From positions 1 through 51,075 of the IMG/VR virus record IMGVR_UViG_3300010401_000013: a DNA stretch of 51,075 nt; one strand, 5' to 3'. Positions within the stretch are counted from its first letter, which is position 1. Every line of letters starts with the position of its first letter. This DNA comes from a virus (Duplodnaviria > Caudoviricetes). Below the pieces are notes generated by a model. It made no database searches. It worked only from the letters and a program-made list of their open reading frames with translations, and had not been told where the DNA came from. Shown piece after piece: positions 1 through 51,075 of this stretch. The position numbers were made by a program, and so were the translations under genes.

Positions 1-123
1 CTCCAAACAAGTCGTTTGCAAAACCCTAAACAAAACTGCCGTCTACTCGAAAGTAAACGGCAGCAATATAATCAAACTACCAGACCCACCAAGAGAAGCT
101 ACTGACTCAAGGCCGGTATCAAA
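1..123. repeat. Terminal direct repeat, copy 1 (identical to 50953-51075); indicates a circular/complete contig
   Basis: Exact 123-nt match CTCCAAACAAG...GGCCGGTATCAAA at both ends; the final ORF reads through the join in frame. Confidence 0.97.
28..63 (-). terminator. Rho-independent terminator of the late (minus-strand) operon
   Basis: Minus strand reads CTGCCGTTTACT-TTCG-AGTAGACGGCAG followed by TTTTGTTT, 35 nt past the stop of 99..4433. Confidence 0.8.
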
Positions 124-3100
124 CTTGATTTGAATTCTTTCATTCCCTTTAACTTGAAATATGCTTGTAGCCTTCGCTGAGCTTCCGCTTCCCCTTGATT
201 TCTGTTCAAGAAATTCAAATAGCTTGACTGCTCTTGAGGCTCACTTGGGAATATCTTCGTATCCTCCGACGACGATTTTAGTCCCCGAAGCTTGCTTGTC
301 AGTTTCTGAATATCTATGTTCCCTGAACCATCTTTGGAAGACTCAATGGCTTGCTGAACGAGCGTGGATGCTTCTGCCGGTAACTTATTTAGGTCAGCCT
401 CTTTATCAAAGGCACGCTCACTGGACTTACTCGCTACCCCTTGCATTGGTCGATACGAGTCTTGGGGAGTCGAAGTACCCTGTAACTTCCGAAAAACTGA
501 CAAGTCCCGGGCATCCTCCTTCGATTGAGTTTCTTCGGATAAGTGATTCCTTCCTACCCTCAACGCTTGAACTTGATTAATCAAGAATTCTGGAATCAAT
601 GAAGACATTACCGATATCGGAGATTCACCATTATCCAAAGCCTGTCTTGCATCTACTGTTGCATCGACCAAATTTTCCACTCCACCAGCTAGCGGATTCC
701 CACTTAATTGTGGTGTGCGTTTGTTCACAAGAAGGTCAGTCGCCGTCTTTGCAATATCTCCAGCTATTCCCATATAACTACCCATCTGCATCAACGCAAC
801 CACAGTAGCAATTTCCTGTTCCTTATTTCCAGATTCAAGGGCTTCGCTCACAGTCGGATCAGACTGCTTCTTTCCGTTCAGGAACTGAGCGAGTTCGCCT
901 ACAACCTTACCACCCACAGCAGAACCAATAGTAGCGAGTAGAAGGGGTTTAAAGTCTCCACGTTTAGCTGGCTGTATAACATCTTTATGGATGTTATTGA
1001 ATCGTTCGATAGACCAACGCTGTAATGGAAAAAGAGTGCTAGCAACAGGATGGTCGAACATACCAGCAGGCAAACCGCGGGCGTCATACGTGCCTTGAAG
1101 GCGATCAGTGAAATTCTTGCCCACTTGTGCGAGTTCCTGCTGTCCCCACTCAGCGATTGGTTTTTCATTTAGCGTCGAAAAGTTCTCCAACCATTTCGTT
1201 GCTTTGGAGTCACCCCCTAAGGACCTGGCAAGATTGAGTTTAGCCAACTCGACACCCAAACCATGGGTGAAAATCCGCGACGACTGTTCCAGAAGGTCTC
1301 GTCCCTGATACTTGCGTAACGCGTTGGCAATGTTATTGAGCCGTTCAACAGTAGAAGACTCATCCAAGATGTTGTTCCAGCGTTTGTAGTCAAGACGTGA
1401 GTTTCTGGAACCGTATTCGAGAGATTCTTTTGCATAGTCTTTCCATCCTTTGAGGGCTTTGCCGAATGCACCTAGATCTTCAACGTGTTGTAGATATGGT
1501 GCAGCAAGAAAGGGAACAGAGGCAACATCTTTAGCACCAGACACAGGTCCGAGCAAGCCGTTAGTTAGGACTCGTTGCAAGGATTGAAAAACCGGTGCCC
1601 GACGGCGAGGGAATTCATCAGTGACGAACTTCATGGCATTGACTACTGGTGTGCTTCCGCTGATATTCTGCACGCCCTCTACGTCCGGTGAAGTTGCTCC
1701 AGATGGTTGCTCAACTTTCAGGGCAGCAGCTATGTCTGGATGCTTCTGTAATTCTTCGTAATAAGCTAGTGTCTTTGCCGAACGCCTCCCATAACGAGCA
1801 AGTGTGTGCAGAGCATCCTGTTCTCGTAAAGCTTCTGGAATTCCAAAGCCACGGACTTTTGTTAAAGCATTAAAATATTGACTACCTGTGGAATTCCCCA
1901 AAGCAGAGACGTAGTCGTTAATCTTCTGTAAAGCGTCCTCATGCGAGACTTTACCCTTCGATTGTTCGACCACATGATCTGCCCAGACTTCTTTAGCTTT
2001 CTGTGCACGTGCGCTTTCAGGTTCCTGTGTAAACACCCTAACCGCATCTGTCGAAAGCATGTCTGGCCAGTAGTGTTCGGAGACTGCGCCTTTATGTGGA
2101 TTGCCGTTAGCGTCAAAGACTGGTAAGCCGACCTGATTTTGATATTCCCGCACGCTCTTCATCAAAGGTTGCAAAACATCAACAGCTTTCTTGGCACCTT
2201 GCGATAGTATTGTATCATCCACATTCTCACCACGAAACCGGTCTCGCATGTAGTCCGCAGCTTCCTGAATTTCAGACTTGTTGACACCCTGTTTGGAGAG
2301 TTCTTTTAAGGGAACATCCAAGAACTGAGCTTCCAATTTATCTTGACGAGCGAAGAAATTCTTCAAGCCTTCCGCAGCACGTTTTCCTGTGGGTCCAAGT
2401 TCAGCCACTTTGTCCACAGCTGGTTTGATAGCTGATCCAATAGACTTAAGGGTGGAGAATTTCTCAGGAGAAAGGTCCAGAGATTCTGAATCAGTAGATT
2501 CTCCCTTCGTAATCGGCTGCGTCTTTGCAGCAGTGCCTTCTTGCTTCCCGCCCGCTTCAACATTCTTTGGGTCAAGTAATAGTTTTCGCGCAAACAATCT
2601 CGCATAGTCATCTGGATTTTGTGTTAACCGTGCTTTCAACGCCGAAGCTGCATCTCGCAGGCCACTACGAAAAGGTGAATCCTGTTCGGAAAGTTTCTGG
2701 ACAGTTGCTTGGCCAACTTTCGACGTGAGAAATTCCTCTACGTCTCCTTGATTCTTGGCACTCCACTCTTTGAAGGCTGGAGAATCTTTCACCACATTCT
2801 CAATCTTCTGTGCATGTCCTGCAACATCCACGCCAGCAACAGACTTTAGGTAGTTCCAAAATGCGTGGAAGGCTTCATGCGGAAGTGTTTCTTGATTTGC
2901 GTCCTTGCGAGAGACTTTAATCAGGGTGTCGTCAATTCCCTTGCGGACTAGTGCCACACCACGAACTGGTTGTCCTTCGTGCGTGATAGAGTTATCCTCC
3001 TCCACTTTGTAATTGCGGAAATTCGCACCAAGTTTCTTGAAATACTCAAGCATCGACTTGGTTGCTGGTTTGGACATAAGTTCGCTGCGGACCTGTTGAA

Positions 3101-4433
3101 AGAAAGGATAGGGAACTTCAGAATTTTCTGATGCGGGGACTTTAGCCGGTTGCCCAGCAAGAGCAACCTCACGAGTATTCTCAACAGGCGGCAACTCTCT
3201 GGGTTCTGGGGTTACTTCCCGCATCGCCTTCGTCTTCTCAACCTCTTGCTCTCCAAGAATAGATGCTTGATTCTCCGTTTCTAGTTCCTTCCTCAAAGCA
3301 TCTCTCCGCTTCTCATCTGCAATCTTCAACTTCTCATTCTCAGCAGCAATCTTCGCTGCATCTTCATTCTCTTTCCGCGTAACGGCTTTAGCTAATTCTT
3401 CTGGATCATTAGCAAGTGCTTCCTGTTGAGCTTCAAGTTTCAACTCTTGAGTTGCCGACTTCTTATTTGGCACTACGTCAACAGGCGCAGTGGTTAGCTG
3501 CTTCTCATACTCTGCATCCAATTTTGGCTCGTCGATCCTCGTCTCACCAAGTGACTGCTTCTCAAGGCGAGGAGGAACTTCATCTGGTAACTTAGCGACA
3601 TTCTCTGCAATTTCCTGTCCGGCCAGGGTTCCAGGTCCTTCCTGTTCCAGCATTCTATACTGTTCATCCGTGATTGTTGGATGCACACCAACCATTCTCC
3701 CAAGTTTGGTAGGTGAGGTTGATAATCCACCTCCAGCCATCTCAATTGCCAATTCTGCTGGGTCAACATCTTGTCCTTGGAATTTATGGTAACCGGCTAC
3801 AGCAGCAGGAACACCAGCACCAATACCTGCATTGACCAAAGTGCCTACTTGTCCTGGGGTCATCTCTGTTCTAGCCGCTGGACCTGCAAGACGACTAATC
3901 AAATTGATGATTCCGCTTCCTAGTTGCTTGGTTCCTTCTACAGACGGACGAACCACCGCTCCGCCACCAACCACATTACCAAAAGCGGACGCAAGGTTGT
4001 GTTCTTGCCTCGCACGTTGCAAGTAATCTACCGCTGCTTGTGGAAGCAGTTTCTCCTGCAATGCATTAGCTCCAGCACCTGCTGCCATACCTGCGCCAAT
4101 GCCTGCTGGAATCCCGACCACAGGAGTCATACTAGAAGTTGCACCACCAACTGCACTGCCAACTCCCATTGCAGCAAGAGAGGGCAAGACATTTGCTGCT
4201 GCATTCGCAAGAAAAGCACCAGTCTTAGAGGTTGTTGGCGCGACAGGAGATTCAGCAGCGTCCTGTTTTAAGACTCCTGGGATAGTAGGAGACGAGGCAA
4301 CGCTAGGAAATCCTTGAGATGCAGCAGTCTCAATAGGCATTAGACTTGACGTTGCCTCATCAAAAGTATACTTTGCAGGGTCCTGTCCTGCGTTCAATAC
4401 TATGTTACGCCGCTGTTCCTCTGTGTATGGCAT
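99..4433 (-). CDS. Large internal virion/ejection protein with HExxH motif
   Basis: 1444 aa; last gene of the structural arm; Gly/Ala-rich hydrophobic N-terminal segments, coiled coil, LPHEAFH motif; position typical of podovirus ejection proteins. Confidence 0.65.
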   Translation of the reverse strand: MPYTEEQRRNIVLNAGQDPAKYTFDEATSSLMPIETAASQGFPSVASSPTIPGVLKQDAAESPVAPTTSKTGAFLANAAANVLPSLAAMGVGSAVGGATSSMTPVVGIPAGIGAGMAAGAGANALQEKLLPQAAVDYLQRARQEHNLASAFGNVVGGGAVVRPSVEGTKQLGSGIINLISRLAGPAARTEMTPGQVGTLVNAGIGAGVPAAVAGYHKFQGQDVDPAELAIEMAGGGLSTSPTKLGRMVGVHPTITDEQYRMLEQEGPGTLAGQEIAENVAKLPDEVPPRLEKQSLGETRIDEPKLDAEYEKQLTTAPVDVVPNKKSATQELKLEAQQEALANDPEELAKAVTRKENEDAAKIAAENEKLKIADEKRRDALRKELETENQASILGEQEVEKTKAMREVTPEPRELPPVENTREVALAGQPAKVPASENSEVPYPFFQQVRSELMSKPATKSMLEYFKKLGANFRNYKVEEDNSITHEGQPVRGVALVRKGIDDTLIKVSRKDANQETLPHEAFHAFWNYLKSVAGVDVAGHAQKIENVVKDSPAFKEWSAKNQGDVEEFLTSKVGQATVQKLSEQDSPFRSGLRDAASALKARLTQNPDDYARLFARKLLLDPKNVEAGGKQEGTAAKTQPITKGESTDSESLDLSPEKFSTLKSIGSAIKPAVDKVAELGPTGKRAAEGLKNFFARQDKLEAQFLDVPLKELSKQGVNKSEIQEAADYMRDRFRGENVDDTILSQGAKKAVDVLQPLMKSVREYQNQVGLPVFDANGNPHKGAVSEHYWPDMLSTDAVRVFTQEPESARAQKAKEVWADHVVEQSKGKVSHEDALQKINDYVSALGNSTGSQYFNALTKVRGFGIPEALREQDALHTLARYGRRSAKTLAYYEELQKHPDIAAALKVEQPSGATSPDVEGVQNISGSTPVVNAMKFVTDEFPRRRAPVFQSLQRVLTNGLLGPVSGAKDVASVPFLAAPYLQHVEDLGAFGKALKGWKDYAKESLEYGSRNSRLDYKRWNNILDESSTVERLNNIANALRKYQGRDLLEQSSRIFTHGLGVELAKLNLARSLGGDSKATKWLENFSTLNEKPIAEWGQQELAQVGKNFTDRLQGTYDARGLPAGMFDHPVASTLFPLQRWSIERFNNIHKDVIQPAKRGDFKPLLLATIGSAVGGKVVGELAQFLNGKKQSDPTVSEALESGNKEQEIATVVALMQMGSYMGIAGDIAKTATDLLVNKRTPQLSGNPLAGGVENLVDATVDARQALDNGESPISVMSSLIPEFLINQVQALRVGRNHLSEETQSKEDARDLSVFRKLQGTSTPQDSYRPMQGVASKSSERAFDKEADLNKLPAEASTLVQQAIESSKDGSGNIDIQKLTSKLRGLKSSSEDTKIFPSEPQEQSSYLNFLNRNQGEAEAQRRLQAYFKLKGMKEFKSSLIPALSQ

Positions 4434-4436
4434 AGG

Positions 4437-5675
4437 TTATTGAGGAATACCACCTTGAGAACCTGAATACTTCATGAACAACCTAATCAATTCCATTGGG
4501 TTGAATGCCCCAGGATTCGGTCCACCAAAAGCATTCATGACATCTTGAGGTTGCTGAACTCCAGGAATCGTAGTTGGCTTATACGATGGGTTGCTAGCAG
4601 GAGTTACCACGTTTGCCGTCGGTACATTGGTATTGTTATTATACAATCCTGCATTGCCAACTCCAGGAACCATTCCACCAGTCGGTTGAGGGGGATTGGG
4701 ATTCGGTTGAGCAACAGGAATCGACATTGGAGGCATTACCGCTGTTCTGGATTCAGTTGTCTTAGGAACCTGCCCAAGAGTCATCTGTCCAGTTTTTGGG
4801 TCTTTAACAGGACCAGTCCCAAAACTAGTCATCGACTGTTGTGGAATCATGCCACGAATTGGAGAGGGAGATGGTGATAATCCTGGAATCCCAGAAGGTT
4901 CATAAACTAGACCGCCTTCAGGAACGGACACAGCAGAATTCTTGAACAGCGACCCAACTGGTGCATAATTTTCTGCTGTCTTGCCTGCCGCAAAAGAGTT
5001 GTAGGTTGCCGGATCGTTGGCAAACTTACTTGCCATATTCACGTTTCCTGCTTGGCCACTAATGATTCCTGGGACCACACTTGAATCGTATGACTGCCTG
5101 TTTCCTGGAGTGTCGAGAATGCCCATTCGACCAAGAACACCTGTCGATGTTGCATTGTTGGCTACATCTTTTTCTGCGTCACGTTTTGCCTCAACAATCT
5201 TGATTGCGTCAGCCGTGGAAACTCCCTGTTGCTGCAAAGCATGCGTGTGCCTGACATCCTCCAAAGCCCGAGTGGCTTCAATTTCTTTCTGTTTCAGAGC
5301 CAACTGTGCAGCATTGTCGGCAGAATGGACATCAAGCTGTCCTTGGTTACCAAGCTTCTGCAAAGCGACCTGATTCGGGAAATTCTGAGCATTAAGTCCC
5401 TGATTGATGTCAAGAGTCTTGTTAATCTCGCCAGCAGTATTTGTCCTGCCAAGCAACTTGTCTAGCCAGTTGCGTTTATCCACCGCACGCAAAGTTGCTT
5501 GACTGTTTCCTGCCGGTGCATCTGGATTCCCCGTCCCAGCTTCGTCGAATTCACTGCCTGCTGGAGTTCCAGCCATCTCATAATTTCCACCCTGCCCTGC
5601 ACCTCCTCCAATTCCAGCAAGGAAGCCGAGATTCATCTTACCACCGCCGCCATGAGGTTTACGAGGAGTTGCCAT
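4437..5675 (-). CDS. Putative ejection/internal virion protein
   Basis: 412 aa, G/Q/P/N-rich low complexity, located between other ejection-like genes. Confidence 0.5.
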   Translation of the reverse strand: MATPRKPHGGGGKMNLGFLAGIGGGAGQGGNYEMAGTPAGSEFDEAGTGNPDAPAGNSQATLRAVDKRNWLDKLLGRTNTAGEINKTLDINQGLNAQNFPNQVALQKLGNQGQLDVHSADNAAQLALKQKEIEATRALEDVRHTHALQQQGVSTADAIKIVEAKRDAEKDVANNATSTGVLGRMGILDTPGNRQSYDSSVVPGIISGQAGNVNMASKFANDPATYNSFAAGKTAENYAPVGSLFKNSAVSVPEGGLVYEPSGIPGLSPSPSPIRGMIPQQSMTSFGTGPVKDPKTGQMTLGQVPKTTESRTAVMPPMSIPVAQPNPNPPQPTGGMVPGVGNAGLYNNNTNVPTANVVTPASNPSYKPTTIPGVQQPQDVMNAFGGPNPGAFNPMELIRLFMKYSGSQGGIPQ

Positions 5676-5676
5676 A

Positions 5677-6213
5677 TTATTTGTCTCCGTTCATATAACG
5701 AGCAATACTTCTACCAACTTCAGTAAGTCCATCAGCAGAATGTGTTTCAGTAGGTTTGTCCAAATCCTTAATCTGGTTGGACCAGATGCTATCCCGGAAC
5801 TTCATGGAATTTTCTTGTAACACACAAGTTCCCCTCACCAATCCCAAGATTGTGAAGATCATCAACTCGCCACAGAGTGACAGGAACCTGCTTGCCTGTC
5901 GTTTCCATTCCTCAGTTGCATGTTCCCATTTCAGCGAGTCACGATATTGGGTGGCAACAAGAACATCAATCTGATACAAGACTCCAATGTTCTCTTGGTA
6001 GAAGCGGCAGGAGAATACGTCACGCGCCATGTTGGTGATGTCGAGAAGCTGGCTATTCAAATCCCTGTGTGGCCTCTCCTTGTCGCAGGGTTGGTCTCGG
6101 TCAATAAAGTCATCCACAGCATGGATATACTGTGCATATTTTATTGCGAAGATTTTCGCTGCGTCATTGCCGTCCAGTAAATCCAGATATTCTTTTGAGT
6201 TAATGTCCACCAT
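5677..6213 (-). CDS. Hypothetical protein with isoprenoid-synthase-like DDxxD motif
   Basis: 178 aa, helical; HAVDDFIDRD. Confidence 0.45.
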   Translation of the reverse strand: MVDINSKEYLDLLDGNDAAKIFAIKYAQYIHAVDDFIDRDQPCDKERPHRDLNSQLLDITNMARDVFSCRFYQENIGVLYQIDVLVATQYRDSLKWEHATEEWKRQASRFLSLCGELMIFTILGLVRGTCVLQENSMKFRDSIWSNQIKDLDKPTETHSADGLTEVGRSIARYMNGDK

Positions 6214-6583
6214 AAAGTTGAAAATCTTCTGAGACTGAGGTTGGAGTGTAGCCGTTTAGATAGGTTTCGCGAGTGAAGATTATTAGCCACTTCTTCTCGT
6301 TGATGAACGAATGAGCTTCTTCTGGACCAATCACCATTTTCTTAAAAAAATCTTTCCAGAAGGTAACGTATTTTGTCTTCCAAGCACCCTGTTTACGAAT
6401 CTTAAACTCGGCGTCTCCGTAAATGTATCGCAAGTTGACCACTTGATTCTTATGCAAGTGTGCCTTACACTCATAGCCGGGAGGACAAAACCATATCTCA
6501 CAAGCAGTGTTGCCAATATGCCCAAGCTTCAATCCCCAACAGGATTCGTGGCGCAGGATTTTAGGAAGTCCGAAGTTCATCAA
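6200..6583 (-). CDS. Cupin-fold protein
   Basis: AHLHKNQ and IGPEEAHSF match the two cupin metal-binding motifs. Confidence 0.6.
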   Translation of the reverse strand: MMNFGLPKILRHESCWGLKLGHIGNTACEIWFCPPGYECKAHLHKNQVVNLRYIYGDAEFKIRKQGAWKTKYVTFWKDFFKKMVIGPEEAHSFINEKKWLIIFTRETYLNGYTPTSVSEDFQLYGGH

Positions 6584-6764
6584 AACTCCATTCTACTTTA
6601 GGTTGTTTACGAACTTCCGTGAGAAGTTCTAAGCATTTGTGATGCACCTGCTTCATGTAACCAACAGGATCATAAGTATTCTTAGCTGCAACCTTATGCA
6701 TCTCGTATGCAAAGTATATAGGAATTTCTCTCCTGTTACTGAGATCAAATTGGGCTTCTAGCAT
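6561..6764 (-). CDS. Hypothetical protein
   Basis: 67 aa ORF tiling between neighbours on the operon strand. Confidence 0.5.
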   Translation of the reverse strand: MLEAQFDLSNRREIPIYFAYEMHKVAAKNTYDPVGYMKQVHHKCLELLTEVRKQPKVEWSFDELRTS

Positions 6765-7585
6765 GACACACTTCCCATAATTTGTGCAACACGATCCAAG
6801 CTGTCACGTTGCTGAGATGCCAGATTCTGTTGATTGGTTACATTTGCGGCCGAAACTCCAAGCAAGTTGTTTGTCAGGTTAGCCGTCTGTCCTCCAAGAT
6901 TTCCTTGCAAGCTTCCTGTCAACTGATTTGCTGCGTAGTTGTTATTTGAAGGCTTTCCTGTCGCGACTTGGGCAACATCAATGCCTGATTTCGCACCAGT
7001 CTGCAACCCCTGAAATGTATTCAACGCATTCGTCAAGTCTGCCCGCTTCTTACTCAAAGCGTCCCCAAAAGACCCAGCAGCCGCAAGTGTAGTTGTCTGT
7101 GCTTGCGGATTAAATCCATTCGCACCATTCAGTCGATTGATTCCACGTTCCTCTTGCGCTAATTCACTGCCACTCAAGGCATTAGGGTCCATTCCACCAA
7201 TCAACTTCTGAAATGCTTCGCTTGCGGCTTTACGATTAGCAAAGAATTCTGGATCAGTTGCCATCTGTTGAGCAAGAACTTCCTGATTCAAAGCCTTCCC
7301 AGGACCAGAAAGTGCATTCAAGTCTGCCTGTGCGGTATTCGTGACATTCGACGAATAAATATCCTGCCCAACCTTATTCAACTGCGGGGCATACTTACTA
7401 TACAAGTCTGCCTGCAATTGCTGATTCTGAGGAGCAATGACATTTTGTGCATTCTGTGTGGCCTGTTCCACAGGAAGAATGTTCTCGGTATAAGTTTTGA
7501 TCAGCGCAGGAAGATTAGCAACTAATCCCTGGAGGGCTTGTGCTGTCGATTCGCCTGCTGATTGTGGTGCTGGGTCGCCGCCCAT
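6758..7585 (-). CDS. Putative ejection (DNA pilot-like) protein
   Basis: 275 aa, Q/A/N/G-rich, MGG start, follows the tail tube genes. Confidence 0.55.
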   Translation of the reverse strand: MGGDPAPQSAGESTAQALQGLVANLPALIKTYTENILPVEQATQNAQNVIAPQNQQLQADLYSKYAPQLNKVGQDIYSSNVTNTAQADLNALSGPGKALNQEVLAQQMATDPEFFANRKAASEAFQKLIGGMDPNALSGSELAQEERGINRLNGANGFNPQAQTTTLAAAGSFGDALSKKRADLTNALNTFQGLQTGAKSGIDVAQVATGKPSNNNYAANQLTGSLQGNLGGQTANLTNNLLGVSAANVTNQQNLASQQRDSLDRVAQIMGSVSC

Positions 7586-7965
7586 AGTTTTAAGATTAGA
7601 GAGTTAGTCCGACCTGTTATATACCGTCCCCGTCGATTAGCAGTAATTGTCCATCCTGGGAACTGTTCTTGAAAGTGAAGGATGAAGGATCGTAGGCATT
7701 CCGAAGAGGAAAGTATGTGTGAAATATGAAGCGTGGCGTTCTCACTGTGCGTCCTGTAAAGAACAATTCCTTCCAACCCCTTTGGACTTCTTCCTGTATG
7801 GATTCTTGTTCCAGGATCGGTGAGCAGTCTAATGAGTTGGCTAAGAGACCACTCCCCATCAAATGCTTTTTTTGCTCTTGGATGCTTGAAGACATAAACT
7901 AGAATCTCAAGGAGTCCGCCGTGTGGTTGTGTCATTTGTGGCCTGCTGAACAGGAGAAACGTCAA
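7522..7965 (-). CDS. Hypothetical protein, possibly GNAT-like fold (start may be ATG 7935)
   Basis: Lies between nozzle and ejection genes; beta-rich core LEGIVLYR...TLHISHIL. Confidence 0.35.
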   Translation of the reverse strand: MTFLLFSRPQMTQPHGGLLEILVYVFKHPRAKKAFDGEWSLSQLIRLLTDPGTRIHTGRSPKGLEGIVLYRTHSENATLHISHILSSSECLRSFILHFQEQFPGWTITANRRGRYITGRTNSLILKLWAATQHHNQQANRQHKPSRD

Positions 7966-9571
7966 CAGTCTGATACTGCAAGTCGTAGCAAACTGCGGTT
8001 AATTGTGCATCAGTGTCCCAAGAAATTTCAGCACCAACTCGGAATCCACGATTGGCAATTGGATTGTTTCCCCCTAGAAGTTGATAATTTGGACGCACTG
8101 GAAAGCCTGCAATCACTGTATTTTTGATTGCTTTACGCAAGACTTGTGTACAGAGGGGAATTTCATCAACATACCAAGTAGCAGCAAGGGTGCCATCCGT
8201 GGTTGGAGACTTAACAAGAGCGTTGACACCAACTAGAATGGTTTGCAATTTTTGATTGGGAGGGCAGTGGTCGCAAGGGTAGAAACGAACAAGGTCAGTT
8301 TCTGTTTCGTGAGCATACAATTCTAGAGATTCACCCTCCGAAGTTAGGGCAAATACTCGTTGCTTGTTGCCCACACGACTAACCGACAGTTGGACCATCT
8401 CACCAAAGAATCCTGTCGGCGTATCGTAGGCTTCCCAAATTTGTAGGATTCGATTATAGGCTATAATACAGCGACCAAACGGTGTCTCACACAGAAAAAG
8501 AACATACTGCTTGTAGTTCACTCCACCAACCGTTGATGGTTGTGTAATGTTTTCAAAAATTCCAAGAATTGGAGAGGCGATTCCCTGGTTATCCTGCACT
8601 GTGGCAATCAAATCTGTTACACAAGTGATGCCCTCCTGTCCAATGATATACGTATCTGTCTTGCTTGGAATGAATGCGAAAGGGCCAGAAATGGGATACT
8701 CCCAAGTGGAAATAGTTTGGTATATTGGCTCCCCAAAAAGTAGAGTTGCAGTGTTCTTAGATACTTGAAAAACATTTCGTTGAGTGCCAACAAGGAAAGT
8801 TCCAGGGGTAACAGTCTTTCCTAGTGCTATAATCTGGTCAAACCCAACTTGATAAGAGACTTGCTTGGCACCACCAGCTAATTCACTTGGTAACTTCTGA
8901 CCATTGGTATCAATAATCACCATGAAGTCAACTGGCCTCCCACTTACCGAACGTAGAATGCTAATTCCATCCCTGTCCACCATATACAACACACCGTCGG
9001 CAAACATCGGTCTAGTCCCAATCGGCACATATTCTCGATTGTCGTCAGTCCACTGCTGGTAATTCTGAGTCACTCGGGAGGTTCCGTCTGCAAGTATTAA
9101 CCAAGGTTGGTTAATTCCGTCCATTGCAATAACAGCAGCAGGAGATGGGGCAAGTGGTGAAGAATCATACTGGACACCATAAGCAGCAGAAGCTTCGTCC
9201 ACCAAAGTCCTAGGATAGTTGATTGTGCTTCCGGGAATCAACTCTGCAAAAATGATTGGTGCCGTTGGTGACATCAAGAATCCGCCTATCTGATTGTAAG
9301 CACTTCCGACAATACTAATATCACGATAGAATGCCTTCCCGTCCACAAACATTAGGCGGAATTGTCCGAAGTTGTAGTTGCCCTGATAAACAGTTCCTAC
9401 AGGCACGACTTCAGCTACAGCCTTCTTGTTAGGCTGTATGACCTTCTTTAATGACCGAGCATTGAACAGTGTGAAATAGCAGTTCTCTGCTATCTTACTG
9501 TTGTCGCCCAGTAAAGTATTGAGGCCACCGCTGAAATCTGAACGCACGACTGTCGCGTCTATCATACCCAT
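7907..9571 (-). CDS. Tail nozzle / DNA stabilisation protein (P22 gp10 / T7 gp12-like)
   Basis: 554 aa beta-rich; N-terminal DFSGGLN motif; synteny. Confidence 0.65.
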   Translation of the reverse strand: MGMIDATVVRSDFSGGLNTLLGDNSKIAENCYFTLFNARSLKKVIQPNKKAVAEVVPVGTVYQGNYNFGQFRLMFVDGKAFYRDISIVGSAYNQIGGFLMSPTAPIIFAELIPGSTINYPRTLVDEASAAYGVQYDSSPLAPSPAAVIAMDGINQPWLILADGTSRVTQNYQQWTDDNREYVPIGTRPMFADGVLYMVDRDGISILRSVSGRPVDFMVIIDTNGQKLPSELAGGAKQVSYQVGFDQIIALGKTVTPGTFLVGTQRNVFQVSKNTATLLFGEPIYQTISTWEYPISGPFAFIPSKTDTYIIGQEGITCVTDLIATVQDNQGIASPILGIFENITQPSTVGGVNYKQYVLFLCETPFGRCIIAYNRILQIWEAYDTPTGFFGEMVQLSVSRVGNKQRVFALTSEGESLELYAHETETDLVRFYPCDHCPPNQKLQTILVGVNALVKSPTTDGTLAATWYVDEIPLCTQVLRKAIKNTVIAGFPVRPNYQLLGGNNPIANRGFRVGAEISWDTDAQLTAVCYDLQYQTVDVSPVQQATNDTTTRRTP

Positions 9572-10550
9572 GTGATCGTCCTATCCATTTACTGCCACCG
9601 AAATCCATTGGTTTATCTTCGGAACCTTCTTGGTCAAAGTTGACCGCTGAGAAGTAATCTGAATACATCTTAGAGAAGTCATTCTTCTCTGTTTGTGAAA
9701 TTGAATTATTGGAGGTTCCACCAAGCACACCCCATATGATAACATTGTCATACTGGTTGTTACCTACCATGTCTGAAGGGAAAATAAGCGGCTGAAATCG
9801 TTGCTTATAGCAGCAGTCAACAGCGGTGGCTGGGTAAAGATAGACAATCGGGAAATCAAAAACCTGAACAATCATATAACGCGAGAACGTCTGATTGTTT
9901 GGAATTCGTGCAAGTTCCCTATCATTGGCGTCTGTGACTACTGCATCACCAACAGATGCTGACCTCACACGCAAGGTATTATCAGGATTCCAGACGAACT
10001 TCTGGATGGAGGCAATACCCTCGTTGGATATTGGATTGAGCGGAGAGAACTGGTTGGTTGTTAACTTAACCGTTTCTCCTGGAGCAAATACCAGTTCTTC
10101 CTCTACCTTACCTGCCAAATTTGTTGCACCATTAATGACCACCCTGACAGTATTGGTGTCGGGCTTTGTCAGGGTCACCGTCAACGGTGCCGTGCTTGCC
10201 ATGTTTCTCTCAAGAGGTCCAGTTCTTAGTATACGGAAGTTACAATAATCCGCTGCCGACCAGTTGGAATTATGGTATTTCGGACCCAATGACTGTTGGG
10301 AAATTCTAGCATTCCAGAGATAGACACGGAATCCGCGGGGAATACCCACATACCCAGGCAAAGTGACGCTGTTGGTGTCCAGACAATAATTGAATGTGAA
10401 CTCAAATAGATTCTTATCCAAGTCTACCTGATTATACGCATTCTCTGCCACTATGTTGATCTCGTCGACAAGCCAGTCATACATATCCGAATTGGTGACA
10501 TCCAGATTTAGCTTCTGGGCACACTTTCTATGAATGTATTCGAGGGACAT
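9495..10550 (-). CDS. Head-tail adaptor / tail tubular protein A-like
   Basis: 351 aa; helical N-terminus, YTLP-like motif (VTLPGY); directly upstream of the nozzle gene. Confidence 0.5.
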   Translation of the reverse strand: MSLEYIHRKCAQKLNLDVTNSDMYDWLVDEINIVAENAYNQVDLDKNLFEFTFNYCLDTNSVTLPGYVGIPRGFRVYLWNARISQQSLGPKYHNSNWSAADYCNFRILRTGPLERNMASTAPLTVTLTKPDTNTVRVVINGATNLAGKVEEELVFAPGETVKLTTNQFSPLNPISNEGIASIQKFVWNPDNTLRVRSASVGDAVVTDANDRELARIPNNQTFSRYMIVQVFDFPIVYLYPATAVDCCYKQRFQPLIFPSDMVGNNQYDNVIIWGVLGGTSNNSISQTEKNDFSKMYSDYFSAVNFDQEGSEDKPMDFGGSKWIGRSHGYDRRDSRAFRFQRWPQYFTGRQQ

Positions 10551-10555
10551 AAGAC

Positions 10556-11677
10556 TTACGGGAATTTAACTGCGTAACCTTTGATCCGCCAGTTTGCCGG
10601 TGTGATATTTCGCAAAGTTCCAGGAACTGCTCTATCATAAACTGTTGGGCCTCCGGCACCCTCAGACGTTAACCATGGAAAGGGTGCCAGTCCAATCAAA
10701 GTTGCATTTGCGTAAGCTGCCGGGGTGGTATAGTTGCTGTTCACCTGAAAGTTAACTGGAAAATTCACCTCGTCATTGGCCACATATCCGTATTCTGGGG
10801 TGACATTCACCAAGGTGAACCAAAATTGATCTGGCTGAACAGTCAGTCCATGGCTGAAGGTAACTACTGCATTATCTAAGACTGGAACAGCAGCATAACT
10901 TGGAACTGGAGTGCGATAGGTGTTGACCTGAGAAGATGCTGTAACCAATGTCACAGAACCATCCGCCCCAACAGCCAGTGTCTTGCCTGCATTGCCCGAT
11001 CCACCAGTAACTAGAGAAGCTAACGGAACGGTTTGACTTCCAAGAAGTGTGGCTAAGGTTACCCATTCGTTTCCTGTTCGTCCTGCGTTAGTTCTGAGAA
11101 TACTAAGGGCCGCTCCAAACTGAATAGACGATGGATTTACCACATTCGTCTGTAGATTTAACTCATCAACAATCGAAAATAGCTTCCACTCTAATACTCC
11201 AGTCCCGTTAACATACAAGAAAGTATTTGGGTCACCTGGAACTATTGCCGCAATCGCAAGTGACCCGTTAGGTATGATGCTTCCAGGAGCAACCAACTCG
11301 AAAGCTGTAGAGCCTCCATTAATCCGCAATACAAATCCGCCAGATGACGACGGGGCAAACAGCTTATTGATAGTGATGATGCCATTCGAAATTTGATCCG
11401 CAGAAGTAATTGCATCATCGCCCACAGCTTGCGCTGCCCAGGTTGCCGGAGCAGACACAAAATAATGAAATACTCCTGTATCGTCCATCCAAATAACATT
11501 CTCAAGAAATGCTTGAGGCCAGTCAACAGTGGATGGTGCGGCAGTAGATTTCAATACCAACCCCAATCCAATTCCTGTGTTAACCCCACCTTCCTGCACC
11601 ATCTGCAAGTATTGTGCGGCGGAAAGATTTGGTTGTCCTGTAGGGTCAAGACCGGCAAGAAAAAATTGAACAGGCAT
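10556..11677 (-). CDS. Tail fibre protein
   Basis: Repeated fibre units (GFVLRINGGSTAFELV, TFLYVNGTGVLEW, SILRTNAGRTGNEW); C-terminal FSHGLTVQP motif. Confidence 0.65.
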   Translation of the reverse strand: MPVQFFLAGLDPTGQPNLSAAQYLQMVQEGGVNTGIGLGLVLKSTAAPSTVDWPQAFLENVIWMDDTGVFHYFVSAPATWAAQAVGDDAITSADQISNGIITINKLFAPSSSGGFVLRINGGSTAFELVAPGSIIPNGSLAIAAIVPGDPNTFLYVNGTGVLEWKLFSIVDELNLQTNVVNPSSIQFGAALSILRTNAGRTGNEWVTLATLLGSQTVPLASLVTGGSGNAGKTLAVGADGSVTLVTASSQVNTYRTPVPSYAAVPVLDNAVVTFSHGLTVQPDQFWFTLVNVTPEYGYVANDEVNFPVNFQVNSNYTTPAAYANATLIGLAPFPWLTSEGAGGPTVYDRAVPGTLRNITPANWRIKGYAVKFP

Positions 11678-11683
11678 AGATAT

Positions 11684-12241
11684 TTAAACTCGTGGATTGT
11701 TAAAAATAGAAGGAATTGGGCAAGGGAGAGGTTCCCAAATGTTGGCGTTGGTTGTCACTCCATTATCCTCAGTGGGTGGATAGTAGGCGTTGATGATATC
11801 CAACAATTTTGAAGTCCTCAGAATCATAGGTGCAGCATTCAAGATTGTTGTGCTACCATTATTGATTGTCCAGACTTCAAAAACTACTCCAGCAGCAGGG
11901 AGTGTTTCTCCGGCATACAATGGATAATGTAACACCATTAAGTCACTTGACCAGATCAGGCGGCGATTGGGATTGTAAGGCGCGTCCGCTGAGGGCCACC
12001 TAACTGCAAGAACAAAGTTGTTCATTGCAAACTGGTTTGGGACAAACAAGTCGCTGATTGCCCAATTTTCCGAGAAGGTTACGTCAAATTCAAGCGCAAT
12101 ATATGATGCCCCAAGCCAATCAAAGCCATTTAACATGAACGCAGGAATAGTGACAGTTGCAAGTCCCTGTTGTGCAACCACTACAGGCTTGTAGTAGATC
12201 ATCAAACTCGACTGAAACAGTCCTATTCCTTGAGTGTTCAT
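11684..12241 (-). CDS. Hypothetical structural protein
   Basis: 185 aa beta-rich ORF in the tail region. Confidence 0.45.
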   Translation of the reverse strand: MNTQGIGLFQSSLMIYYKPVVVAQQGLATVTIPAFMLNGFDWLGASYIALEFDVTFSENWAISDLFVPNQFAMNNFVLAVRWPSADAPYNPNRRLIWSSDLMVLHYPLYAGETLPAAGVVFEVWTINNGSTTILNAAPMILRTSKLLDIINAYYPPTEDNGVTTNANIWEPLPCPIPSIFNNPRV

Positions 12242-12450
12242 TTCCCTTTAATTATCTCCTGCAACTCTGCATCATTTAACTTCCTGAGTATCTCCAGCAT
12301 CCGACTTGTTGGGACGAAATACCCATCATAAACATTTGTCGAGACACTATTCGCTGGCAAGTGTGTGACACGCTGGTCATCGCGGATTACTATTAGTTGC
12401 GTCTGGCAACTTACGCAAAGAATCGTCAAGCAACTCATTAACAGCAACAT
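12238..12450 (-). CDS. Lipoprotein, o-spanin (Rz1-like) candidate
   Basis: MLLLMSCLTILCVSC lipobox-like leader from ATG 12450; overlaps 12377..12586 in another frame. Confidence 0.55.
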   Translation of the reverse strand: MLLLMSCLTILCVSCQTQLIVIRDDQRVTHLPANSVSTNVYDGYFVPTSRMLEILRKLNDAELQEIIKGK

Positions 12451-12586
12451 CGTTGCCTGTGGTGAGAGCTTTGTTGATTGCTGCCTCTTTCGCGTCATGT
12501 GCAATTGTTGGATCATCCTTGTGGTTGTAATACCTGTAGATGAAGAAGGCAATGAGCGCAACAGCAGTTCCTATGGTTGCCCACAT
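12377..12586 (-). CDS. i-spanin (Rz-like) candidate
   Basis: N-terminal TM helix then a helical soluble domain; overlapped by the lipoprotein gene. Confidence 0.55.
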   Translation of the reverse strand: MWATIGTAVALIAFFIYRYYNHKDDPTIAHDAKEAAINKALTTGNDVAVNELLDDSLRKLPDATNSNPR

Positions 12587-13000
12587 TTATTTGGTGGTGA
12601 TAGTAGTTGTGACAGGTGCCGTTGTAGTAACAACACCGGTGCTTGCAGCTGAAGTCTTAACAAACGAGCGGGCAATCGTATAAATTGCTGCCAAGGTATC
12701 AATCGCCACAGCCTCAGCAACGGGCAAGGGATGCCCAAGTGCGTCAAGAACACCCTGCCCAAGAATCACCACAAGAATCAGAATCCATTCAGTAGTCGTT
12801 CGTCCAGCTTTGATGGTAGGAAGATCACGTTGAACAACCTGGATTGCCTGTGGAACTTCAGCCACAATTGCTGGAATGTCCTGTGCCACATTCTTGATTC
12901 CACCAGACTTGTAGTCCGAAATCGCCTTTTTTACAATCGCCTCAATCTTGGCTGTCTCGTCGCTCAACTCTTTAACTGCCGTTTGTGTTGCTTGATCCAT
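12587..13000 (-). CDS. Holin-like membrane protein
   Basis: Two C-terminal hydrophobic helices after GRTTTEW; adjacent to the spanin-like pair. Confidence 0.55.
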   Translation of the reverse strand: MDQATQTAVKELSDETAKIEAIVKKAISDYKSGGIKNVAQDIPAIVAEVPQAIQVVQRDLPTIKAGRTTTEWILILVVILGQGVLDALGHPLPVAEAVAIDTLAAIYTIARSFVKTSAASTGVVTTTAPVTTTITTK

Positions 13001-13016
13001 TTTATCGTCTTTCTAT

Positions 13017-13340
13017 TTACTTGGTTACGTGTGGTCCGAAATGTTCCAGCAGCTTGATACCAAGTTCTAAAGCAGCTATTATGCCACCACCTGCGTAGAT
13101 TATCCGTTCTGTCCTTTTAAATGCTGGAATCAAATCCTCGTTAATTACCTTCTGCATTTGTTTTGTTCCTTCTCGCAATCCCTGATTCTCATCTGTCCCA
13201 TAAACTGTAGCATTAAGTTTGTCAACATGTTCTTTCATGGTTTTCCGCTCAGCTTCAGCTAATTGAGTTTTGATTTCTAGGTCGTTGATGCGACCAGATA
13301 ATGCGTTAATCTCGTAGAATTGTTTCGTATCATCTTCCAT
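13017..13340 (-). CDS. Coiled-coil protein with C-terminal TM helix (lysis cassette)
   Basis: 107 aa; IIYAGGGIIAALELGI. Confidence 0.5.
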   Translation of the reverse strand: MEDDTKQFYEINALSGRINDLEIKTQLAEAERKTMKEHVDKLNATVYGTDENQGLREGTKQMQKVINEDLIPAFKRTERIIYAGGGIIAALELGIKLLEHFGPHVTK

Positions 13341-13341
13341 A

Positions 13342-13416
13342 TTATTTACGACTTGGAAGTTTCGCTGCGTTGAGGATTACGACCAGACAAATTGAAAATA
13401 GAACAGCGAGGATCAT
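13342..13416 (-). CDS. 24-aa hydrophobic micropeptide (not in ORF track)
   Basis: MILAVLFSICLVVILNAAKLPSRK fills the gap between 13423 and 13340. Confidence 0.4.
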   Translation of the reverse strand: MILAVLFSICLVVILNAAKLPSRK

Positions 13417-13422
13417 AGCTAC

Positions 13423-16400
13423 TCAATTCTCACCAACTATAAACCAATCATAGGTAGATGTGTCCGTAGCTGTTGCAGTTACTGTAAACTGTGATCCAGG
13501 AGTTACAGCATACGTTGGCATTAACGCTGGAGTTCCGCCAACAGTGCGAAGTGAAAAAAAGATATGGTCAGTAGCAGCAACTGTAGTATTACTAACTGTA
13601 GCGCCTCCTGCAACTAGCGTTACAGTTCCAAGTCTACAATTAGCTCCCGCTTTAAGATAGATACCCTTACCAAGTGATGCAAACTTCAAGTCAACAGCTG
13701 TTATGGTTACTTCATCACTTTTAACAGACAACTTAGTTGAACCAGTTCCAGCCGTCGATGTGGCAAAATCAAGCTGGCCATTTCGTGTTGATGCAGTAGA
13801 AGTCCAAGTGTTCTGCTGTTTGGCAGTTATAGAAGCCCCCAAAAAGACGGTAGAAGACGTAGTGGTAAAATTATACTGAGCAAGAATAGAACTAGGAGTT
13901 CCAGAATTGTCAGTATTTGCATATGACATCGCAGGAGAACTTGTGCCCGCATAAGACAACTGTAAACCTCCAGCTAGCCCCCAAGTTGAAGACCCGGCAA
14001 AGGGACCTGGACCAGCTCCTTGATAAAATAAACCATTGACAGGCGCCGCACTTAAATCTGCTCCAGTTCCACCTTTAGTTTCCGGAACAATACCTGTATA
14101 GGTTGTTGCCACGCTACCAGCAGAAGTTGTAACATCTCCGGTTAACGCCGGGAATCTAGCCGCTGCAAGTGTCCCTGTAACCTCACTGCTGCTCAAGTCT
14201 GTAGGACCATTCGTCAATAATCCACCAGAACCCCATCGAGTTGGGAAGTTAGTCCCACCACTATTCGTGAACGCATTAACTACTGTCACCCCTCCCGCAC
14301 TAATCCTAACCTGCGGAACTGTTGCTGGAGAAATTGTAATACTGCTACCCTCTATCGACAACGGAAAGTATGTTGAGTTACTTGCTGTAAGTATGTGTGC
14401 CGTGCCTGACTGGACATATTGTCCAAGGTAATGTTGGTTCGATGGAGGAGTTGCTCCACCTGTCACCCAGGTTCCAGGAACATAGAGGAAGGTTGCAGCA
14501 CCTCCATTACGAAAATCAAAGTTCAACGCCCGTGCCTGCATTGGCAACCAAGCAGAAGCTCCAAAATCTCGCGAATCCAAGAAACCAGTTCCACTTGCCA
14601 TGATCCAACTTGTTGCCTGTCCAAAAGTTGGAGCAACAGCAGCAGCGGGAAATGAATAAGTCGGAGGTGTCCAAAGTCCAGGACCATTAGTTAAGACCAT
14701 GACTCCTGTGTAGGTTGGAGCACTAGCAGTAGGAGCACCTCTAAACCAGACCATCCCGTCTGCCGCAGTGTCACCTCTCCAGCGTTGCACCCAAGACGCT
14801 TTTGAAGTGTCAACTAGACGATCCGAGAATGGATTGTAATTTTGTCGAAGCTCCAAAATACCGGCCGTCGACGAAACAAACGAATGCTGGCTATTAATCC
14901 AAGTGACATTGTTTGAGACCAACAATCCTGAAGTGGTATCAGGTGCAATATCAATCGCATTACCCCAAAGATTCAATTTCTTGTAGGTTGTTGCTGGGTC
15001 ATAAGCTAGAACATATCCTTGCGGGGCATTATATGCAAGAAATACTCCGGCTTTCGGGTAAACTAGTGGTCCACCAGTTGTGCCCACTCCGTTATCGAGG
15101 TTCAAGTATCCCTTAATAAAAGCATTTCCACCCACTCCCAAGCCGTAACCGTCTGGCATCGGAGTTCCACCAAGATTTATCGCCAATCCGCCAGGTCCTT
15201 GTGGATTTATAACCACCGGACCATTTGTCTTACCTACACCAGATTGTGAGAAGATTGTTACCGCCCCACGATTCGTGTCCCATCCTACAAACAAACCGTT
15301 AGTTCCAGTATCAGAATAGAATTTTGCTGTGCTGCTTGCTGGATTGACCGCAGAAGTTCCAATCACACGTTCTGGATTGATTATTCGGCAAGCATCAGCA
15401 ACCGCCTGCCCGATCAGAATCATGCCCGCCGCATTTGGATGCAAATGGTCACCGGAATCATACCCTGATTGTAGAGTGCTATAATAATAGGCATCCGTCA
15501 GAGCGTTTGCAGTGCCCACATAAGGATCAGCATCGACAAGAATTGAGTCTGTAGACAATGATCGCTGCTCAATAAATTGCTGGAGAGGCTTCTTATCAGT
15601 CGAAGTGCTTCCACTTGGAAACACTCGACACCAAATAATCTTAATTCCTGCTGTCGTCAATGCATTTGCAATGCTGGTTAGATTATTTGTTATTGTCCCA
15701 ATCGCCACCACACCATTTAAATCGTTAACTCCACCTTCCAAAAGCACAGCTTTAGGATGCAAGTTGATAACATCATTTGTCACCCTAGCCAACTCTAAAG
15801 TTGTCGTATTCCCAGGCACGCCCATATTCTGAAAGGTGATTCCACCGAGACGTTGGGCAGCATTGTAGGTAATCGTCAAGGCTGTATTAAATGGATTACT
15901 GCCGTTATTTGTAGTAAATGCGGTATTGGTAAAACCACCACTAATAATCGAATCCCCGAAGCCCACAATAGAAGGCGCTCGCATATAAGCCTCTAGCGGA
16001 AAAGCAAACCCACTCAACTGCGTCTGGGCATGCCAGTTATATCCGACTGTCCCTGGAGTGGAAGTCGTCACCCAAACACTGCCAGTTGGTGCTCCAGTGT
16101 AAGCAACGAAATTCTGCACAGTCGCCGTTGAATATTCAAATCGAAATCCTTGGTAGTCACCCTCTTGAACAGAGGTGATTGGAGTAGCAAGGTTCACCAA
16201 GTTGGTGACACCAGCAACAAGAGAGGGTAGAAAGTTGTCGCTTGTCCCAACCAAATCAAAGGTTCCCAAGGCGTTAGTCCTCCAAACTTTAGCATAAACT
16301 GCGGAGAGTCCAGTCAATACCGAAGCATAAACCCGCACCTGACTAATGGTTCCCGTCTGCCGGATGCGATAATAATGGACATCGGTAATTCCCTCATAAG

Positions 16401-16884
16401 CTGTCCCGCTTGTTGCCCCAAAATTAGCTGCTCCACCTATTGCCGGTTGGTAAGGAGCAACAATCACCAGATTCGTGTTCGGAGTAAAATCAATATTCGT
16501 GACAGTTCCTGTGAAAGTTACCGAACCATTGGTTGAGTTGGTGGTTGAACCTCCAATAATATTTGGATTAAACAGTGTGATGTTCGACATCCCAATATTG
16601 TTGATTGCCAGTTGCAATACCCAACGACCATTTGTAGCATTAGGGGGATACGGAGCATAGATGTTTGAGGCGTTAGTTGCTAACACTGACCCCCTGATAT
16701 AAGTGAACATCCCCTGCCCGCCATCATTCACGTTTGTTGTCCCAACCACGAAGACATTTGTCATCGTGTTATTCGGGGTTAGACTTAACAGATTTGTCAG
16801 TGTGTTGCCAGACAGGACTGTCCTATCTTGAGCAACTCCTATCAACCACAACAACAAACCAAAAATCACAAATAATTTTCTCAT
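13423..16884 (-). CDS. Tail spike/fibre-like protein with SGNH/GDSL esterase domain and N-terminal signal peptide
   Basis: SGNH blocks FGDSI, GVPG, GGVND, DHLHPN; N-terminal DGGQGMF...GRW spike module; MRKLFVIFGLLLWLIGVAQ leader. Confidence 0.75.
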   Translation of the reverse strand: MRKLFVIFGLLLWLIGVAQDRTVLSGNTLTNLLSLTPNNTMTNVFVVGTTNVNDGGQGMFTYIRGSVLATNASNIYAPYPPNATNGRWVLQLAINNIGMSNITLFNPNIIGGSTTNSTNGSVTFTGTVTNIDFTPNTNLVIVAPYQPAIGGAANFGATSGTAYEGITDVHYYRIRQTGTISQVRVYASVLTGLSAVYAKVWRTNALGTFDLVGTSDNFLPSLVAGVTNLVNLATPITSVQEGDYQGFRFEYSTATVQNFVAYTGAPTGSVWVTTSTPGTVGYNWHAQTQLSGFAFPLEAYMRAPSIVGFGDSIISGGFTNTAFTTNNGSNPFNTALTITYNAAQRLGGITFQNMGVPGNTTTLELARVTNDVINLHPKAVLLEGGVNDLNGVVAIGTITNNLTSIANALTTAGIKIIWCRVFPSGSTSTDKKPLQQFIEQRSLSTDSILVDADPYVGTANALTDAYYYSTLQSGYDSGDHLHPNAAGMILIGQAVADACRIINPERVIGTSAVNPASSTAKFYSDTGTNGLFVGWDTNRGAVTIFSQSGVGKTNGPVVINPQGPGGLAINLGGTPMPDGYGLGVGGNAFIKGYLNLDNGVGTTGGPLVYPKAGVFLAYNAPQGYVLAYDPATTYKKLNLWGNAIDIAPDTTSGLLVSNNVTWINSQHSFVSSTAGILELRQNYNPFSDRLVDTSKASWVQRWRGDTAADGMVWFRGAPTASAPTYTGVMVLTNGPGLWTPPTYSFPAAAVAPTFGQATSWIMASGTGFLDSRDFGASAWLPMQARALNFDFRNGGAATFLYVPGTWVTGGATPPSNQHYLGQYVQSGTAHILTASNSTYFPLSIEGSSITISPATVPQVRISAGGVTVVNAFTNSGGTNFPTRWGSGGLLTNGPTDLSSSEVTGTLAAARFPALTGDVTTSAGSVATTYTGIVPETKGGTGADLSAAPVNGLFYQGAGPGPFAGSSTWGLAGGLQLSYAGTSSPAMSYANTDNSGTPSSILAQYNFTTTSSTVFLGASITAKQQNTWTSTASTRNGQLDFATSTAGTGSTKLSVKSDEVTITAVDLKFASLGKGIYLKAGANCRLGTVTLVAGGATVSNTTVAATDHIFFSLRTVGGTPALMPTYAVTPGSQFTVTATATDTSTYDWFIVGEN

Positions 16885-17360
16885 AACATCTCAAAACGGC
16901 CAGCACCAGAAATATCATCAGGTTGAACGACATTAAAATCATCCGCTGTCTCCACACTAGACGGATTCCACAAGTAACGAAATCCTTGCCCGTCTCCTGG
17001 GGTAAGGTGATAAAGTGTTGTGTAAATAACTTTCTGAAAACGTCTTTCTGCCGTTACTGTTCTTAAGTCCGCCACACCATTATACGCTGGTGTTCCGACT
17101 TGAAGTTGGACAATTTGATCCTCAAGAAGTTGCAAAATCGCCACCAACCCACTCAAATCTATGGTGATAGTTCCAAATCCCCCAACCAATGCTTTCCGAA
17201 CCTGTTGCCAAATAGCCTCCTCTTTAACATTATACTGAGCAAGAGTAACCTCCTTTTGAATAACTCCCTGCGACAAAACCGCCCAATGCTCAGGCAATCC
17301 AGCAATATTGCCTGCCGTTACTGTAAACGTCCCAATATTGTTAAAATCTATGTCGGCCAT
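16881..17360 (-). CDS. Tail-spike N-terminal-like domain protein
   Basis: VADLR...GDGQGFRYLW...ADDFNVVQP...AGRF resembles the N-terminal module of 13423..16884; ATG at 17360. Confidence 0.55.
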   Translation of the reverse strand: MADIDFNNIGTFTVTAGNIAGLPEHWAVLSQGVIQKEVTLAQYNVKEEAIWQQVRKALVGGFGTITIDLSGLVAILQLLEDQIVQLQVGTPAYNGVADLRTVTAERRFQKVIYTTLYHLTPGDGQGFRYLWNPSSVETADDFNVVQPDDISGAGRFEML

Positions 17361-17363
17361 AAC

Positions 17364-17407
17364 AAAAAAAAAGTTTGGGTGATAGTTTGCTGTCCTACCA
17401 CCCAAAC
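17364..17407 (-). terminator. Rho-independent terminator after the capsid unit
   Basis: Minus strand GTTTGGGTGGTAG-9nt-CTATCACCCAAAC then T9. Confidence 0.85.
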
Positions 17408-17419
17408 CAACCTAACCGA

Positions 17420-17920
17420 TTAGAACGCCGGAGCGTAAGTCACGAAGATAGTCCCTGGAGCGGAACTGTAGACCGTGACACCAAGTGTGGTATAAGCACC
17501 AACCGATGCCCGACCCACAGGAAGCGTGGTTCCCATCGTCTGGATAACACTCAGAACTGGTGCCGCAGCCGTGGACACATCGTTGCTCGTCGCCACATTA
17601 CTGATGGCGTTGAAGAAGTTAGTGGTCACGATGCCAAGCGAGTTCGTATATACGTTGGTATAAACAATATTTGTCTCGCTGTAGCTGTAATACGCTGGAC
17701 GCACCAAGTTTGTGCTATTCGTCCGCGTGTCGTAGAGGAAGGATAGGTCGTTAGTGTTCGTTGCGGAGGTGCTAACGAACGACACACTCTGCAACCTATA
17801 CTGACCTTGCAAGATGTTGGTGATCGTCCCAGCGGGGATTGATTTCACCAACAGTGTTTGAGCTTGTGTGGCAGTTACTAGCACACACAATCCGATGATG
17901 TAACTAAGAAGTTTCTTCAT
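17420..17920 (-). CDS. Signal-peptide-bearing, TN-rich protein co-transcribed with the capsid gene
   Basis: MKKLLSYIIGLCVLVTATQA leader; lies between the capsid gene and the terminator. Confidence 0.6.
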   Translation of the reverse strand: MKKLLSYIIGLCVLVTATQAQTLLVKSIPAGTITNILQGQYRLQSVSFVSTSATNTNDLSFLYDTRTNSTNLVRPAYYSYSETNIVYTNVYTNSLGIVTTNFFNAISNVATSNDVSTAAAPVLSVIQTMGTTLPVGRASVGAYTTLGVTVYSSAPGTIFVTYAPAF

Positions 17921-17948
17921 ATTCTTTGTTCCTTGTTGTTAAGAACTG

Positions 17949-19355
17949 TTAACCGACCGCCGTGCCTTGAACCGTCACATTAGGCTCAGAAGCAAACGGA
18001 CCCTTCGTGCGACGATACAGAATCGGCGTCACCGAACGAAACTCAACTGGCAAGCAACCAAAAGTCGCCTCAGAGATGAGTTGCAAGTTGTGCTTGAACT
18101 GGTTGTTGTCGATGACTTTGCCAGCATCGTCCAACGACAGAACATTGTCAGTCATCAGAACTTCACCGTTCCAGTTCATCGCCCGAAGCTTCTCCGGCTC
18201 ATACTTCTTGGACCAAGGCCCTGGAGGCATTCCAACTTTCAAGCCACGATAACCAACTTCACCGGCAATGAAGCCAATCTCAAACTGTGCGACATTAGGG
18301 TCTTGTTGTGTGCCAGCAGGAAACCCGCGTGAATACAATGGATTAGGAATCGTCTCCTGGAAGTTCGGAGCATTCGGATTCATCTCAATCGTCTCAGGCT
18401 CGGGCCAAGTAATGGCAGGAGTATCATTCGTCGTCTTGATGTTGAACCTCAGAGGGAGAACATCGAACTGAACGGTAACGTCGTCGAACGGAGTTCCATG
18501 AAACTTCTGGCCAACAATGTCCAACTGGATAGGACGATTTTGCCGTAGGTAAGGATCAAACGTCCATTGCCGATAAGCACTCGCACCCATCGACAAGAGA
18601 TACTTGCCATCAGCCAACTTGTCACGCTTCGAGACTTCAGTTCCCTCGAACGGAGGAATCCGCAAGTCGTCAGAAAGGATGTTGCATACACGCTCAGTGT
18701 TAATCAAGTCCAAGGTTCCACCAGTCCCAGATGCTCCACGGTTACCAACACGCAAGGCCATGTTGATCCAGAAAGCGTCGTCTTTCGTTGGTGTCCCCGT
18801 TGCCGTTACATTAGTTCCAGGAAGAGGAATACCAACAGGAGCCTCAACTAGATAAGTTCCTTGAGTGTCGTCGCAGATGTAGATATATCGCGACCAGTAG
18901 AGGAACTGAGTGCGGTAGAAGAGTTCCCGAAACCGCATCACCTGATCATTGATGTCGTTCAGGGTATACTGAACGTGATCGTTGAAGAAGGTGGTAAAGT
19001 CTTGGTAAAAGTTGAATACCGGAGACTTAAACTGATGCCAGCAGACTTGCGCCTGAGTCGTTGTTTCACGCGTGGTGATATAATCAACGAGAGGCGTAAT
19101 CCCAATGACTTTCGGATTCGCAAACTGTCGCAAGTTCGGAGAAGGTTCCTTCCGAACAGATTTCATGATCGGACCCATGTTCTGCTGCCATGGGCGTTCA
19201 TTCACCATGTTCGAATAACACTGCCACATTTTGCCTTTGCGATACTGTTCCTGCGCAAAGTAAAACGGGAGAGAATTGTAGAGTGCTGTGTCCTGCTCTG
19301 ACCAGAGATTCGTAAGAGGATTCTGGTCAATAGAAGGAACTGCTAGAAGTGCCAT
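17949..19355 (-). CDS. Major capsid protein (putative)
   Basis: 468 aa; follows terminase-portal-scaffold; has its own promoter and a downstream terminator. Confidence 0.7.
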   Translation of the reverse strand: MALLAVPSIDQNPLTNLWSEQDTALYNSLPFYFAQEQYRKGKMWQCYSNMVNERPWQQNMGPIMKSVRKEPSPNLRQFANPKVIGITPLVDYITTRETTTQAQVCWHQFKSPVFNFYQDFTTFFNDHVQYTLNDINDQVMRFRELFYRTQFLYWSRYIYICDDTQGTYLVEAPVGIPLPGTNVTATGTPTKDDAFWINMALRVGNRGASGTGGTLDLINTERVCNILSDDLRIPPFEGTEVSKRDKLADGKYLLSMGASAYRQWTFDPYLRQNRPIQLDIVGQKFHGTPFDDVTVQFDVLPLRFNIKTTNDTPAITWPEPETIEMNPNAPNFQETIPNPLYSRGFPAGTQQDPNVAQFEIGFIAGEVGYRGLKVGMPPGPWSKKYEPEKLRAMNWNGEVLMTDNVLSLDDAGKVIDNNQFKHNLQLISEATFGCLPVEFRSVTPILYRRTKGPFASEPNVTVQGTAVG

Positions 19356-19503
19356 AAGTTCCTGAAAAGATTACTGACAGTTAAATTTACACTTTTTCCG
19401 CAAGTGTAAGTTAGCGGTTCCTGTAATCCCTCCTTGAAGGATGGCCTGAGAAGACTGGCCGCAAAATAGAAATCCTAGATAACTAAAATGCTAAAGCTAC
19501 CTA

Positions 19504-19520
19504 AGCATCAAGTATGCCAA
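19504..19520 (-). promoter_or_regulatory. sigma54 (-24/-12) promoter for the capsid unit
   Basis: TTGGCATACTTGATGCT (GG-N10-GC), intergenic, points at the capsid gene. Confidence 0.8.
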
Positions 19521-19554
19521 GGTAGCTTTGAGCAACTGACTTTGGAGTTGAAAA

Positions 19555-20820
19555 TTACTCTATTTCACCTTTCAACCGCCTAAATGTATCCTCATTGATT
19601 TCAGGCACGACCGACTGTTGCCCATTAGTCGTCCTGCTTGCTCCACTATTCGCTGCTGTCGCTGTTGGTCCTGCTTGTCGAGCATTCTGTTTACTTACCG
19701 CAGCACCATTTTCTTTGTTCCTCAGCAATTTCACCATCTCCAGAGACTCCATCGCCAAGGTTGCCATATGCACGGCAAACGGCCATAGAACATTCTGCTT
19801 GCTGACTCCAATCTTCAACATTTCCGTCTCTACCGCCGACAATTTCTTCTTACCATCGTCCGACTTGTAGATGTCTTTGCAGACAAAATCGATTGCCCGC
19901 TGGACATTCTGTTGAACTTGGGCATTCTGTTGCTTGTGTTGGTTGACGAATCCATCAAGCTTCCCTTGAAGTCCTTGCTTGTGTCCACTAATTGCCGTCA
20001 AGTTTCGCAATAAGGTGATTTCCGCCTCAGGACTCGCTACCTGTTTCGGTCCTTGGACGATTCCACCCTTTCCATCGTCATGCAGGTTTGTCCATTCTTT
20101 CCCGTTCTTAACATTCGTCAATTGCTGAACGTAATGAGCCTCCACTTTCTCAGCGGTTGTCAACTCGTTTGTCAACTGTCCAAATTCTGGGGTTAGTACA
20201 TAAGCATTCTCAGCCTCATAGTAAGATCGTTGTGCCTCCTTGCCGTCAAAAGACTTGACCTTGCCCTCTAATTCGGTTGCTTTCGCCTTAAGTGCCTCAT
20301 GCTCGACTTTCGTCTTCTCATACTCTTTCAACAATGGAGCAACCTTCGAGAAGTCATTGTTATGCAAAGACTTTGCAACCTCCAGCAGGTTTCCCGACAA
20401 TCCTGAATAGTCTCTTGCAGACTGTTTTCCTGTCGTTACTTTAGGTGGCTGAGACTGTTGCTGCTGCCCTTTACTCTTGTCCTCAGGTGTGCCCTCAGGT
20501 GTATCCTCAGACAGGCCGTCGCCAAGGAGTTTCTTCATCCGCTCCAAGCCTGCATCTTCGCTATTTTCCGTTTCTGGATTCTCGTCGAGAGTTGCCTGTC
20601 GCTTAGGGGCTTGGTCAGTGGTTACTGGTGCATTCTCGGTGGTTGTTGTGGTTGCTTCTTGTGATTCCTCCTCACCACCTGTCCCATTCTGCATCTGTGC
20701 GAATGATGTTGCAGAGGTGGACGAGACTGGTGTTGACTTACTTCCACCTGCCGCTCCAAGTAAGGCTAGCGGTCCTGAGGCTGCTGCCGGCGCTGCTTGA
20801 TTACTGTTGTCGTCTGGCAT
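19555..20820 (-). CDS. Scaffolding protein (putative)
   Basis: Acidic disordered N-terminus plus coiled coil; between portal and capsid genes. Confidence 0.65.
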   Translation of the reverse strand: MPDDNSNQAAPAAASGPLALLGAAGGSKSTPVSSTSATSFAQMQNGTGGEEESQEATTTTTENAPVTTDQAPKRQATLDENPETENSEDAGLERMKKLLGDGLSEDTPEGTPEDKSKGQQQQSQPPKVTTGKQSARDYSGLSGNLLEVAKSLHNNDFSKVAPLLKEYEKTKVEHEALKAKATELEGKVKSFDGKEAQRSYYEAENAYVLTPEFGQLTNELTTAEKVEAHYVQQLTNVKNGKEWTNLHDDGKGGIVQGPKQVASPEAEITLLRNLTAISGHKQGLQGKLDGFVNQHKQQNAQVQQNVQRAIDFVCKDIYKSDDGKKKLSAVETEMLKIGVSKQNVLWPFAVHMATLAMESLEMVKLLRNKENGAAVSKQNARQAGPTATAANSGASRTTNGQQSVVPEINEDTFRRLKGEIE

Positions 20821-20823
20821 AAG

Positions 20824-21120
20824 TTACTGACTTTCGATTAGGTCTGAGGTTCCTGTTTTGATTTGTTTGATACACTCCTCTAAGGTTGCTGCTACCGTCA
20901 CTGCACGCAACAATGCTAAATGCTCATGCTGTCGCTTGGAGATTTCAACCATCCGTTTCTGCTTTGTCACCAATATGCTTTCTAGTTCCCGCAACAACGC
21001 CTGACAACCTTCCTGTGCTAGAAACTGCTTACGCAGAAGGTTGCGGACTTCCTGAGGTTGGGACGTTAGTGGACTGGTTAGATGCTGGACTTGCTCCAGA
21101 GTTGGATTGCTGTTGACCAT
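20824..21120 (-). CDS. Hypothetical small helical protein after portal
   Basis: 98 aa; synteny. Confidence 0.5.
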   Translation of the reverse strand: MVNSNPTLEQVQHLTSPLTSQPQEVRNLLRKQFLAQEGCQALLRELESILVTKQKRMVEISKRQHEHLALLRAVTVAATLEECIKQIKTGTSDLIESQ

Positions 21121-22957
21121 TTTGTTGATTAGGTTGTGGTTGAACTCCTGCTAGCTGTTGGGCTGCCTGTATCATCTGTTGCACTTGTTGCACTTTGTCA
21201 GGCATGATCTTGGCAATATCAGGGAGCATCGCCTGAACAACTTGTGACAGTGCAAGCAAGGTATTCTTCATCATGTCACCCTGTTGCAACAATAGCGCAA
21301 AATCTTTGCCGTCCTCTGGCAACAGGAGTTCCAGAAACTTCTGCAAGTATGACGAGACGATTGTTGTTCCCTGTATCATTGGCCATGCATTTGCCATTTT
21401 CGTCAAGCGATCCTGACGCTTGATGACATCGGAGTCGCCTGCTGCAAGGACTCGATAATGCTGGGCAAGGACCATTTGGTCATTATCAATTAACAACTCT
21501 GGCTCTGTCTTGCCCGGAAGTGTTGTCATCACCTTCTTGCCAACCAGATAGATTATATTCTGCTGCGCCAAGTTTTTTGCAATCTTGAAGATAAACGTAT
21601 ATGCTTGGTGGATGAAGTTGCTATACATCGATATGCTGATACCGTTCAACGACTGCGTATCCTCCACACTAGCATCTACTTCTGCTGCCGTTGGTCTTGT
21701 CCTTCCCGTTTTTGACTGCAAGGCTGCCGTTGCCTGTCCTGCATCTTGCATCTGATTGGTCCTGCGCAATTGCAAGAACCTCATGAAGTTGGGGTCAGAG
21801 GGCGGAAGATTAAAGAATCCAATCTTCTTGTTGTAAACTAATCCTGTCCTGATTTTAACAGAGGTCTCCTTCAATGCCGATCCCTGCGATTCTGGGTCGT
21901 CAAGGTATGCATAGACACCGGACCCACGCACGAAGTTATTGGCTAACGCTGACATTCCTGTCGTCTGAAGTTCTTGCTCAAACTCCTGCAAGAAGACAAT
22001 TCCACGCGACAATCCCAATTCCTGTTGTGAGGTCTGGTAATATTGATATGCGAAGTAGGGTAATTCTATCAGACCTACAGGTTGCCACTGTTCTTGCTGT
22101 GGAACTGGCGGAACTCCAGGTAGGGGTAGTTGTTGTGCTGCCTGTTGTGCCTGTCCAAACTGTGGATTTGGAATCTTGAATCCTAATTCCACCCGTTGAG
22201 GTTCACGCAACCACTTCTTAGCATCTCCATCTTTCGAATACCACAGGCTGTAGATCTGATTACCGTCGTCGCTATTCTTGTAGGTTACTTTATAGACAAT
22301 GAACAGGAAAGTCAGAAAATCCTGCTGTTCTTCACGACTTTTCACTAAAGCATCCACAACTTCCTGTGAAAATCCAAACTCTACCACCTTTTCTTGCAAC
22401 TGATCGGCGGTATATCGATAGATGCGAATAACACAAGAATTGTCATCCATCTTGATTGCTCGACGGTTGTAGATGAAATCTAGGGGCGAAACAAACTCAA
22501 GTGCAAGCTTCAGAGGTTTCGTCTCATCGTAGACAACTTCTGCAAATGCAATTCCGTGTGACAATCCTGCGTCGATGATCTTATAATGTTCTGTCAACCA
22601 TCCATTATATTTGCATCCTGTGTTGAATGCTGTTTCCAAAACCGCAGGATCATCGTCGGGAAAGTGGACGTTATCGAGTTTTACCAAGCGTGGACCAGAA
22701 AGATAGCTCAGAAATGCCGGAAGTTCTCGACGAATGGTGCTATCGATCACCCTGTCGGGAATCAACGTCTCGTCACTCAACAACCGACCATTCACTCGCT
22801 CTTCCTCCACACTAACATCCACAAACCTGGTGTCGTTCTCGCTTCGATAGACAGGTTCCACCTGTGTTATGAAATCAGAAATCATCTGCGAGAACTTCTT
22901 GGAGGACTTGTCGTAATCGAAAAGCTTCATGGCTGTTAATTCTTCAATTGCTTCCAC
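21029..22957 (-). CDS. Portal protein
   Basis: 642 aa after TerL; HGIAFAEV, RPTAAEV motifs; Q-rich C-terminal tail typical of P22-like portals. Confidence 0.75.
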   Translation of the reverse strand: MEAIEELTAMKLFDYDKSSKKFSQMISDFITQVEPVYRSENDTRFVDVSVEEERVNGRLLSDETLIPDRVIDSTIRRELPAFLSYLSGPRLVKLDNVHFPDDDPAVLETAFNTGCKYNGWLTEHYKIIDAGLSHGIAFAEVVYDETKPLKLALEFVSPLDFIYNRRAIKMDDNSCVIRIYRYTADQLQEKVVEFGFSQEVVDALVKSREEQQDFLTFLFIVYKVTYKNSDDGNQIYSLWYSKDGDAKKWLREPQRVELGFKIPNPQFGQAQQAAQQLPLPGVPPVPQQEQWQPVGLIELPYFAYQYYQTSQQELGLSRGIVFLQEFEQELQTTGMSALANNFVRGSGVYAYLDDPESQGSALKETSVKIRTGLVYNKKIGFFNLPPSDPNFMRFLQLRRTNQMQDAGQATAALQSKTGRTRPTAAEVDASVEDTQSLNGISISMYSNFIHQAYTFIFKIAKNLAQQNIIYLVGKKVMTTLPGKTEPELLIDNDQMVLAQHYRVLAAGDSDVIKRQDRLTKMANAWPMIQGTTIVSSYLQKFLELLLPEDGKDFALLLQQGDMMKNTLLALSQVVQAMLPDIAKIMPDKVQQVQQMIQAAQQLAGVQPQPNQQNGQQQSNSGASPASNQSTNVPTSGSPQPSA

Positions 22958-24606
22958 CTGTTACGTGTGGAGGAGTTAGATCGTGAGTTGATTAATGTTC
23001 CGAGATTCAAATAGCAGAGTTGCTCTTGCTTATGCGTGGATTGGGAAGACTTCAAGTATCGCGACCAAGCTTCTTGCGTGTCACGTTCTTGCGTGGATAC
23101 ATGGGTATCTACCACTTCTGCCGTTCCCACAAAAGCATCCGGCTTCACATTCGCATACGCGAGAACATAGGCATCCGCGCGGTCTGGTGATCCATGCCCG
23201 CGTAATTTTGCATCAATCTTTGACTCCAAACTCATGACGCCTGCGTCTGACGGCTTGTTGAAATACCTGTTGCTCAACTGGTCTTTCAACGTCTCGTCAT
23301 GCTTGGGGATGATTAAGGTTCTGTGTTGTAGATGCAACTTGACGTTGTAGTATAATTCTATTCCGCGGTTCCTGAACCTTGCTGGATTAGCTGCTTTAGA
23401 CTCATTCCGCAACCTTCTAATTGGCCACCCTCTATCTGCAAGCATGGTAATCAGTGCTCGTCCTAATCCACCCTCATCACCGTTCACATTATCGGGCACA
23501 AGACCTTTTGCCCGCCACTTATCAAGAAACGCCGCAAGCCTATTGACTACGTAGTTTGCGTCCTTGTTCCTGAAGAACTCTACGTCAACTACCATGTTGC
23601 CATCTATGATGTATCCTCCGCATTCATCTCCACCAATCGACAGGGAGAAGTCAATTCCTGCACGTAAGATTCCCTCACCTTCTCGCTTGTGTGCTGGTGG
23701 ATGTAGGATCAAGTCGTCAATTAACGCCCTACTGATTACTGTCGTTTCCTCCTGTGAGGTGAACTCACTCCAGAATTGGCTACGCAATATTGCATCTCCT
23801 GCACCGTAATATCCTTGATCGGCTTCTGCTTTCTCTCGTGAGATGTGGGGACATTCATCTATGGTCACCTTGCGAAATGAATACTTCCACGCTTGTCGTG
23901 GTTGTCGCATCTCTATCGCATCTCGATAGTGTTTGTAGAAATCTCCACCTGTGGAACCTGCTGACGACACTTCTATCCAGTAGTTGTAGGTGCATCGATT
24001 CAGTCCCCGGAAGTTGCCTGTTGGGATGCCCTTGGCTTCGTTCAAGACGATTGCACAGTCTCGTCCTGGGGAGTCGTCAAACGGATGGTAACCTTCCGCT
24101 TTATTTGCCTCGTCTGTCACGAACATGTAAATCTCGCTGCCTGTCAAGGTGCAGATAATATGCTGCTTTCGTATGCGGAAGAACTCGCCACCCATGTTCT
24201 TGTTGATGCATTCGCATAGCCTTACGATTCCTGGTTCAGTCTGGGTATTCAGCTGCTTGAAGGAACCTGACGTGATGATGCATCGACTACGGATTTTGCA
24301 ACAGGCGAACCATACAGCGAATAAAGCGATGCAATAGGCATCCTTGCCTGAGCCATTTGCTGCAAGTAACAAGAACTTGCACGGGTCCTCAATGCTAAAC
24401 GGCTGCTCACAGATAAACGTGGAGATTTCCTTCTGCCAGTCGTAGAGGTCTTTCTTATGAGTAGCCAATTCCGGCAATGCCCAAATGCCCAATTCTGCAT
24501 AGCTGGTGAACGCCAGTGGTGCATACTGGTTGCCTATCTCACCAAGAATCTCTCGATACTCGTCGTTCGAGAATTCTGTGGTAGTTGTTGTGTAGTCGGC
24601 GAGCAC
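22936..24606 (-). CDS. terL: Terminase large subunit
   Basis: Walker A AANGSGKD, EGYH, Walker B VLNEAKG; nuclease motifs AGIDFS, DEGGLG, SPDRADA. Confidence 0.92.
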   Translation of the reverse strand: MLADYTTTTTEFSNDEYREILGEIGNQYAPLAFTSYAELGIWALPELATHKKDLYDWQKEISTFICEQPFSIEDPCKFLLLAANGSGKDAYCIALFAVWFACCKIRSRCIITSGSFKQLNTQTEPGIVRLCECINKNMGGEFFRIRKQHIICTLTGSEIYMFVTDEANKAEGYHPFDDSPGRDCAIVLNEAKGIPTGNFRGLNRCTYNYWIEVSSAGSTGGDFYKHYRDAIEMRQPRQAWKYSFRKVTIDECPHISREKAEADQGYYGAGDAILRSQFWSEFTSQEETTVISRALIDDLILHPPAHKREGEGILRAGIDFSLSIGGDECGGYIIDGNMVVDVEFFRNKDANYVVNRLAAFLDKWRAKGLVPDNVNGDEGGLGRALITMLADRGWPIRRLRNESKAANPARFRNRGIELYYNVKLHLQHRTLIIPKHDETLKDQLSNRYFNKPSDAGVMSLESKIDAKLRGHGSPDRADAYVLAYANVKPDAFVGTAEVVDTHVSTQERDTQEAWSRYLKSSQSTHKQEQLCYLNLGTLINSRSNSSTRNRWKQLKN

Positions 24607-24882
24607 TTAATTATTCGTCCAGAAGGATAGTGTCTGGTTGGTCAAGAGATGGTCGTGATAGGCATTAGTCAACTGCTGCCAGTATTTCTCTGGAATCAGT
24701 GGAATTAACGTGTGCTCCCATTTCAATGCCAGTTGATTCGTTAGTTTTAACATTTCTCCCGGCTTCACATACACTATCGTAAGATTCTTTGACTCTGTCC
24801 AAGTGATGTCACTGCTCTTGGTTGCTGCTGCAATTGTTGACCCAAGAATTAGACTGGCTACCAGTAATTTTGTTTTATTCAT
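24607..24882 (-). CDS. Small exported protein
   Basis: MNKTKLLVASLILGSTIAAA leader from ATG 24882. Confidence 0.5.
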   Translation of the reverse strand: MNKTKLLVASLILGSTIAAATKSSDITWTESKNLTIVYVKPGEMLKLTNQLALKWEHTLIPLIPEKYWQQLTNAYHDHLLTNQTLSFWTNN

Positions 24883-25000
24883 ATTGTCGTTAGCACGAGA
24901 GAAAACCAACTCAGTTTGTTTCTCGAAGTGTGTGTTCATGGATGACTCTCTCACAAGCATCCGTCCTCAAGGTCCCTCCTTCAACTGAGTTGGTTTAAAA

Positions 25001-25177
25001 TCAAGGCAGGTAACCCTTCACAGCCCACGCAAACATGGTGGTTGTCGCTAACCACAATGGCGCATAAATCCAGATTGGCCACCGGGGTTTGTCATGCTCA
25101 ACCAAGTCTGCTGAAATGATGAATAGCATGCCTGTCACGAAAGTTTCGCAACCTAAACAGAAGCAGAATGTCAACAT
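25001..25177 (-). CDS. Small membrane protein
   Basis: Two hydrophobic segments; ATG 25177. Confidence 0.45.
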   Translation of the reverse strand: MLTFCFCLGCETFVTGMLFIISADLVEHDKPRWPIWIYAPLWLATTTMFAWAVKGYLP

Positions 25178-25178
25178 A

Positions 25179-25310
25179 TCAATATCCCATCCATTTAAGT
25201 ATCTTCCAAATGAGAGTTCCCACAAGACCAACAATCCCAATGCAGCACAATACTGCAACCAAGAATGTCCAGAGCTTTGCTCCTTGATAGATGTCGTGTT
25301 GGGTGGGCAT
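25179..25310 (-). CDS. 43-aa single-TM protein (not in ORF track)
   Basis: MPTQHDIYQGAKLWTFLVAVLCCIGIVGLVGTLIWKILKWMGY. Confidence 0.5.
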   Translation of the reverse strand: MPTQHDIYQGAKLWTFLVAVLCCIGIVGLVGTLIWKILKWMGY

Positions 25311-25314
25311 AATG

Positions 25315-25974
25315 TTATTCAATCACCGAAGCTTCCTCAATGATGGTTACCGGAGTCTCAATCACAGCACCAACTTCATTCACGGTCTTAATGACGTTCG
25401 GGTTGTTCTGGTCCAAACTTCCAGGTCCGATTCCTCGTGCTCGTCGGATGGCCTCATTTAACTTCAGAACACTAATTTGCATGAATTCCCGGGCAGGGTC
25501 GTTATAGGAGTTCCCGGCTTGTGAGTAGTTGTTCCGCTTGTCTTTAATCAAGACGTTCGATGCTTTGATTCGGACATGCTCGTCTGGGCTGCTCAATGCC
25601 AATTCCAACAATCCCCGACAAACCATCCTATATTCCTCGTCGGTGATTGCCGATTGCAAGGGAACACCATCCGCTTTACGGATGTCCACTTCATATCCTG
25701 TTGCTCGTCGACTACTACCGCTATCCCCATTGAATGATGGCCCACCATTCCCATTCGCTGCCACTGCTCTTTGCCGTGAAGCATCTTGTGCCAGCCGTTC
25801 TGCCTTCGCCATAAGTTCTGCTTTCACAGCTTCACGATACTTTGCACTGTTGTCATTCAGCAATTTTTTAACAACACCCGTATCCAGCTTCAACTCCGTG
25901 GCGATGCGATCTATGGTGAGCCCGGTCTGCTCATACATAGTCTTCGCCAACATTGTTGCTAGTTGGGTGTTCAT
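25315..25974 (-). CDS. Terminase small subunit candidate
   Basis: N-terminal HTH-like GLTIDRIATELKLDTGVVKKLL; upstream of terL. Confidence 0.5.
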   Translation of the reverse strand: MNTQLATMLAKTMYEQTGLTIDRIATELKLDTGVVKKLLNDNSAKYREAVKAELMAKAERLAQDASRQRAVAANGNGGPSFNGDSGSSRRATGYEVDIRKADGVPLQSAITDEEYRMVCRGLLELALSSPDEHVRIKASNVLIKDKRNNYSQAGNSYNDPAREFMQISVLKLNEAIRRARGIGPGSLDQNNPNVIKTVNEVGAVIETPVTIIEEASVIE

Positions 25975-25978
25975 CTTA

Positions 25979-26242
25979 TTATGCCTCCGCTCCTGTCCAC
26001 TGCTTAACGTCTTCCACCTTCAACCCCACCGGTTTTACCACACTTACCGCTCCCGCCAAGTCACCCAGGCCGTTGCTCTTCTTCATTATTCTATCCACCT
26101 GTTTCTCTGTTTCCCTCTCACACTCTTTTACCACTTCCACTATTTCAGGCCTCTCCCAAAACTCGTCCATCGCCCGCCTAACAATCTCCCTGCTCGCTTC
26201 TACCACCATCCCACAAATTTCTTTCTCTCCAGTTGTCAACAT
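25979..26242 (-). CDS. Hypothetical protein, first gene of the late operon
   Basis: ATG 26242 lies at the predicted sigma54 +1. Confidence 0.5.
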   Translation of the reverse strand: MLTTGEKEICGMVVEASREIVRRAMDEFWERPEIVEVVKECERETEKQVDRIMKKSNGLGDLAGAVSVVKPVGLKVEDVKQWTGAEA

Positions 26243-26253
26243 GCTCACATCTG

Positions 26254-26270
26254 AGCAATATCCCTGCCAG
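26254..26270 (-). promoter_or_regulatory. sigma54 promoter heading the late operon
   Basis: CTGGCAGGGATATTGCT, near-consensus with TTGCT. Confidence 0.82.
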
Positions 26271-26564
26271 TGTTAATGGAGTTTAGTGATCTTATCATTT
26301 TAGGTTTCTTGGGGGTGTAAAATTTGTGAGTGGTTCATAGTAAGAGGTTTTCGAAAATTTCGATTCGCTTTCGCTACTCAGTATATACTCAGTCTATATT
26401 GTGATAGTGTCTACGTTAACGATAACGGACCGGTAACGATAAAGCTACCTATGGGATACCAATGCGTCAAATTTTCACGCATAAGGCGTGAGATTCACGC
26501 GTGCAAGATGCAATGGACCACTACAGGTTGTAGTATGGTGAAGTAGGTATACCACATATAGACA

Positions 26565-26590
26565 TTGGCACGGGTGGAGCGCAGGTTGCT
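26565..26590 (+). promoter_or_regulatory. Two overlapping sigma54-like promoters
   Basis: TTGGCACGGGTGGAGCG and, 9 nt later, GTGGAGCGCAGGTTGCT; both GG-N10-GC; the second predicts +1 near 26601. Confidence 0.55.
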
Positions 26591-26600
26591 ATGTTAGGTC

Positions 26601-27050
26601 ACTGTGTGGAGCTAGTCCCTAGCGTTCAATGGTTAGGCCTGTGCTAACCATTGGCCGCTGAAGACAGTAGCTCCCAGAGCACAGTCCCAGCTTGGTTTAC
26701 ATATTCGGACACTTAACCAGTGTTACAGCGGGCGCGGACCTTGACAGTCCATTCTGCCGCAGAAGCAAGTAAGAGCCACTGTATATAGTGGATAGCTCGG
26801 AAGCGGCTACGTAATCAATCGTAGGTTCCATGCATATATAACGGGAATGATCCAAAGTAATGGATGCCATAAGCGGGACCATAGGTTGATGACTCGCTTG
26901 ACCATGAAACGGAATCCCTCGGAGTAGGTCAAGACTCTCGAACAATAACTTGACCGAAGCTTGACAATTGATAGTGACAAAGCAATGACTCGCCTAGTCG
27001 AGCATAGAGTAGCTTCCCTTGTGAAGTGAAAGCTAGAATCAATTGTCGAG
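26601..27050 (+). ncRNA. Candidate large structured non-coding RNA / leader
   Basis: No credible plus-strand ORF; 85-nt rod hairpin 26601-26685, many short hairpins, 13-bp long-range stem 26960-26972/27038-27050. Confidence 0.45.
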
Positions 27051-27097
27051 TCTTCTCAACAGTCGACATGAAGTCGACTGTTGAGCATGACTCTATG
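27048..27097 (+). repeat. Structured pre-ATG element, copy 1
   Basis: GAGTCTTCT-[hairpin]-AGCATGACTCTATG. Confidence 0.75.
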
Positions 27098-27268
27098 AAG
27101 CTGGTAAAATACAAAGATAAGGAGTATTACGTTGAGGAGTTTCAAGATTTCATAACAGGCGAGAAAACCTTTGAAGCGGCATCTGTTGATGTTAATATTC
27201 ATGCGTATGGCATAACACCGGAATTGGCATTAGAACGCTGCCACAAAGCGGCACTAGAGAATGAGTAG
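27095..27268 (+). CDS. Small early protein, HicB-like fold possible
   Basis: IHAYGITPELALE motif. Confidence 0.45.
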   Translation: MKLVKYKDKEYYVEEFQDFITGEKTFEAASVDVNIHAYGITPELALERCHKAALENE

Positions 27269-27318
27269 AGTCTTCTGGCGGAATGGCAATAACGTCGTTT
27301 CGCCAGCATGACTCTATG
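27268..27318 (+). repeat. Structured pre-ATG element, copy 2
   Basis: Same flanks as 27048-27097 with a different but still paired inner stem. Confidence 0.75.
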
Positions 27319-27492
27319 ACGCAGCATCAGGTAGTTAAAATCCATCTTGACGGCAATCGCCAAGTCAAGCAAGTTGAATACCTACACGGAACAATTGTCA
27401 ATATTAAATCCCGTGATATGACAATTAAAGAGTGTATGGAACTCATGGCCAGCTTGGGCGCATATATCGTCAAACAAACAATTGGGCGTTAA
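27316..27492 (+). CDS. Hypothetical early protein
   Basis: ATG directly after the structured element. Confidence 0.55.
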   Translation: MTQHQVVKIHLDGNRQVKQVEYLHGTIVNIKSRDMTIKECMELMASLGAYIVKQTIGR

Positions 27493-27537
27493 GCCCTTTC
27501 AACTGTCGCAATCACGTTGACAGTTGAACAATGCTTA

Positions 27538-27981
27538 ATGAACACCGAAATTCAAACACAGCAACAAGACAACTCTACGCTCGCCTTTCCCATTGCTGGC
27601 ACTCCCCGTTTCCAACTGGACGCCTCCGGGATGAAATGGCGTGACTATCGGAAGGCGGCAGGAATCGACGATAAGTCACCAATGGACAAGGTGAAGGCGG
27701 CACAGAAGGAATTCAAGGCGCAACAGAAACAGGCGTTCAAACAGGCGAAGCAGTTGGCAGGGTTGTTAATCAATGATGACAGCTTCCGGCAGGTGAAACT
27801 GACCTGTCATACGGATAAGAAAGGGTATCGGGTATTCTCCGTGCGTGGAACCACAAAGGCGCTGAAGGTTCCTAAAGCGTTGGCGGACGAGGCTGAGAAA
27901 CCTGTTAGTGAAATGAGCGTGGAAGAGCTTGAAGCAATCATTGCAGAGCGGAAAGCTGTGGTGACTGTGGAAGCGGCCTAA
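27538..27981 (+). CDS. Hypothetical Lys/Ala-rich early protein
   Basis: 147 aa from ATG 27538; flanked by hairpins at 27498-27528 and 27995-28020. Confidence 0.65.
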   Translation: MNTEIQTQQQDNSTLAFPIAGTPRFQLDASGMKWRDYRKAAGIDDKSPMDKVKAAQKEFKAQQKQAFKQAKQLAGLLINDDSFRQVKLTCHTDKKGYRVFSVRGTTKALKVPKALADEAEKPVSEMSVEELEAIIAERKAVVTVEAA

Positions 27982-28533
27982 GTCAATCGAACAAGAGCTT
28001 CTTGTGAATACAGGAGGCTCCTTTCGGTTTACTTCAACACTCAATAACATGATAACCATCACCATTACTAACGGCGTGGATACTTACACAAAAGAAGTTG
28101 CTCCTGCGGAGATTGACGAAGTCATTGCCTTCTGTGCTCTTGGATTCTGGCGGATTGTCGCGGTGAACGCTTAAAATTCCACGATGCCTACCGTGGCGAC
28201 GGCCTCCTGGGTTTCTTAGTGGTTGTGTTATGAATCCACATCGTGCATTGGAACGGAACTTGGTGATTCTTCTGCTACTATCTAGCGTTCTACTTGCCAT
28301 TAAACTCCTCTCATGATTCTCAAACGCAAGATTCACCCACCACGCAAAATCACCAGAATCTTTCCACAACGCACAACTGTCTATTACTTTCCTGTTAGTT
28401 GGACACTTGATGAGAAATTGGCTTTCGTTTGCAAGCGATGGCCTCGAAAAGTTGTAGGATTAAGACCAAAGACGCTAGAAATCTGGTTGAAATAGAATGA
28501 GAAATTAGCCCTTTCATAAAACTTATCAAGTTG

Positions 28534-28870
28534 TTATGCCATTTTATGGCCTTCTTCTTATTCTTTATCTTTTTTATATATTTTTTTATATTTTTTTTCT
28601 TTTTTAATAACTTTTTAGCAGGAAGTTCTTGGTGAGACTTGATTTGATAAAGTGGCATAAAGTGGCATAAAACGGTGTTAAATCGGCATAAAATGGCATA
28701 AACATAGATAGGGAAAAAGAAAGAAGTGATAAGGAGAGATAAAGACATAGGATGGAATGTGAAAAGGGGTTAGCAGGAATTTAGCAGTGTGGTAGTGGTG
28801 ATTTAGGAATGTCTTCTTTTTCCATAAGATCTATAGGCCAATTTATGCCCAATTATGCCAGTTTATGCCA
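28534..28870. repeat. Putative replication origin: GGCATAA iterons plus AT-rich tract
   Basis: Direct copies at 28654, 28664, 28685, 28695; inverted copies at 28534, 28843, 28853, 28863; T-rich run ~28552-28616. Confidence 0.65.
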
Positions 28871-28957
28871 CTTCCCGGGCGGGAATGGCTGAAAAGGTCG
28901 TGCTAAAAAGATATGAGAAAAGAAATGAATCATAAGGCGGAGATAAAGGATGCATAA

Positions 28958-28974
28958 GTGGCATGATAAGTGCT
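28958..28974 (+). promoter_or_regulatory. sigma54 promoter
   Basis: GTGGCATGATAAGTGCT, intergenic, upstream of the 29066 gene run. Confidence 0.75.
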
Positions 28975-29065
28975 AAATGCGAGGACAGTTAGTAGTTATC
29001 AGATCACCTATGAATAAGCATCAAAGGGAAATTAATAAGCTGTTCAGACAAAGAAGCGTGACAAT

Positions 29066-29338
29066 ATGAGAACAATCTACAAATATCCAATAGCTAGCAG
29101 GGACCAACAAACCATCCAGATGGGCCACAATGCAAAGCCAATTGCTGTGCAGTTTCAGCATGGAGTATTGTGTATTTGGGCAGAGGTGGAGAATCATCCA
29201 TTGTATGCAAAACTTCCAACAAAAGTGACGGTGTCCATCTACGGCACTGGACACCCACTACCAGACGAAAGCTTGGAAGAGCGGTATCTTGGAACGGTGC
29301 AACAGGATGGTCTAGTTTGGCATGTTTATACGTTATGA
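29066..29338 (+). CDS. Conserved phage hypothetical protein
   Basis: IYKYP...CIWAEV...YGTGH...YLGTVQ...VWHVY pattern recognised from phage proteins. Confidence 0.65.
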   Translation: MRTIYKYPIASRDQQTIQMGHNAKPIAVQFQHGVLCIWAEVENHPLYAKLPTKVTVSIYGTGHPLPDESLEERYLGTVQQDGLVWHVYTL

Positions 29339-29516
29339 ATGAAAATAATCTACCAGTGGTTGAATTCACAATGTGGAAATCAACAGGAGGCTACAACATC
29401 AAATGTGTTTGCCACTCACGAGGATACTTGAAGATATGGAACTACATTCCAGCCTTGAAGCTGGCATCAGCAATAATCGAGAAAGTCTATAAAGCTATTG
29501 AAAACTCCACAGATTT

Positions 29517-29795
29517 ATGAACCCACCAATTAACCTACCACTCACTATCCACGTCACGCAAGAGGACATAGACGAGGGAGTCCAAGAAGATTGCGAGAGA
29601 TGTCCAGTGGCAAGGGCAGTAGAACGAGCAACGGGCATTTCAACAGTTGTGCAATTTGAGAGAATCTCTGTTAACTGCCAAAACAAAGTAGTATTCGTAA
29701 CACCAACATACGTCAGAATATTCATCAAGGCATTTGACGAAACAAGACTCGTAACACCATTCAGCTTCACCCTAACCGAGAATGACCGCGTATGA
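29517..29795 (+). CDS. Hypothetical protein (paralogue of 33586..33864)
   Basis: VTQEDIDEG...CPVARAV. Confidence 0.6.
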   Translation: MNPPINLPLTIHVTQEDIDEGVQEDCERCPVARAVERATGISTVVQFERISVNCQNKVVFVTPTYVRIFIKAFDETRLVTPFSFTLTENDRV

Positions 29796-30046
29796 CAACC
29801 ACCACGTTAATCACCATTCTCAAGCAACTTCCCGAACAGGAAGTGACAACAGGATTGTTAGCGGCATATGGAGTGCTGAACAATCCACAGGAGGAGTTGG
29901 ATGCTGAGTTTAAAAAACTTGAAGGAATGCTCTCGGGTGACGACAGGCTAATGCCTGGTAGAGAATCAGACTTTGTAAAGTCTCTTTCGAAGGTTAAGCA
30001 TCTTCGGAAGTTCATTGAGAATATTAAATACAAAGCGACAACATGA
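29792..30046 (+). CDS. Hypothetical protein
   Basis: ATGA overlap with the upstream ORF. Confidence 0.55.
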   Translation: MTTTTLITILKQLPEQEVTTGLLAAYGVLNNPQEELDAEFKKLEGMLSGDDRLMPGRESDFVKSLSKVKHLRKFIENIKYKATT

Positions 30047-30254
30047 AAAACTGCCATATCCGAATCACGTTATCCAGCACCTACACAATCGCAACAATTC
30101 AATGGGTAGACTCAACCACAGGAAAAGTCAAAGGAACCTTTGGACGAGAAGAAATCTGTAAGTTAATCTACATCCTGGGAAGGAGACTAAGTGGACACAA
30201 AAGTAAGCCAACAATCTAAGGCATAACAACCAGATAAAGATTCTTAACAACCAA

Positions 30255-30271
30255 CTGGCATGCAACCTGCT
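30255..30271 (+). promoter_or_regulatory. sigma54 promoter
   Basis: CTGGCATGCAACCTGCT in the 30220-30294 intergenic gap. Confidence 0.8.
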
Positions 30272-30294
30272 GTTAGACGCATGTCCTCAATCTC

Positions 30295-30804
30295 ATGAAA
30301 GACAAACAAACTATAGACGCAACAGGTGTCAAGATGCACAAGGTGGAGTTGACAGATAGGGAAGTCACATTCTTAAAAGACGCAATACATATTGTGATGG
30401 AGACAGAAACAGGAACATTTCTGTGTGGTCTAGAGGAATGTGTGAACATCCTAAAGAAGCTTGAAGACAGTATCAAACAAAAATCTCCATCCAAACCTCT
30501 CCGTTGGTTTCTCTACAACCAAAATAATTCAGGTAGAGAATTCGTCAAAGACGATAAAGTCGATGAATATGTCTTCATTGAGGCACACGGCGCAACGGAG
30601 GCAAATGCTCTCGCAGAGAAGCTCGGAATCTATTTTGATGGCTGCCAGAAAAAAATAGACTGTTTTTGTTGTGGAGATAGGTGGACAGAATGTTGGGTAG
30701 ATGAACATGGAACAGAGACAGTGGAACTCTACGGCAAGCCACTAGACGCCAATAGAGCAGGACGCAGCAAAATCTGGAATTACGAGACGTTGAGGAAACT
30801 CTAA
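30295..30804 (+). CDS. Conserved phage hypothetical protein
   Basis: YNQNNSG...FIEA...GIYFDGC...DCFCCGDRW motif. Confidence 0.65.
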   Translation: MKDKQTIDATGVKMHKVELTDREVTFLKDAIHIVMETETGTFLCGLEECVNILKKLEDSIKQKSPSKPLRWFLYNQNNSGREFVKDDKVDEYVFIEAHGATEANALAEKLGIYFDGCQKKIDCFCCGDRWTECWVDEHGTETVELYGKPLDANRAGRSKIWNYETLRKL

Positions 30805-30810
30805 GACAAC

Positions 30811-31098
30811 ATGAAGACAGTTATCTTATCTGTCAAAGACGTTCAACGCCTACGAACACTTCTAGGAAAGAGTGAAAAGATTAAGAAATTCAACAGTCAT
30901 AAATGCTTCCCACTGTGCGAAAATTGTCTGCCAATAAACACACTATTGAGTAGCCTGTGGAATGCTTGGTATGACAACCGAGAAACAGGAAAGAAACCAA
31001 CAATAGAGCTATCAGATAGCATGTTAAAGATTTGTATCGCCGCACTTCCAGAGAAGTCGAAAGATCAGATAGTGAGGGCATTAAGGAAGAAACTCTAA
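30811..31098 (+). CDS. Hypothetical protein
   Basis: 95 aa; Cys cluster CFPLCENC. Confidence 0.5.
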   Translation: MKTVILSVKDVQRLRTLLGKSEKIKKFNSHKCFPLCENCLPINTLLSSLWNAWYDNRETGKKPTIELSDSMLKICIAALPEKSKDQIVRALRKKL

Positions 31099-31119
31099 TT
31101 TTAATCAACCAGCGCTCTA

Positions 31120-31136
31120 CTGGCGATTAATTAGCA
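31120..31136 (+). promoter_or_regulatory. Weaker sigma54-like promoter
   Basis: CTGGCGATTAATTAGCA (GG-N10-GC), intergenic, upstream of 31185. Confidence 0.45.
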
Positions 31137-31184
31137 ACGGCTAGAGCACAACAAGAACCAAACAAACAAGCAGAAAGAAACAAT

Positions 31185-31829
31185 ATGTCAGATGGAACTC
31201 CAGTTAGTGGAACACCCGTAGCGACCGCAGAGGGAGAAAAGACAGTCAAAGAAATCAAGCCCCTTTATGTCGAGGGCACAAACGAGGATATCCGCAAGGT
31301 AATCCCGATGCTTGATCCAGTCTCCCGTAATGGCGTATCCTGCGCCATCAACGCGGGACAAACGAAACACGGGCAAAAGCAAGGTCGGTATTACATGAAG
31401 CTCAAGGTTGAGGACTTGTCGTATCCTGACCTTTTGCAGTTTGTGGGTGAATCGGAAGTCAAGGGCATTCTGGTGAAGGAACTTGCCCTGCTCTGTCGTC
31501 AGTGGACCGATCAAGCATCGTCCATGAATGCTGAGGGTAAGGTTTCTCTCGAAGTCTGGAAGACCTGCGCTCAGAATCTCCTCGTTGTTCGTGTCAGCTT
31601 GGAGTCTCTCCAGGAGCAACTGGACACTGCATTCGAGGAGTTCACAGCGTTGTTTGGTCCAGATGGCGAATTGCTGCCTGACTCGCCTGACACCAAGCCC
31701 CAAGATACCAACAAGGCGAAGTTCATGCAGTATCTTGGACGCACTCGGGAGTTGCAGAAGCAGATCAGCAAAATTGAGGCAGACAGGGCGGCCAAGAAGC
31801 AGGGTGGCAGTGGTAATGGGTTGGATTGA
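31185..31829 (+). CDS. Hypothetical protein
   Basis: 214 aa; long A-rich leader; downstream hairpin 31840-31892. Confidence 0.7.
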   Translation: MSDGTPVSGTPVATAEGEKTVKEIKPLYVEGTNEDIRKVIPMLDPVSRNGVSCAINAGQTKHGQKQGRYYMKLKVEDLSYPDLLQFVGESEVKGILVKELALLCRQWTDQASSMNAEGKVSLEVWKTCAQNLLVVRVSLESLQEQLDTAFEEFTALFGPDGELLPDSPDTKPQDTNKAKFMQYLGRTRELQKQISKIEADRAAKKQGGSGNGLD

Positions 31830-31919
31830 GTAGTGTCTAGTTAACAGACAGGCATGGTCAAGAGTCACTAATGACCATGCAAGTCTGTCAACAGCAGAAC
31901 AGTCGGAATACTTCACAAT

Positions 31920-32192
31920 ATGAAACCTTCTGAATTACTTGACTCACCTGAGAAGTGGACAACTGGAGAATTAGCTAGGGACAAGGACGGAAATAAATGT
32001 GATCCACTAAGTCCAGAAGCAGTTTGTTGGTGTATTGAAGGCGCATACAGGAGGGTGTATGGTTACGATATGGAGGCGATAATTGGAGTGTTCTTGATAC
32101 GACAACTAGGACTAACGGAGACTGCATTCAGGTTCAACGACTCTCACACCTTCGAGGAAGTCCGGCAGGTTCTAATAAACGCTGACCTATAA
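31920..32192 (+). CDS. Conserved phage hypothetical protein (DUF6197-like)
   Basis: PEKWTTGELARD...VCWCIEGA...FND...FEEV. Confidence 0.55.
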   Translation: MKPSELLDSPEKWTTGELARDKDGNKCDPLSPEAVCWCIEGAYRRVYGYDMEAIIGVFLIRQLGLTETAFRFNDSHTFEEVRQVLINADL

Positions 32193-32279
32193 TTTCCCAA
32201 CCATAGGTAATGCTACGACACACCATGATCCAGCATGCATGTCCGGAATATGAGCATAACCGGCTATGGTTGGAGTTAG

Positions 32280-32375
32280 GCGCACATAGTTCAACGGCAG
32301 AACGTAGAAGTCCGAGACACGAAAGTGGAGTAGGCATCCAAATGCTGAATGTCGGTTCGATTCCGACTGTGCGCG
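32280..32375 (+). tRNA. tRNA-like RNA with aberrant anticodon region
   Basis: Acceptor GCGCACA/TGTGCGC, D-arm GTTC-AACGGCA-GAAC, T-arm GTCGG-TTCGATT-CCGAC; 46-nt middle lacks a canonical anticodon arm; no encoded CCA. Confidence 0.6.
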
Positions 32376-32464
32376 GTGATTTACCCAACATCAATGAAAC
32401 CAACAACCCACGTTGTGGACTTGCTGAGTGCAACTTGTTGGTGTTGGGTTCTTCTTAAAATATT

Positions 32465-32707
32465 ATGAAATATCTTGCAATAATCAACAGTGACTATCCG
32501 GGAGTAAAGATAGAAGATAGCAATGAGAACACTCATACGGCAGTGGTAGTAAACTCAGATGCTATTGACAGTGTCGGCATGTTTGAGGATGGAGAGGTTT
32601 ACATTCAAACAAATGAAGAAGTCTACTACTTCACAAGTAACGTCCCACAACAAACCCAGCAGGTATTTGCTTGGATACTCAAGCAACTAGGCGAAGCCAA
32701 GTATTAA
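32465..32707 (+). CDS. Hypothetical protein
   Basis: 80 aa ORF on the operon strand. Confidence 0.55.
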   Translation: MKYLAIINSDYPGVKIEDSNENTHTAVVVNSDAIDSVGMFEDGEVYIQTNEEVYYFTSNVPQQTQQVFAWILKQLGEAKY

Positions 32708-32708
32708 C

Positions 32709-32981
32709 ATGAGCATGAGCATGAGCATGAGCAACGATACACCTGAGGGCACACCTGAGGGCACAAACCACTGGCCAGGACTTGCAACCAAGCGTTGCGT
32801 GTGTGGATATCCAGCAGAGGTAGATTCCACACACGCAACGCAAGACAATGGGATGCGAGTAAAACTGTTCTACTTCAAATGCTGCCACTTTGAACACAAA
32901 GGTCCATTAGCATTCAGTGAACAGAAAGCAAGAGAATTGTGGAACCAGAAATACGCAAAAAATTCTAACTACAAAGACTAA
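32709..32981 (+). CDS. Small Zn-finger (Lar-like) protein with repeat-derived N-terminus
   Basis: CVCG...KCC...ARELWN; (CATGAG)4 and (ACACCTGAGGGC)2 at the 5' end. Confidence 0.55.
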   Translation: MSMSMSMSNDTPEGTPEGTNHWPGLATKRCVCGYPAEVDSTHATQDNGMRVKLFYFKCCHFEHKGPLAFSEQKARELWNQKYAKNSNYKD

Positions 32982-33307
32982 TGACCTCCCGACAGCTATC
33001 CATAGCCCTCGCCACAGGCTTCACCATTATCAACACTTCCCTTTGGCTAGACTATCGTGGAGTTGGGCAACGACTGCCGAAAACTTTACCAGGTGAGGCG
33101 TTGAAGACAAATTATTCTTTCAACATCAACATTGGTGAAGGAATGTCAAACACTGAGGAAGTCATCCTGCACGACGTGCCAACCTTGGATTTCGGTAGTG
33201 GCGTTCGCTTGCCACTGCTACCAACGTCCTCACAGCATGACCTGACAAACACTTTGAGGCAATTTACAACGCACGCAGATTTCAGATACATAAAGACGAA
33301 TCGTTAA
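32981..33307 (+). CDS. Hypothetical protein
   Basis: TAATG coupling with the upstream ORF. Confidence 0.5.
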   Translation: MTSRQLSIALATGFTIINTSLWLDYRGVGQRLPKTLPGEALKTNYSFNINIGEGMSNTEEVILHDVPTLDFGSGVRLPLLPTSSQHDLTNTLRQFTTHADFRYIKTNR

Positions 33308-33312
33308 CAACT

Positions 33313-33561
33313 ATGAAAACAGAACTAATCGCAGTTAAAGAGGTAGTGAGGAACCAAAAGAAGGAAGGTCTTTACGAGACAAGACAAGGAACGGCAGTGG
33401 TCCTGGTGGCAACGTCAGGACTGAAGGCTATGGTTGTCCATTATGGCTGTCATTACGAACTGGAAATGAACTGTGGAGATATGGTTTCAGCCGCAAGCAA
33501 CTTTGAACAATACTGGAAACGCCTACCAGCAGGAAGTCAAGTGCTGTTGACACAGGAATAA
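33313..33561 (+). CDS. Hypothetical protein
   Basis: 82 aa ORF in tiling. Confidence 0.55.
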   Translation: MKTELIAVKEVVRNQKKEGLYETRQGTAVVLVATSGLKAMVVHYGCHYELEMNCGDMVSAASNFEQYWKRLPAGSQVLLTQE

Positions 33562-33585
33562 CACAACTACCAATACCAAAACACT

Positions 33586-33864
33586 ATGAAACCAACTGGA
33601 ATAATCAAAACACGAGTCACCAAGAAGGATGTGGAGGAAGCTGAGAAGCATCGAGGAGAATCTTGCATTACACTTAGCTGTCCAATTGCAAGAAGTCTAC
33701 GAAAGAAATGGGACACAGTATCGGTTGGGTATAAATCAGCAAAGGTCAATGGCCACTCTTACTGGCTTGATAAACTGGGAGAAACCATCTCAAGCCAGTT
33801 CTCTTTTGAAAAGAAGACTTCTACTGGATGGGTAACACTAACACCATTCTCCACGAATGTCTAA
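33586..33864 (+). CDS. Hypothetical protein (paralogue of 29517..29795)
   Basis: VTKKDVEEA...CPIARSL. Confidence 0.6.
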   Translation: MKPTGIIKTRVTKKDVEEAEKHRGESCITLSCPIARSLRKKWDTVSVGYKSAKVNGHSYWLDKLGETISSQFSFEKKTSTGWVTLTPFSTNV

Positions 33865-34453
33865 CCAACCACCATCCAAGCCATACGAGGCATTTCCTGA
33901 GGACATTCCTGTCACCATAGAACGAGCAGGAATCGGAACGGCAACCGACATCAAGACACAAGGATTGCCTTTGTGTGTGGTTTTAAGGATGCTGATGAAC
34001 AAGTCGGGGCATTTCATTTGGTCAGCGGTCTATGATGCCCACGACTTTGTGAAGGTGGACGTGAAACTGGCGAAAGAATTGGAACGACTAGACCCAGATG
34101 AAACCTTGCTGCACGTCCAGTGGGAAGACTTTGAGGGGAAACCAATCCTGTTTCACGATAAGTGGAGTGACCGAGTGATCCCGAATGTTGCCTGCGTCTG
34201 GCACATTCATGCTTGGCGAACATCAGTTGCACGGTGGCTATGGCAACAACATGCGTCCGAAGCACAACGACAGGCAAGGTTTCAGGAAGTGGAGGCGTAT
34301 AATACGTTCGTATCGTTAATCGAGAAACAAGATGGGATTTCCACCAAACAAGCAGAGGAAATGGCAAGGTTCATCATCAAAGGAAAATACAAACCTATGG
34401 CACGAGTTTATGGTTGGGATTTAGAAGCGAGGAAGGAGATTGAGAGGGTATGA
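33857..34453 (+). CDS. Hypothetical protein
   Basis: 198 aa ORF in tiling. Confidence 0.65.
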   Translation: MSNQPPSKPYEAFPEDIPVTIERAGIGTATDIKTQGLPLCVVLRMLMNKSGHFIWSAVYDAHDFVKVDVKLAKELERLDPDETLLHVQWEDFEGKPILFHDKWSDRVIPNVACVWHIHAWRTSVARWLWQQHASEAQRQARFQEVEAYNTFVSLIEKQDGISTKQAEEMARFIIKGKYKPMARVYGWDLEARKEIERV

Positions 34454-34937
34454 ACAAAAGAAAATTGTGGTTAATAATTACCTGGTGGGTTCTGCTAGGA
34501 CTATTACATGTAGGATTGCTAGTCACATCCGGATTCTTTATTGTCAAGTTTCTACTACTGGCAATTAAGTTTATGGAAAAGTCAATCCAATGAACAACCT
34601 GCCGCCTGAAGGCATTCCGCCCAAATACGAAGAACAAGATAACCTTTGGTATATGGCGATTTGGTTGATTGCGTCAGTGGTTATCGCAAGCGTGTTGTTA
34701 GTTTTGTTTTTCTCGTTATGAAACGTATAGCAATCGACACATTCATACTATTCTGCTTGTCACTAGCAATGGCGTGTTTAATTATCTTTATACTCCACCT
34801 TGCTGGATGTCAATAGTATGAAAGAACTAGATTTTCTGCGTGCAATCCGAAGTGAACTGCAAGACATCAAGTTGCTGTTAATCATTATAGCTGGCTTTCA
34901 GTTCTTCACTGTAGTAGCAGTCCTCTTCTACAAATGA
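34450..34937 (+). CDS. Four coupled hydrophobic micropeptide ORFs (34450-34593, 34590-34721, 34718-34816, 34818-34937)
   Basis: Manual translation; ATGA overlaps; each has a long hydrophobic stretch. Confidence 0.6.
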
Positions 34938-35464
34938 AACTCTTCTTCTTGTCACTCAACCCACAACAAGCAGCGGAAATGCTGGACGACAGGAACCTGG
35001 AAACTTGTTGTGCGGAACAGTGGAAGTGGTTGCCGGATGTAGAACTGGAAGTTAACAGACCTAGAACCAAGTCTGAGGATTGGGTAAGGGTAACCTTAGA
35101 AAATCGTGTAACACTAGGCATCTTCTCCTCATATTGCCACCTAGAATTTAAATACCGCAACAACACGTGGCACCATCAAGAACCAAAATTTAACTGGTAT
35201 TTTAGCCTACTGTGTAAGAAAGCAGACCACGAGCATTTGCCTGTCGTTATGCGTGTAGTGGTTCCTCAAGTGGAACAAGATGTCAGGAAAGCCTTTCGAG
35301 GCCAAGACATCGCCAAAGCCTACCAGCAACATTATCTGCATTCGGCAGAGAGTTGGAATGCTGTGTGGACCAAGCGTGAGGTTCCAGAATTTTACAGACA
35401 GCATCTAGCCGAGACTCAAATGATAAGAATGAAGAATCAACGAATGACTTTCGCGATAAACTAA
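34934..35464 (+). CDS. Pyrimidine-dimer DNA glycosylase (DenV)-like protein, divergent
   Basis: N-terminus MKLFFLSLNPQQAAEMLDD and C-terminal AYQQHY...WTKREVPEF resemble the family; catalytic residues not confirmed. Confidence 0.5.
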   Translation: MKLFFLSLNPQQAAEMLDDRNLETCCAEQWKWLPDVELEVNRPRTKSEDWVRVTLENRVTLGIFSSYCHLEFKYRNNTWHHQEPKFNWYFSLLCKKADHEHLPVVMRVVVPQVEQDVRKAFRGQDIAKAYQQHYLHSAESWNAVWTKREVPEFYRQHLAETQMIRMKNQRMTFAIN

Positions 35465-35469
35465 TAAAT

Positions 35470-37362
35470 ATGGACCTCCCCAAAAACTTTGACTTGTCCT
35501 TGCTGCCACCTGAGAACCCTGCGTTGCAATCTAATCGCCTAGAACGATTTCAGTATAACGCATCAAACAAGCTTTGTTATGCCTTCCTCGTCGCCGGTAA
35601 GTCTGCCATCCAGCTAATTGGTGGAACCGGCGTAGGAAAAACATGGATAGGTGGCAACTTCCTGGCACGCCTGAAAGCAGCAGGCAAGGATCGTGCACCA
35701 CACAATACATTCACACCTTATCCTTTTTGGTGGATAACCACAGCAAACTGTGTGGAACCGGTTCGTAGGGAACTCACCCAAGGGTTTGGCTTACAAGAAT
35801 TCGATGACTTTTGGGTAACCAACTACGATCAACTCCGGTCAAAAGAAGGTGAGAAGTTCTTCAGCGAGAAGACCGTAGTGCGAGATGGCGTAGAGGTTCT
35901 TGAAGTGGTTGTGCAGCATCGTCTCCTTCCCCGTGTAATCATCATCGACGAATCCCAGAAAGTCAAGAATCCAAAAACCAAGCAGCATCGATACATTCAG
36001 GCGATAATCAAACTTCCCAGGGAGATTCGCCCATGGATCATCTTCATGTCGGCAACACCCTGGACACGGGTGATTGACGCTAAGTGTTTCGTGACAGCAT
36101 CGGAGATTCCATTGCTTGGCTTCCCCGTAGATGATAGCCATTGGGATGAAGTCTCCGCAAATATCTCAACCGACGGTGACCCAATGCTGCATTCGCCGAA
36201 GGCAATCGGGACACTAAGGGATTTGAGTGAGGATTGGATCATTGACATCCCAACCATTACCGGTAAGTATCGTGCCTACAACTCCTGTAAGTTGATTGAC
36301 TTTAAGAATGTGGAAAGCCGGGCAAGGTATCTTGCAGCTTGGGAGAGGTTCGAGCAGAAGTGTGCAAAAATGGGGAGAGATACACCTAACGGCCACTTCG
36401 AGGAACTTGTGGCTTTGGGGCAATTCAGGCAAGCAGCGGAATTGGAACGTGCAGAAATCTTTGCGGATGAAGCTGTTAGCAGGTTGGCCAAAGACAACAA
36501 GTCCATCATCATTGCCGCCGCTTTTCGCGGAACCATTGCACGCTGTGTCCGTTATATGATTAAGAAGCATGGCGTCAAGCGTGAGGATATATCTCTTATC
36601 TGGGGAGGCGACGATTCCTTTGAGCAATCTGGTCGGTTAACGCAGAAGGAGATCATGGACTACGGGTTTCGGATTGCTAAGGGTGAGAAACTCCCCGAAG
36701 CTATCTGGCGAAAGCTGAATAAGGAATTGGCCACAGCAGATGAGGATGTCCAAGAGATTAAGGAACTGGCGGGTGTAAAGTTAGACTTAGGCAGCCAATC
36801 CCGAGAACAACGACAACGGGAAATTGACAGGTTCCAAACCTCTCGCACGAGGATTTGCCTCTTCACCCAAGCATCTGGTGGAACTGGGGTTTCCCTACAT
36901 CACACCAATCAGTGGTTTGAGGTATTCTACAAGAAGCATTTCACTTGCTTAAATCCTACCGAAGCACCAGAGCATCGGGAATATCGATCGAACGCTACAG
37001 GCAAGGTCTTTCGCTCTTATCCCAGGTATGTGATGGTGACGCCCACATATTCCGGACAAGACTTTGTCCAGACACTTGGACGAGGGCATCGGTCAATGTT
37101 TAGTTTGTCAGACACGTATCAAGATGTTTGCTGGTTCCGTAATACAAAGGAAGAGGATGTCATGGATATTGTCCAGACAAAATTGCATTGCCTATCGAAA
37201 GCCATCAAGCAACGAGAAACGTGGCATGACGTTCTGCGTAAGCCCAAGAAGGAACGGATGGTTGATCCTGCGGAAGCTGCCTTGAAAGCTGTGAATGAAG
37301 AATACATTGCAGCAGATGGAGATGTTAACGAAGGAGAGAGTGAACAGGAGGAGAATGAATGA
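35470..37362 (+). CDS. Superfamily 2 helicase
   Basis: [37 protein letters not shown]. Confidence 0.88.
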
Positions 37363-38108
37363 ATGTAATTGACACCCCAATAGACCCACGAACCTATAAT
37401 CCCCAAGTCCACGAAGACTTTGCTCGTGGATACTTGAACAAATTAATTACCGCCGATCCTGAAATGCAGAAACAGAAACGGATTGCGGAGAAGCTGGCAG
37501 GCCTGTCCGATCCTGTCCTGATTCTTGGAGAGACAGGCACAGGAAAGGAACTCTTAGCGCGAGCAATGGGTGGAATCAGGCATCCATTTGTATCCGTGAA
37601 CTGTGCAGCAATCACCGAATCCTTGGCAGAGAGTGAACTCTTTGGACACAAGCGTGGATCGTTCACCGGGGCAATCGCGGATCATCAAGGGTATTTTGAA
37701 CAAGCAGCAGGAGGTTGCATATTCCTAGATGAAATCAATAGCTTGCCGTTGAACATGCAAGCGAAATTACTCCGTGTATTAGATGGTGGCGAATACCGTA
37801 AGGTGGGTGCTGAGAAGGTGGAGAAGATTAGTTGCCGAATAATTGCTGCCTCAAACTATGTTAGCCTAACTCATGCTGATTCTCAATTCAGAACTGATCT
37901 TTATTGGAGATTGGCCACATATTCAATCATAACGATTCCGCTATGGAGAAGGGAGCAGGATGCCGTTAACTATATGTCTTCACAAGGGATGTCTGGACTG
38001 GATTTGACAACAGCTTTAAGTGACACCAGAGTGTTTAAGTCAGGCAACTACCGTGAAATGTTCGCGTATGTGAAACGCTGGAAATTTGAAAGGAGTTTGA
38101 GTCTATGA
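37359..38108 (+). CDS. Stand-alone sigma54-dependent transcriptional activator (bEBP AAA+ domain)
   Basis: [68 protein letters not shown]; no receiver/sensor domain, no C-terminal HTH. Confidence 0.95.
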
Positions 38109-38458
38109 TCAGTCACCAGTTTGCAGAAGGGATAACCAAAAGTGGAAAATATCCAGAAACACAGGCATGGAAAATAGCAGAGGAATTGGACCTAATATTA
38201 GTCTGGAGTGAGTATCCTGGAGTTGTAAGATTCCATGGATTGGTAAATGACGACAAGCATTGTGTGGTTGGGGAAAGGATAATTAAATTCTACCTACCGG
38301 AAGCTGGGCAGACTTTAACCTATCTTCAAGAACGTAGAGTGGGTGGAACCTTTCTGACCGTTGCTGCCGACTGTTCTACAGGAAGATTCATAGTCGCTGA
38401 GTCTAAAGAATATCAGTCAATTGGAGTTGTTCTAAATAAAAGGAGTTTGAAGATATGA
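38105..38458 (+). CDS. Hypothetical protein
   Basis: ATGA-coupled to the activator gene. Confidence 0.55.
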
Positions 38459-38801
38459 CAGAAGAACAGTATCAGGAGATTTTGAAGTTGAGAGATGCGG
38501 CAATAGAAGAAGCTGACGACATGGATTATTTCACTGGCCGAGCAGACGCCATCGAATCTGTGATGATAATTCTCGATAAACCGCTACCACCACGACGCGA
38601 CTAAATTTAAATATGACAAAAGAAGAATATGATGCAGAATTTCTAAGGCTGACGTCAGCACCAATTACCCATCCATTTTGGGAAACGTGCAGAGCAGAAG
38701 TTAACGACCTTAGAGAGAAGATTGGATACTCTCCAGAACTTGCGAGGTTTGAATATTTAGCCAAAGCAATTGGATACAGACTCGGATACGAAACCTAACC
38801 T

Positions 38802-39377
38802 ATGCCCCACTCCTACAAAAATCGACGAGCAGCAATGGAAGTCCAAGAATGGGTGGACATGGTTCTCGCCGAACCTGGTGCAGAATTCGAGATCAACCCA
38901 CTCGAAAAGAATATGAACTTGGTGTCTCTCCAAACTTATATTTCCGGTGGCTTCTCCTACATGCGAGAACAAGCTAAGTCACCCAAAGAGCGTGCAGAAA
39001 TTGACAACATGCGACGACGTATTGTCATCAAAAGGGATAAGGATAAGTTGATACTCACCGCAAAACCAGATGGATTCAATCGTTCATTGTTGAAACGCCG
39101 TGGAAGCGGCGCTCATATGGTGATAGATGGGCATGCGAAGTCGCATAAAGTGGAGCAACCAGAACCAATTGCTGGAACTGTATTTGACATCATGGAGTTT
39201 GCAACCAAGTTTCAGACATTTTACGAATCCGCGAAGGAGAACGAGGAGATGGTAGTCGTATACGATAACTACCTAACCGGAGCAGACAAGCAGGCGATTC
39301 ATGATTTTCTTGAGTCGTCAGAGAGTTTCAAGTGCGTGGTGGATAGAAACAAAATAACCGTGAGGAGGGTAGCCTAA
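38802..39377 (+). CDS. Hypothetical protein
   Basis: 191 aa ORF. Confidence 0.65.
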   Translation: MPHSYKNRRAAMEVQEWVDMVLAEPGAEFEINPLEKNMNLVSLQTYISGGFSYMREQAKSPKERAEIDNMRRRIVIKRDKDKLILTAKPDGFNRSLLKRRGSGAHMVIDGHAKSHKVEQPEPIAGTVFDIMEFATKFQTFYESAKENEEMVVVYDNYLTGADKQAIHDFLESSESFKCVVDRNKITVRRVA

Positions 39378-39515
39378 TATGAAAGTCAAAGAACTAATTG
39401 AGGAGTTGCAGGCGTTGGAGAAACCGGAGGCTAAAGTAATTTTCTATGGATATGACTTCCAATATGCGATTGACTATGTAGCTTATGATCCAAAAGAGAA
39501 CACAGTTGATCTTCA

Positions 39516-39740
39516 ATGACCATCGAAGAATTCCTTGGACTTTCCGCAGACGACTTCGCACGAATGTCCGACGAAGAAATCATGACACACTTGCAACCAT
39601 ATCTTGCTGCAAGCAGGCCAGCAGAAGGAAAGAAATTCGCCAGCAAGGATCAAATCGTGACCACCCAACGAACGAACAAACGAAAGAATATGATGAGTAT
39701 GATTGAAGGATATTTAAAAAAGCATGGAGAGCCGCTATGA
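39516..39740 (+). CDS. Hypothetical protein
   Basis: 74 aa; coupled to the next ORF. Confidence 0.55.
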   Translation: MTIEEFLGLSADDFARMSDEEIMTHLQPYLAASRPAEGKKFASKDQIVTTQRTNKRKNMMSMIEGYLKKHGEPL

Positions 39741-39931
39741 CATCAATAACCTGCGACGAGTGCGGAAAAGTTATCGAAGGTTTATCTGGAATTCCAACAC
39801 AAGAAAGGTCAGTGAGGCTAAAGCTTAGAGGCGAGGTAACTTTTGAACTAAAGGTCAAGAAAGAGAATGCTGACATCTGTTGGCCTTGTGCTAAGATGTT
39901 ATTGGTGAAAGTTTTTTCATCTATACAATGA
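39737..39931 (+). CDS. Small Zn-ribbon protein
   Basis: CDECG...ICWPC. Confidence 0.55.
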   Translation: MTSITCDECGKVIEGLSGIPTQERSVRLKLRGEVTFELKVKKENADICWPCAKMLLVKVFSSIQ

Positions 39932-40857
39932 AACCCACCATCCGCATAGACGCCTCATCCTTAGTTTATTCAGCGTGCATTCGACGCTTCTACTGGACAG
40001 TCGTCGACGGCTATCGAGAAGACGACCACGGATTTGAGAACACTGCGATGCATTTGGGATCAGCCTACCACATATTCGCAGAACACTTCTATAAGGACCG
40101 CTCCGAAGAACTTGCGATGCTTGCTGGTCGAAAGTATTTTCTGTCGAAGCGCTTCAAACCCGGACCCAAGCAGCAGTTTATCGACTTGCCGTATTTTATG
40201 TCGATGTGTGCGCAGGGTGCTTTGTATCTGTCGAACTCTCCATTTCAACCAGTAACGGTGGGTGACCAACCACTAGTAGAAATCAAGTTCGAGATTCCTG
40301 TGCATGAAGATGACCATTGTAGAATCTGCCTTTGTGGCACCATCGATAAGGTAGGGAAGTTCAAGAACGGACCTTACGCAATCGGCGATTACAAAGTTTC
40401 CAACGCAAGCGATCCGCAGAAGTATTTCGAGCAACATAAACTCTCGACTCAATTGCTCACTTACCTTTGGGCCTTACGATGGTTTTCTCGCGAGAAAGAA
40501 GCTATCGCAGAAATCTGGAATGGTGGGCAGGTAGGAATATTCATTGATGGAGTATTCCACCACGGCAAAATTGGGATGGTAGATTTTTTACGCAGTGACG
40601 TTATCTATGTGCCAGAGAAACTGATTGACGCTTATGAGTGCCAACTGCACACAGTAGCAAGAGGACTTGCATTTGCGATGAAGCACAGAGATAAAGTAGA
40701 GCCTCCACCTGAAGGCATTATTAATGGCTCCTGTTCCTCGTATTCTTCACAATGCAAATTCGTTGGTGTCTGTGGTGCAACTGAACCTGAGATTGGAAAA
40801 CTATGCCTAGAACAAAACTTCGTGAAAAAAGAATACAACCCGTTGGAGTTTCGCTAA
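39928..40857 (+). CDS. PD-(D/E)XK (Cas4/AddB-like) exonuclease
   Basis: CIRRFYW, GSAYH, VEIKF, GTID, GDYK, C-terminal Cys cluster. Confidence 0.85.
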   Translation: MKPTIRIDASSLVYSACIRRFYWTVVDGYREDDHGFENTAMHLGSAYHIFAEHFYKDRSEELAMLAGRKYFLSKRFKPGPKQQFIDLPYFMSMCAQGALYLSNSPFQPVTVGDQPLVEIKFEIPVHEDDHCRICLCGTIDKVGKFKNGPYAIGDYKVSNASDPQKYFEQHKLSTQLLTYLWALRWFSREKEAIAEIWNGGQVGIFIDGVFHHGKIGMVDFLRSDVIYVPEKLIDAYECQLHTVARGLAFAMKHRDKVEPPPEGIINGSCSSYSSQCKFVGVCGATEPEIGKLCLEQNFVKKEYNPLEFR

Positions 40858-40864
40858 ACAACTT

Positions 40865-41134
40865 ATGAGCACTCAACTAATGGGACTTCGACGTGATGTT
40901 GCTGAATGCCTTGAGAAATTCTCACGAGCAGCGGCAATGGAATACATGCAGAAGATTCGAGATGAACAACCAACCTATAGCGAGGAGAAAGTTAAGCAGG
41001 TCTTTGACGAATACATGCAACCGTCTGCGGCGGTTCATGCTTTGGCGTTGTTCATTCAAGGATTGATTGATACTAACGGAAAACACATACAACTACCGAG
41101 CAAAGAGTATATCGCTAGAAAGTTTAAGATATGA
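40865..41134 (+). CDS. Hypothetical protein
   Basis: 89 aa ORF in tiling. Confidence 0.55.
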   Translation: MSTQLMGLRRDVAECLEKFSRAAAMEYMQKIRDEQPTYSEEKVKQVFDEYMQPSAAVHALALFIQGLIDTNGKHIQLPSKEYIARKFKI

Positions 41135-41727
41135 ACCTCATAGCATTCACAGGACACTCTGGAGTTGGGAAGGATACGGTGGCCTCAATACTTGAAGAAC
41201 TCATTTCGATACCTGACTTCTGTCCGGTGGTTATTCACGTTAAAACCTCTGACTATATAGCCCTGCAACTGGCTAGGGTAATTAAAGCTGACCAGTTCCA
41301 TATGTTGGAAGCAAGAAGCACGGAGCCTAAATTGATCAGAGAAATCCTCAAGGCTGCTGGAAATTGGGTCAGGGAAATGGAGTTAGAGTATCTTGACAAC
41401 CTAGTCCACTCGACTCTTGAAGACTACCCACTAGGTACAGACGACTACTTCTTGCTCACAGGCATCAGGTTCCCAGACGAGATTACCACCATAATCAACA
41501 ACTACAACGCAACCATCATCCGCATCACCAATCCACGTATCCCAATCCATGATCCATCTCACGATACTGTTAGGCATATCAATGACCTCCCCTACCATTA
41601 TGTCATCCCAAACACTGGCACCATTGACGACCTTCGAGCAACGGTCACCAAGCTCTGGAACGAGACTAGATTCTCGTCAGTTGGACGCCCTCTTATCTGC
41701 CCTGGCACTTGTGGAGACGGGGAATAA
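41131..41727 (+). CDS. Deoxynucleoside monophosphate kinase
   Basis: IAFTGHSGVGKDT, GIRFPDE, IIRI, IPNTGTIDDL. Confidence 0.8.
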   Translation: MNLIAFTGHSGVGKDTVASILEELISIPDFCPVVIHVKTSDYIALQLARVIKADQFHMLEARSTEPKLIREILKAAGNWVREMELEYLDNLVHSTLEDYPLGTDDYFLLTGIRFPDEITTIINNYNATIIRITNPRIPIHDPSHDTVRHINDLPYHYVIPNTGTIDDLRATVTKLWNETRFSSVGRPLICPGTCGDGE

Positions 41728-42043
41728 TCCCCATGCTATTGGTGCTCGTGGTGAGATTAGCGAGTATCAAATAATGCCAGCTTTATGGAGGATTTATTCC
41801 CAAAGACTTGGCACTAAAAATGCTCGGAGTATAGCATCCTCAATTCTCCACGATAACTATGCATGGTATGTTCGTCTATATTCTAGACCACCGTTTCCAG
41901 AAGAACAATACTGTATATGGAATCTGGGAAAAACTAAGTTCAGATGCACAACTAAATCAGGCAAGTTCCTACCTATCAGAATAAAAGTAGTTCAGAATTT
42001 TGCAAATACCTACCATGAGCAACTTAAACGACTTGGCAAATAA
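41549..42043 (+). CDS. SLT-type lytic transglycosylase-like protein (start uncertain)
   Basis: ALALVETGNNPHAIGARGEISEYQIMP...WNLG. Confidence 0.65.
   Translation: MIHLTILLGISMTSPTIMSSQTLAPLTTFEQRSPSSGTRLDSRQLDALLSALALVETGNNPHAIGARGEISEYQIMPALWRIYSQRLGTKNARSIASSILHDNYAWYVRLYSRPPFPEEQYCIWNLGKTKFRCTTKSGKFLPIRIKVVQNFANTYHEQLKRLGK
41808..41824 (+). promoter_or_regulatory. Intragenic sigma54-like promoter upstream of the recombination/replication genes
   Basis: TTGGCACTAAAAATGCT, ~190 nt before ATG 42015. Confidence 0.45.
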
Positions 42044-42869
42044 GGTGGCACCACTAGTAGCTACATCAGGTTTTGCGCAACAAGTCTCAGTCGCTGATCC
42101 GCTAGCGTTTCTCTCGTCGATTGTTGAATATTCAGACAATCCAAAATCCTCACAGATACGCTTGTTGATTATCTCCAAGAACGGACTTGGTAAAACTTGG
42201 TCGGCGTTAACAGCACCTAACCCGATTGTCTGTGACTTCGACCGCGGGATGCTTGCACACCAAGACCGGAAGATTCCAACATTGAACTTCTATGACGTAG
42301 ATTTCTGCAAGAAGATAAATCCACAGAAACCCAATGCCCGTGACGCCTTTGAACAATGGCTCTGTTTTCCGGGGACTAAGACCGGAGCAGAACACATTCC
42401 AGCAGGACACACTTTAATCATCGACTCTTGGACAGGGTTGCAAGACTTTGAGGGACAGCAGACAGACATTGCACCTAAAGTCACAGCAAAGGGGAAGGAA
42501 GATGGTTACGCCAAATGGGCAACCAAGTTAGAGTATGCAACCAAGATTTGCTTGCGGTTGCAGACTCTTGCCTGTCATGTGATTGTCACCGCCCATGAAG
42601 ATGAAATGAAGGACGAGAATGGTGCATTGATGAATCGTGTGATGCCACTCATGCAAGGCAAGTTCCAACAGAAGATGGGGAATTACTTCACGCATATCGT
42701 CAGGATGCTCGTAACCTCGAAAAATACGCTCAACTCTACAGGCAAGATCGAATCTGTCCAAAGTGAATGGTGGTGGCAGTGTCAGACCGACGACAATTTC
42801 GCGGCAAAGTGCCGTGGACGTAACGACAAATACAAAGTTCCCGCAAGATGGGAATGCCTTCCGCAGTGA
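42015..42869 (+). CDS. AAA_24 / Sak4-like ATPase
   Basis: NGLGKT, CDFDRG, LIIDSWT, VIVTAHE; near the exonuclease and SSB genes. Confidence 0.8.
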   Translation: MSNLNDLANKVAPLVATSGFAQQVSVADPLAFLSSIVEYSDNPKSSQIRLLIISKNGLGKTWSALTAPNPIVCDFDRGMLAHQDRKIPTLNFYDVDFCKKINPQKPNARDAFEQWLCFPGTKTGAEHIPAGHTLIIDSWTGLQDFEGQQTDIAPKVTAKGKEDGYAKWATKLEYATKICLRLQTLACHVIVTAHEDEMKDENGALMNRVMPLMQGKFQQKMGNYFTHIVRMLVTSKNTLNSTGKIESVQSEWWWQCQTDDNFAAKCRGRNDKYKVPARWECLPQ

Positions 42870-42887
42870 ACCTAATAAAAAACTAAT

Positions 42888-43166
42888 ATGGATATAAATA
42901 CTAAAACACCACAGCCACTTGAAACTGGCGGGATTGGACAACCAAAATTCACGCCGACTGAACAAGAACAGATTGAAAGGACATTCACTTATCATGCACC
43001 AAAGGGTGACCAGCAAACTCGATATGTGCAATTGCGAGAGAAAGCGAAAGAGCTTGCTTATCTGATTGCAAGTAATTGTCCAGCAAGTCGCGAAAAGTCA
43101 CTAGCCATGACAAGCTTGCAACAAGTAACTATGTGGGCCAACGCCTCAATTGCAATTAACGAATAA
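42888..43166 (+). CDS. Acb2/Tad1-like cyclic-nucleotide sponge (anti-defence) candidate
   Basis: FTYHAP...RYVQLREKAK...CPASREKSLAMTSLQQVTMWANASIA helical hairpin pattern. Confidence 0.65.
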   Translation: MDINTKTPQPLETGGIGQPKFTPTEQEQIERTFTYHAPKGDQQTRYVQLREKAKELAYLIASNCPASREKSLAMTSLQQVTMWANASIAINE

Positions 43167-43170
43167 CATT

Positions 43171-43476
43171 ATGCCCGACGAAACCTTTACAAACGCAGAC
43201 GGCCAGACAATCGACGAGCGCAAAGCTCAGATCGCACAACAGCAACAGGATCAAGACAATGCCCGACTCTCTGATCTAATCGCCAGCAACTACAAACGCA
43301 TGTTTGCCCATCCAGTTGCCGGACCTCTTGCCGCCCAGCTGAATGCCTTGCGTGGCCAGTATCTATCAATGGGCGGTGACATCCAAGAGACTGCCAGCAA
43401 TCGTGCTGTAGCGGCAGGACTTGCAAACTTGATCTTACCTTTCATTGATTCCGTGTCTCAGCTTCCAGGAATCTAA
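43171..43476 (+). CDS. Hypothetical protein
   Basis: 101 aa from ATG 43171. Confidence 0.55.
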   Translation: MPDETFTNADGQTIDERKAQIAQQQQDQDNARLSDLIASNYKRMFAHPVAGPLAAQLNALRGQYLSMGGDIQETASNRAVAAGLANLILPFIDSVSQLPGI

Positions 43477-43538
43477 CAATTTCTCCCTAAAGAGAAACAC
43501 GAAACAAACAACAAACAAAAACATAACAAACTAAATAT

Positions 43539-44039
43539 ATGGCAGTATTCAACAAGTCCGATCTCGTGGCCGCTGGTGCAATCAAGCTCCCTACCGGCTG
43601 CTATCATTATCGTTGCATCTCCTCCAAGATTGCAATCTCACGGAAGTCTGGCGCGAAGATGTTCGTCAATCAATGGGAACTCTATTCCCCGGAGAAGGTG
43701 GAAGTTGGCGGCGTGGTCGCAATCATCGCTGGCCAGAAGTTCACTGATCGTGTGGTGATTTCTCCGAAGGCAATCCCCTTTGCCTTCCAGAACTTCTTCA
43801 ACATCTTGCTCCCTGATCTTGACACGATCAACGACGAGGATGATGCACAGTTGGACGCAATCTGCAAACGGATTGACAGTCTTGCGGTGCGTGGAGTCCT
43901 TTCTTGGGAAGAGTCGTTCGTGATGGACGGGGAAGATAAAGTGCTTGATAGTGACACCAACCAGCCAATCTCGAATGGCTGGCAGGTGAATGTCAGGAAG
44001 CACCTCGGGTTCTCAACCATCCAACCTCCGGCGTTCTGA
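43539..44039 (+). CDS. Single-stranded DNA-binding protein (DUF669-like)
   Basis: LPTGCY...SRKSGAKM, C-terminal aromatic residue (PPAF); synteny with the AAA recombinase. Confidence 0.6.
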   Translation: MAVFNKSDLVAAGAIKLPTGCYHYRCISSKIAISRKSGAKMFVNQWELYSPEKVEVGGVVAIIAGQKFTDRVVISPKAIPFAFQNFFNILLPDLDTINDEDDAQLDAICKRIDSLAVRGVLSWEESFVMDGEDKVLDSDTNQPISNGWQVNVRKHLGFSTIQPPAF

Positions 44040-44285
44040 TATGATACGAGAAGTGAAAATAGTTCAAGAGGAGGATGTGTCTATGGCAGAACACTATACT
44101 AATGAACATCTTCGTAAAGGATGGACATTGGTATCAGGACTAACTTGCGAGCATGGAGTGTGGAGAGCAGTTCTACATGACATGAAAGAGGACGTTCCAC
44201 CAGCACCGGAAACGGAAAACTTCTAGTCCCATCAACACTTGCCCATCTAGTGTGAGGGTGGGCAAGATTGAGGAGATTAAATAAT

Positions 44286-44423
44286 ATGATTATATTTATT
44301 CCACCATCTTCAGATGAAGAATGCGATCCGGTCTTTGTAATGATAGTAATAATATTAAGCTGCATAGTAGGACTATGTGTAGTAGTCACTGCGGCATGGA
44401 TAGCATTAAGCGGAACTTGGTAA
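44286..44423 (+). CDS. 45-aa single-TM protein (not in ORF track)
   Basis: MIIFIPPSSDEECDPVFVMIVIILSCIVGLCVVVTAAWIALSGTW; TAATG-coupled to the polymerase N-part. Confidence 0.5.
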   Translation: MIIFIPPSSDEECDPVFVMIVIILSCIVGLCVVVTAAWIALSGTW

Positions 44424-45955
44424 TGAGACACCCACCAACCCAACCCTATAATGGAATTACCATTGTTCTCTCACACCCTTCACGATTTGACACTGAACGC
44501 CTATTATCTGGGACAGCGGGAGCGTTCTTTGAGGATCATTGTCTCTGTTCAAATCTAGCAGCTTATGACATCCGCACAGCAAATGACCAGAATCCTCTTA
44601 TCAGTGGAACGAAGTCTGTCCTACTACTCGGACAGTTGGCAGTCACACGATATACTGCCGAGCAAGCAACCATCCATAAGCTCCACGGAAGTCCTATTAC
44701 AATACGAAAAGAATTATCAAGAGATTGCTCGTTGGCACAGGTCTATGGCATCCCAAGTTACTTCCCTCAAGACGCCCAAGACCCAATAGACTATGAGTCA
44801 CTCAAGAATCCCCGTTGCCCAACTTATACTGGAACCCTTGTTGGAGGGGGAAATAAAGACGGAGACGAGGATGACGAGGATGACGGTGGAGGAGTCCAGA
44901 AGGGAAGGCACACAATCGTCTCGCGAAAGAACTACCGTTTCTGGTTGCAACAAGACACGCGCAAAGCAAAGATGCTGGCATTTACTTATAATGGTATTTT
45001 GCCGACCAGCAATTGTCGGATAGACGCACCATGTGATCCTTATGAAGCAGTCACAGTTCTCAACGAAGCAAGAGAAGGTTTTCTATATCTGGACATTGAA
45101 ACCGACACTGAGCAGAACATCAACTGTGTGGGCTTTGCTGTTAACGACTCTAACATATATGTGTTTCCTCTACTCGATTGCCAGTATAAACTATTCTTTG
45201 GGCCTGCGGTTACTGCTAAGTTTATACGTGCTTTTGTTGTGGCTATGTCACGTCTCACTACTATTTGCCACAACTCGTTCTTCGATGTCCTAGTTCTTGC
45301 TTGGAAATACCACTTGCCAATTGGCCGCCAACATTATGATACGATGGTCGCAATGCGTCGAGCGTTCCCTGAGTGTGAGATTGCATTGTCACATGCCATT
45401 TCCTTATACACTTGGGCTAACTACCACAAAGATGCAGGGGTGTTTATGCCATACAACAGACAGCAAGAGCAACAACTTTGGAATTACAATGCTCTTGATG
45501 TCAAGGCCACAAGAGAGGTTCATATTGAACAGGCTCGCAGAGCTTCATGTGATGAAGGTCTTCAGGCGTCAATAACGCAAGGGAATTCAATGATCTATAC
45601 TTATATTCTCATGTCCCTTCTGGGGATGCGATACGCCAAGCAGGAGGTTACTAGTTTGATGACCGAGAATGATAAGTTGATGACACAGTTGTTGAGGCTT
45701 TCAAAATTGATCCTGCAAGAGGAATTTCTGCCCACCTCTCCAAAACAATGTGCAACCTATTTTCAAGAAGCAATGGGTTATCCTGTCTTGAAACGCAAGG
45801 AAAAGACTGGCAATCCAGTTTGGGATGAGGATGTTCTGCGAAAACTCAAAATCCGAAACCCACTGAATAAGATGATTGATATTTGTTTACGCTATCGTGG
45901 CGTAAAGAAAGAGACTGGAAGTTTAAAATTCATACCATGGAAGGAGATGCCTTGA
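44423..45955 (+). CDS. polA: DNA polymerase A, N-terminal part (UDG-like + 3'-5' exonuclease + thumb)
   Basis: Exo I YLDIET, Exo II HNSFFD, Exo III YNALD; thumb SPKQ...TGNP...DEDVL...LRYRGVKK; UDG-like LSGTAG, VLLLG, IPSYFP. Confidence 0.85.
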   Translation: MRHPPTQPYNGITIVLSHPSRFDTERLLSGTAGAFFEDHCLCSNLAAYDIRTANDQNPLISGTKSVLLLGQLAVTRYTAEQATIHKLHGSPITIRKELSRDCSLAQVYGIPSYFPQDAQDPIDYESLKNPRCPTYTGTLVGGGNKDGDEDDEDDGGGVQKGRHTIVSRKNYRFWLQQDTRKAKMLAFTYNGILPTSNCRIDAPCDPYEAVTVLNEAREGFLYLDIETDTEQNINCVGFAVNDSNIYVFPLLDCQYKLFFGPAVTAKFIRAFVVAMSRLTTICHNSFFDVLVLAWKYHLPIGRQHYDTMVAMRRAFPECEIALSHAISLYTWANYHKDAGVFMPYNRQQEQQLWNYNALDVKATREVHIEQARRASCDEGLQASITQGNSMIYTYILMSLLGMRYAKQEVTSLMTENDKLMTQLLRLSKLILQEEFLPTSPKQCATYFQEAMGYPVLKRKEKTGNPVWDEDVLRKLKIRNPLNKMIDICLRYRGVKKETGSLKFIPWKEMP

Positions 45956-46311
45956 ATGCATACACACTAAAGCTACAGGAAGAAGAACAGGCCATTGACA
46001 GTTTACAAAAATTGATCAGGGAATCCTACTCTAACGCAGTAGAGCATGGATTTCATAATGACGAGTTTAACTTTGGAGAAAAGATCGCGCTGATTCATGC
46101 AGAATTATCTGAGGCACTTGAAGCTAAGCGAGAAAATAGCCAGTCTACAGGTAAGATTGGAAATTTTGATCACATAACTGAAGAGCTTGCCGATGCCTGT
46201 ATTCGTATTTTTGACCTAGCTGAAAGGATGGGCCTGCCACTGGCTCCAGCAATTATTGCAAAGCAGAAGTATAACCGCTCACGACCATACAAACATGGAA
46301 AAGCATTTTGA
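45937..46311 (+). CDS. MazG-like NTP pyrophosphohydrolase
   Basis: IALIHAELSEALEA, EELADACIRIFD, NRSRPYKHGK. Confidence 0.85.
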   Translation: MEGDALNAYTLKLQEEEQAIDSLQKLIRESYSNAVEHGFHNDEFNFGEKIALIHAELSEALEAKRENSQSTGKIGNFDHITEELADACIRIFDLAERMGLPLAPAIIAKQKYNRSRPYKHGKAF

Positions 46312-46614
46312 ATGTTGTGACAAAGGCAAAGACGCAACACAAGTAATGTCTATTGTTCGAAACGGCGTGACAGAATATTCACGATACTGCGAATACTGCA
46401 AGAAACAGACAGCATTCTACAAAACCTTAGACCCAATCGTTAAAGAATGGAAAGAGTTATGCCAACAAACCAAATGAACAAAAACACCGAATACCTGAAA
46501 TGCGAGAAATGCAAGATCATGTTTAAGATTGATCCATACAACGTAGAAGAATGCAAACGCAAACATTGTTTTATGTGTAGTCCAGAGATTAAGGATGAAG
46601 ATTAAGGATTTGAT

Positions 46615-46845
46615 ATGGACACAAAAATTAAAAACTGCCTGGGCTGGAAATGTTTCATATCAATAAAGCTGGAAGGAACTCTGTGTCTTGAGTATTGCGG
46701 AGAACTTATTGCGTTTGACAAGAATAATAGGCGTTATTATTGCATAGAAGCTGCGGGGACCAGAATAAAGTTTGAAAGCAGCCAAGTCTATGACATTGTA
46801 GAAACCCAAGGAACCGATCCCAAATTTGAGATTATTCTATACTGA
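46615..46845 (+). CDS. Hypothetical protein
   Basis: 76 aa ORF in tiling. Confidence 0.5.
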   Translation: MDTKIKNCLGWKCFISIKLEGTLCLEYCGELIAFDKNNRRYYCIEAAGTRIKFESSQVYDIVETQGTDPKFEIILY

Positions 46846-46847
46846 TT

Positions 46848-47432
46848 ATGTATGCCATCATAGACACCGAGACAACCGGACTTCCGATCAAGTCCTTGCC
46901 AATCACGCACCAAGCACAGCCACATATTATTTCCCTCGGCTGCCTGTTGCTTGATGAGAACTTCACCATTAAGCGTGCCCTCCATGAACTTGTGCAACCA
47001 GATGGCTGGACGGTTCCTGCGGAAGCTGAACAGTGGAATGGATTGACGCAGGCACAGTGCATGAAGTATGGCAGGCGACTCTGTGAAATCATGGACCGCG
47101 TAGATGATATCCTAGGTCACGCACGTTTTACCTTAATCTACAACGCAGAGTTTGACGAAGCAATGCTTGATCGTGAAGGGTATTTGTCGGTCTTGAAACT
47201 AACCTTATCACGTTGTGCAATGAAAGCCGCAACGCAGGCTTGCAAGATTCCAGGTCGACGTGGAGACGGCTATAAGTGGCCAAAACTCACCGAAGCATAT
47301 TCCTCGATTGTCGGTATGCAGTTAGTCGACGCTCATAATGCGCTTGCGGATTGTATGGCGACGGCACAGATAGCAAAGGTTCTAAGTCGTAGTAGTCGCT
47401 GGAATATTGTGGAGAACACTTATGGAAATTAA
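46848..47432 (+). CDS. DnaQ-like DEDDh 3'-5' exonuclease
   Basis: IDTETTG, YNAEFD, KWPKL, AHNALAD. Confidence 0.9.
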   Translation: MYAIIDTETTGLPIKSLPITHQAQPHIISLGCLLLDENFTIKRALHELVQPDGWTVPAEAEQWNGLTQAQCMKYGRRLCEIMDRVDDILGHARFTLIYNAEFDEAMLDREGYLSVLKLTLSRCAMKAATQACKIPGRRGDGYKWPKLTEAYSSIVGMQLVDAHNALADCMATAQIAKVLSRSSRWNIVENTYGN

Positions 47433-47607
47433 ACCCTGCAAGTCTTGCGGAAATAAGAAGCCACACTACTTATGTCTCACCAGTGATCCACCTTATTACA
47501 AGTTAGTATGCATTGGAACTTGTGGAATGTCGACTGGAAATCACAGGACATACGAAGAGGCCCGGCAAGAGTGGAATAAGAAGCAGAAGGACGAAGATGA
47601 AAACTAA
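47422..47607 (+). CDS. Lar-like Zn-finger protein
   Basis: IKPCKSCG...CIGTCG...EEARQEWN. Confidence 0.6.
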   Translation: MEIKPCKSCGNKKPHYLCLTSDPPYYKLVCIGTCGMSTGNHRTYEEARQEWNKKQKDEDEN

Positions 47608-48418
47608 CTGGACCAACTCTGACCGTCCGATGCTCGTATCTGACGGCTCGGTTGAAGACTTAAAATCGGGAAACTGGAAACCTGACTGGTTCTACGGATG
47701 TTACTGGCAGGAGAAACTGAATGGTGTCCGAGCACATGTAGTTGGTAAGACTCTAATGACCCGGCAGCTGAAAGTCATCAAGCGTGAATGCTTGCCACAC
47801 ATATACGAAGAACTCGAAGCTCGTAACTGGCCACAGCTAGATGGTGAACTCTTTGCAGCAGGAAGACATTTCCAAGATATTTGTGGGATGGTCACGCCGA
47901 ATCGCAAATCTGCACCAGTCTCGTGCGAGGATATTAAGTTCATGGTGTTTGACCTGAAATCCAAAAAGGTGCAGTATGATAGGTTTGGAGAACTGTCTGG
48001 ATTATTGCCTTGCAAGCATATTGATCTTCTTGAAACGTGGCATGGATATCCTGATTATAAAGTGTTTGAGAAGATCAAGTCTCGTGGAGGTGAGGGACTT
48101 ATTGCCAGAAATTCCACAGGAGAATACAAGCCTGGAATCAGGTCAACGGACGTGGTTAGGTTTAAAGTCCGGAAGGAGATGGTTGTTAGAATAACCAACT
48201 GGATTGAAGGAGAGGGAAAACACTATGGAAGATTGGGAGCCTTGGTGGTGACAAGCAAAGAAGGAGAGAAATTTAAAGTAGGCACTGGATTCTCAGACGG
48301 TCAACGTATTATGTATGATTACGATAATACTGTTGGAAGGTTCGCAGAAATCGAATACGAGATGCTGTCGCGTGATGGAATTCCGTTGAAACCTTCGTTT
48401 GTTAAGTTTGTGGAATAG
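47597..48418 (+). CDS. ATP-dependent DNA ligase
   Basis: QEKLNGVRA, LDGEL, FMVFD, EGLIAR, KVGTGFSD. Confidence 0.9.
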   Translation: MKTNWTNSDRPMLVSDGSVEDLKSGNWKPDWFYGCYWQEKLNGVRAHVVGKTLMTRQLKVIKRECLPHIYEELEARNWPQLDGELFAAGRHFQDICGMVTPNRKSAPVSCEDIKFMVFDLKSKKVQYDRFGELSGLLPCKHIDLLETWHGYPDYKVFEKIKSRGGEGLIARNSTGEYKPGIRSTDVVRFKVRKEMVVRITNWIEGEGKHYGRLGALVVTSKEGEKFKVGTGFSDGQRIMYDYDNTVGRFAEIEYEMLSRDGIPLKPSFVKFVE

Positions 48419-48424
48419 GCGACT

Positions 48425-48700
48425 ATGAGCAAACGTAACTCCACCTTACGCCGTAAACGTTATAAAGCCCGAAAAGCTTTCGATGAAATCAATCGTCATT
48501 TGTGGCCATGGCAACGGCAGCTTCTAAGTGCGTTCACTAGTAACGCCAAGAAGCTTGAACGGCGGTTGAAAAGCGGCATGCGCCGAAGACCAAAAGATAC
48601 AACTATGTATCACAGGCTACGACTTATTTGCGAACCAATCTTTGCCACCCTTCCACCAGAACACCGCACACTCATTCCAATAATCTATCGCCGTGGCTAG
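48425..48700 (+). CDS. Basic hypothetical protein
   Basis: 91 aa, R/K-rich. Confidence 0.5.
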   Translation: MSKRNSTLRRKRYKARKAFDEINRHLWPWQRQLLSAFTSNAKKLERRLKSGMRRRPKDTTMYHRLRLICEPIFATLPPEHRTLIPIIYRRG

Positions 48701-49730
48701 GCACCCTCTCCTCTGCACCTTAGCTAACTACCCACGCAACACTTGCGGGTGGGGCTTAGCTGTTACAAATACCCTAAGACTAGCATCCCGCAAGCTATTT
48801 AAATATGGAACCAATCTTCAGAATCCCTCTGCAAGAATCTGTGAAATCTACATCCCCGACGCGGGATACAAGTTCGGACAAGTTGACCAAGCGGGAGCGG
48901 AGGCGAAAGTTGTTGCGTATCTCTGTCGGCACGGTAATCTGCGTGATTTATTTATTAGCGGCATTAAACCTCATGTGTTTGTCGCAATGCATGTATTTGC
49001 TGATTTATGGGAGAAGTCAGTGCTTGGTCCTATTGGGGATTCTATCAAGCCTTATATCAATTGCAGCGTCCCTGTTCTTAACAGTCTGCCCAATTTTCGC
49101 CTACTTAATAAGGCGATAAAAAATTCTGAACGTGAATATTACGTTGGCAAAAAATTATGCCACTCTTGCAACTACGGCGTAGGTTGGTCCACGTTTCAAG
49201 ATACGGTAATGAAGGATTCTGAGAATACGGTCTGCCTATCTAACGACGAAGCAAAATACTATCACGGAATGTATCATGATATCTTTCCAGAAATTCAAGA
49301 GTGGCATCACAGGGTTAAGCAAGAGGTTCTTGAGACGAAAATGTTACGAAATCTGTTTGGCTATCCACGTCAATTTACCCAAGGATTATCATATGCTTTC
49401 TGGAAGGAATGGTATGCTTTCGTTCCACAGTCCACAGTGGCAACAATCACTAACATCGCCACAGTTGAGATGCAGCAGCATATCGAAGATAAAAAACTTG
49501 ATTGGCACCTACTCAATAATAAGCACGACAGTTTCCTATGTGAATTCCCAGACAGTGTGGCAGATGAACACGCCTGGGTTTTGGAAGCTAGAAAACTTAT
49601 TGAGAAAGACTTAGTTGCACCCGACGGCACACCTTTTAAAATGGGAAGCGAAGCACATACAGGCTTTAATTGGGGTAAGTATAACGAAGAGGAAAATCCA
49701 AATGGTTTACGAGAATATACGTTACAGTGA
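48693..49730 (+). CDS. polA: DNA polymerase A, C-terminal part (palm/fingers)
   Basis: TLRLASR...NLQN; motif A DQAGAE; motif B KKLCHSCNYG; motif C KHDS. Confidence 0.9.
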   Translation: MARHPLLCTLANYPRNTCGWGLAVTNTLRLASRKLFKYGTNLQNPSARICEIYIPDAGYKFGQVDQAGAEAKVVAYLCRHGNLRDLFISGIKPHVFVAMHVFADLWEKSVLGPIGDSIKPYINCSVPVLNSLPNFRLLNKAIKNSEREYYVGKKLCHSCNYGVGWSTFQDTVMKDSENTVCLSNDEAKYYHGMYHDIFPEIQEWHHRVKQEVLETKMLRNLFGYPRQFTQGLSYAFWKEWYAFVPQSTVATITNIATVEMQQHIEDKKLDWHLLNNKHDSFLCEFPDSVADEHAWVLEARKLIEKDLVAPDGTPFKMGSEAHTGFNWGKYNEEENPNGLREYTLQ

Positions 49731-51075
49731 GCACACCCTGGGAAGATTGGCTAGTGGTTAACCGCAACAATATGTCGCCAGACATATACCAAAAGTATGC
49801 GTTCTATTTCATGATAGGAGCGGCACTGCAAAGGCGTGTGTGGGTTAACAACGAGGAGAGGCCATTATTTCCTAATATGTTCGGATTTCTTGTTGGCCCT
49901 GCCGCTCTTGGTAAGGGTGGAATCCTGAAACCAGTTCAAGACCTGCTTGGATTCCATCGCCTAACAGACAAAGCAAAAGTTTTTGACGAGCAACGAGTTA
50001 AGGCTGACGCGATCCAACTCTTGAAGTCTCCCGAATTCTACACTCCACAGATTCTGGCTAAGAGTGGACAGCCGCTATTTGCGCTTGCACCATCCTCTAC
50101 TTCATTTGAAGATTTGGTTGAAAAGCTATTTCTGACCATTCGAACTTACACCAATACTGACGAGACTGGAAAGTCAACCGTCTATACTTACAGACCCTGG
50201 GTATTCTTGCTTGAAGAATTAAACTCACTATTCAAGAAAGGTTACTCTAACGTCAACAATCTGCTTCTCTGCTTGTATGATAACTCACCTTACCTGCACT
50301 CCACCAAAACTGGCGGTGAAACCTTCCTGAAGAATACCTGTGTCTCCATGCTTGCTGGGTGTGTCCCCAAATTTATAGAAGAATGCATGGGAAACAGCAT
50401 GCTCTCTGACGGACTTGCGTCACGGACATTCATTGTTTATGCCTCGGAAAATAAAGGCCTGATTTTTGAACCTCCTGCAACTACACCAGACCAGATTGAA
50501 GCAAGGTATAATATCCTTTGCTGGCTCAAGAAACTGTATGATGTTTTCGGCCGATGCACCTACACTCCCAAAGCTCGTGAGTTGGGACAGTTCTATGTGG
50601 AAAAATCCATTAAGGCTCCAGGTAACCCAGCCAAGTGCTTGCAACCATTCTACGGCCGCATGTCTGCACACCTTCCAAAATTGTGCATGGCTGTCCACTT
50701 CTCACGCTCATTAAATTATGTCATCACCGAGCGTGACGTAGAGGATGCTTGGTCCTTAATTCAAGAACTTGAAGTGCAGATGGATGTTCCTTTACGCACA
50801 CTAGGAATGAGCCGTGAAGCGGTGCTCGCAGAACGCATCGTCTCTTGGTTGGAAAAGCGCCCCGAACGAACCAAAGAAGAAATCATCGTAGAGCACATTC
50901 AGTATGCGAAACCTATTGAAATCTACGAAGCAATCACCTACCTTCTTACCATCTCCAAACAAGTCGTTTGCAAAACCCTAAACAAAACTGCCGTCTACTC
51001 GAAAGTAAACGGCAGCAATATAATCAAACTACCAGACCCACCAAGAGAAGCTACTGACTCAAGGCCGGTATCAAA
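49727..51075 (+). CDS. DUF3987-type P-loop helicase; continues across the circular join to TGA at 131-133 (452 aa; missing from ORF track)
   Basis: Manual translation from GTG 49727: IGAALQRRVW...LFPNMFGFLVGPAALGKG...LLEELNSL...DGLASRTFIV; no stop codon before the contig end. Confidence 0.8.
   Translation, partial: MSTPWEDWLVVNRNNMSPDIYQKYAFYFMIGAALQRRVWVNNEERPLFPNMFGFLVGPAALGKGGILKPVQDLLGFHRLTDKAKVFDEQRVKADAIQLLKSPEFYTPQILAKSGQPLFALAPSSTSFEDLVEKLFLTIRTYTNTDETGKSTVYTYRPWVFLLEELNSLFKKGYSNVNNLLLCLYDNSPYLHSTKTGGETFLKNTCVSMLAGCVPKFIEECMGNSMLSDGLASRTFIVYASENKGLIFEPPATTPDQIEARYNILCWLKKLYDVFGRCTYTPKARELGQFYVEKSIKAPGNPAKCLQPFYGRMSAHLPKLCMAVHFSRSLNYVITERDVEDAWSLIQELEVQMDVPLRTLGMSREAVLAERIVSWLEKRPERTKEEIIVEHIQYAKPIEIYEAITYLLTISKQVVCKTLNKTAVYSKVNGSNIIKLPDPPREATDSRPVS
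50953..51075. repeat. Terminal direct repeat, copy 2
   Basis: Identical to 1-123. Confidence 0.97.

Follow-up and report, generated by a model that had tools for sequence, protein, structure and literature searches.

The 51-kb genome of an uncultured soil phage (51,075 nt; this whole stretch of DNA is the window referred to below) combines a gene for a sigma-54 activator with repeated copies of a motif resembling sigma-54 promoters, and the question it raises is by which RNA polymerase the phage genes are transcribed. A sequence-only reading of this DNA had proposed that the phage uses the host RpoN holoenzyme as a locked switch and supplies its own key for middle/late expression. The analysis reported here makes it quite probable that the phage encodes neither an RNA polymerase nor a sigma factor, and that most of its genome would be transcribed by the host sigma-54 (RpoN) holoenzyme.

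The candidate activator is the 249-aa product of gene 37359..38108 (plus strand), which had been read as a complete bEBP AAA+ gene; that assignment is borne out by profile match, motifs and family alignment. The protein matches PF00158 (Sigma54_activat) with 182.5 bits (cut-off 20.2; E 6.6e-54) over profile positions 1-167 of 168, and aligns to the AAA+ cores of FleQ, NtrC1 and PspF at E 1e-41 to 1e-36. Walker A (GETGTGKE) and Walker B (CIFLDEI) are invariant in a 12-sequence family alignment and in register with FleQ; the L1 loop is GSFTGA, an A-to-S variant of GAFTGA, in a stretch that aligns to ESELFGHEKGAFTGA of FleQ, and its F, T, G and A do not vary across the aligned family. FRTDLYWRL aligns to FREDLYYRL, and G229, N230 and R232 of GNYRE are invariant (family alignment A1); we take these motifs to be the arginine-finger region and the sensor II arginine, respectively. 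The core is flanked by ~28 residues before it and ~17 after GNYRE, and the Pfam search returned AAA+ families only, with no HTH_8 and no receiver; of the three domains of a bEBP (sensor, AAA+, HTH), the N-terminal regulatory domain and the C-terminal HTH_8 are both missing by Pfam. Judged from these features, the gene encodes a true sigma-54 activator, minimal rather than typical among bEBPs. Its start overlaps the stop of the helicase gene directly upstream (35470..37362, plus strand), and this helicase-activator pairing is kept in relatives (44 of 80 loci).

The strict motif TGGCA-N7-TGCT has seven exact matches on the two strands of the window, compared with 0.61 expected from 100 dinucleotide shuffles (sd 0.82, largest 3), none of which attains seven. 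The spacing is specific: seven matches are found with N7 and 0 to 2 with each of the other spacers from N4 to N10, and at all seven sites the GG and GC doublets lie 10 nt apart within TGGCA-N7-TGC. A PWM trained on sites of relatives gives seven matches of at least 14 bits in the window, where 100 simulations average 0.65 (largest 5); only its flanks provide independent information, because the core positions were fixed by the choice of training sites. Looser patterns contribute little beyond the strict motif: TGGC-N8-TGC has 10 matches vs 6.7 expected (11 of 100 shuffles attain 10), and the strict motif with one mismatch has 25 vs 14.6 (2 of 100 attain 25). All seven strict sites are co-oriented with the local genes, those on the minus strand in the left arm and those on the plus strand in the right arm. 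Four or five of them lie in non-coding DNA, which makes up 7.6% of the window; the gene list used for placement (92.4% coding) puts five there, and the count is given as four or five because site 41809 falls within ORF 41549-42043, itself weakly matched (weak matches in 2 of 80 activator loci). The sequence-only reading had named five of these sites, all of which are present although its coordinates carry one extra flanking base, and had missed those at 8180 and 13071; it had also described its sites as pointing with the local genes and four of the five as intergenic.

In the left arm, the putative sigma-54-type promoter at 26254..26269 (minus strand; 14.9 bits; intergenic) heads small genes, the large terminase gene (22936-24606, identified by tblastn), the portal gene (21029-22957) and g19555. 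The putative promoter at 19504..19519 (minus strand; 17.4 bits), enclosed by a 10-bp inverted repeat, is located downstream of ORF 19555-20820 and 148 nt upstream of gene 17949-19355; its earlier description as standing before the capsid gene is right provided that this gene, the probable major capsid gene, does encode the capsid protein. Two further sites lie inside the 3' parts of the genes upstream of them. The putative promoter at 13071..13086 (minus strand; 16.7 bits), inside the 3' end of ORF 13017-13340, stands 70 nt before gene 12587-13000, which is followed by a tail block (g10556, g9495, g7907), and the putative sigma-54-type site at 8180..8195 (minus strand; 17.2 bits), inside gene 7907-9571, is ahead of g7522, g6758 and a giant gene (99-4433) encoding 1444 aa. 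The right arm starts with the window's best-scoring putative promoter, at 28959..28974 (plus strand; 20.2 bits; intergenic), after which come small genes (29066-30046) that include DUF7352. The next, at 30256..30271 (plus strand; 19.4 bits), is 23 nt before gene 30295-30804 (DUF7296), and no further strict site follows it before the helicase and activator genes are reached. The last, at 41809..41824 (plus strand; 16.7 bits), is 175 nt before a Sak4-like gene (42000-42869), beyond which lies a block of split PolA, exonuclease, ligase and primase genes. Two weaker sites proposed earlier, at 26565-26590 and 31120-31136, are not supported, neither attaining 9 bits with the PWM: the former (26566-26590) combines good half-sites with a spacer of 16 nt, TGGAG-N7-TGCT being a possible alternative reading, and the latter reads TGGCG-N7-AGCA.

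Relatives of the activator are encoded by 252 viral contigs, of which 80 were kept as activator loci (1.03 Mb, not dereplicated). In these loci 102 strict sites lie on the activator's strand vs 4.0 simulated, and 20 on the other strand vs 6.8 simulated; a strict site follows the activator match by 24-181 nt in 62 of the 80. In the window, as in each of three sets of relatives, N7 is the only enriched spacing (N7 vs other spacers: 47 vs 3-6 in six full relatives, 122 vs 6-21 in the 80 activator loci, and 42 vs 1-8 in 41 capsid loci). A further set of 40 relatives was defined by the capsid protein alone, the activator playing no part in the choice. Of these, 28 are at least 90% complete, and every one of the 28 encodes the activator, which in the relatives occupies open frames of 202-379 aa; the 11 of the 40 records with no activator match are fragments (14-74% complete). 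The co-occurrence of activator and motif, which the sequence-only reading had proposed as a check, is thus observed in 28 of 28 near-complete genomes, although it has no negative arm, because the lineage has no activator-less members. The 40 records contain 247 strict sites, compared with 5 for a reversed-pattern control. Eight of the 80 activator loci have no strict site, and some genomes have few (one each in G027 and G010, two in G011, three in G007); some of them have variant sites instead, TTGCA in L116 and the candidate form TGGCAC-N6-AGCT in L025, L041, L049, L050 and L052. Some strict sites of relatives are antisense or deep within genes (e.g. G003 46730, G004 7373, G013 22201), and these are probably due to chance.

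Protein identity between the window and its relatives is 24-45%, yet the sites hold their positions. The capsid orthologue is preceded by a strict site in 7 of 7 genomes, and the same holds for 39 of 41 capsid loci; a site precedes the terminase operon in 7 of 7 genomes; sites stand before the same tail block as that of window site 13071 in G002, G003 and G004, and counterparts of site 8180 are ahead of the block from g6758 to the giant gene in G005, G012 and G013. The promoter corresponding to 41809 directly follows the activator gene in six of six relatives, which is not so in the window. Activator plus sites is a conserved design rather than a one-off acquisition, because 252 contigs carry an activator relative and all 28 near-complete genomes chosen by capsid carry the activator. 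The free positions of 74 dereplicated sites of relatives, from which a consensus was derived (T at position 0 in 48; C at position 6 in 43 and T in 24; G at position 7 in 46; T at position 12 in 39), follow the canonical sigma-54 consensus, TGGCACG-N4-TTGCW; in the window's own sites position 6 is C or T in six of seven.

The earlier statement that no phage RNA polymerase or sigma factor is visible holds as far as it is testable. Profile searches of the window gave no match to Sigma70_r2, T7-type RNA polymerase or Sigma54_DBD, the PF00940 negative being weak because the PF00940 control matched in no control genome, and Sigma54_DBD was found in none of 29 capsid-defined relatives tested. Promoters of the E. 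coli sigma-70 type are not enriched between 25.9 and 38.2 kb (15 found vs 17 expected). As to the host, the only hint comes from a contig of phage size that was binned with a 'Deltaproteobacteria' MAG carrying rpoN.

The mechanism that we propose is as follows. Each of seven transcription units would start with a -24/-12 promoter: the packaging and head operon, the capsid unit, two units of tail genes and, in the right arm, three units comprising small genes and replication and recombination genes. Host sigma-54 holoenzyme would bind these sites as closed complexes, and the 249-aa activator, predicted to be an AAA+ ring ATPase with a sigma-54-contacting GSFTGA loop, would open them by ATP hydrolysis, acting from solution without enhancers. 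From the absence of sensory and DNA-binding domains it follows that the activator should be constitutively active once made, and enhancer-independent. Positive feedback is suggested because the activator gene lies downstream of site 30256 with no other site between; the first round of expression would have to depend on a promoter that escaped recognition, on read-through or on a host activator. All the computational tests that the sequence-only reading proposed favour the idea of host RpoN as a locked switch with a phage key, but the restriction to middle/late expression was too narrow, as replication genes are covered too; and the phage does have a key of its own, but its gene sits within a sigma-54-headed unit, which calls for a separate start-up step.

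That start-up step is the opening for the first alternative, which we consider unlikely: the sites would be real sigma-54 promoters fired mainly by host activators, tying development to a host signal, with the phage protein as a booster or late amplifier. Sigma-54 sites precede the activator gene in the window as well as in all six full relatives, so the programme must be started by something else, and no other promoter type was recognised. The activator is, however, a core gene, present in every near-complete relative. Host activators normally require their own enhancers, whereas the 24 nt upstream of the 74 sites of relatives contain no conserved positions and thus no conserved activator-binding sequence; no upstream enhancer is expected for the phage protein, because it has no HTH. 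It is very unlikely that the main role of the activator is host takeover through induction of the host sigma-54 regulon, the phage sites being secondary. Lacking a DNA-binding domain, such a protein should be able to work at every sigma-54 promoter, and a constitutive AAA+ domain was reportedly used likewise to define the Salmonella sigma-54 regulon (PMC3844500); host reprogramming by a bEBP-like phage protein is also proposed in the available part of the Htm preprint (bioRxiv 10.64898/2026.10.06.757011). This explanation leaves unaccounted for the excess of sites in the window, their orientation and their kept position before capsid and terminase genes. Host takeover and transcription of the phage by host sigma-54 are compatible, and both can be true.

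Slightly more improbable still, the motif might be read by another factor (a phage sigma or polymerase that escaped recognition, or a DNA-binding protein acting as a dimer), or it might be no promoter but a sponge or roadblock for polymerase. In formal terms GCA-N7-TGC is a palindrome, many proteins of the phage have no family, and TGGCATAA repeats near 28.6 kb resemble the -24 box; but the consensus is asymmetric and agrees with sigma-54 at its free positions, the sites are strand-oriented with genes, and they are found together with a protein that has no known partner other than sigma-54. Moreover, the giant protein has no invariant aspartate among the 85 invariant columns of a four-orthologue alignment, and each relative has a different sequence in its iteron-like repeats. 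That the matches are due to chance, as a short motif first scanned by eye might suggest, has a negligible probability and is refuted by the shuffles, the spacing control and the reversed-pattern control in relatives.

A literature search found no described phage with its own sigma-54 activator and a matching promoter set. Cellular bEBPs without a DNA-binding domain include FleT of Rhodobacter (Cereibacter) sphaeroides, FlgR of Helicobacter pylori and CtcC of Chlamydia; they are, like the phage protein, AAA+ sigma-54 activators with a GAFTGA-type loop and no C-terminal helix-turn-helix, and would be expected to activate from solution without enhancers. FlgR and CtcC retain a phosphorylatable receiver domain, which the phage activator lacks, and all three are chromosomal genes serving a few host operons, unlike the virus genome here. 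PspF of E. coli, whose AAA+ core aligns to the phage activator over residues 44-203 (E ~7e-37), also has no N-terminal sensory domain; it is intrinsically active, has a C-terminal HTH and is restrained in trans by PspA, whereas no such partner is known for the phage activator. Structures have been solved for PspF and its AAA+ fragment 1-275 (2bjw, 2vii and 5nss).

Among phages, a sigma-54-like promoter of phage YuA was reportedly described by Ceyssens et al. in 2008. In the available part of a later paper, the sigma-54-like promoter P015 of this Pseudomonas phage is documented by promoter trap and ONT-cappable-seq (PMC10914365). It is one such promoter among many of other types, and that part of the paper mentions no phage activator, in contrast to the genome-wide set and own activator found here. 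T4 (gp55/gp33/gp45 and MotA/AsiA) and SPO1 (gp28) redirect host RNA polymerase to phage promoters. For T4 this is summarised in the introduction of the Htm preprint, as far as its available text goes (bioRxiv 10.64898/2026.10.06.757011). As in the strategy proposed here, these phages have no polymerase of their own and a phage-made factor retargets that of the host, but they supply or remodel a sigma-70-family factor, whereas this phage would supply only an ATPase that unlocks a host alternative sigma. Htm itself (Gp204 of Mosigvirus AV110) is described in the same available text as an early protein whose AAA+ fold resembles that of bEBPs and which has no HTH (bioRxiv 10.64898/2026.10.06.757011); unlike the phage activator it is given there as having no GAFTGA loop and a DD Walker B, and it is proposed to act on host genes, with no phage sigma-54 promoters reported in that text.

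To our knowledge, the phage transcription strategies described so far rely on a polymerase of the phage, on a phage-made sigma or sigma-remodelling factor, or on host sigma-70 with activators; a phage that contributes nothing but the ATPase key to the locked sigma-54 polymerase of its host would, if true, represent a further one. The compact 249-aa activator with its 16-nt promoters would then be a natural, enhancer-independent and tightly-off expression system, rpoN would be predicted as a host factor for the lineage, which is large (252 viral contigs), and infection would turn on the host's own sigma-54 regulon. More tentatively, and somewhat doubtful as a whole, a lineage of roughly 50-kb phages may use host sigma-54 as its general transcription system, with replication, recombination, packaging, capsid and tail genes all behind -24/-12 promoters. 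The activator in its own unit would form a self-amplifying, all-or-none switch and the entire host sigma-54 regulon would be fired; because sigma-70 would no longer be required for anything that the phage needs later, sigma-70 transcription could be shut off wholesale by the phage.

A scan of the window for the strict sigma-54-type (-24/-12) motif, TGGCA-N7-TGCT, returns seven matches against 0.61 expected, a count that none of 100 shuffled sequences reaches, and all seven (7/7) are oriented with the local genes. The five sites named in the sequence-only reading, which had proposed use of the host RpoN (26254, 19504, 28959, 30256 and 41809), are all present, and the scan adds two others at 8180-8195(-) and 13071-13086(-). 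Four or five of the seven, depending on whether the ORF at 41549-42043 is real, lie in the non-coding 7.6% of the genome. A position weight matrix trained on the relatives' sites finds at a threshold of at least 14 bits the same seven sites (0.65 expected); replacement of the N7 spacer by N4-N6 or N8-N10 leaves 0-2 matches in the window, and looser patterns show no enrichment beyond the seven strict sites. A chance origin of these sites is excluded. Two weaker sites in the same reading were not borne out: 26566-26590 fails the spacing rule with its spacer of 16 nt, and the -12 element of 31120-31136 is poor. The former, on the plus strand of the central region that is devoid of strict promoters, consists of textbook sigma-54 half-sites, TTGGCACG and TTGCT, placed 16 nt apart instead of 7.

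The record is that of a complete virus (completeness rating 100%): 51,075 bp, bounded by direct terminal repeats, in two arms that diverge. On the minus strand throughout, the left arm (99-26248) encodes a large terminase (22936-24606(-); ~30% identity to Akkermansia phage terminases), a putative portal (21029-22957(-); weak SU10-type signal), the probable major capsid protein (17949-19355(-)), a tailspike-like protein with GDSL esterase and K1-lyase C-terminal domain (13423-16884(-)), and a giant protein of 1444 aa (99-4433(-); 1736-2349 aa in relatives) that matches nothing in Pfam, PHROGs or the PDB; among 20 left-arm proteins, 19 fall in no PHROG family. Assignment of the capsid protein draws on gene order and on Atlas leads, namely a feature score of 0.96 to a cluster in which 37% of members carry SU10_MCP and structural TM values of 0.57/0.67 to a Phage_capsid_4 cluster; its structure prediction, made from 7 sequences, was unusable (mean pLDDT 31.8). 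The right arm (29066-51073(+)) carries small genes, a helicase, the activator, a PD-(D/E)XK nuclease and a dNMP kinase, together with a Sak4-like protein, a split family-A DNA polymerase, an exonuclease, a ligase and a primase. The two polymerase genes, 44321-45955(+) and 48693-49730(+), are ~2.7 kb apart, separated by the exonuclease, the ligase and small genes, and the split is common to relatives. Just 5' of the helicase-activator block, four successive small ORFs (34451-34938(+); ~32-47 aa) read as coding for hydrophobic, membrane-type peptides; the apparent gap at 34453-34934 was ruled out as a promoter region because these ORFs occupy it. At 32280-32375(+), overlapping ORF 32210-32458, the Rfam tRNA model scores 44.2 bits over its full length (96 nt), and ARAGORN reports no tRNA anywhere in the window; the segment is possibly tRNA-like, its anticodon arm being aberrant.

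The phage collection contains no close cultured relative: neither megablast of 35.0-39.0 kb nor tblastn of ORF 19555-20820 gave a match among its 50,697 records, the polymerase matches two distant phages only (25-30% identity), and of the 65 records matched by the activator most are short contigs without annotation or are labelled with gene names of bacteria. The sequence is present in two soil-metagenome DNA runs, one of them possibly its origin, with no RNA run among the listed holders.

The activator (37359-38108(+), 249 aa) is a bacterial enhancer-binding protein (bEBP) with a full Sigma54_activat domain (PF00158; E 6.6e-54), whose residues 29-203 align to the AAA+ cores of FleQ, NtrC1, PspF and FlrC (E 1e-41 to 1e-36). 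Walker A, the L1 loop GSFTGA, Walker B, the FRxDLYxRL region and GNYRE are all present, and the start of the gene overlaps the helicase stop. Since a domain search detected only the AAA+ domain, and no receiver, GAF, PAS or HTH_8, the protein represents a minimal form; by analogy with PspF and HTH-less bEBPs, it is expected to be active constitutively and to need no enhancer. Its best homologues in a collection of 5.8 billion proteins are likewise HTH-less, of 266-289 aa, and are encoded on contigs of 34-54 kb.

As a single-sequence query of viral contigs the activator found no match; an alignment of twelve homologues was needed, and matched 252 contigs, from which 80 loci were kept. In these loci, which were not dereplicated, strict sites number 102 on the strand of the activator (4.0 in simulation) and 20 on the opposite strand (6.8); 62 of the 80 have a strict site 24-181 nt past the activator match, and eight have no strict site at all. 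In 74 dereplicated sites, the positions left free by the search pattern match the canonical sigma-54 consensus. Fourteen full-length records contain 85 strict sites versus 2 for a reversed-pattern control, with minus-strand sites on one arm and plus-strand sites on the other, as in the window. Two of the relatives' records, G010 and G027, have one strict site each. Five contigs without the strict motif (loci L025, L041, L049, L050 and L052) show an apparently recurrent TGGCAC-N6-AGCT, and four of the five form their own long-branched activator clade; the pattern is a candidate variant of the -12 element, possibly linked to a host sigma-54 of another kind.

An independent sample was assembled with the capsid protein alone as criterion (41 loci, 40 records searchable). 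These 40 records contain 247 strict sites versus 5 for the control, and a Sigma54_activat protein is encoded in all 28 that are at least 90% complete, the 11 records without an activator match being fragments (14-74% complete). Because every near-complete record chosen in this way encodes one, the activator is a core gene of the lineage, a co-occurrence that has no negative arm in that the sample holds no activator-less members. Sigma54_DBD was found in none of 29 near-complete records searched, nor in the window, and the sigma factor would therefore have to come from the host.

Positions of the promoters are conserved as well. Six complete relatives have the same backbone as the window, their proteins being 24-45% identical, and in all seven genomes a strict site lies 135-155 nt 5' of the capsid orthologue and another heads the operon of small genes, terminase and portal. 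In the larger sample the capsid promoter is found in 39 of 41 loci, the exceptions being L116 (in G027), with a TTGCA variant, and L105, with none. All six relatives have a site after the activator and before the nuclease block; the window lacks it because genes are packed there, and has 41809 before Sak4 instead. The intragenic site 8180 has equivalents in three relatives, before the block running from g6758 to the giant gene, and counterparts of 13071 precede the tail block, also in three. A few of the relatives' strict sites are antisense or deep within genes, and are probably due to chance.

In the window the capsid promoter is bracketed by a 10-bp inverted repeat (19490-19535(-)); in several relatives (L102, L104, L108, L109, L110, L122 and L131) it is the -24 box itself that an upstream arm pairs with, the 76-nt folds having energies of -20 to -30 kcal/mol. 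Many capsid-gene leaders (~100-140 nt; L101-L141) have a pair of hairpins, each preceded by GCTTCTA and closed by an (A/G)AGGGCAT loop, possibly a conserved element of the capsid mRNA leader; the window's own leader has no obvious copy.

An activator directed purely at host promoters would leave the sites on the phage genome unexplained. Transcription by a hidden phage RNA polymerase is unlikely: no sigma-70 region 2 or T7-type polymerase match was found (the control of the T7-type search was silent), and the giant protein, also judged an unlikely RNA polymerase, has no invariant Asp in an alignment of four orthologues, a four-sequence profile of it having no PDB match. An Atlas lead to a cluster 28% of whose members carry LPD39 suggests that the giant protein is an injected, polyvalent-type protein. 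As to the host that would supply sigma-54, a search of species genomes with the capsid alignment gave one record (L099 in G015, contig C112), a relative of the phage on a 49.9-kb contig binned with an RpoN-encoding 'Deltaproteobacteria' MAG, and the contig carries 5 of its MAG's 21 strict sites; this co-binning is a weak hint as to the host.

In a tree of 77 activator rows, built by a quick method and with narrow cellular sampling (the best protein-collection matches, mostly Planctomycetes), the phage label is clustered (3 changes vs 24.4 in shuffles), and 37 of 46 phage rows fall on one side with support 86. The window's activator is on a long branch (1.81) and unplaced, and four long proteins (361-532 aa) from viral contigs group among cellular activators. 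Within this narrow cellular sampling, a single capture by phages is possible.

In the main texts of openly searchable literature, no phage-encoded bEBP with cognate promoters was found. Phage YuA has one sigma-54-like promoter (PMC10914365), and Htm of phage AV110 is bEBP-like without a GAFTGA loop (bioRxiv 10.64898/2026.10.06.757011), unlike the window's activator with its GSFTGA. The components, and the idea of a phage retargeting host polymerase, are known; their combination here is not.

Only 26.3-28.9 kb has no strict promoter, and this center is a candidate immediate-early region. Scans of 25.9-38.2 kb for E. coli-type sigma-70 promoters (15 vs 17.0 expected) and terminators (12 vs 10.6) were uninformative. 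In an iteron-like array at 28534-28873, (T)GGCATAA(A) recurs in direct orientation at 28653, 28663, 28685 and 28694 and in inverted orientation at 28534-28548 and 28853-28873, around a very AT-rich tract (28555-28615); the K-rich ORF over it (28395-28748(-)) is probably spurious, and the array looks like a replication origin or operator array. This TGGCATAA array was rejected as a sigma-54 element, its likeness to the -24 box being probably coincidence because the six relatives have, in the same place near the strand switch, clustered repeats of unrelated sequence.

Host sigma-54 holoenzyme would wait in closed complexes on the seven sites, to be opened from solution by the phage ATPase, with 26254, 19504, 13071 and 8180, spaced 5-7 kb apart, serving the entire left arm and 28959, 30256 and 41809 serving the right. 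The activator gene lies 7 kb 3' of 30256 with no strict site between, and it is also behind sigma-54 sites in all six relatives; this arrangement suggests positive feedback, which would be primed by an unrecognised promoter, read-through or a host activator.

Follow-up and report, generated by a model that had tools for sequence, protein, structure and literature searches.

A phage AAA+ protein lacking regulatory and DNA-binding domains as a probable activator of sigma-54 promoters

Introduction

Phages are known to redirect the RNA polymerase of their hosts by means of their own sigma factors, appropriators, anti-sigmas and polymerases. No description of a phage programme run on sigma-54 with a phage-made activator was found in the open-access literature, where a one-line mention for Bdellovibrio phage phi1422 and the phage protein Htm, which has no GAFTGA loop, came nearest. 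The DNA analysed here (the window, 51,075 nt) is the complete 51-kb genome of a soil phage. Its record has direct terminal repeats (DTR), and its single PF00158 gene encodes a protein that appeared to be the core of a sigma-54 activator without the domains that usually control or target it. The locus raises the question of what such a protein would do in a phage, and at which promoters it would act.

Domain content of the activator

The gene under study was the following:

37359..38108, plus strand: minimal sigma-54 activator gene, 249 aa, AAA+ core alone

This is a real open reading frame, with an in-frame TGA (37356-37358) immediately 5' of the ATG; as the stop codon abuts the start, an N-terminal extension is impossible. 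In Pfam searches, PF00158 (Sigma54_activat) covered residues 29-190 (E 6.6e-54), and the NCBIfam matches were all restricted to the central domain of NorR/NtrC/PspF-type models. The AAA+ core is preceded by about 28 residues with one helix, and 16 more residues follow the sensor II motif up to the C-terminus. The catalytic motifs, described as intact in the original prediction, were all located:

residues 57-64: Walker A, GETGTGKE
residues 80-82: VNC
residues 91-97: ESELFGH
residues 100-105: L1 loop, GSFTGA
residues 122-125: Walker B, FLDE
residues 163-166: AASN
residues 177-185: FRTDLYWRL
residues 229-233: sensor II, GNYRE

The AF2 model (pLDDT 88.3, pTM 0.85) was wholly covered by the AAA+ domain. 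When it was compared with known structures by Foldseek, 228-240 columns of the 249 residues aligned with isolated AAA+ domains, with matches to FleQ, NtrC4, LuxO, FlrC and PspF(1-275) and E values down to 8.6e-22. Pfam gave no match to HTH_8, to receiver, GAF or PAS domains, or to the lid family AAA_lid_14 (PF25601), the lid of the activator being shorter, by about 11 residues relative to its nearest cellular homologues. A hidden HTH, which would have refuted the original reading, was not found by domain or structure prediction, nor was a sensory domain, in searches with Pfam, NCBIfam, PHROGs and AF2 plus Foldseek. Pfam and the structure model agree on the core without regulatory or DNA-binding domain that had been proposed, and at the level of profiles and predicted fold a sigma-54-interaction AAA+ domain with nothing else is confirmed.

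Thirteen positions (G57, G60, G62, K63, N81, T103, G104, D124, E125, R178, D180, R184 and R232) were invariant in 66 aligned sequences, the arginine fingers and the sensor II arginine (R178, R184, R232) being among them. The protein departs from the canonical form in having GSFTGA for GAFTGA and AASN where its relatives mostly have AATN. Its loop variant is the one found in 46 of 80 viral relatives, GAFTGA being present in 23/80, and the activator and 77/80 viral relatives keep the general form G-x-[FY]-T-G-A.

By these features the protein belongs with the sigma-54 activators (bEBP central domain, PF00158, AAA+ clade 6), as the Walker A/B core, a GAFTGA-type L1 loop, the arginine fingers and sensor II, and a fold with a helical lid are all present. 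It is not an enhancer-binding protein in the strict sense, which calls for a C-terminal Fis-type HTH (PF02954), nor does it fit group 5 (FlgR/CtcC), since the receiver domain of that group is missing and Response_reg gave no match; it resembles the FleT-like activators in having no R and no D domain. The protein is predicted to hydrolyse ATP, to assemble into a ring and to contact sigma-54. Its activity as an activator is nevertheless not guaranteed, because of its long branch in the tree described below, the GSFTGA and AASN variants, the short lid and the lack of a match to AAA_lid_14.

Gene neighbourhood and phage lineage

The activator gene sits in the plus-strand replication module, next to the following genes:

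35470..37362, plus strand: helicase, 630 aa, phrog_62 DNA helicase (E 1.3e-14)
38105..38458, plus strand: 117-aa ORF, ATGA-coupled 3' of the activator, no family
38802..39377, plus strand: 191-aa ORF, in a position matching that of a ~200-aa protein conserved in five relatives

The helicase, which by its motif DESQKVKN we take to be SNF2/SF2-like, has its stop codon (37360-37362) overlapping the activator start (37359-37361), and the activator stop (38106-38108) and the first codon of the 117-aa ORF (38105-38107) overlap in the same manner, so both ATGA couplings first proposed are read directly in the sequence. Of 80 related loci, 44 have a homologue of the helicase 5' of the activator gene. 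The 117-aa ORF, whose coupling had been put forward as a possible link of late activation to replication, belongs to no Pfam or PHROGs family and has a detectable homologue in 0/80 related loci. In five relatives, a ~200-aa protein, for which Pfam gave no match, and a 72-81-aa protein are conserved between the activator and a nuclease; the 191-aa ORF of the window was compared with the ~200-aa family by hhalign, with a probability of 6%, and a homologue of the 74-aa neighbour is present in 43/80 loci.

This setting bears on the possibility that the protein is an AAA+ remodeller acting outside sigma-54 activation, in replication, recombination or another contact with RNA polymerase, or a dominant-negative poison of host activators. 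Both its place in the replication module and its translational coupling to the helicase would suit such a role, and a 2026 preprint, in the part available, describes a phage AAA+ protein, Htm, that is structurally similar to activators and for which other roles are proposed. However, Htm is described there as lacking the GAFTGA loop that the activator and nearly all its viral relatives keep in its G-x-[FY]-T-G-A form; the arginine fingers and sensor II are also retained, and -24/-12 sites co-occur with the gene. We regard a remodeller or poison as most improbable.

Relatives of the activator were found by an alignment-based search, after a single-protein search of viral contigs had found none. 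They are encoded on 252 viral contigs, 80 of which were kept for analysis; 75 of these 80 homologues are of 340 aa or less, and in most relatives the protein is longer at its N-terminus, by 40-100 aa. Among 66 viral homologues scanned, PF00158 was detected in 66, HTH_8 in three, HTH_28 in one and Response_reg in one. In loci selected by their polymerase and having at least 7 kb of upstream DNA, the activator gene was present in 40/40; it belongs to the core genes of a large lineage of uncultured phages. In the tree, a branch with SH-like support of 98 groups 77 short forms on one side, made up of 56 viral-contig rows, among which is every short viral form, and 21 short proteins from metagenomes, that of the window included; the window protein is on a long branch (1.21).

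When 50,697 phage records were searched by tblastn, no match of the activator reached 60% identity, and most of the records matched were bacterial or had no annotation; a polymerase search of cultured phage records gave two distant matches. Among sequencing runs, positions 12000-21999 of the window were listed for two DNA runs from soil metagenomes, one of which may be the source, and for no RNA run. As to the host and its sigma-54, the one hint is a related 49.9-kb contig binned in a 'Deltaproteobacteria' MAG that encodes rpoN, although such binning of phage contigs is unreliable. No phage-encoded sigma-54 was detected with PF04552 or PF04963.

Sigma-54-type sites in the window

Seven sigma-54-type sites were recorded in the window:

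26254..26269, minus strand: TGGCAGGGATATTGCT, between genes, where the minus-strand (structural) gene block starts
19504..19519, minus strand: TGGCATACTTGATGCT, between genes, with the probable major capsid gene 149 nt downstream
13071..13086, minus strand: TGGCATAATAGCTGCT, within the final 70 nt of an ORF of 107 aa, with gene 12587..13000 lying 71 nt downstream
28959..28974, plus strand: TGGCATGATAAGTGCT, between genes of the plus-strand block, 5' of the activator gene
30256..30271, plus strand: TGGCATGCAACCTGCT, between genes, with ORF 30295..30804 lying 24 nt downstream
8180..8195, minus strand: match within ORF 7907..9571, which may be due to chance
41809..41824, plus strand: match 176 nt upstream of a Sak4-like gene, probably within ORF 41549..42043, uncertain

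With the pattern TGGCA-N7-TGCT, which was picked after candidate sites had been seen, seven sites were counted against 0.61 expected, and none of 100 shuffles reached seven; with TGGCA-N7-TGCW the count was seven against 1.3 expected. Two of the seven are intragenic, and about 1.3 matches in the whole window would be expected by chance. The pattern fixed a priori, TGGCAC-N5-TTGCA with up to two mismatches, gave a modest excess (31 against 18.84, a value reached by 2 of 100 shuffles).

Two of the sites precede the activator gene, which would therefore need an early promoter for its own expression. The search for sigma-70-like early promoters between 25900 and 31000 returned five matches against 9.0 expected, and none was identified. 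The site at 28959 is preceded by an array of GTGGCATAAA repeats. Directly 3' of the activator gene, the window has no site.

Conservation of the sites in related phages

In six genomes, TGGCA-N7-TGCW occurred 54 times against 9.09 expected and a shuffle maximum of 19, and in five relatives it was found 47 times, compared to once for the backwards control. The spacing is specific, as the 80 loci contain 133 sites with a spacer of 7, against 13-32 with other spacers (3-11) and 19 backwards. The sites also tend to share the orientation of the genes, with 120 of 140 co-oriented with the downstream ORFs and 17 opposite, and 123/140 lie outside any ORF of at least 150 aa. At positions left free in the pattern, a T precedes TGG in 70/112 sites, C or T follows TGGCA in 97/112 and the next base is G in 69/112, while the final W is T in 103/112; these non-fixed positions agree with the sigma-54 consensus. 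Within 200 nt past the activator stop codon, a site is present in 53/62 distinct relatives. Cognate -24/-12 promoter-like sites thus occur in the same genetic system as the activator.

One site keeps its position upstream of a probable structural gene:

17949..19355, minus strand: probable major capsid protein, 468 aa, from Atlas structural leads only

These leads were to SU10_MCP and to N4-gp56/Phage_capsid_4 clusters (TM 0.57); neither Pfam nor PHROG gave a match, a profile search of solved structures was empty, and the AF2 model was unusable (pLDDT 33, with a 6-sequence alignment). The assignment as major capsid protein is probable on these structural leads. In 6/6 genomes the orthologous gene is preceded by a site at a distance of 130-149 nt, which is the sole invariant block in the alignment of the upstream regions, and in a seventh relative it lies at 121 nt, giving 7/7 genomes at 120-150 nt. 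The site holds its position though the proteins are only about 30% identical.

These data can be set against the idea that the protein is chiefly a host-takeover factor, which would switch on or exhaust the sigma-54 regulon of the host, the phage sites being incidental or secondary. Without a DNA-binding domain, the activator could not distinguish phage from host promoters, and in Salmonella the AAA+-only construct DctD250 increased the expression of 16 out of 20 operons predicted to depend on sigma-54, according to the available part of that report (PMC3844500). However, the sites of the phages are enriched about six-fold, specific in spacing, intergenic and co-oriented, and the capsid site is conserved in position; because of this enrichment, spacing, orientation and fixed location, functionless phage sites are hard to reconcile with the data, and a role mainly in host takeover is very unlikely.

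Another alternative is that of a targeted co-activator, which would work only when it shares rings or complexes with a protein that binds DNA and leads it to particular promoters; this partner could be an activator of the host or a phage protein not recognised as such, for instance the ~200-aa or 74-aa neighbour. FleT, in the accessible literature the only characterised activator without both domains, works with FleQ, and the ~200-aa and 72-81-aa proteins conserved in five relatives, the 74-aa homologue in about half of the loci, the extra N-terminal residues of most relatives and the repeat array upstream of the 28959 site could all be read in this way. Nevertheless, the phage has one PF00158 gene only and the 117-aa neighbour is not conserved. 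When seven upstream regions were compared, no 8-mer was common to more than two of them, and therefore no common enhancer is visible. AAA+-only constructs also act alone from solution, as far as the available reports describe, so we consider a targeted co-activator unlikely, if less so than the preceding alternative.

The motif was also searched for on its own. A reverse scan from the perfect promoter pattern found the activator in only 3/79 new loci and any lineage marker in 5/79. Ten motif-dense viral records, unrelated and 7-48% complete, carry dense arrays of the same motif and gave no PF00158 match; these counts speak neither for nor against a linkage of motif and activator gene. Therefore, the motif is not exclusive to the lineage, and the dense perfect -24/-12 arrays in these other, larger viral fragments hint at use or titration of E-sigma54 by phages beyond it.

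Proposed role of the activator

The reading that we favour, and hold to be likely from the sequence comparisons and models, is that of an enhancer-independent activator that drives the middle and late sigma-54 promoters of the phage through the host E-sigma54. The protein would be expressed from the plus-strand (replication) gene block and would form an AAA+ ring once its concentration was high enough; the GSFTGA loop would then touch sigma-54, and ATP would be used to open closed complexes of host E-sigma54 at the -24/-12 promoters of the phage itself; such promoters precede genes on the plus strand, stand where the structural block starts and lie some 140 nt in front of the probable capsid gene. 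Lacking a domain for DNA binding, the protein has to work from solution, and therefore occupied sigma-54 promoters of the host should fire too. That the protein is active and constitutive, that it affects host promoters and when it acts are inferences. The late activation envisaged by the original prediction has gained candidate targets in the sites of this phage and its relatives, whereas the link to replication has the place of the gene in the replication module as its one basis.

Sigma-54-type sites in front of phage genes, here and in the related genomes, point to a group of phages in which the host sigma-54 RNA polymerase serves much of the gene programme. A wider reading, which we offer tentatively, is that a large lineage of uncultured ~50-kb phages from soil, marine and other metagenomes gave its middle and late transcription to the host sigma-54 holoenzyme, with its own enhancer-less and sensor-less AAA+ activator as the master switch, concentration-dependent ring assembly as a developmental timer and the whole host sigma-54 regulon unavoidably turned on. 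If the activator works as proposed, infection is predicted to require host rpoN and to remodel the host sigma-54 regulon; enhancer-independent activation would be a widespread natural solution beyond the curiosities of Chlamydia, Helicobacter and FleT; and a natural, minimal and constitutive sigma-54 activator with matched compact promoters could serve as an orthogonal expression switch.

Comparison with known systems

FlgR (Helicobacter, Campylobacter) and CtcC (Chlamydia), the group 5 activators chosen as comparators in the original prediction, do lack a DNA-binding domain and act without enhancers, according to the available part of a 2020 review (PMC7175178). However, they keep a phosphorylated receiver domain, where the phage activator has about 28 residues before its core, and FleT of Rhodobacter/Cereibacter sphaeroides is the closer case. 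In the same part of that review, FleT is the only known sigma-54 activator without both domains, and like the phage protein it consists of the AAA+ domain alone; the accessible portion of a further report (PMC7277832) describes it as working in a hetero-oligomer with the DNA-binding FleQ on flagellar promoters. In contrast to the phage activator, which falls in a separate and largely viral clade, FleT is cellular; the phage genome has no second PF00158 gene, and a partner comparable to FleQ might come from the host.

PspF (group 4) resembles the phage activator in having no N-terminal sensory domain, so that any control must come in trans; it differs in its C-terminal HTH, as given in the available section of the review (PMC7175178). 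The constructs DctD250 (residues 141-390) and PspF(1-275) have the same domain content and size as the phage activator, and structures of PspF(1-275) are among its best fold matches, but they are laboratory truncations and the phage protein is the product of a natural, conserved gene. The accessible text on DctD250 reports constitutive, promiscuous and enhancer-free activation from solution, about ten-fold weaker at glnK than that by enhancer-bound NtrC (PMC3844500), and is a direct experimental precedent for action on any occupied sigma-54 promoter.

Among phages, the cultured Bdellovibrio phage phi1422 is reported to have a 'sigma-54-type regulator', a co-opted cellular regulator (PMC3391216), and is likened to the present case by the description in that one-line mention only. 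Late transcription in T4 (gp55/gp33/gp45), where phage factors re-aim the host RNA polymerase at late promoters and the activator is not a classical DNA-binding protein, as stated in the available part of the source (PMC2988020), is a functional analogy only, the proteins and promoters being unrelated. T4 replaces the sigma factor, whereas the phage activator would use the alternative sigma factor of the host as it is.

The activator is an AAA+ core

The activator is encoded within the plus-strand block (ORF 37359..38108, 249 aa), with an in-frame TGA immediately 5' of its ATG. As the original prediction had stated, this ATG overlaps the stop codon of the upstream helicase gene as ATGA, and a second overlap of this kind joins the activator stop to a 117-aa ORF downstream. 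In a Pfam scan of the protein, residues 29-190 matched the Sigma-54 interaction domain (PF00158, E 6.6e-54) and no second domain was detected. The NCBIfam models of NorR, RtcR, NifA, NtrC and PspF were matched by the central domain alone, with scores far under the full-length cut-offs, and in PHROGs the protein matched phrog_7998, a family of unknown function (E 4.7e-39). The catalytic motifs, predicted to be intact, were all located, Walker A, Walker B, the L1 loop and GNYRE included; their functional names follow those used for PspF and NtrC1.

Motifs of the activator
Residues 57-64, Walker A
Residue 81, VNC asparagine
Residues 91-97, ESELFGH
Residues 100-105, L1 loop GSFTGA
Residues 122-125, Walker B
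Residues 163-166, AASN
Residues 177-185, FRTDLYWRL
Residues 229-233, GNYRE

An AlphaFold2 model built from an input alignment of 66 sequences (pLDDT 88.3, pTM 0.85) consisted of a disordered tip (residues 1-11), an extra helix (15-26), an alpha/beta subdomain and a compact helical lid ending at residue 244. With Foldseek, 228-240 columns of the 249 residues aligned to isolated AAA+ domains of known crystal structure (FleQ, NtrC4, LuxO, FlrC, NtrC1 and PspF(1-275)), so that the check for a hidden HTH, which would have refuted the prediction, was negative. The observation of a minimal activator without regulatory or DNA-binding domain was confirmed, and its reading as an AAA+ core alone is supported.

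Relatives of the activator and their gene context

The closest database proteins (266-320 aa, on contigs of 34-54 kb) all end 12-15 residues past sensor II, and the nearest named cellular proteins were Planctomycetes activators of about 350 aa with HTH_8. When the representatives of 1.84 billion clusters (50% identity) were searched exhaustively, 129,073 relatives were obtained at E <= 0.001; among the matches listed, identity was at most about 55% over the matched stretches, and 38-46% for those aligned along most of the activator. Relatives were encoded by 252 contigs in an alignment-based scan of IMG/VR, and 75 of the 80 viral relatives retained were <=340 aa long. Pfam detected PF00158 in all 66 distinct viral relatives, HTH_8 in three, HTH_28 in one and a receiver domain in one.

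An unrooted FastTree phylogeny was computed for 183 AAA+ cores, in which one branch (SH-like support 98) split 77 rows, all short forms (three of them of 235 aa), from 106 rows of mostly long cellular proteins; the window activator was on a long branch. A clade was formed by 22 cellular-looking proteins of about 300 aa (P0009, P0012, P0013, P0016, P0039, P0079, P0101 and others) with the AAA+ domain and lid and without HTH, some of them labelled Planctomycetes and encoded on contigs between 90 kb and 6.5 Mb long. From this clade, cellular activators without sensory and DNA-binding domains seem to exist beyond FleT.

The 80 viral loci shared a conserved array of a helicase homologue (44/80), the activator (80), a 74-aa protein (43), a nuclease (69) and two polymerase parts (47 and 40). 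When loci were selected by the polymerase, the activator was present in 40/40 whose upstream DNA extended over 7 kb or more; in all 32 without it, the upstream sequence was too short. Two proteins of unknown function are conserved between activator and nuclease, one of 72-81 aa (homologue in 43/80 loci) and one of about 200 aa, at whose positions the window has ORFs 39516..39740 and 38802..39377 (relatives: A8).

Genome layout of the window

The window is a complete virus record of 51,075 bp with direct terminal repeats, and its genes form two divergent blocks, minus-strand (99..~26250) and plus-strand (~27500..51075). The minus block encodes mainly large proteins without recognisable family, and only one of 12 scanned gave any PHROGs match. 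It includes a weak SU10-portal match and a 468-aa protein (17949..19355), the probable major capsid protein, with capsid-like leads in Atlas. A 1153-aa protein (13423..16884, minus strand) has lipase-like and polysaccharide-deacetylase-like PHROG matches and may be part of the tail or a depolymerase.

The plus block carries replication genes: split DNA polymerase, ligase, primase, Sak4-like protein, dNMP kinase, PD-(D/E)XK nuclease and helicase. Exonuclease- and ligase-like genes separate the two polymerase ORFs (44321..45955 and 48693..49730, about 2.7 kb between); in other relatives the polymerase is a single ORF of about 790-836 aa. A tRNA was detected by Rfam at 32280-32375 on the plus strand (44.2 bits, 96 nt), overlapping ORF 32210..32458 and absent from the ARAGORN output. 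Between the blocks, about 1.2 kb (26280-27500) contain small ORFs only and several palindromes, and an 18-nt repeat, AGCATGACTCTATGA.GC (27084 and 27305), occurs where two small ORFs start.

Sigma-54-type sites are enriched and conserved in position

The textbook pattern TGGCAC-N5-TTGCA with <=2 mismatches occurred 31 times in the window versus 18.84 expected, a number reached in 2/100 shuffles, an excess only suggestive of sigma-54 promoters. The core TGGCA-N7-TGCT gave seven matches versus 0.61 expected (0/100 shuffles reached seven), all on the coding strand of their region. As this pattern was chosen after candidates had been inspected, the controls on other genomes are those that count. 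In five near-complete relatives, TGGCA-N7-TGCW matched 10, 8, 11, 10 and 8 times (47 in total) versus once for the backwards pattern; the six genomes together had 54 matches versus 9.09, with a maximum of 19 in dinucleotide-preserving shuffles. Across the 80 activator-selected loci (1.03 Mb, near-duplicates among them), 133 matches were found at spacer 7, compared with 19 for the backwards pattern, 13, 32, 16 and 15 at spacers 3-6, and 16, 19, 23 and 27 at spacers 8-11. Among 140 sites, 120 had the orientation of the downstream ORF and 17 the opposite, and 123 fell outside ORFs of at least 150 aa. The positions left free by the pattern agree, over 112 distinct sites, with the known sigma-54 consensus.

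TGGCA-N7-TGCT matches in the window
26254-26269, minus strand, gap between the divergent blocks at the head of the minus block, clearly intergenic, also matching the textbook pattern
19504, 28959 and 30256, clearly intergenic
13071, within the final 70 nt of a small ORF and 71 nt ahead of the gene that follows
8180 and 41809, intragenic

In 6/6 genomes, the orthologue of the 468-aa protein is preceded by a site at a distance of 130-149 nt, a position held although these orthologues are only about 30-36% identical, and TTGGCA...TGCT was the sole invariant block when the six upstream regions were aligned. In a seventh relative (a contig of 49.9 kb from a 'Deltaproteobacteria' MAG), TTGGCATGGTTCTTGCT stands before the orthologue at a distance of 121 nt. 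A site also appears to precede the structural block's first gene in 5/6 genomes.

Around the 19504 site, a 9-bp inverted repeat, AAAGCTACC ... GGTAGCTTT (19495-19535, minus strand), directly follows the stop codon of the upstream gene. Four of the six capsid-gene leaders (L160 at ~11900-12000, L169, L171 and L164) contain two copies of a motif with AAGGGCAT (GCGAAGGGCAT ... CAAAGGGCATTG), absent from the window's leader. The 28959 site is preceded, at a distance of 85-420 nt, by an array of GTGGCATAAA-like repeats (28534-28875). Its 4-5 direct copies (28645-28702) and its inverted TTTATGCC(A) copies (28534-28548 and 28839-28875) lie on either side of a T-rich stretch at 28572-28613. These repeats include a TGGCAT half-site, the GG..GC spacing between copies being one base too short for a sigma-54 promoter; the array might function as an origin of replication or in protein binding.

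A same-strand site was found <=200 nt past the activator stop codon, mostly at 2-62 nt, in 53 of 62 distinct relatives, which suggests a sigma-54-independent unit with the activator as its final gene, followed by the earliest sigma-54-dependent genes. The window is an exception: there, translational coupling links the activator to the ORF that follows, and the first plus-strand match beyond it is at 41809.

A reverse scan also found unrelated viral fragments with dense, near-perfect -24/-12 arrays.

Dense -24/-12 arrays in unrelated viral records
L239, 6519-10998
L175, 6630-10356
L188, 8232-11835
L197, 8236-8432
L241, 346-508

Densities were 24 in 13.9 kb, 17 in 11 kb and 14 in 12.6 kb, and the sites frequently switch strand every ~20-25 nt or pair divergently. 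No PF00158 gene was found within the present part of these records (7-48% complete). Such arrays may act as clusters of bidirectional promoters or as sponges for E-sigma54.

A model for activation

No phage-encoded sigma-54 was found in the window, and the stretches preceding its seven sites showed no common motif; because a DNA-binding domain is also absent, the simplest model would be that the activator works from solution on the phage sigma-54 sites. As shown by Samuels et al. (PMC3844500), DctD250, the AAA+ domain of DctD, activates from solution without enhancer, increasing glnK and rtcB reporters 150-fold and 16-fold in its absence and raising 16/20 predicted sigma-54 operons. It was about ten-fold weaker than enhancer-bound NtrC, which fits a switch requiring protein build-up.

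The main rival is that the activator needs a partner, as FleT does. A 2020 review (PMC7175178), where activators without R or without D domain are tabulated, gives FleT as the only known one without both; the phage activator likewise lacks both, and since FleT acts with FleQ (PMC7277832), the partner model retains that place. With activation from solution, timing would be set by concentration-dependent assembly of the activator. The activator gene is preceded on its own strand by sites 28959 and 30256, so positive feedback on the activator would be possible and a separate early promoter would be required to start the circuit; no convincing one was found in 25900-31000. Past sequence and fold, all of this, including activation of the phage sites, is what we infer.

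Comparison with known systems

No account of phage sigma-54 promoters run by a phage activator was found by full-text searches of the open-access literature. A 'sigma-54-type regulator' of Bdellovibrio phage phi1422 is described as a co-opted cellular gene (Comeau et al. 2012, PMC3391216), and a distant sigma-54-like protein is proposed in a Pectobacterium phage paper. Htm, a phage AAA+ protein resembling activators, is presented in a 2026 preprint as being without GAFTGA, whereas the activator of the window has a GSFTGA L1 loop. What is new is the combination, across a whole phage lineage, of a minimal activator as core gene and conserved sigma-54-type promoters.
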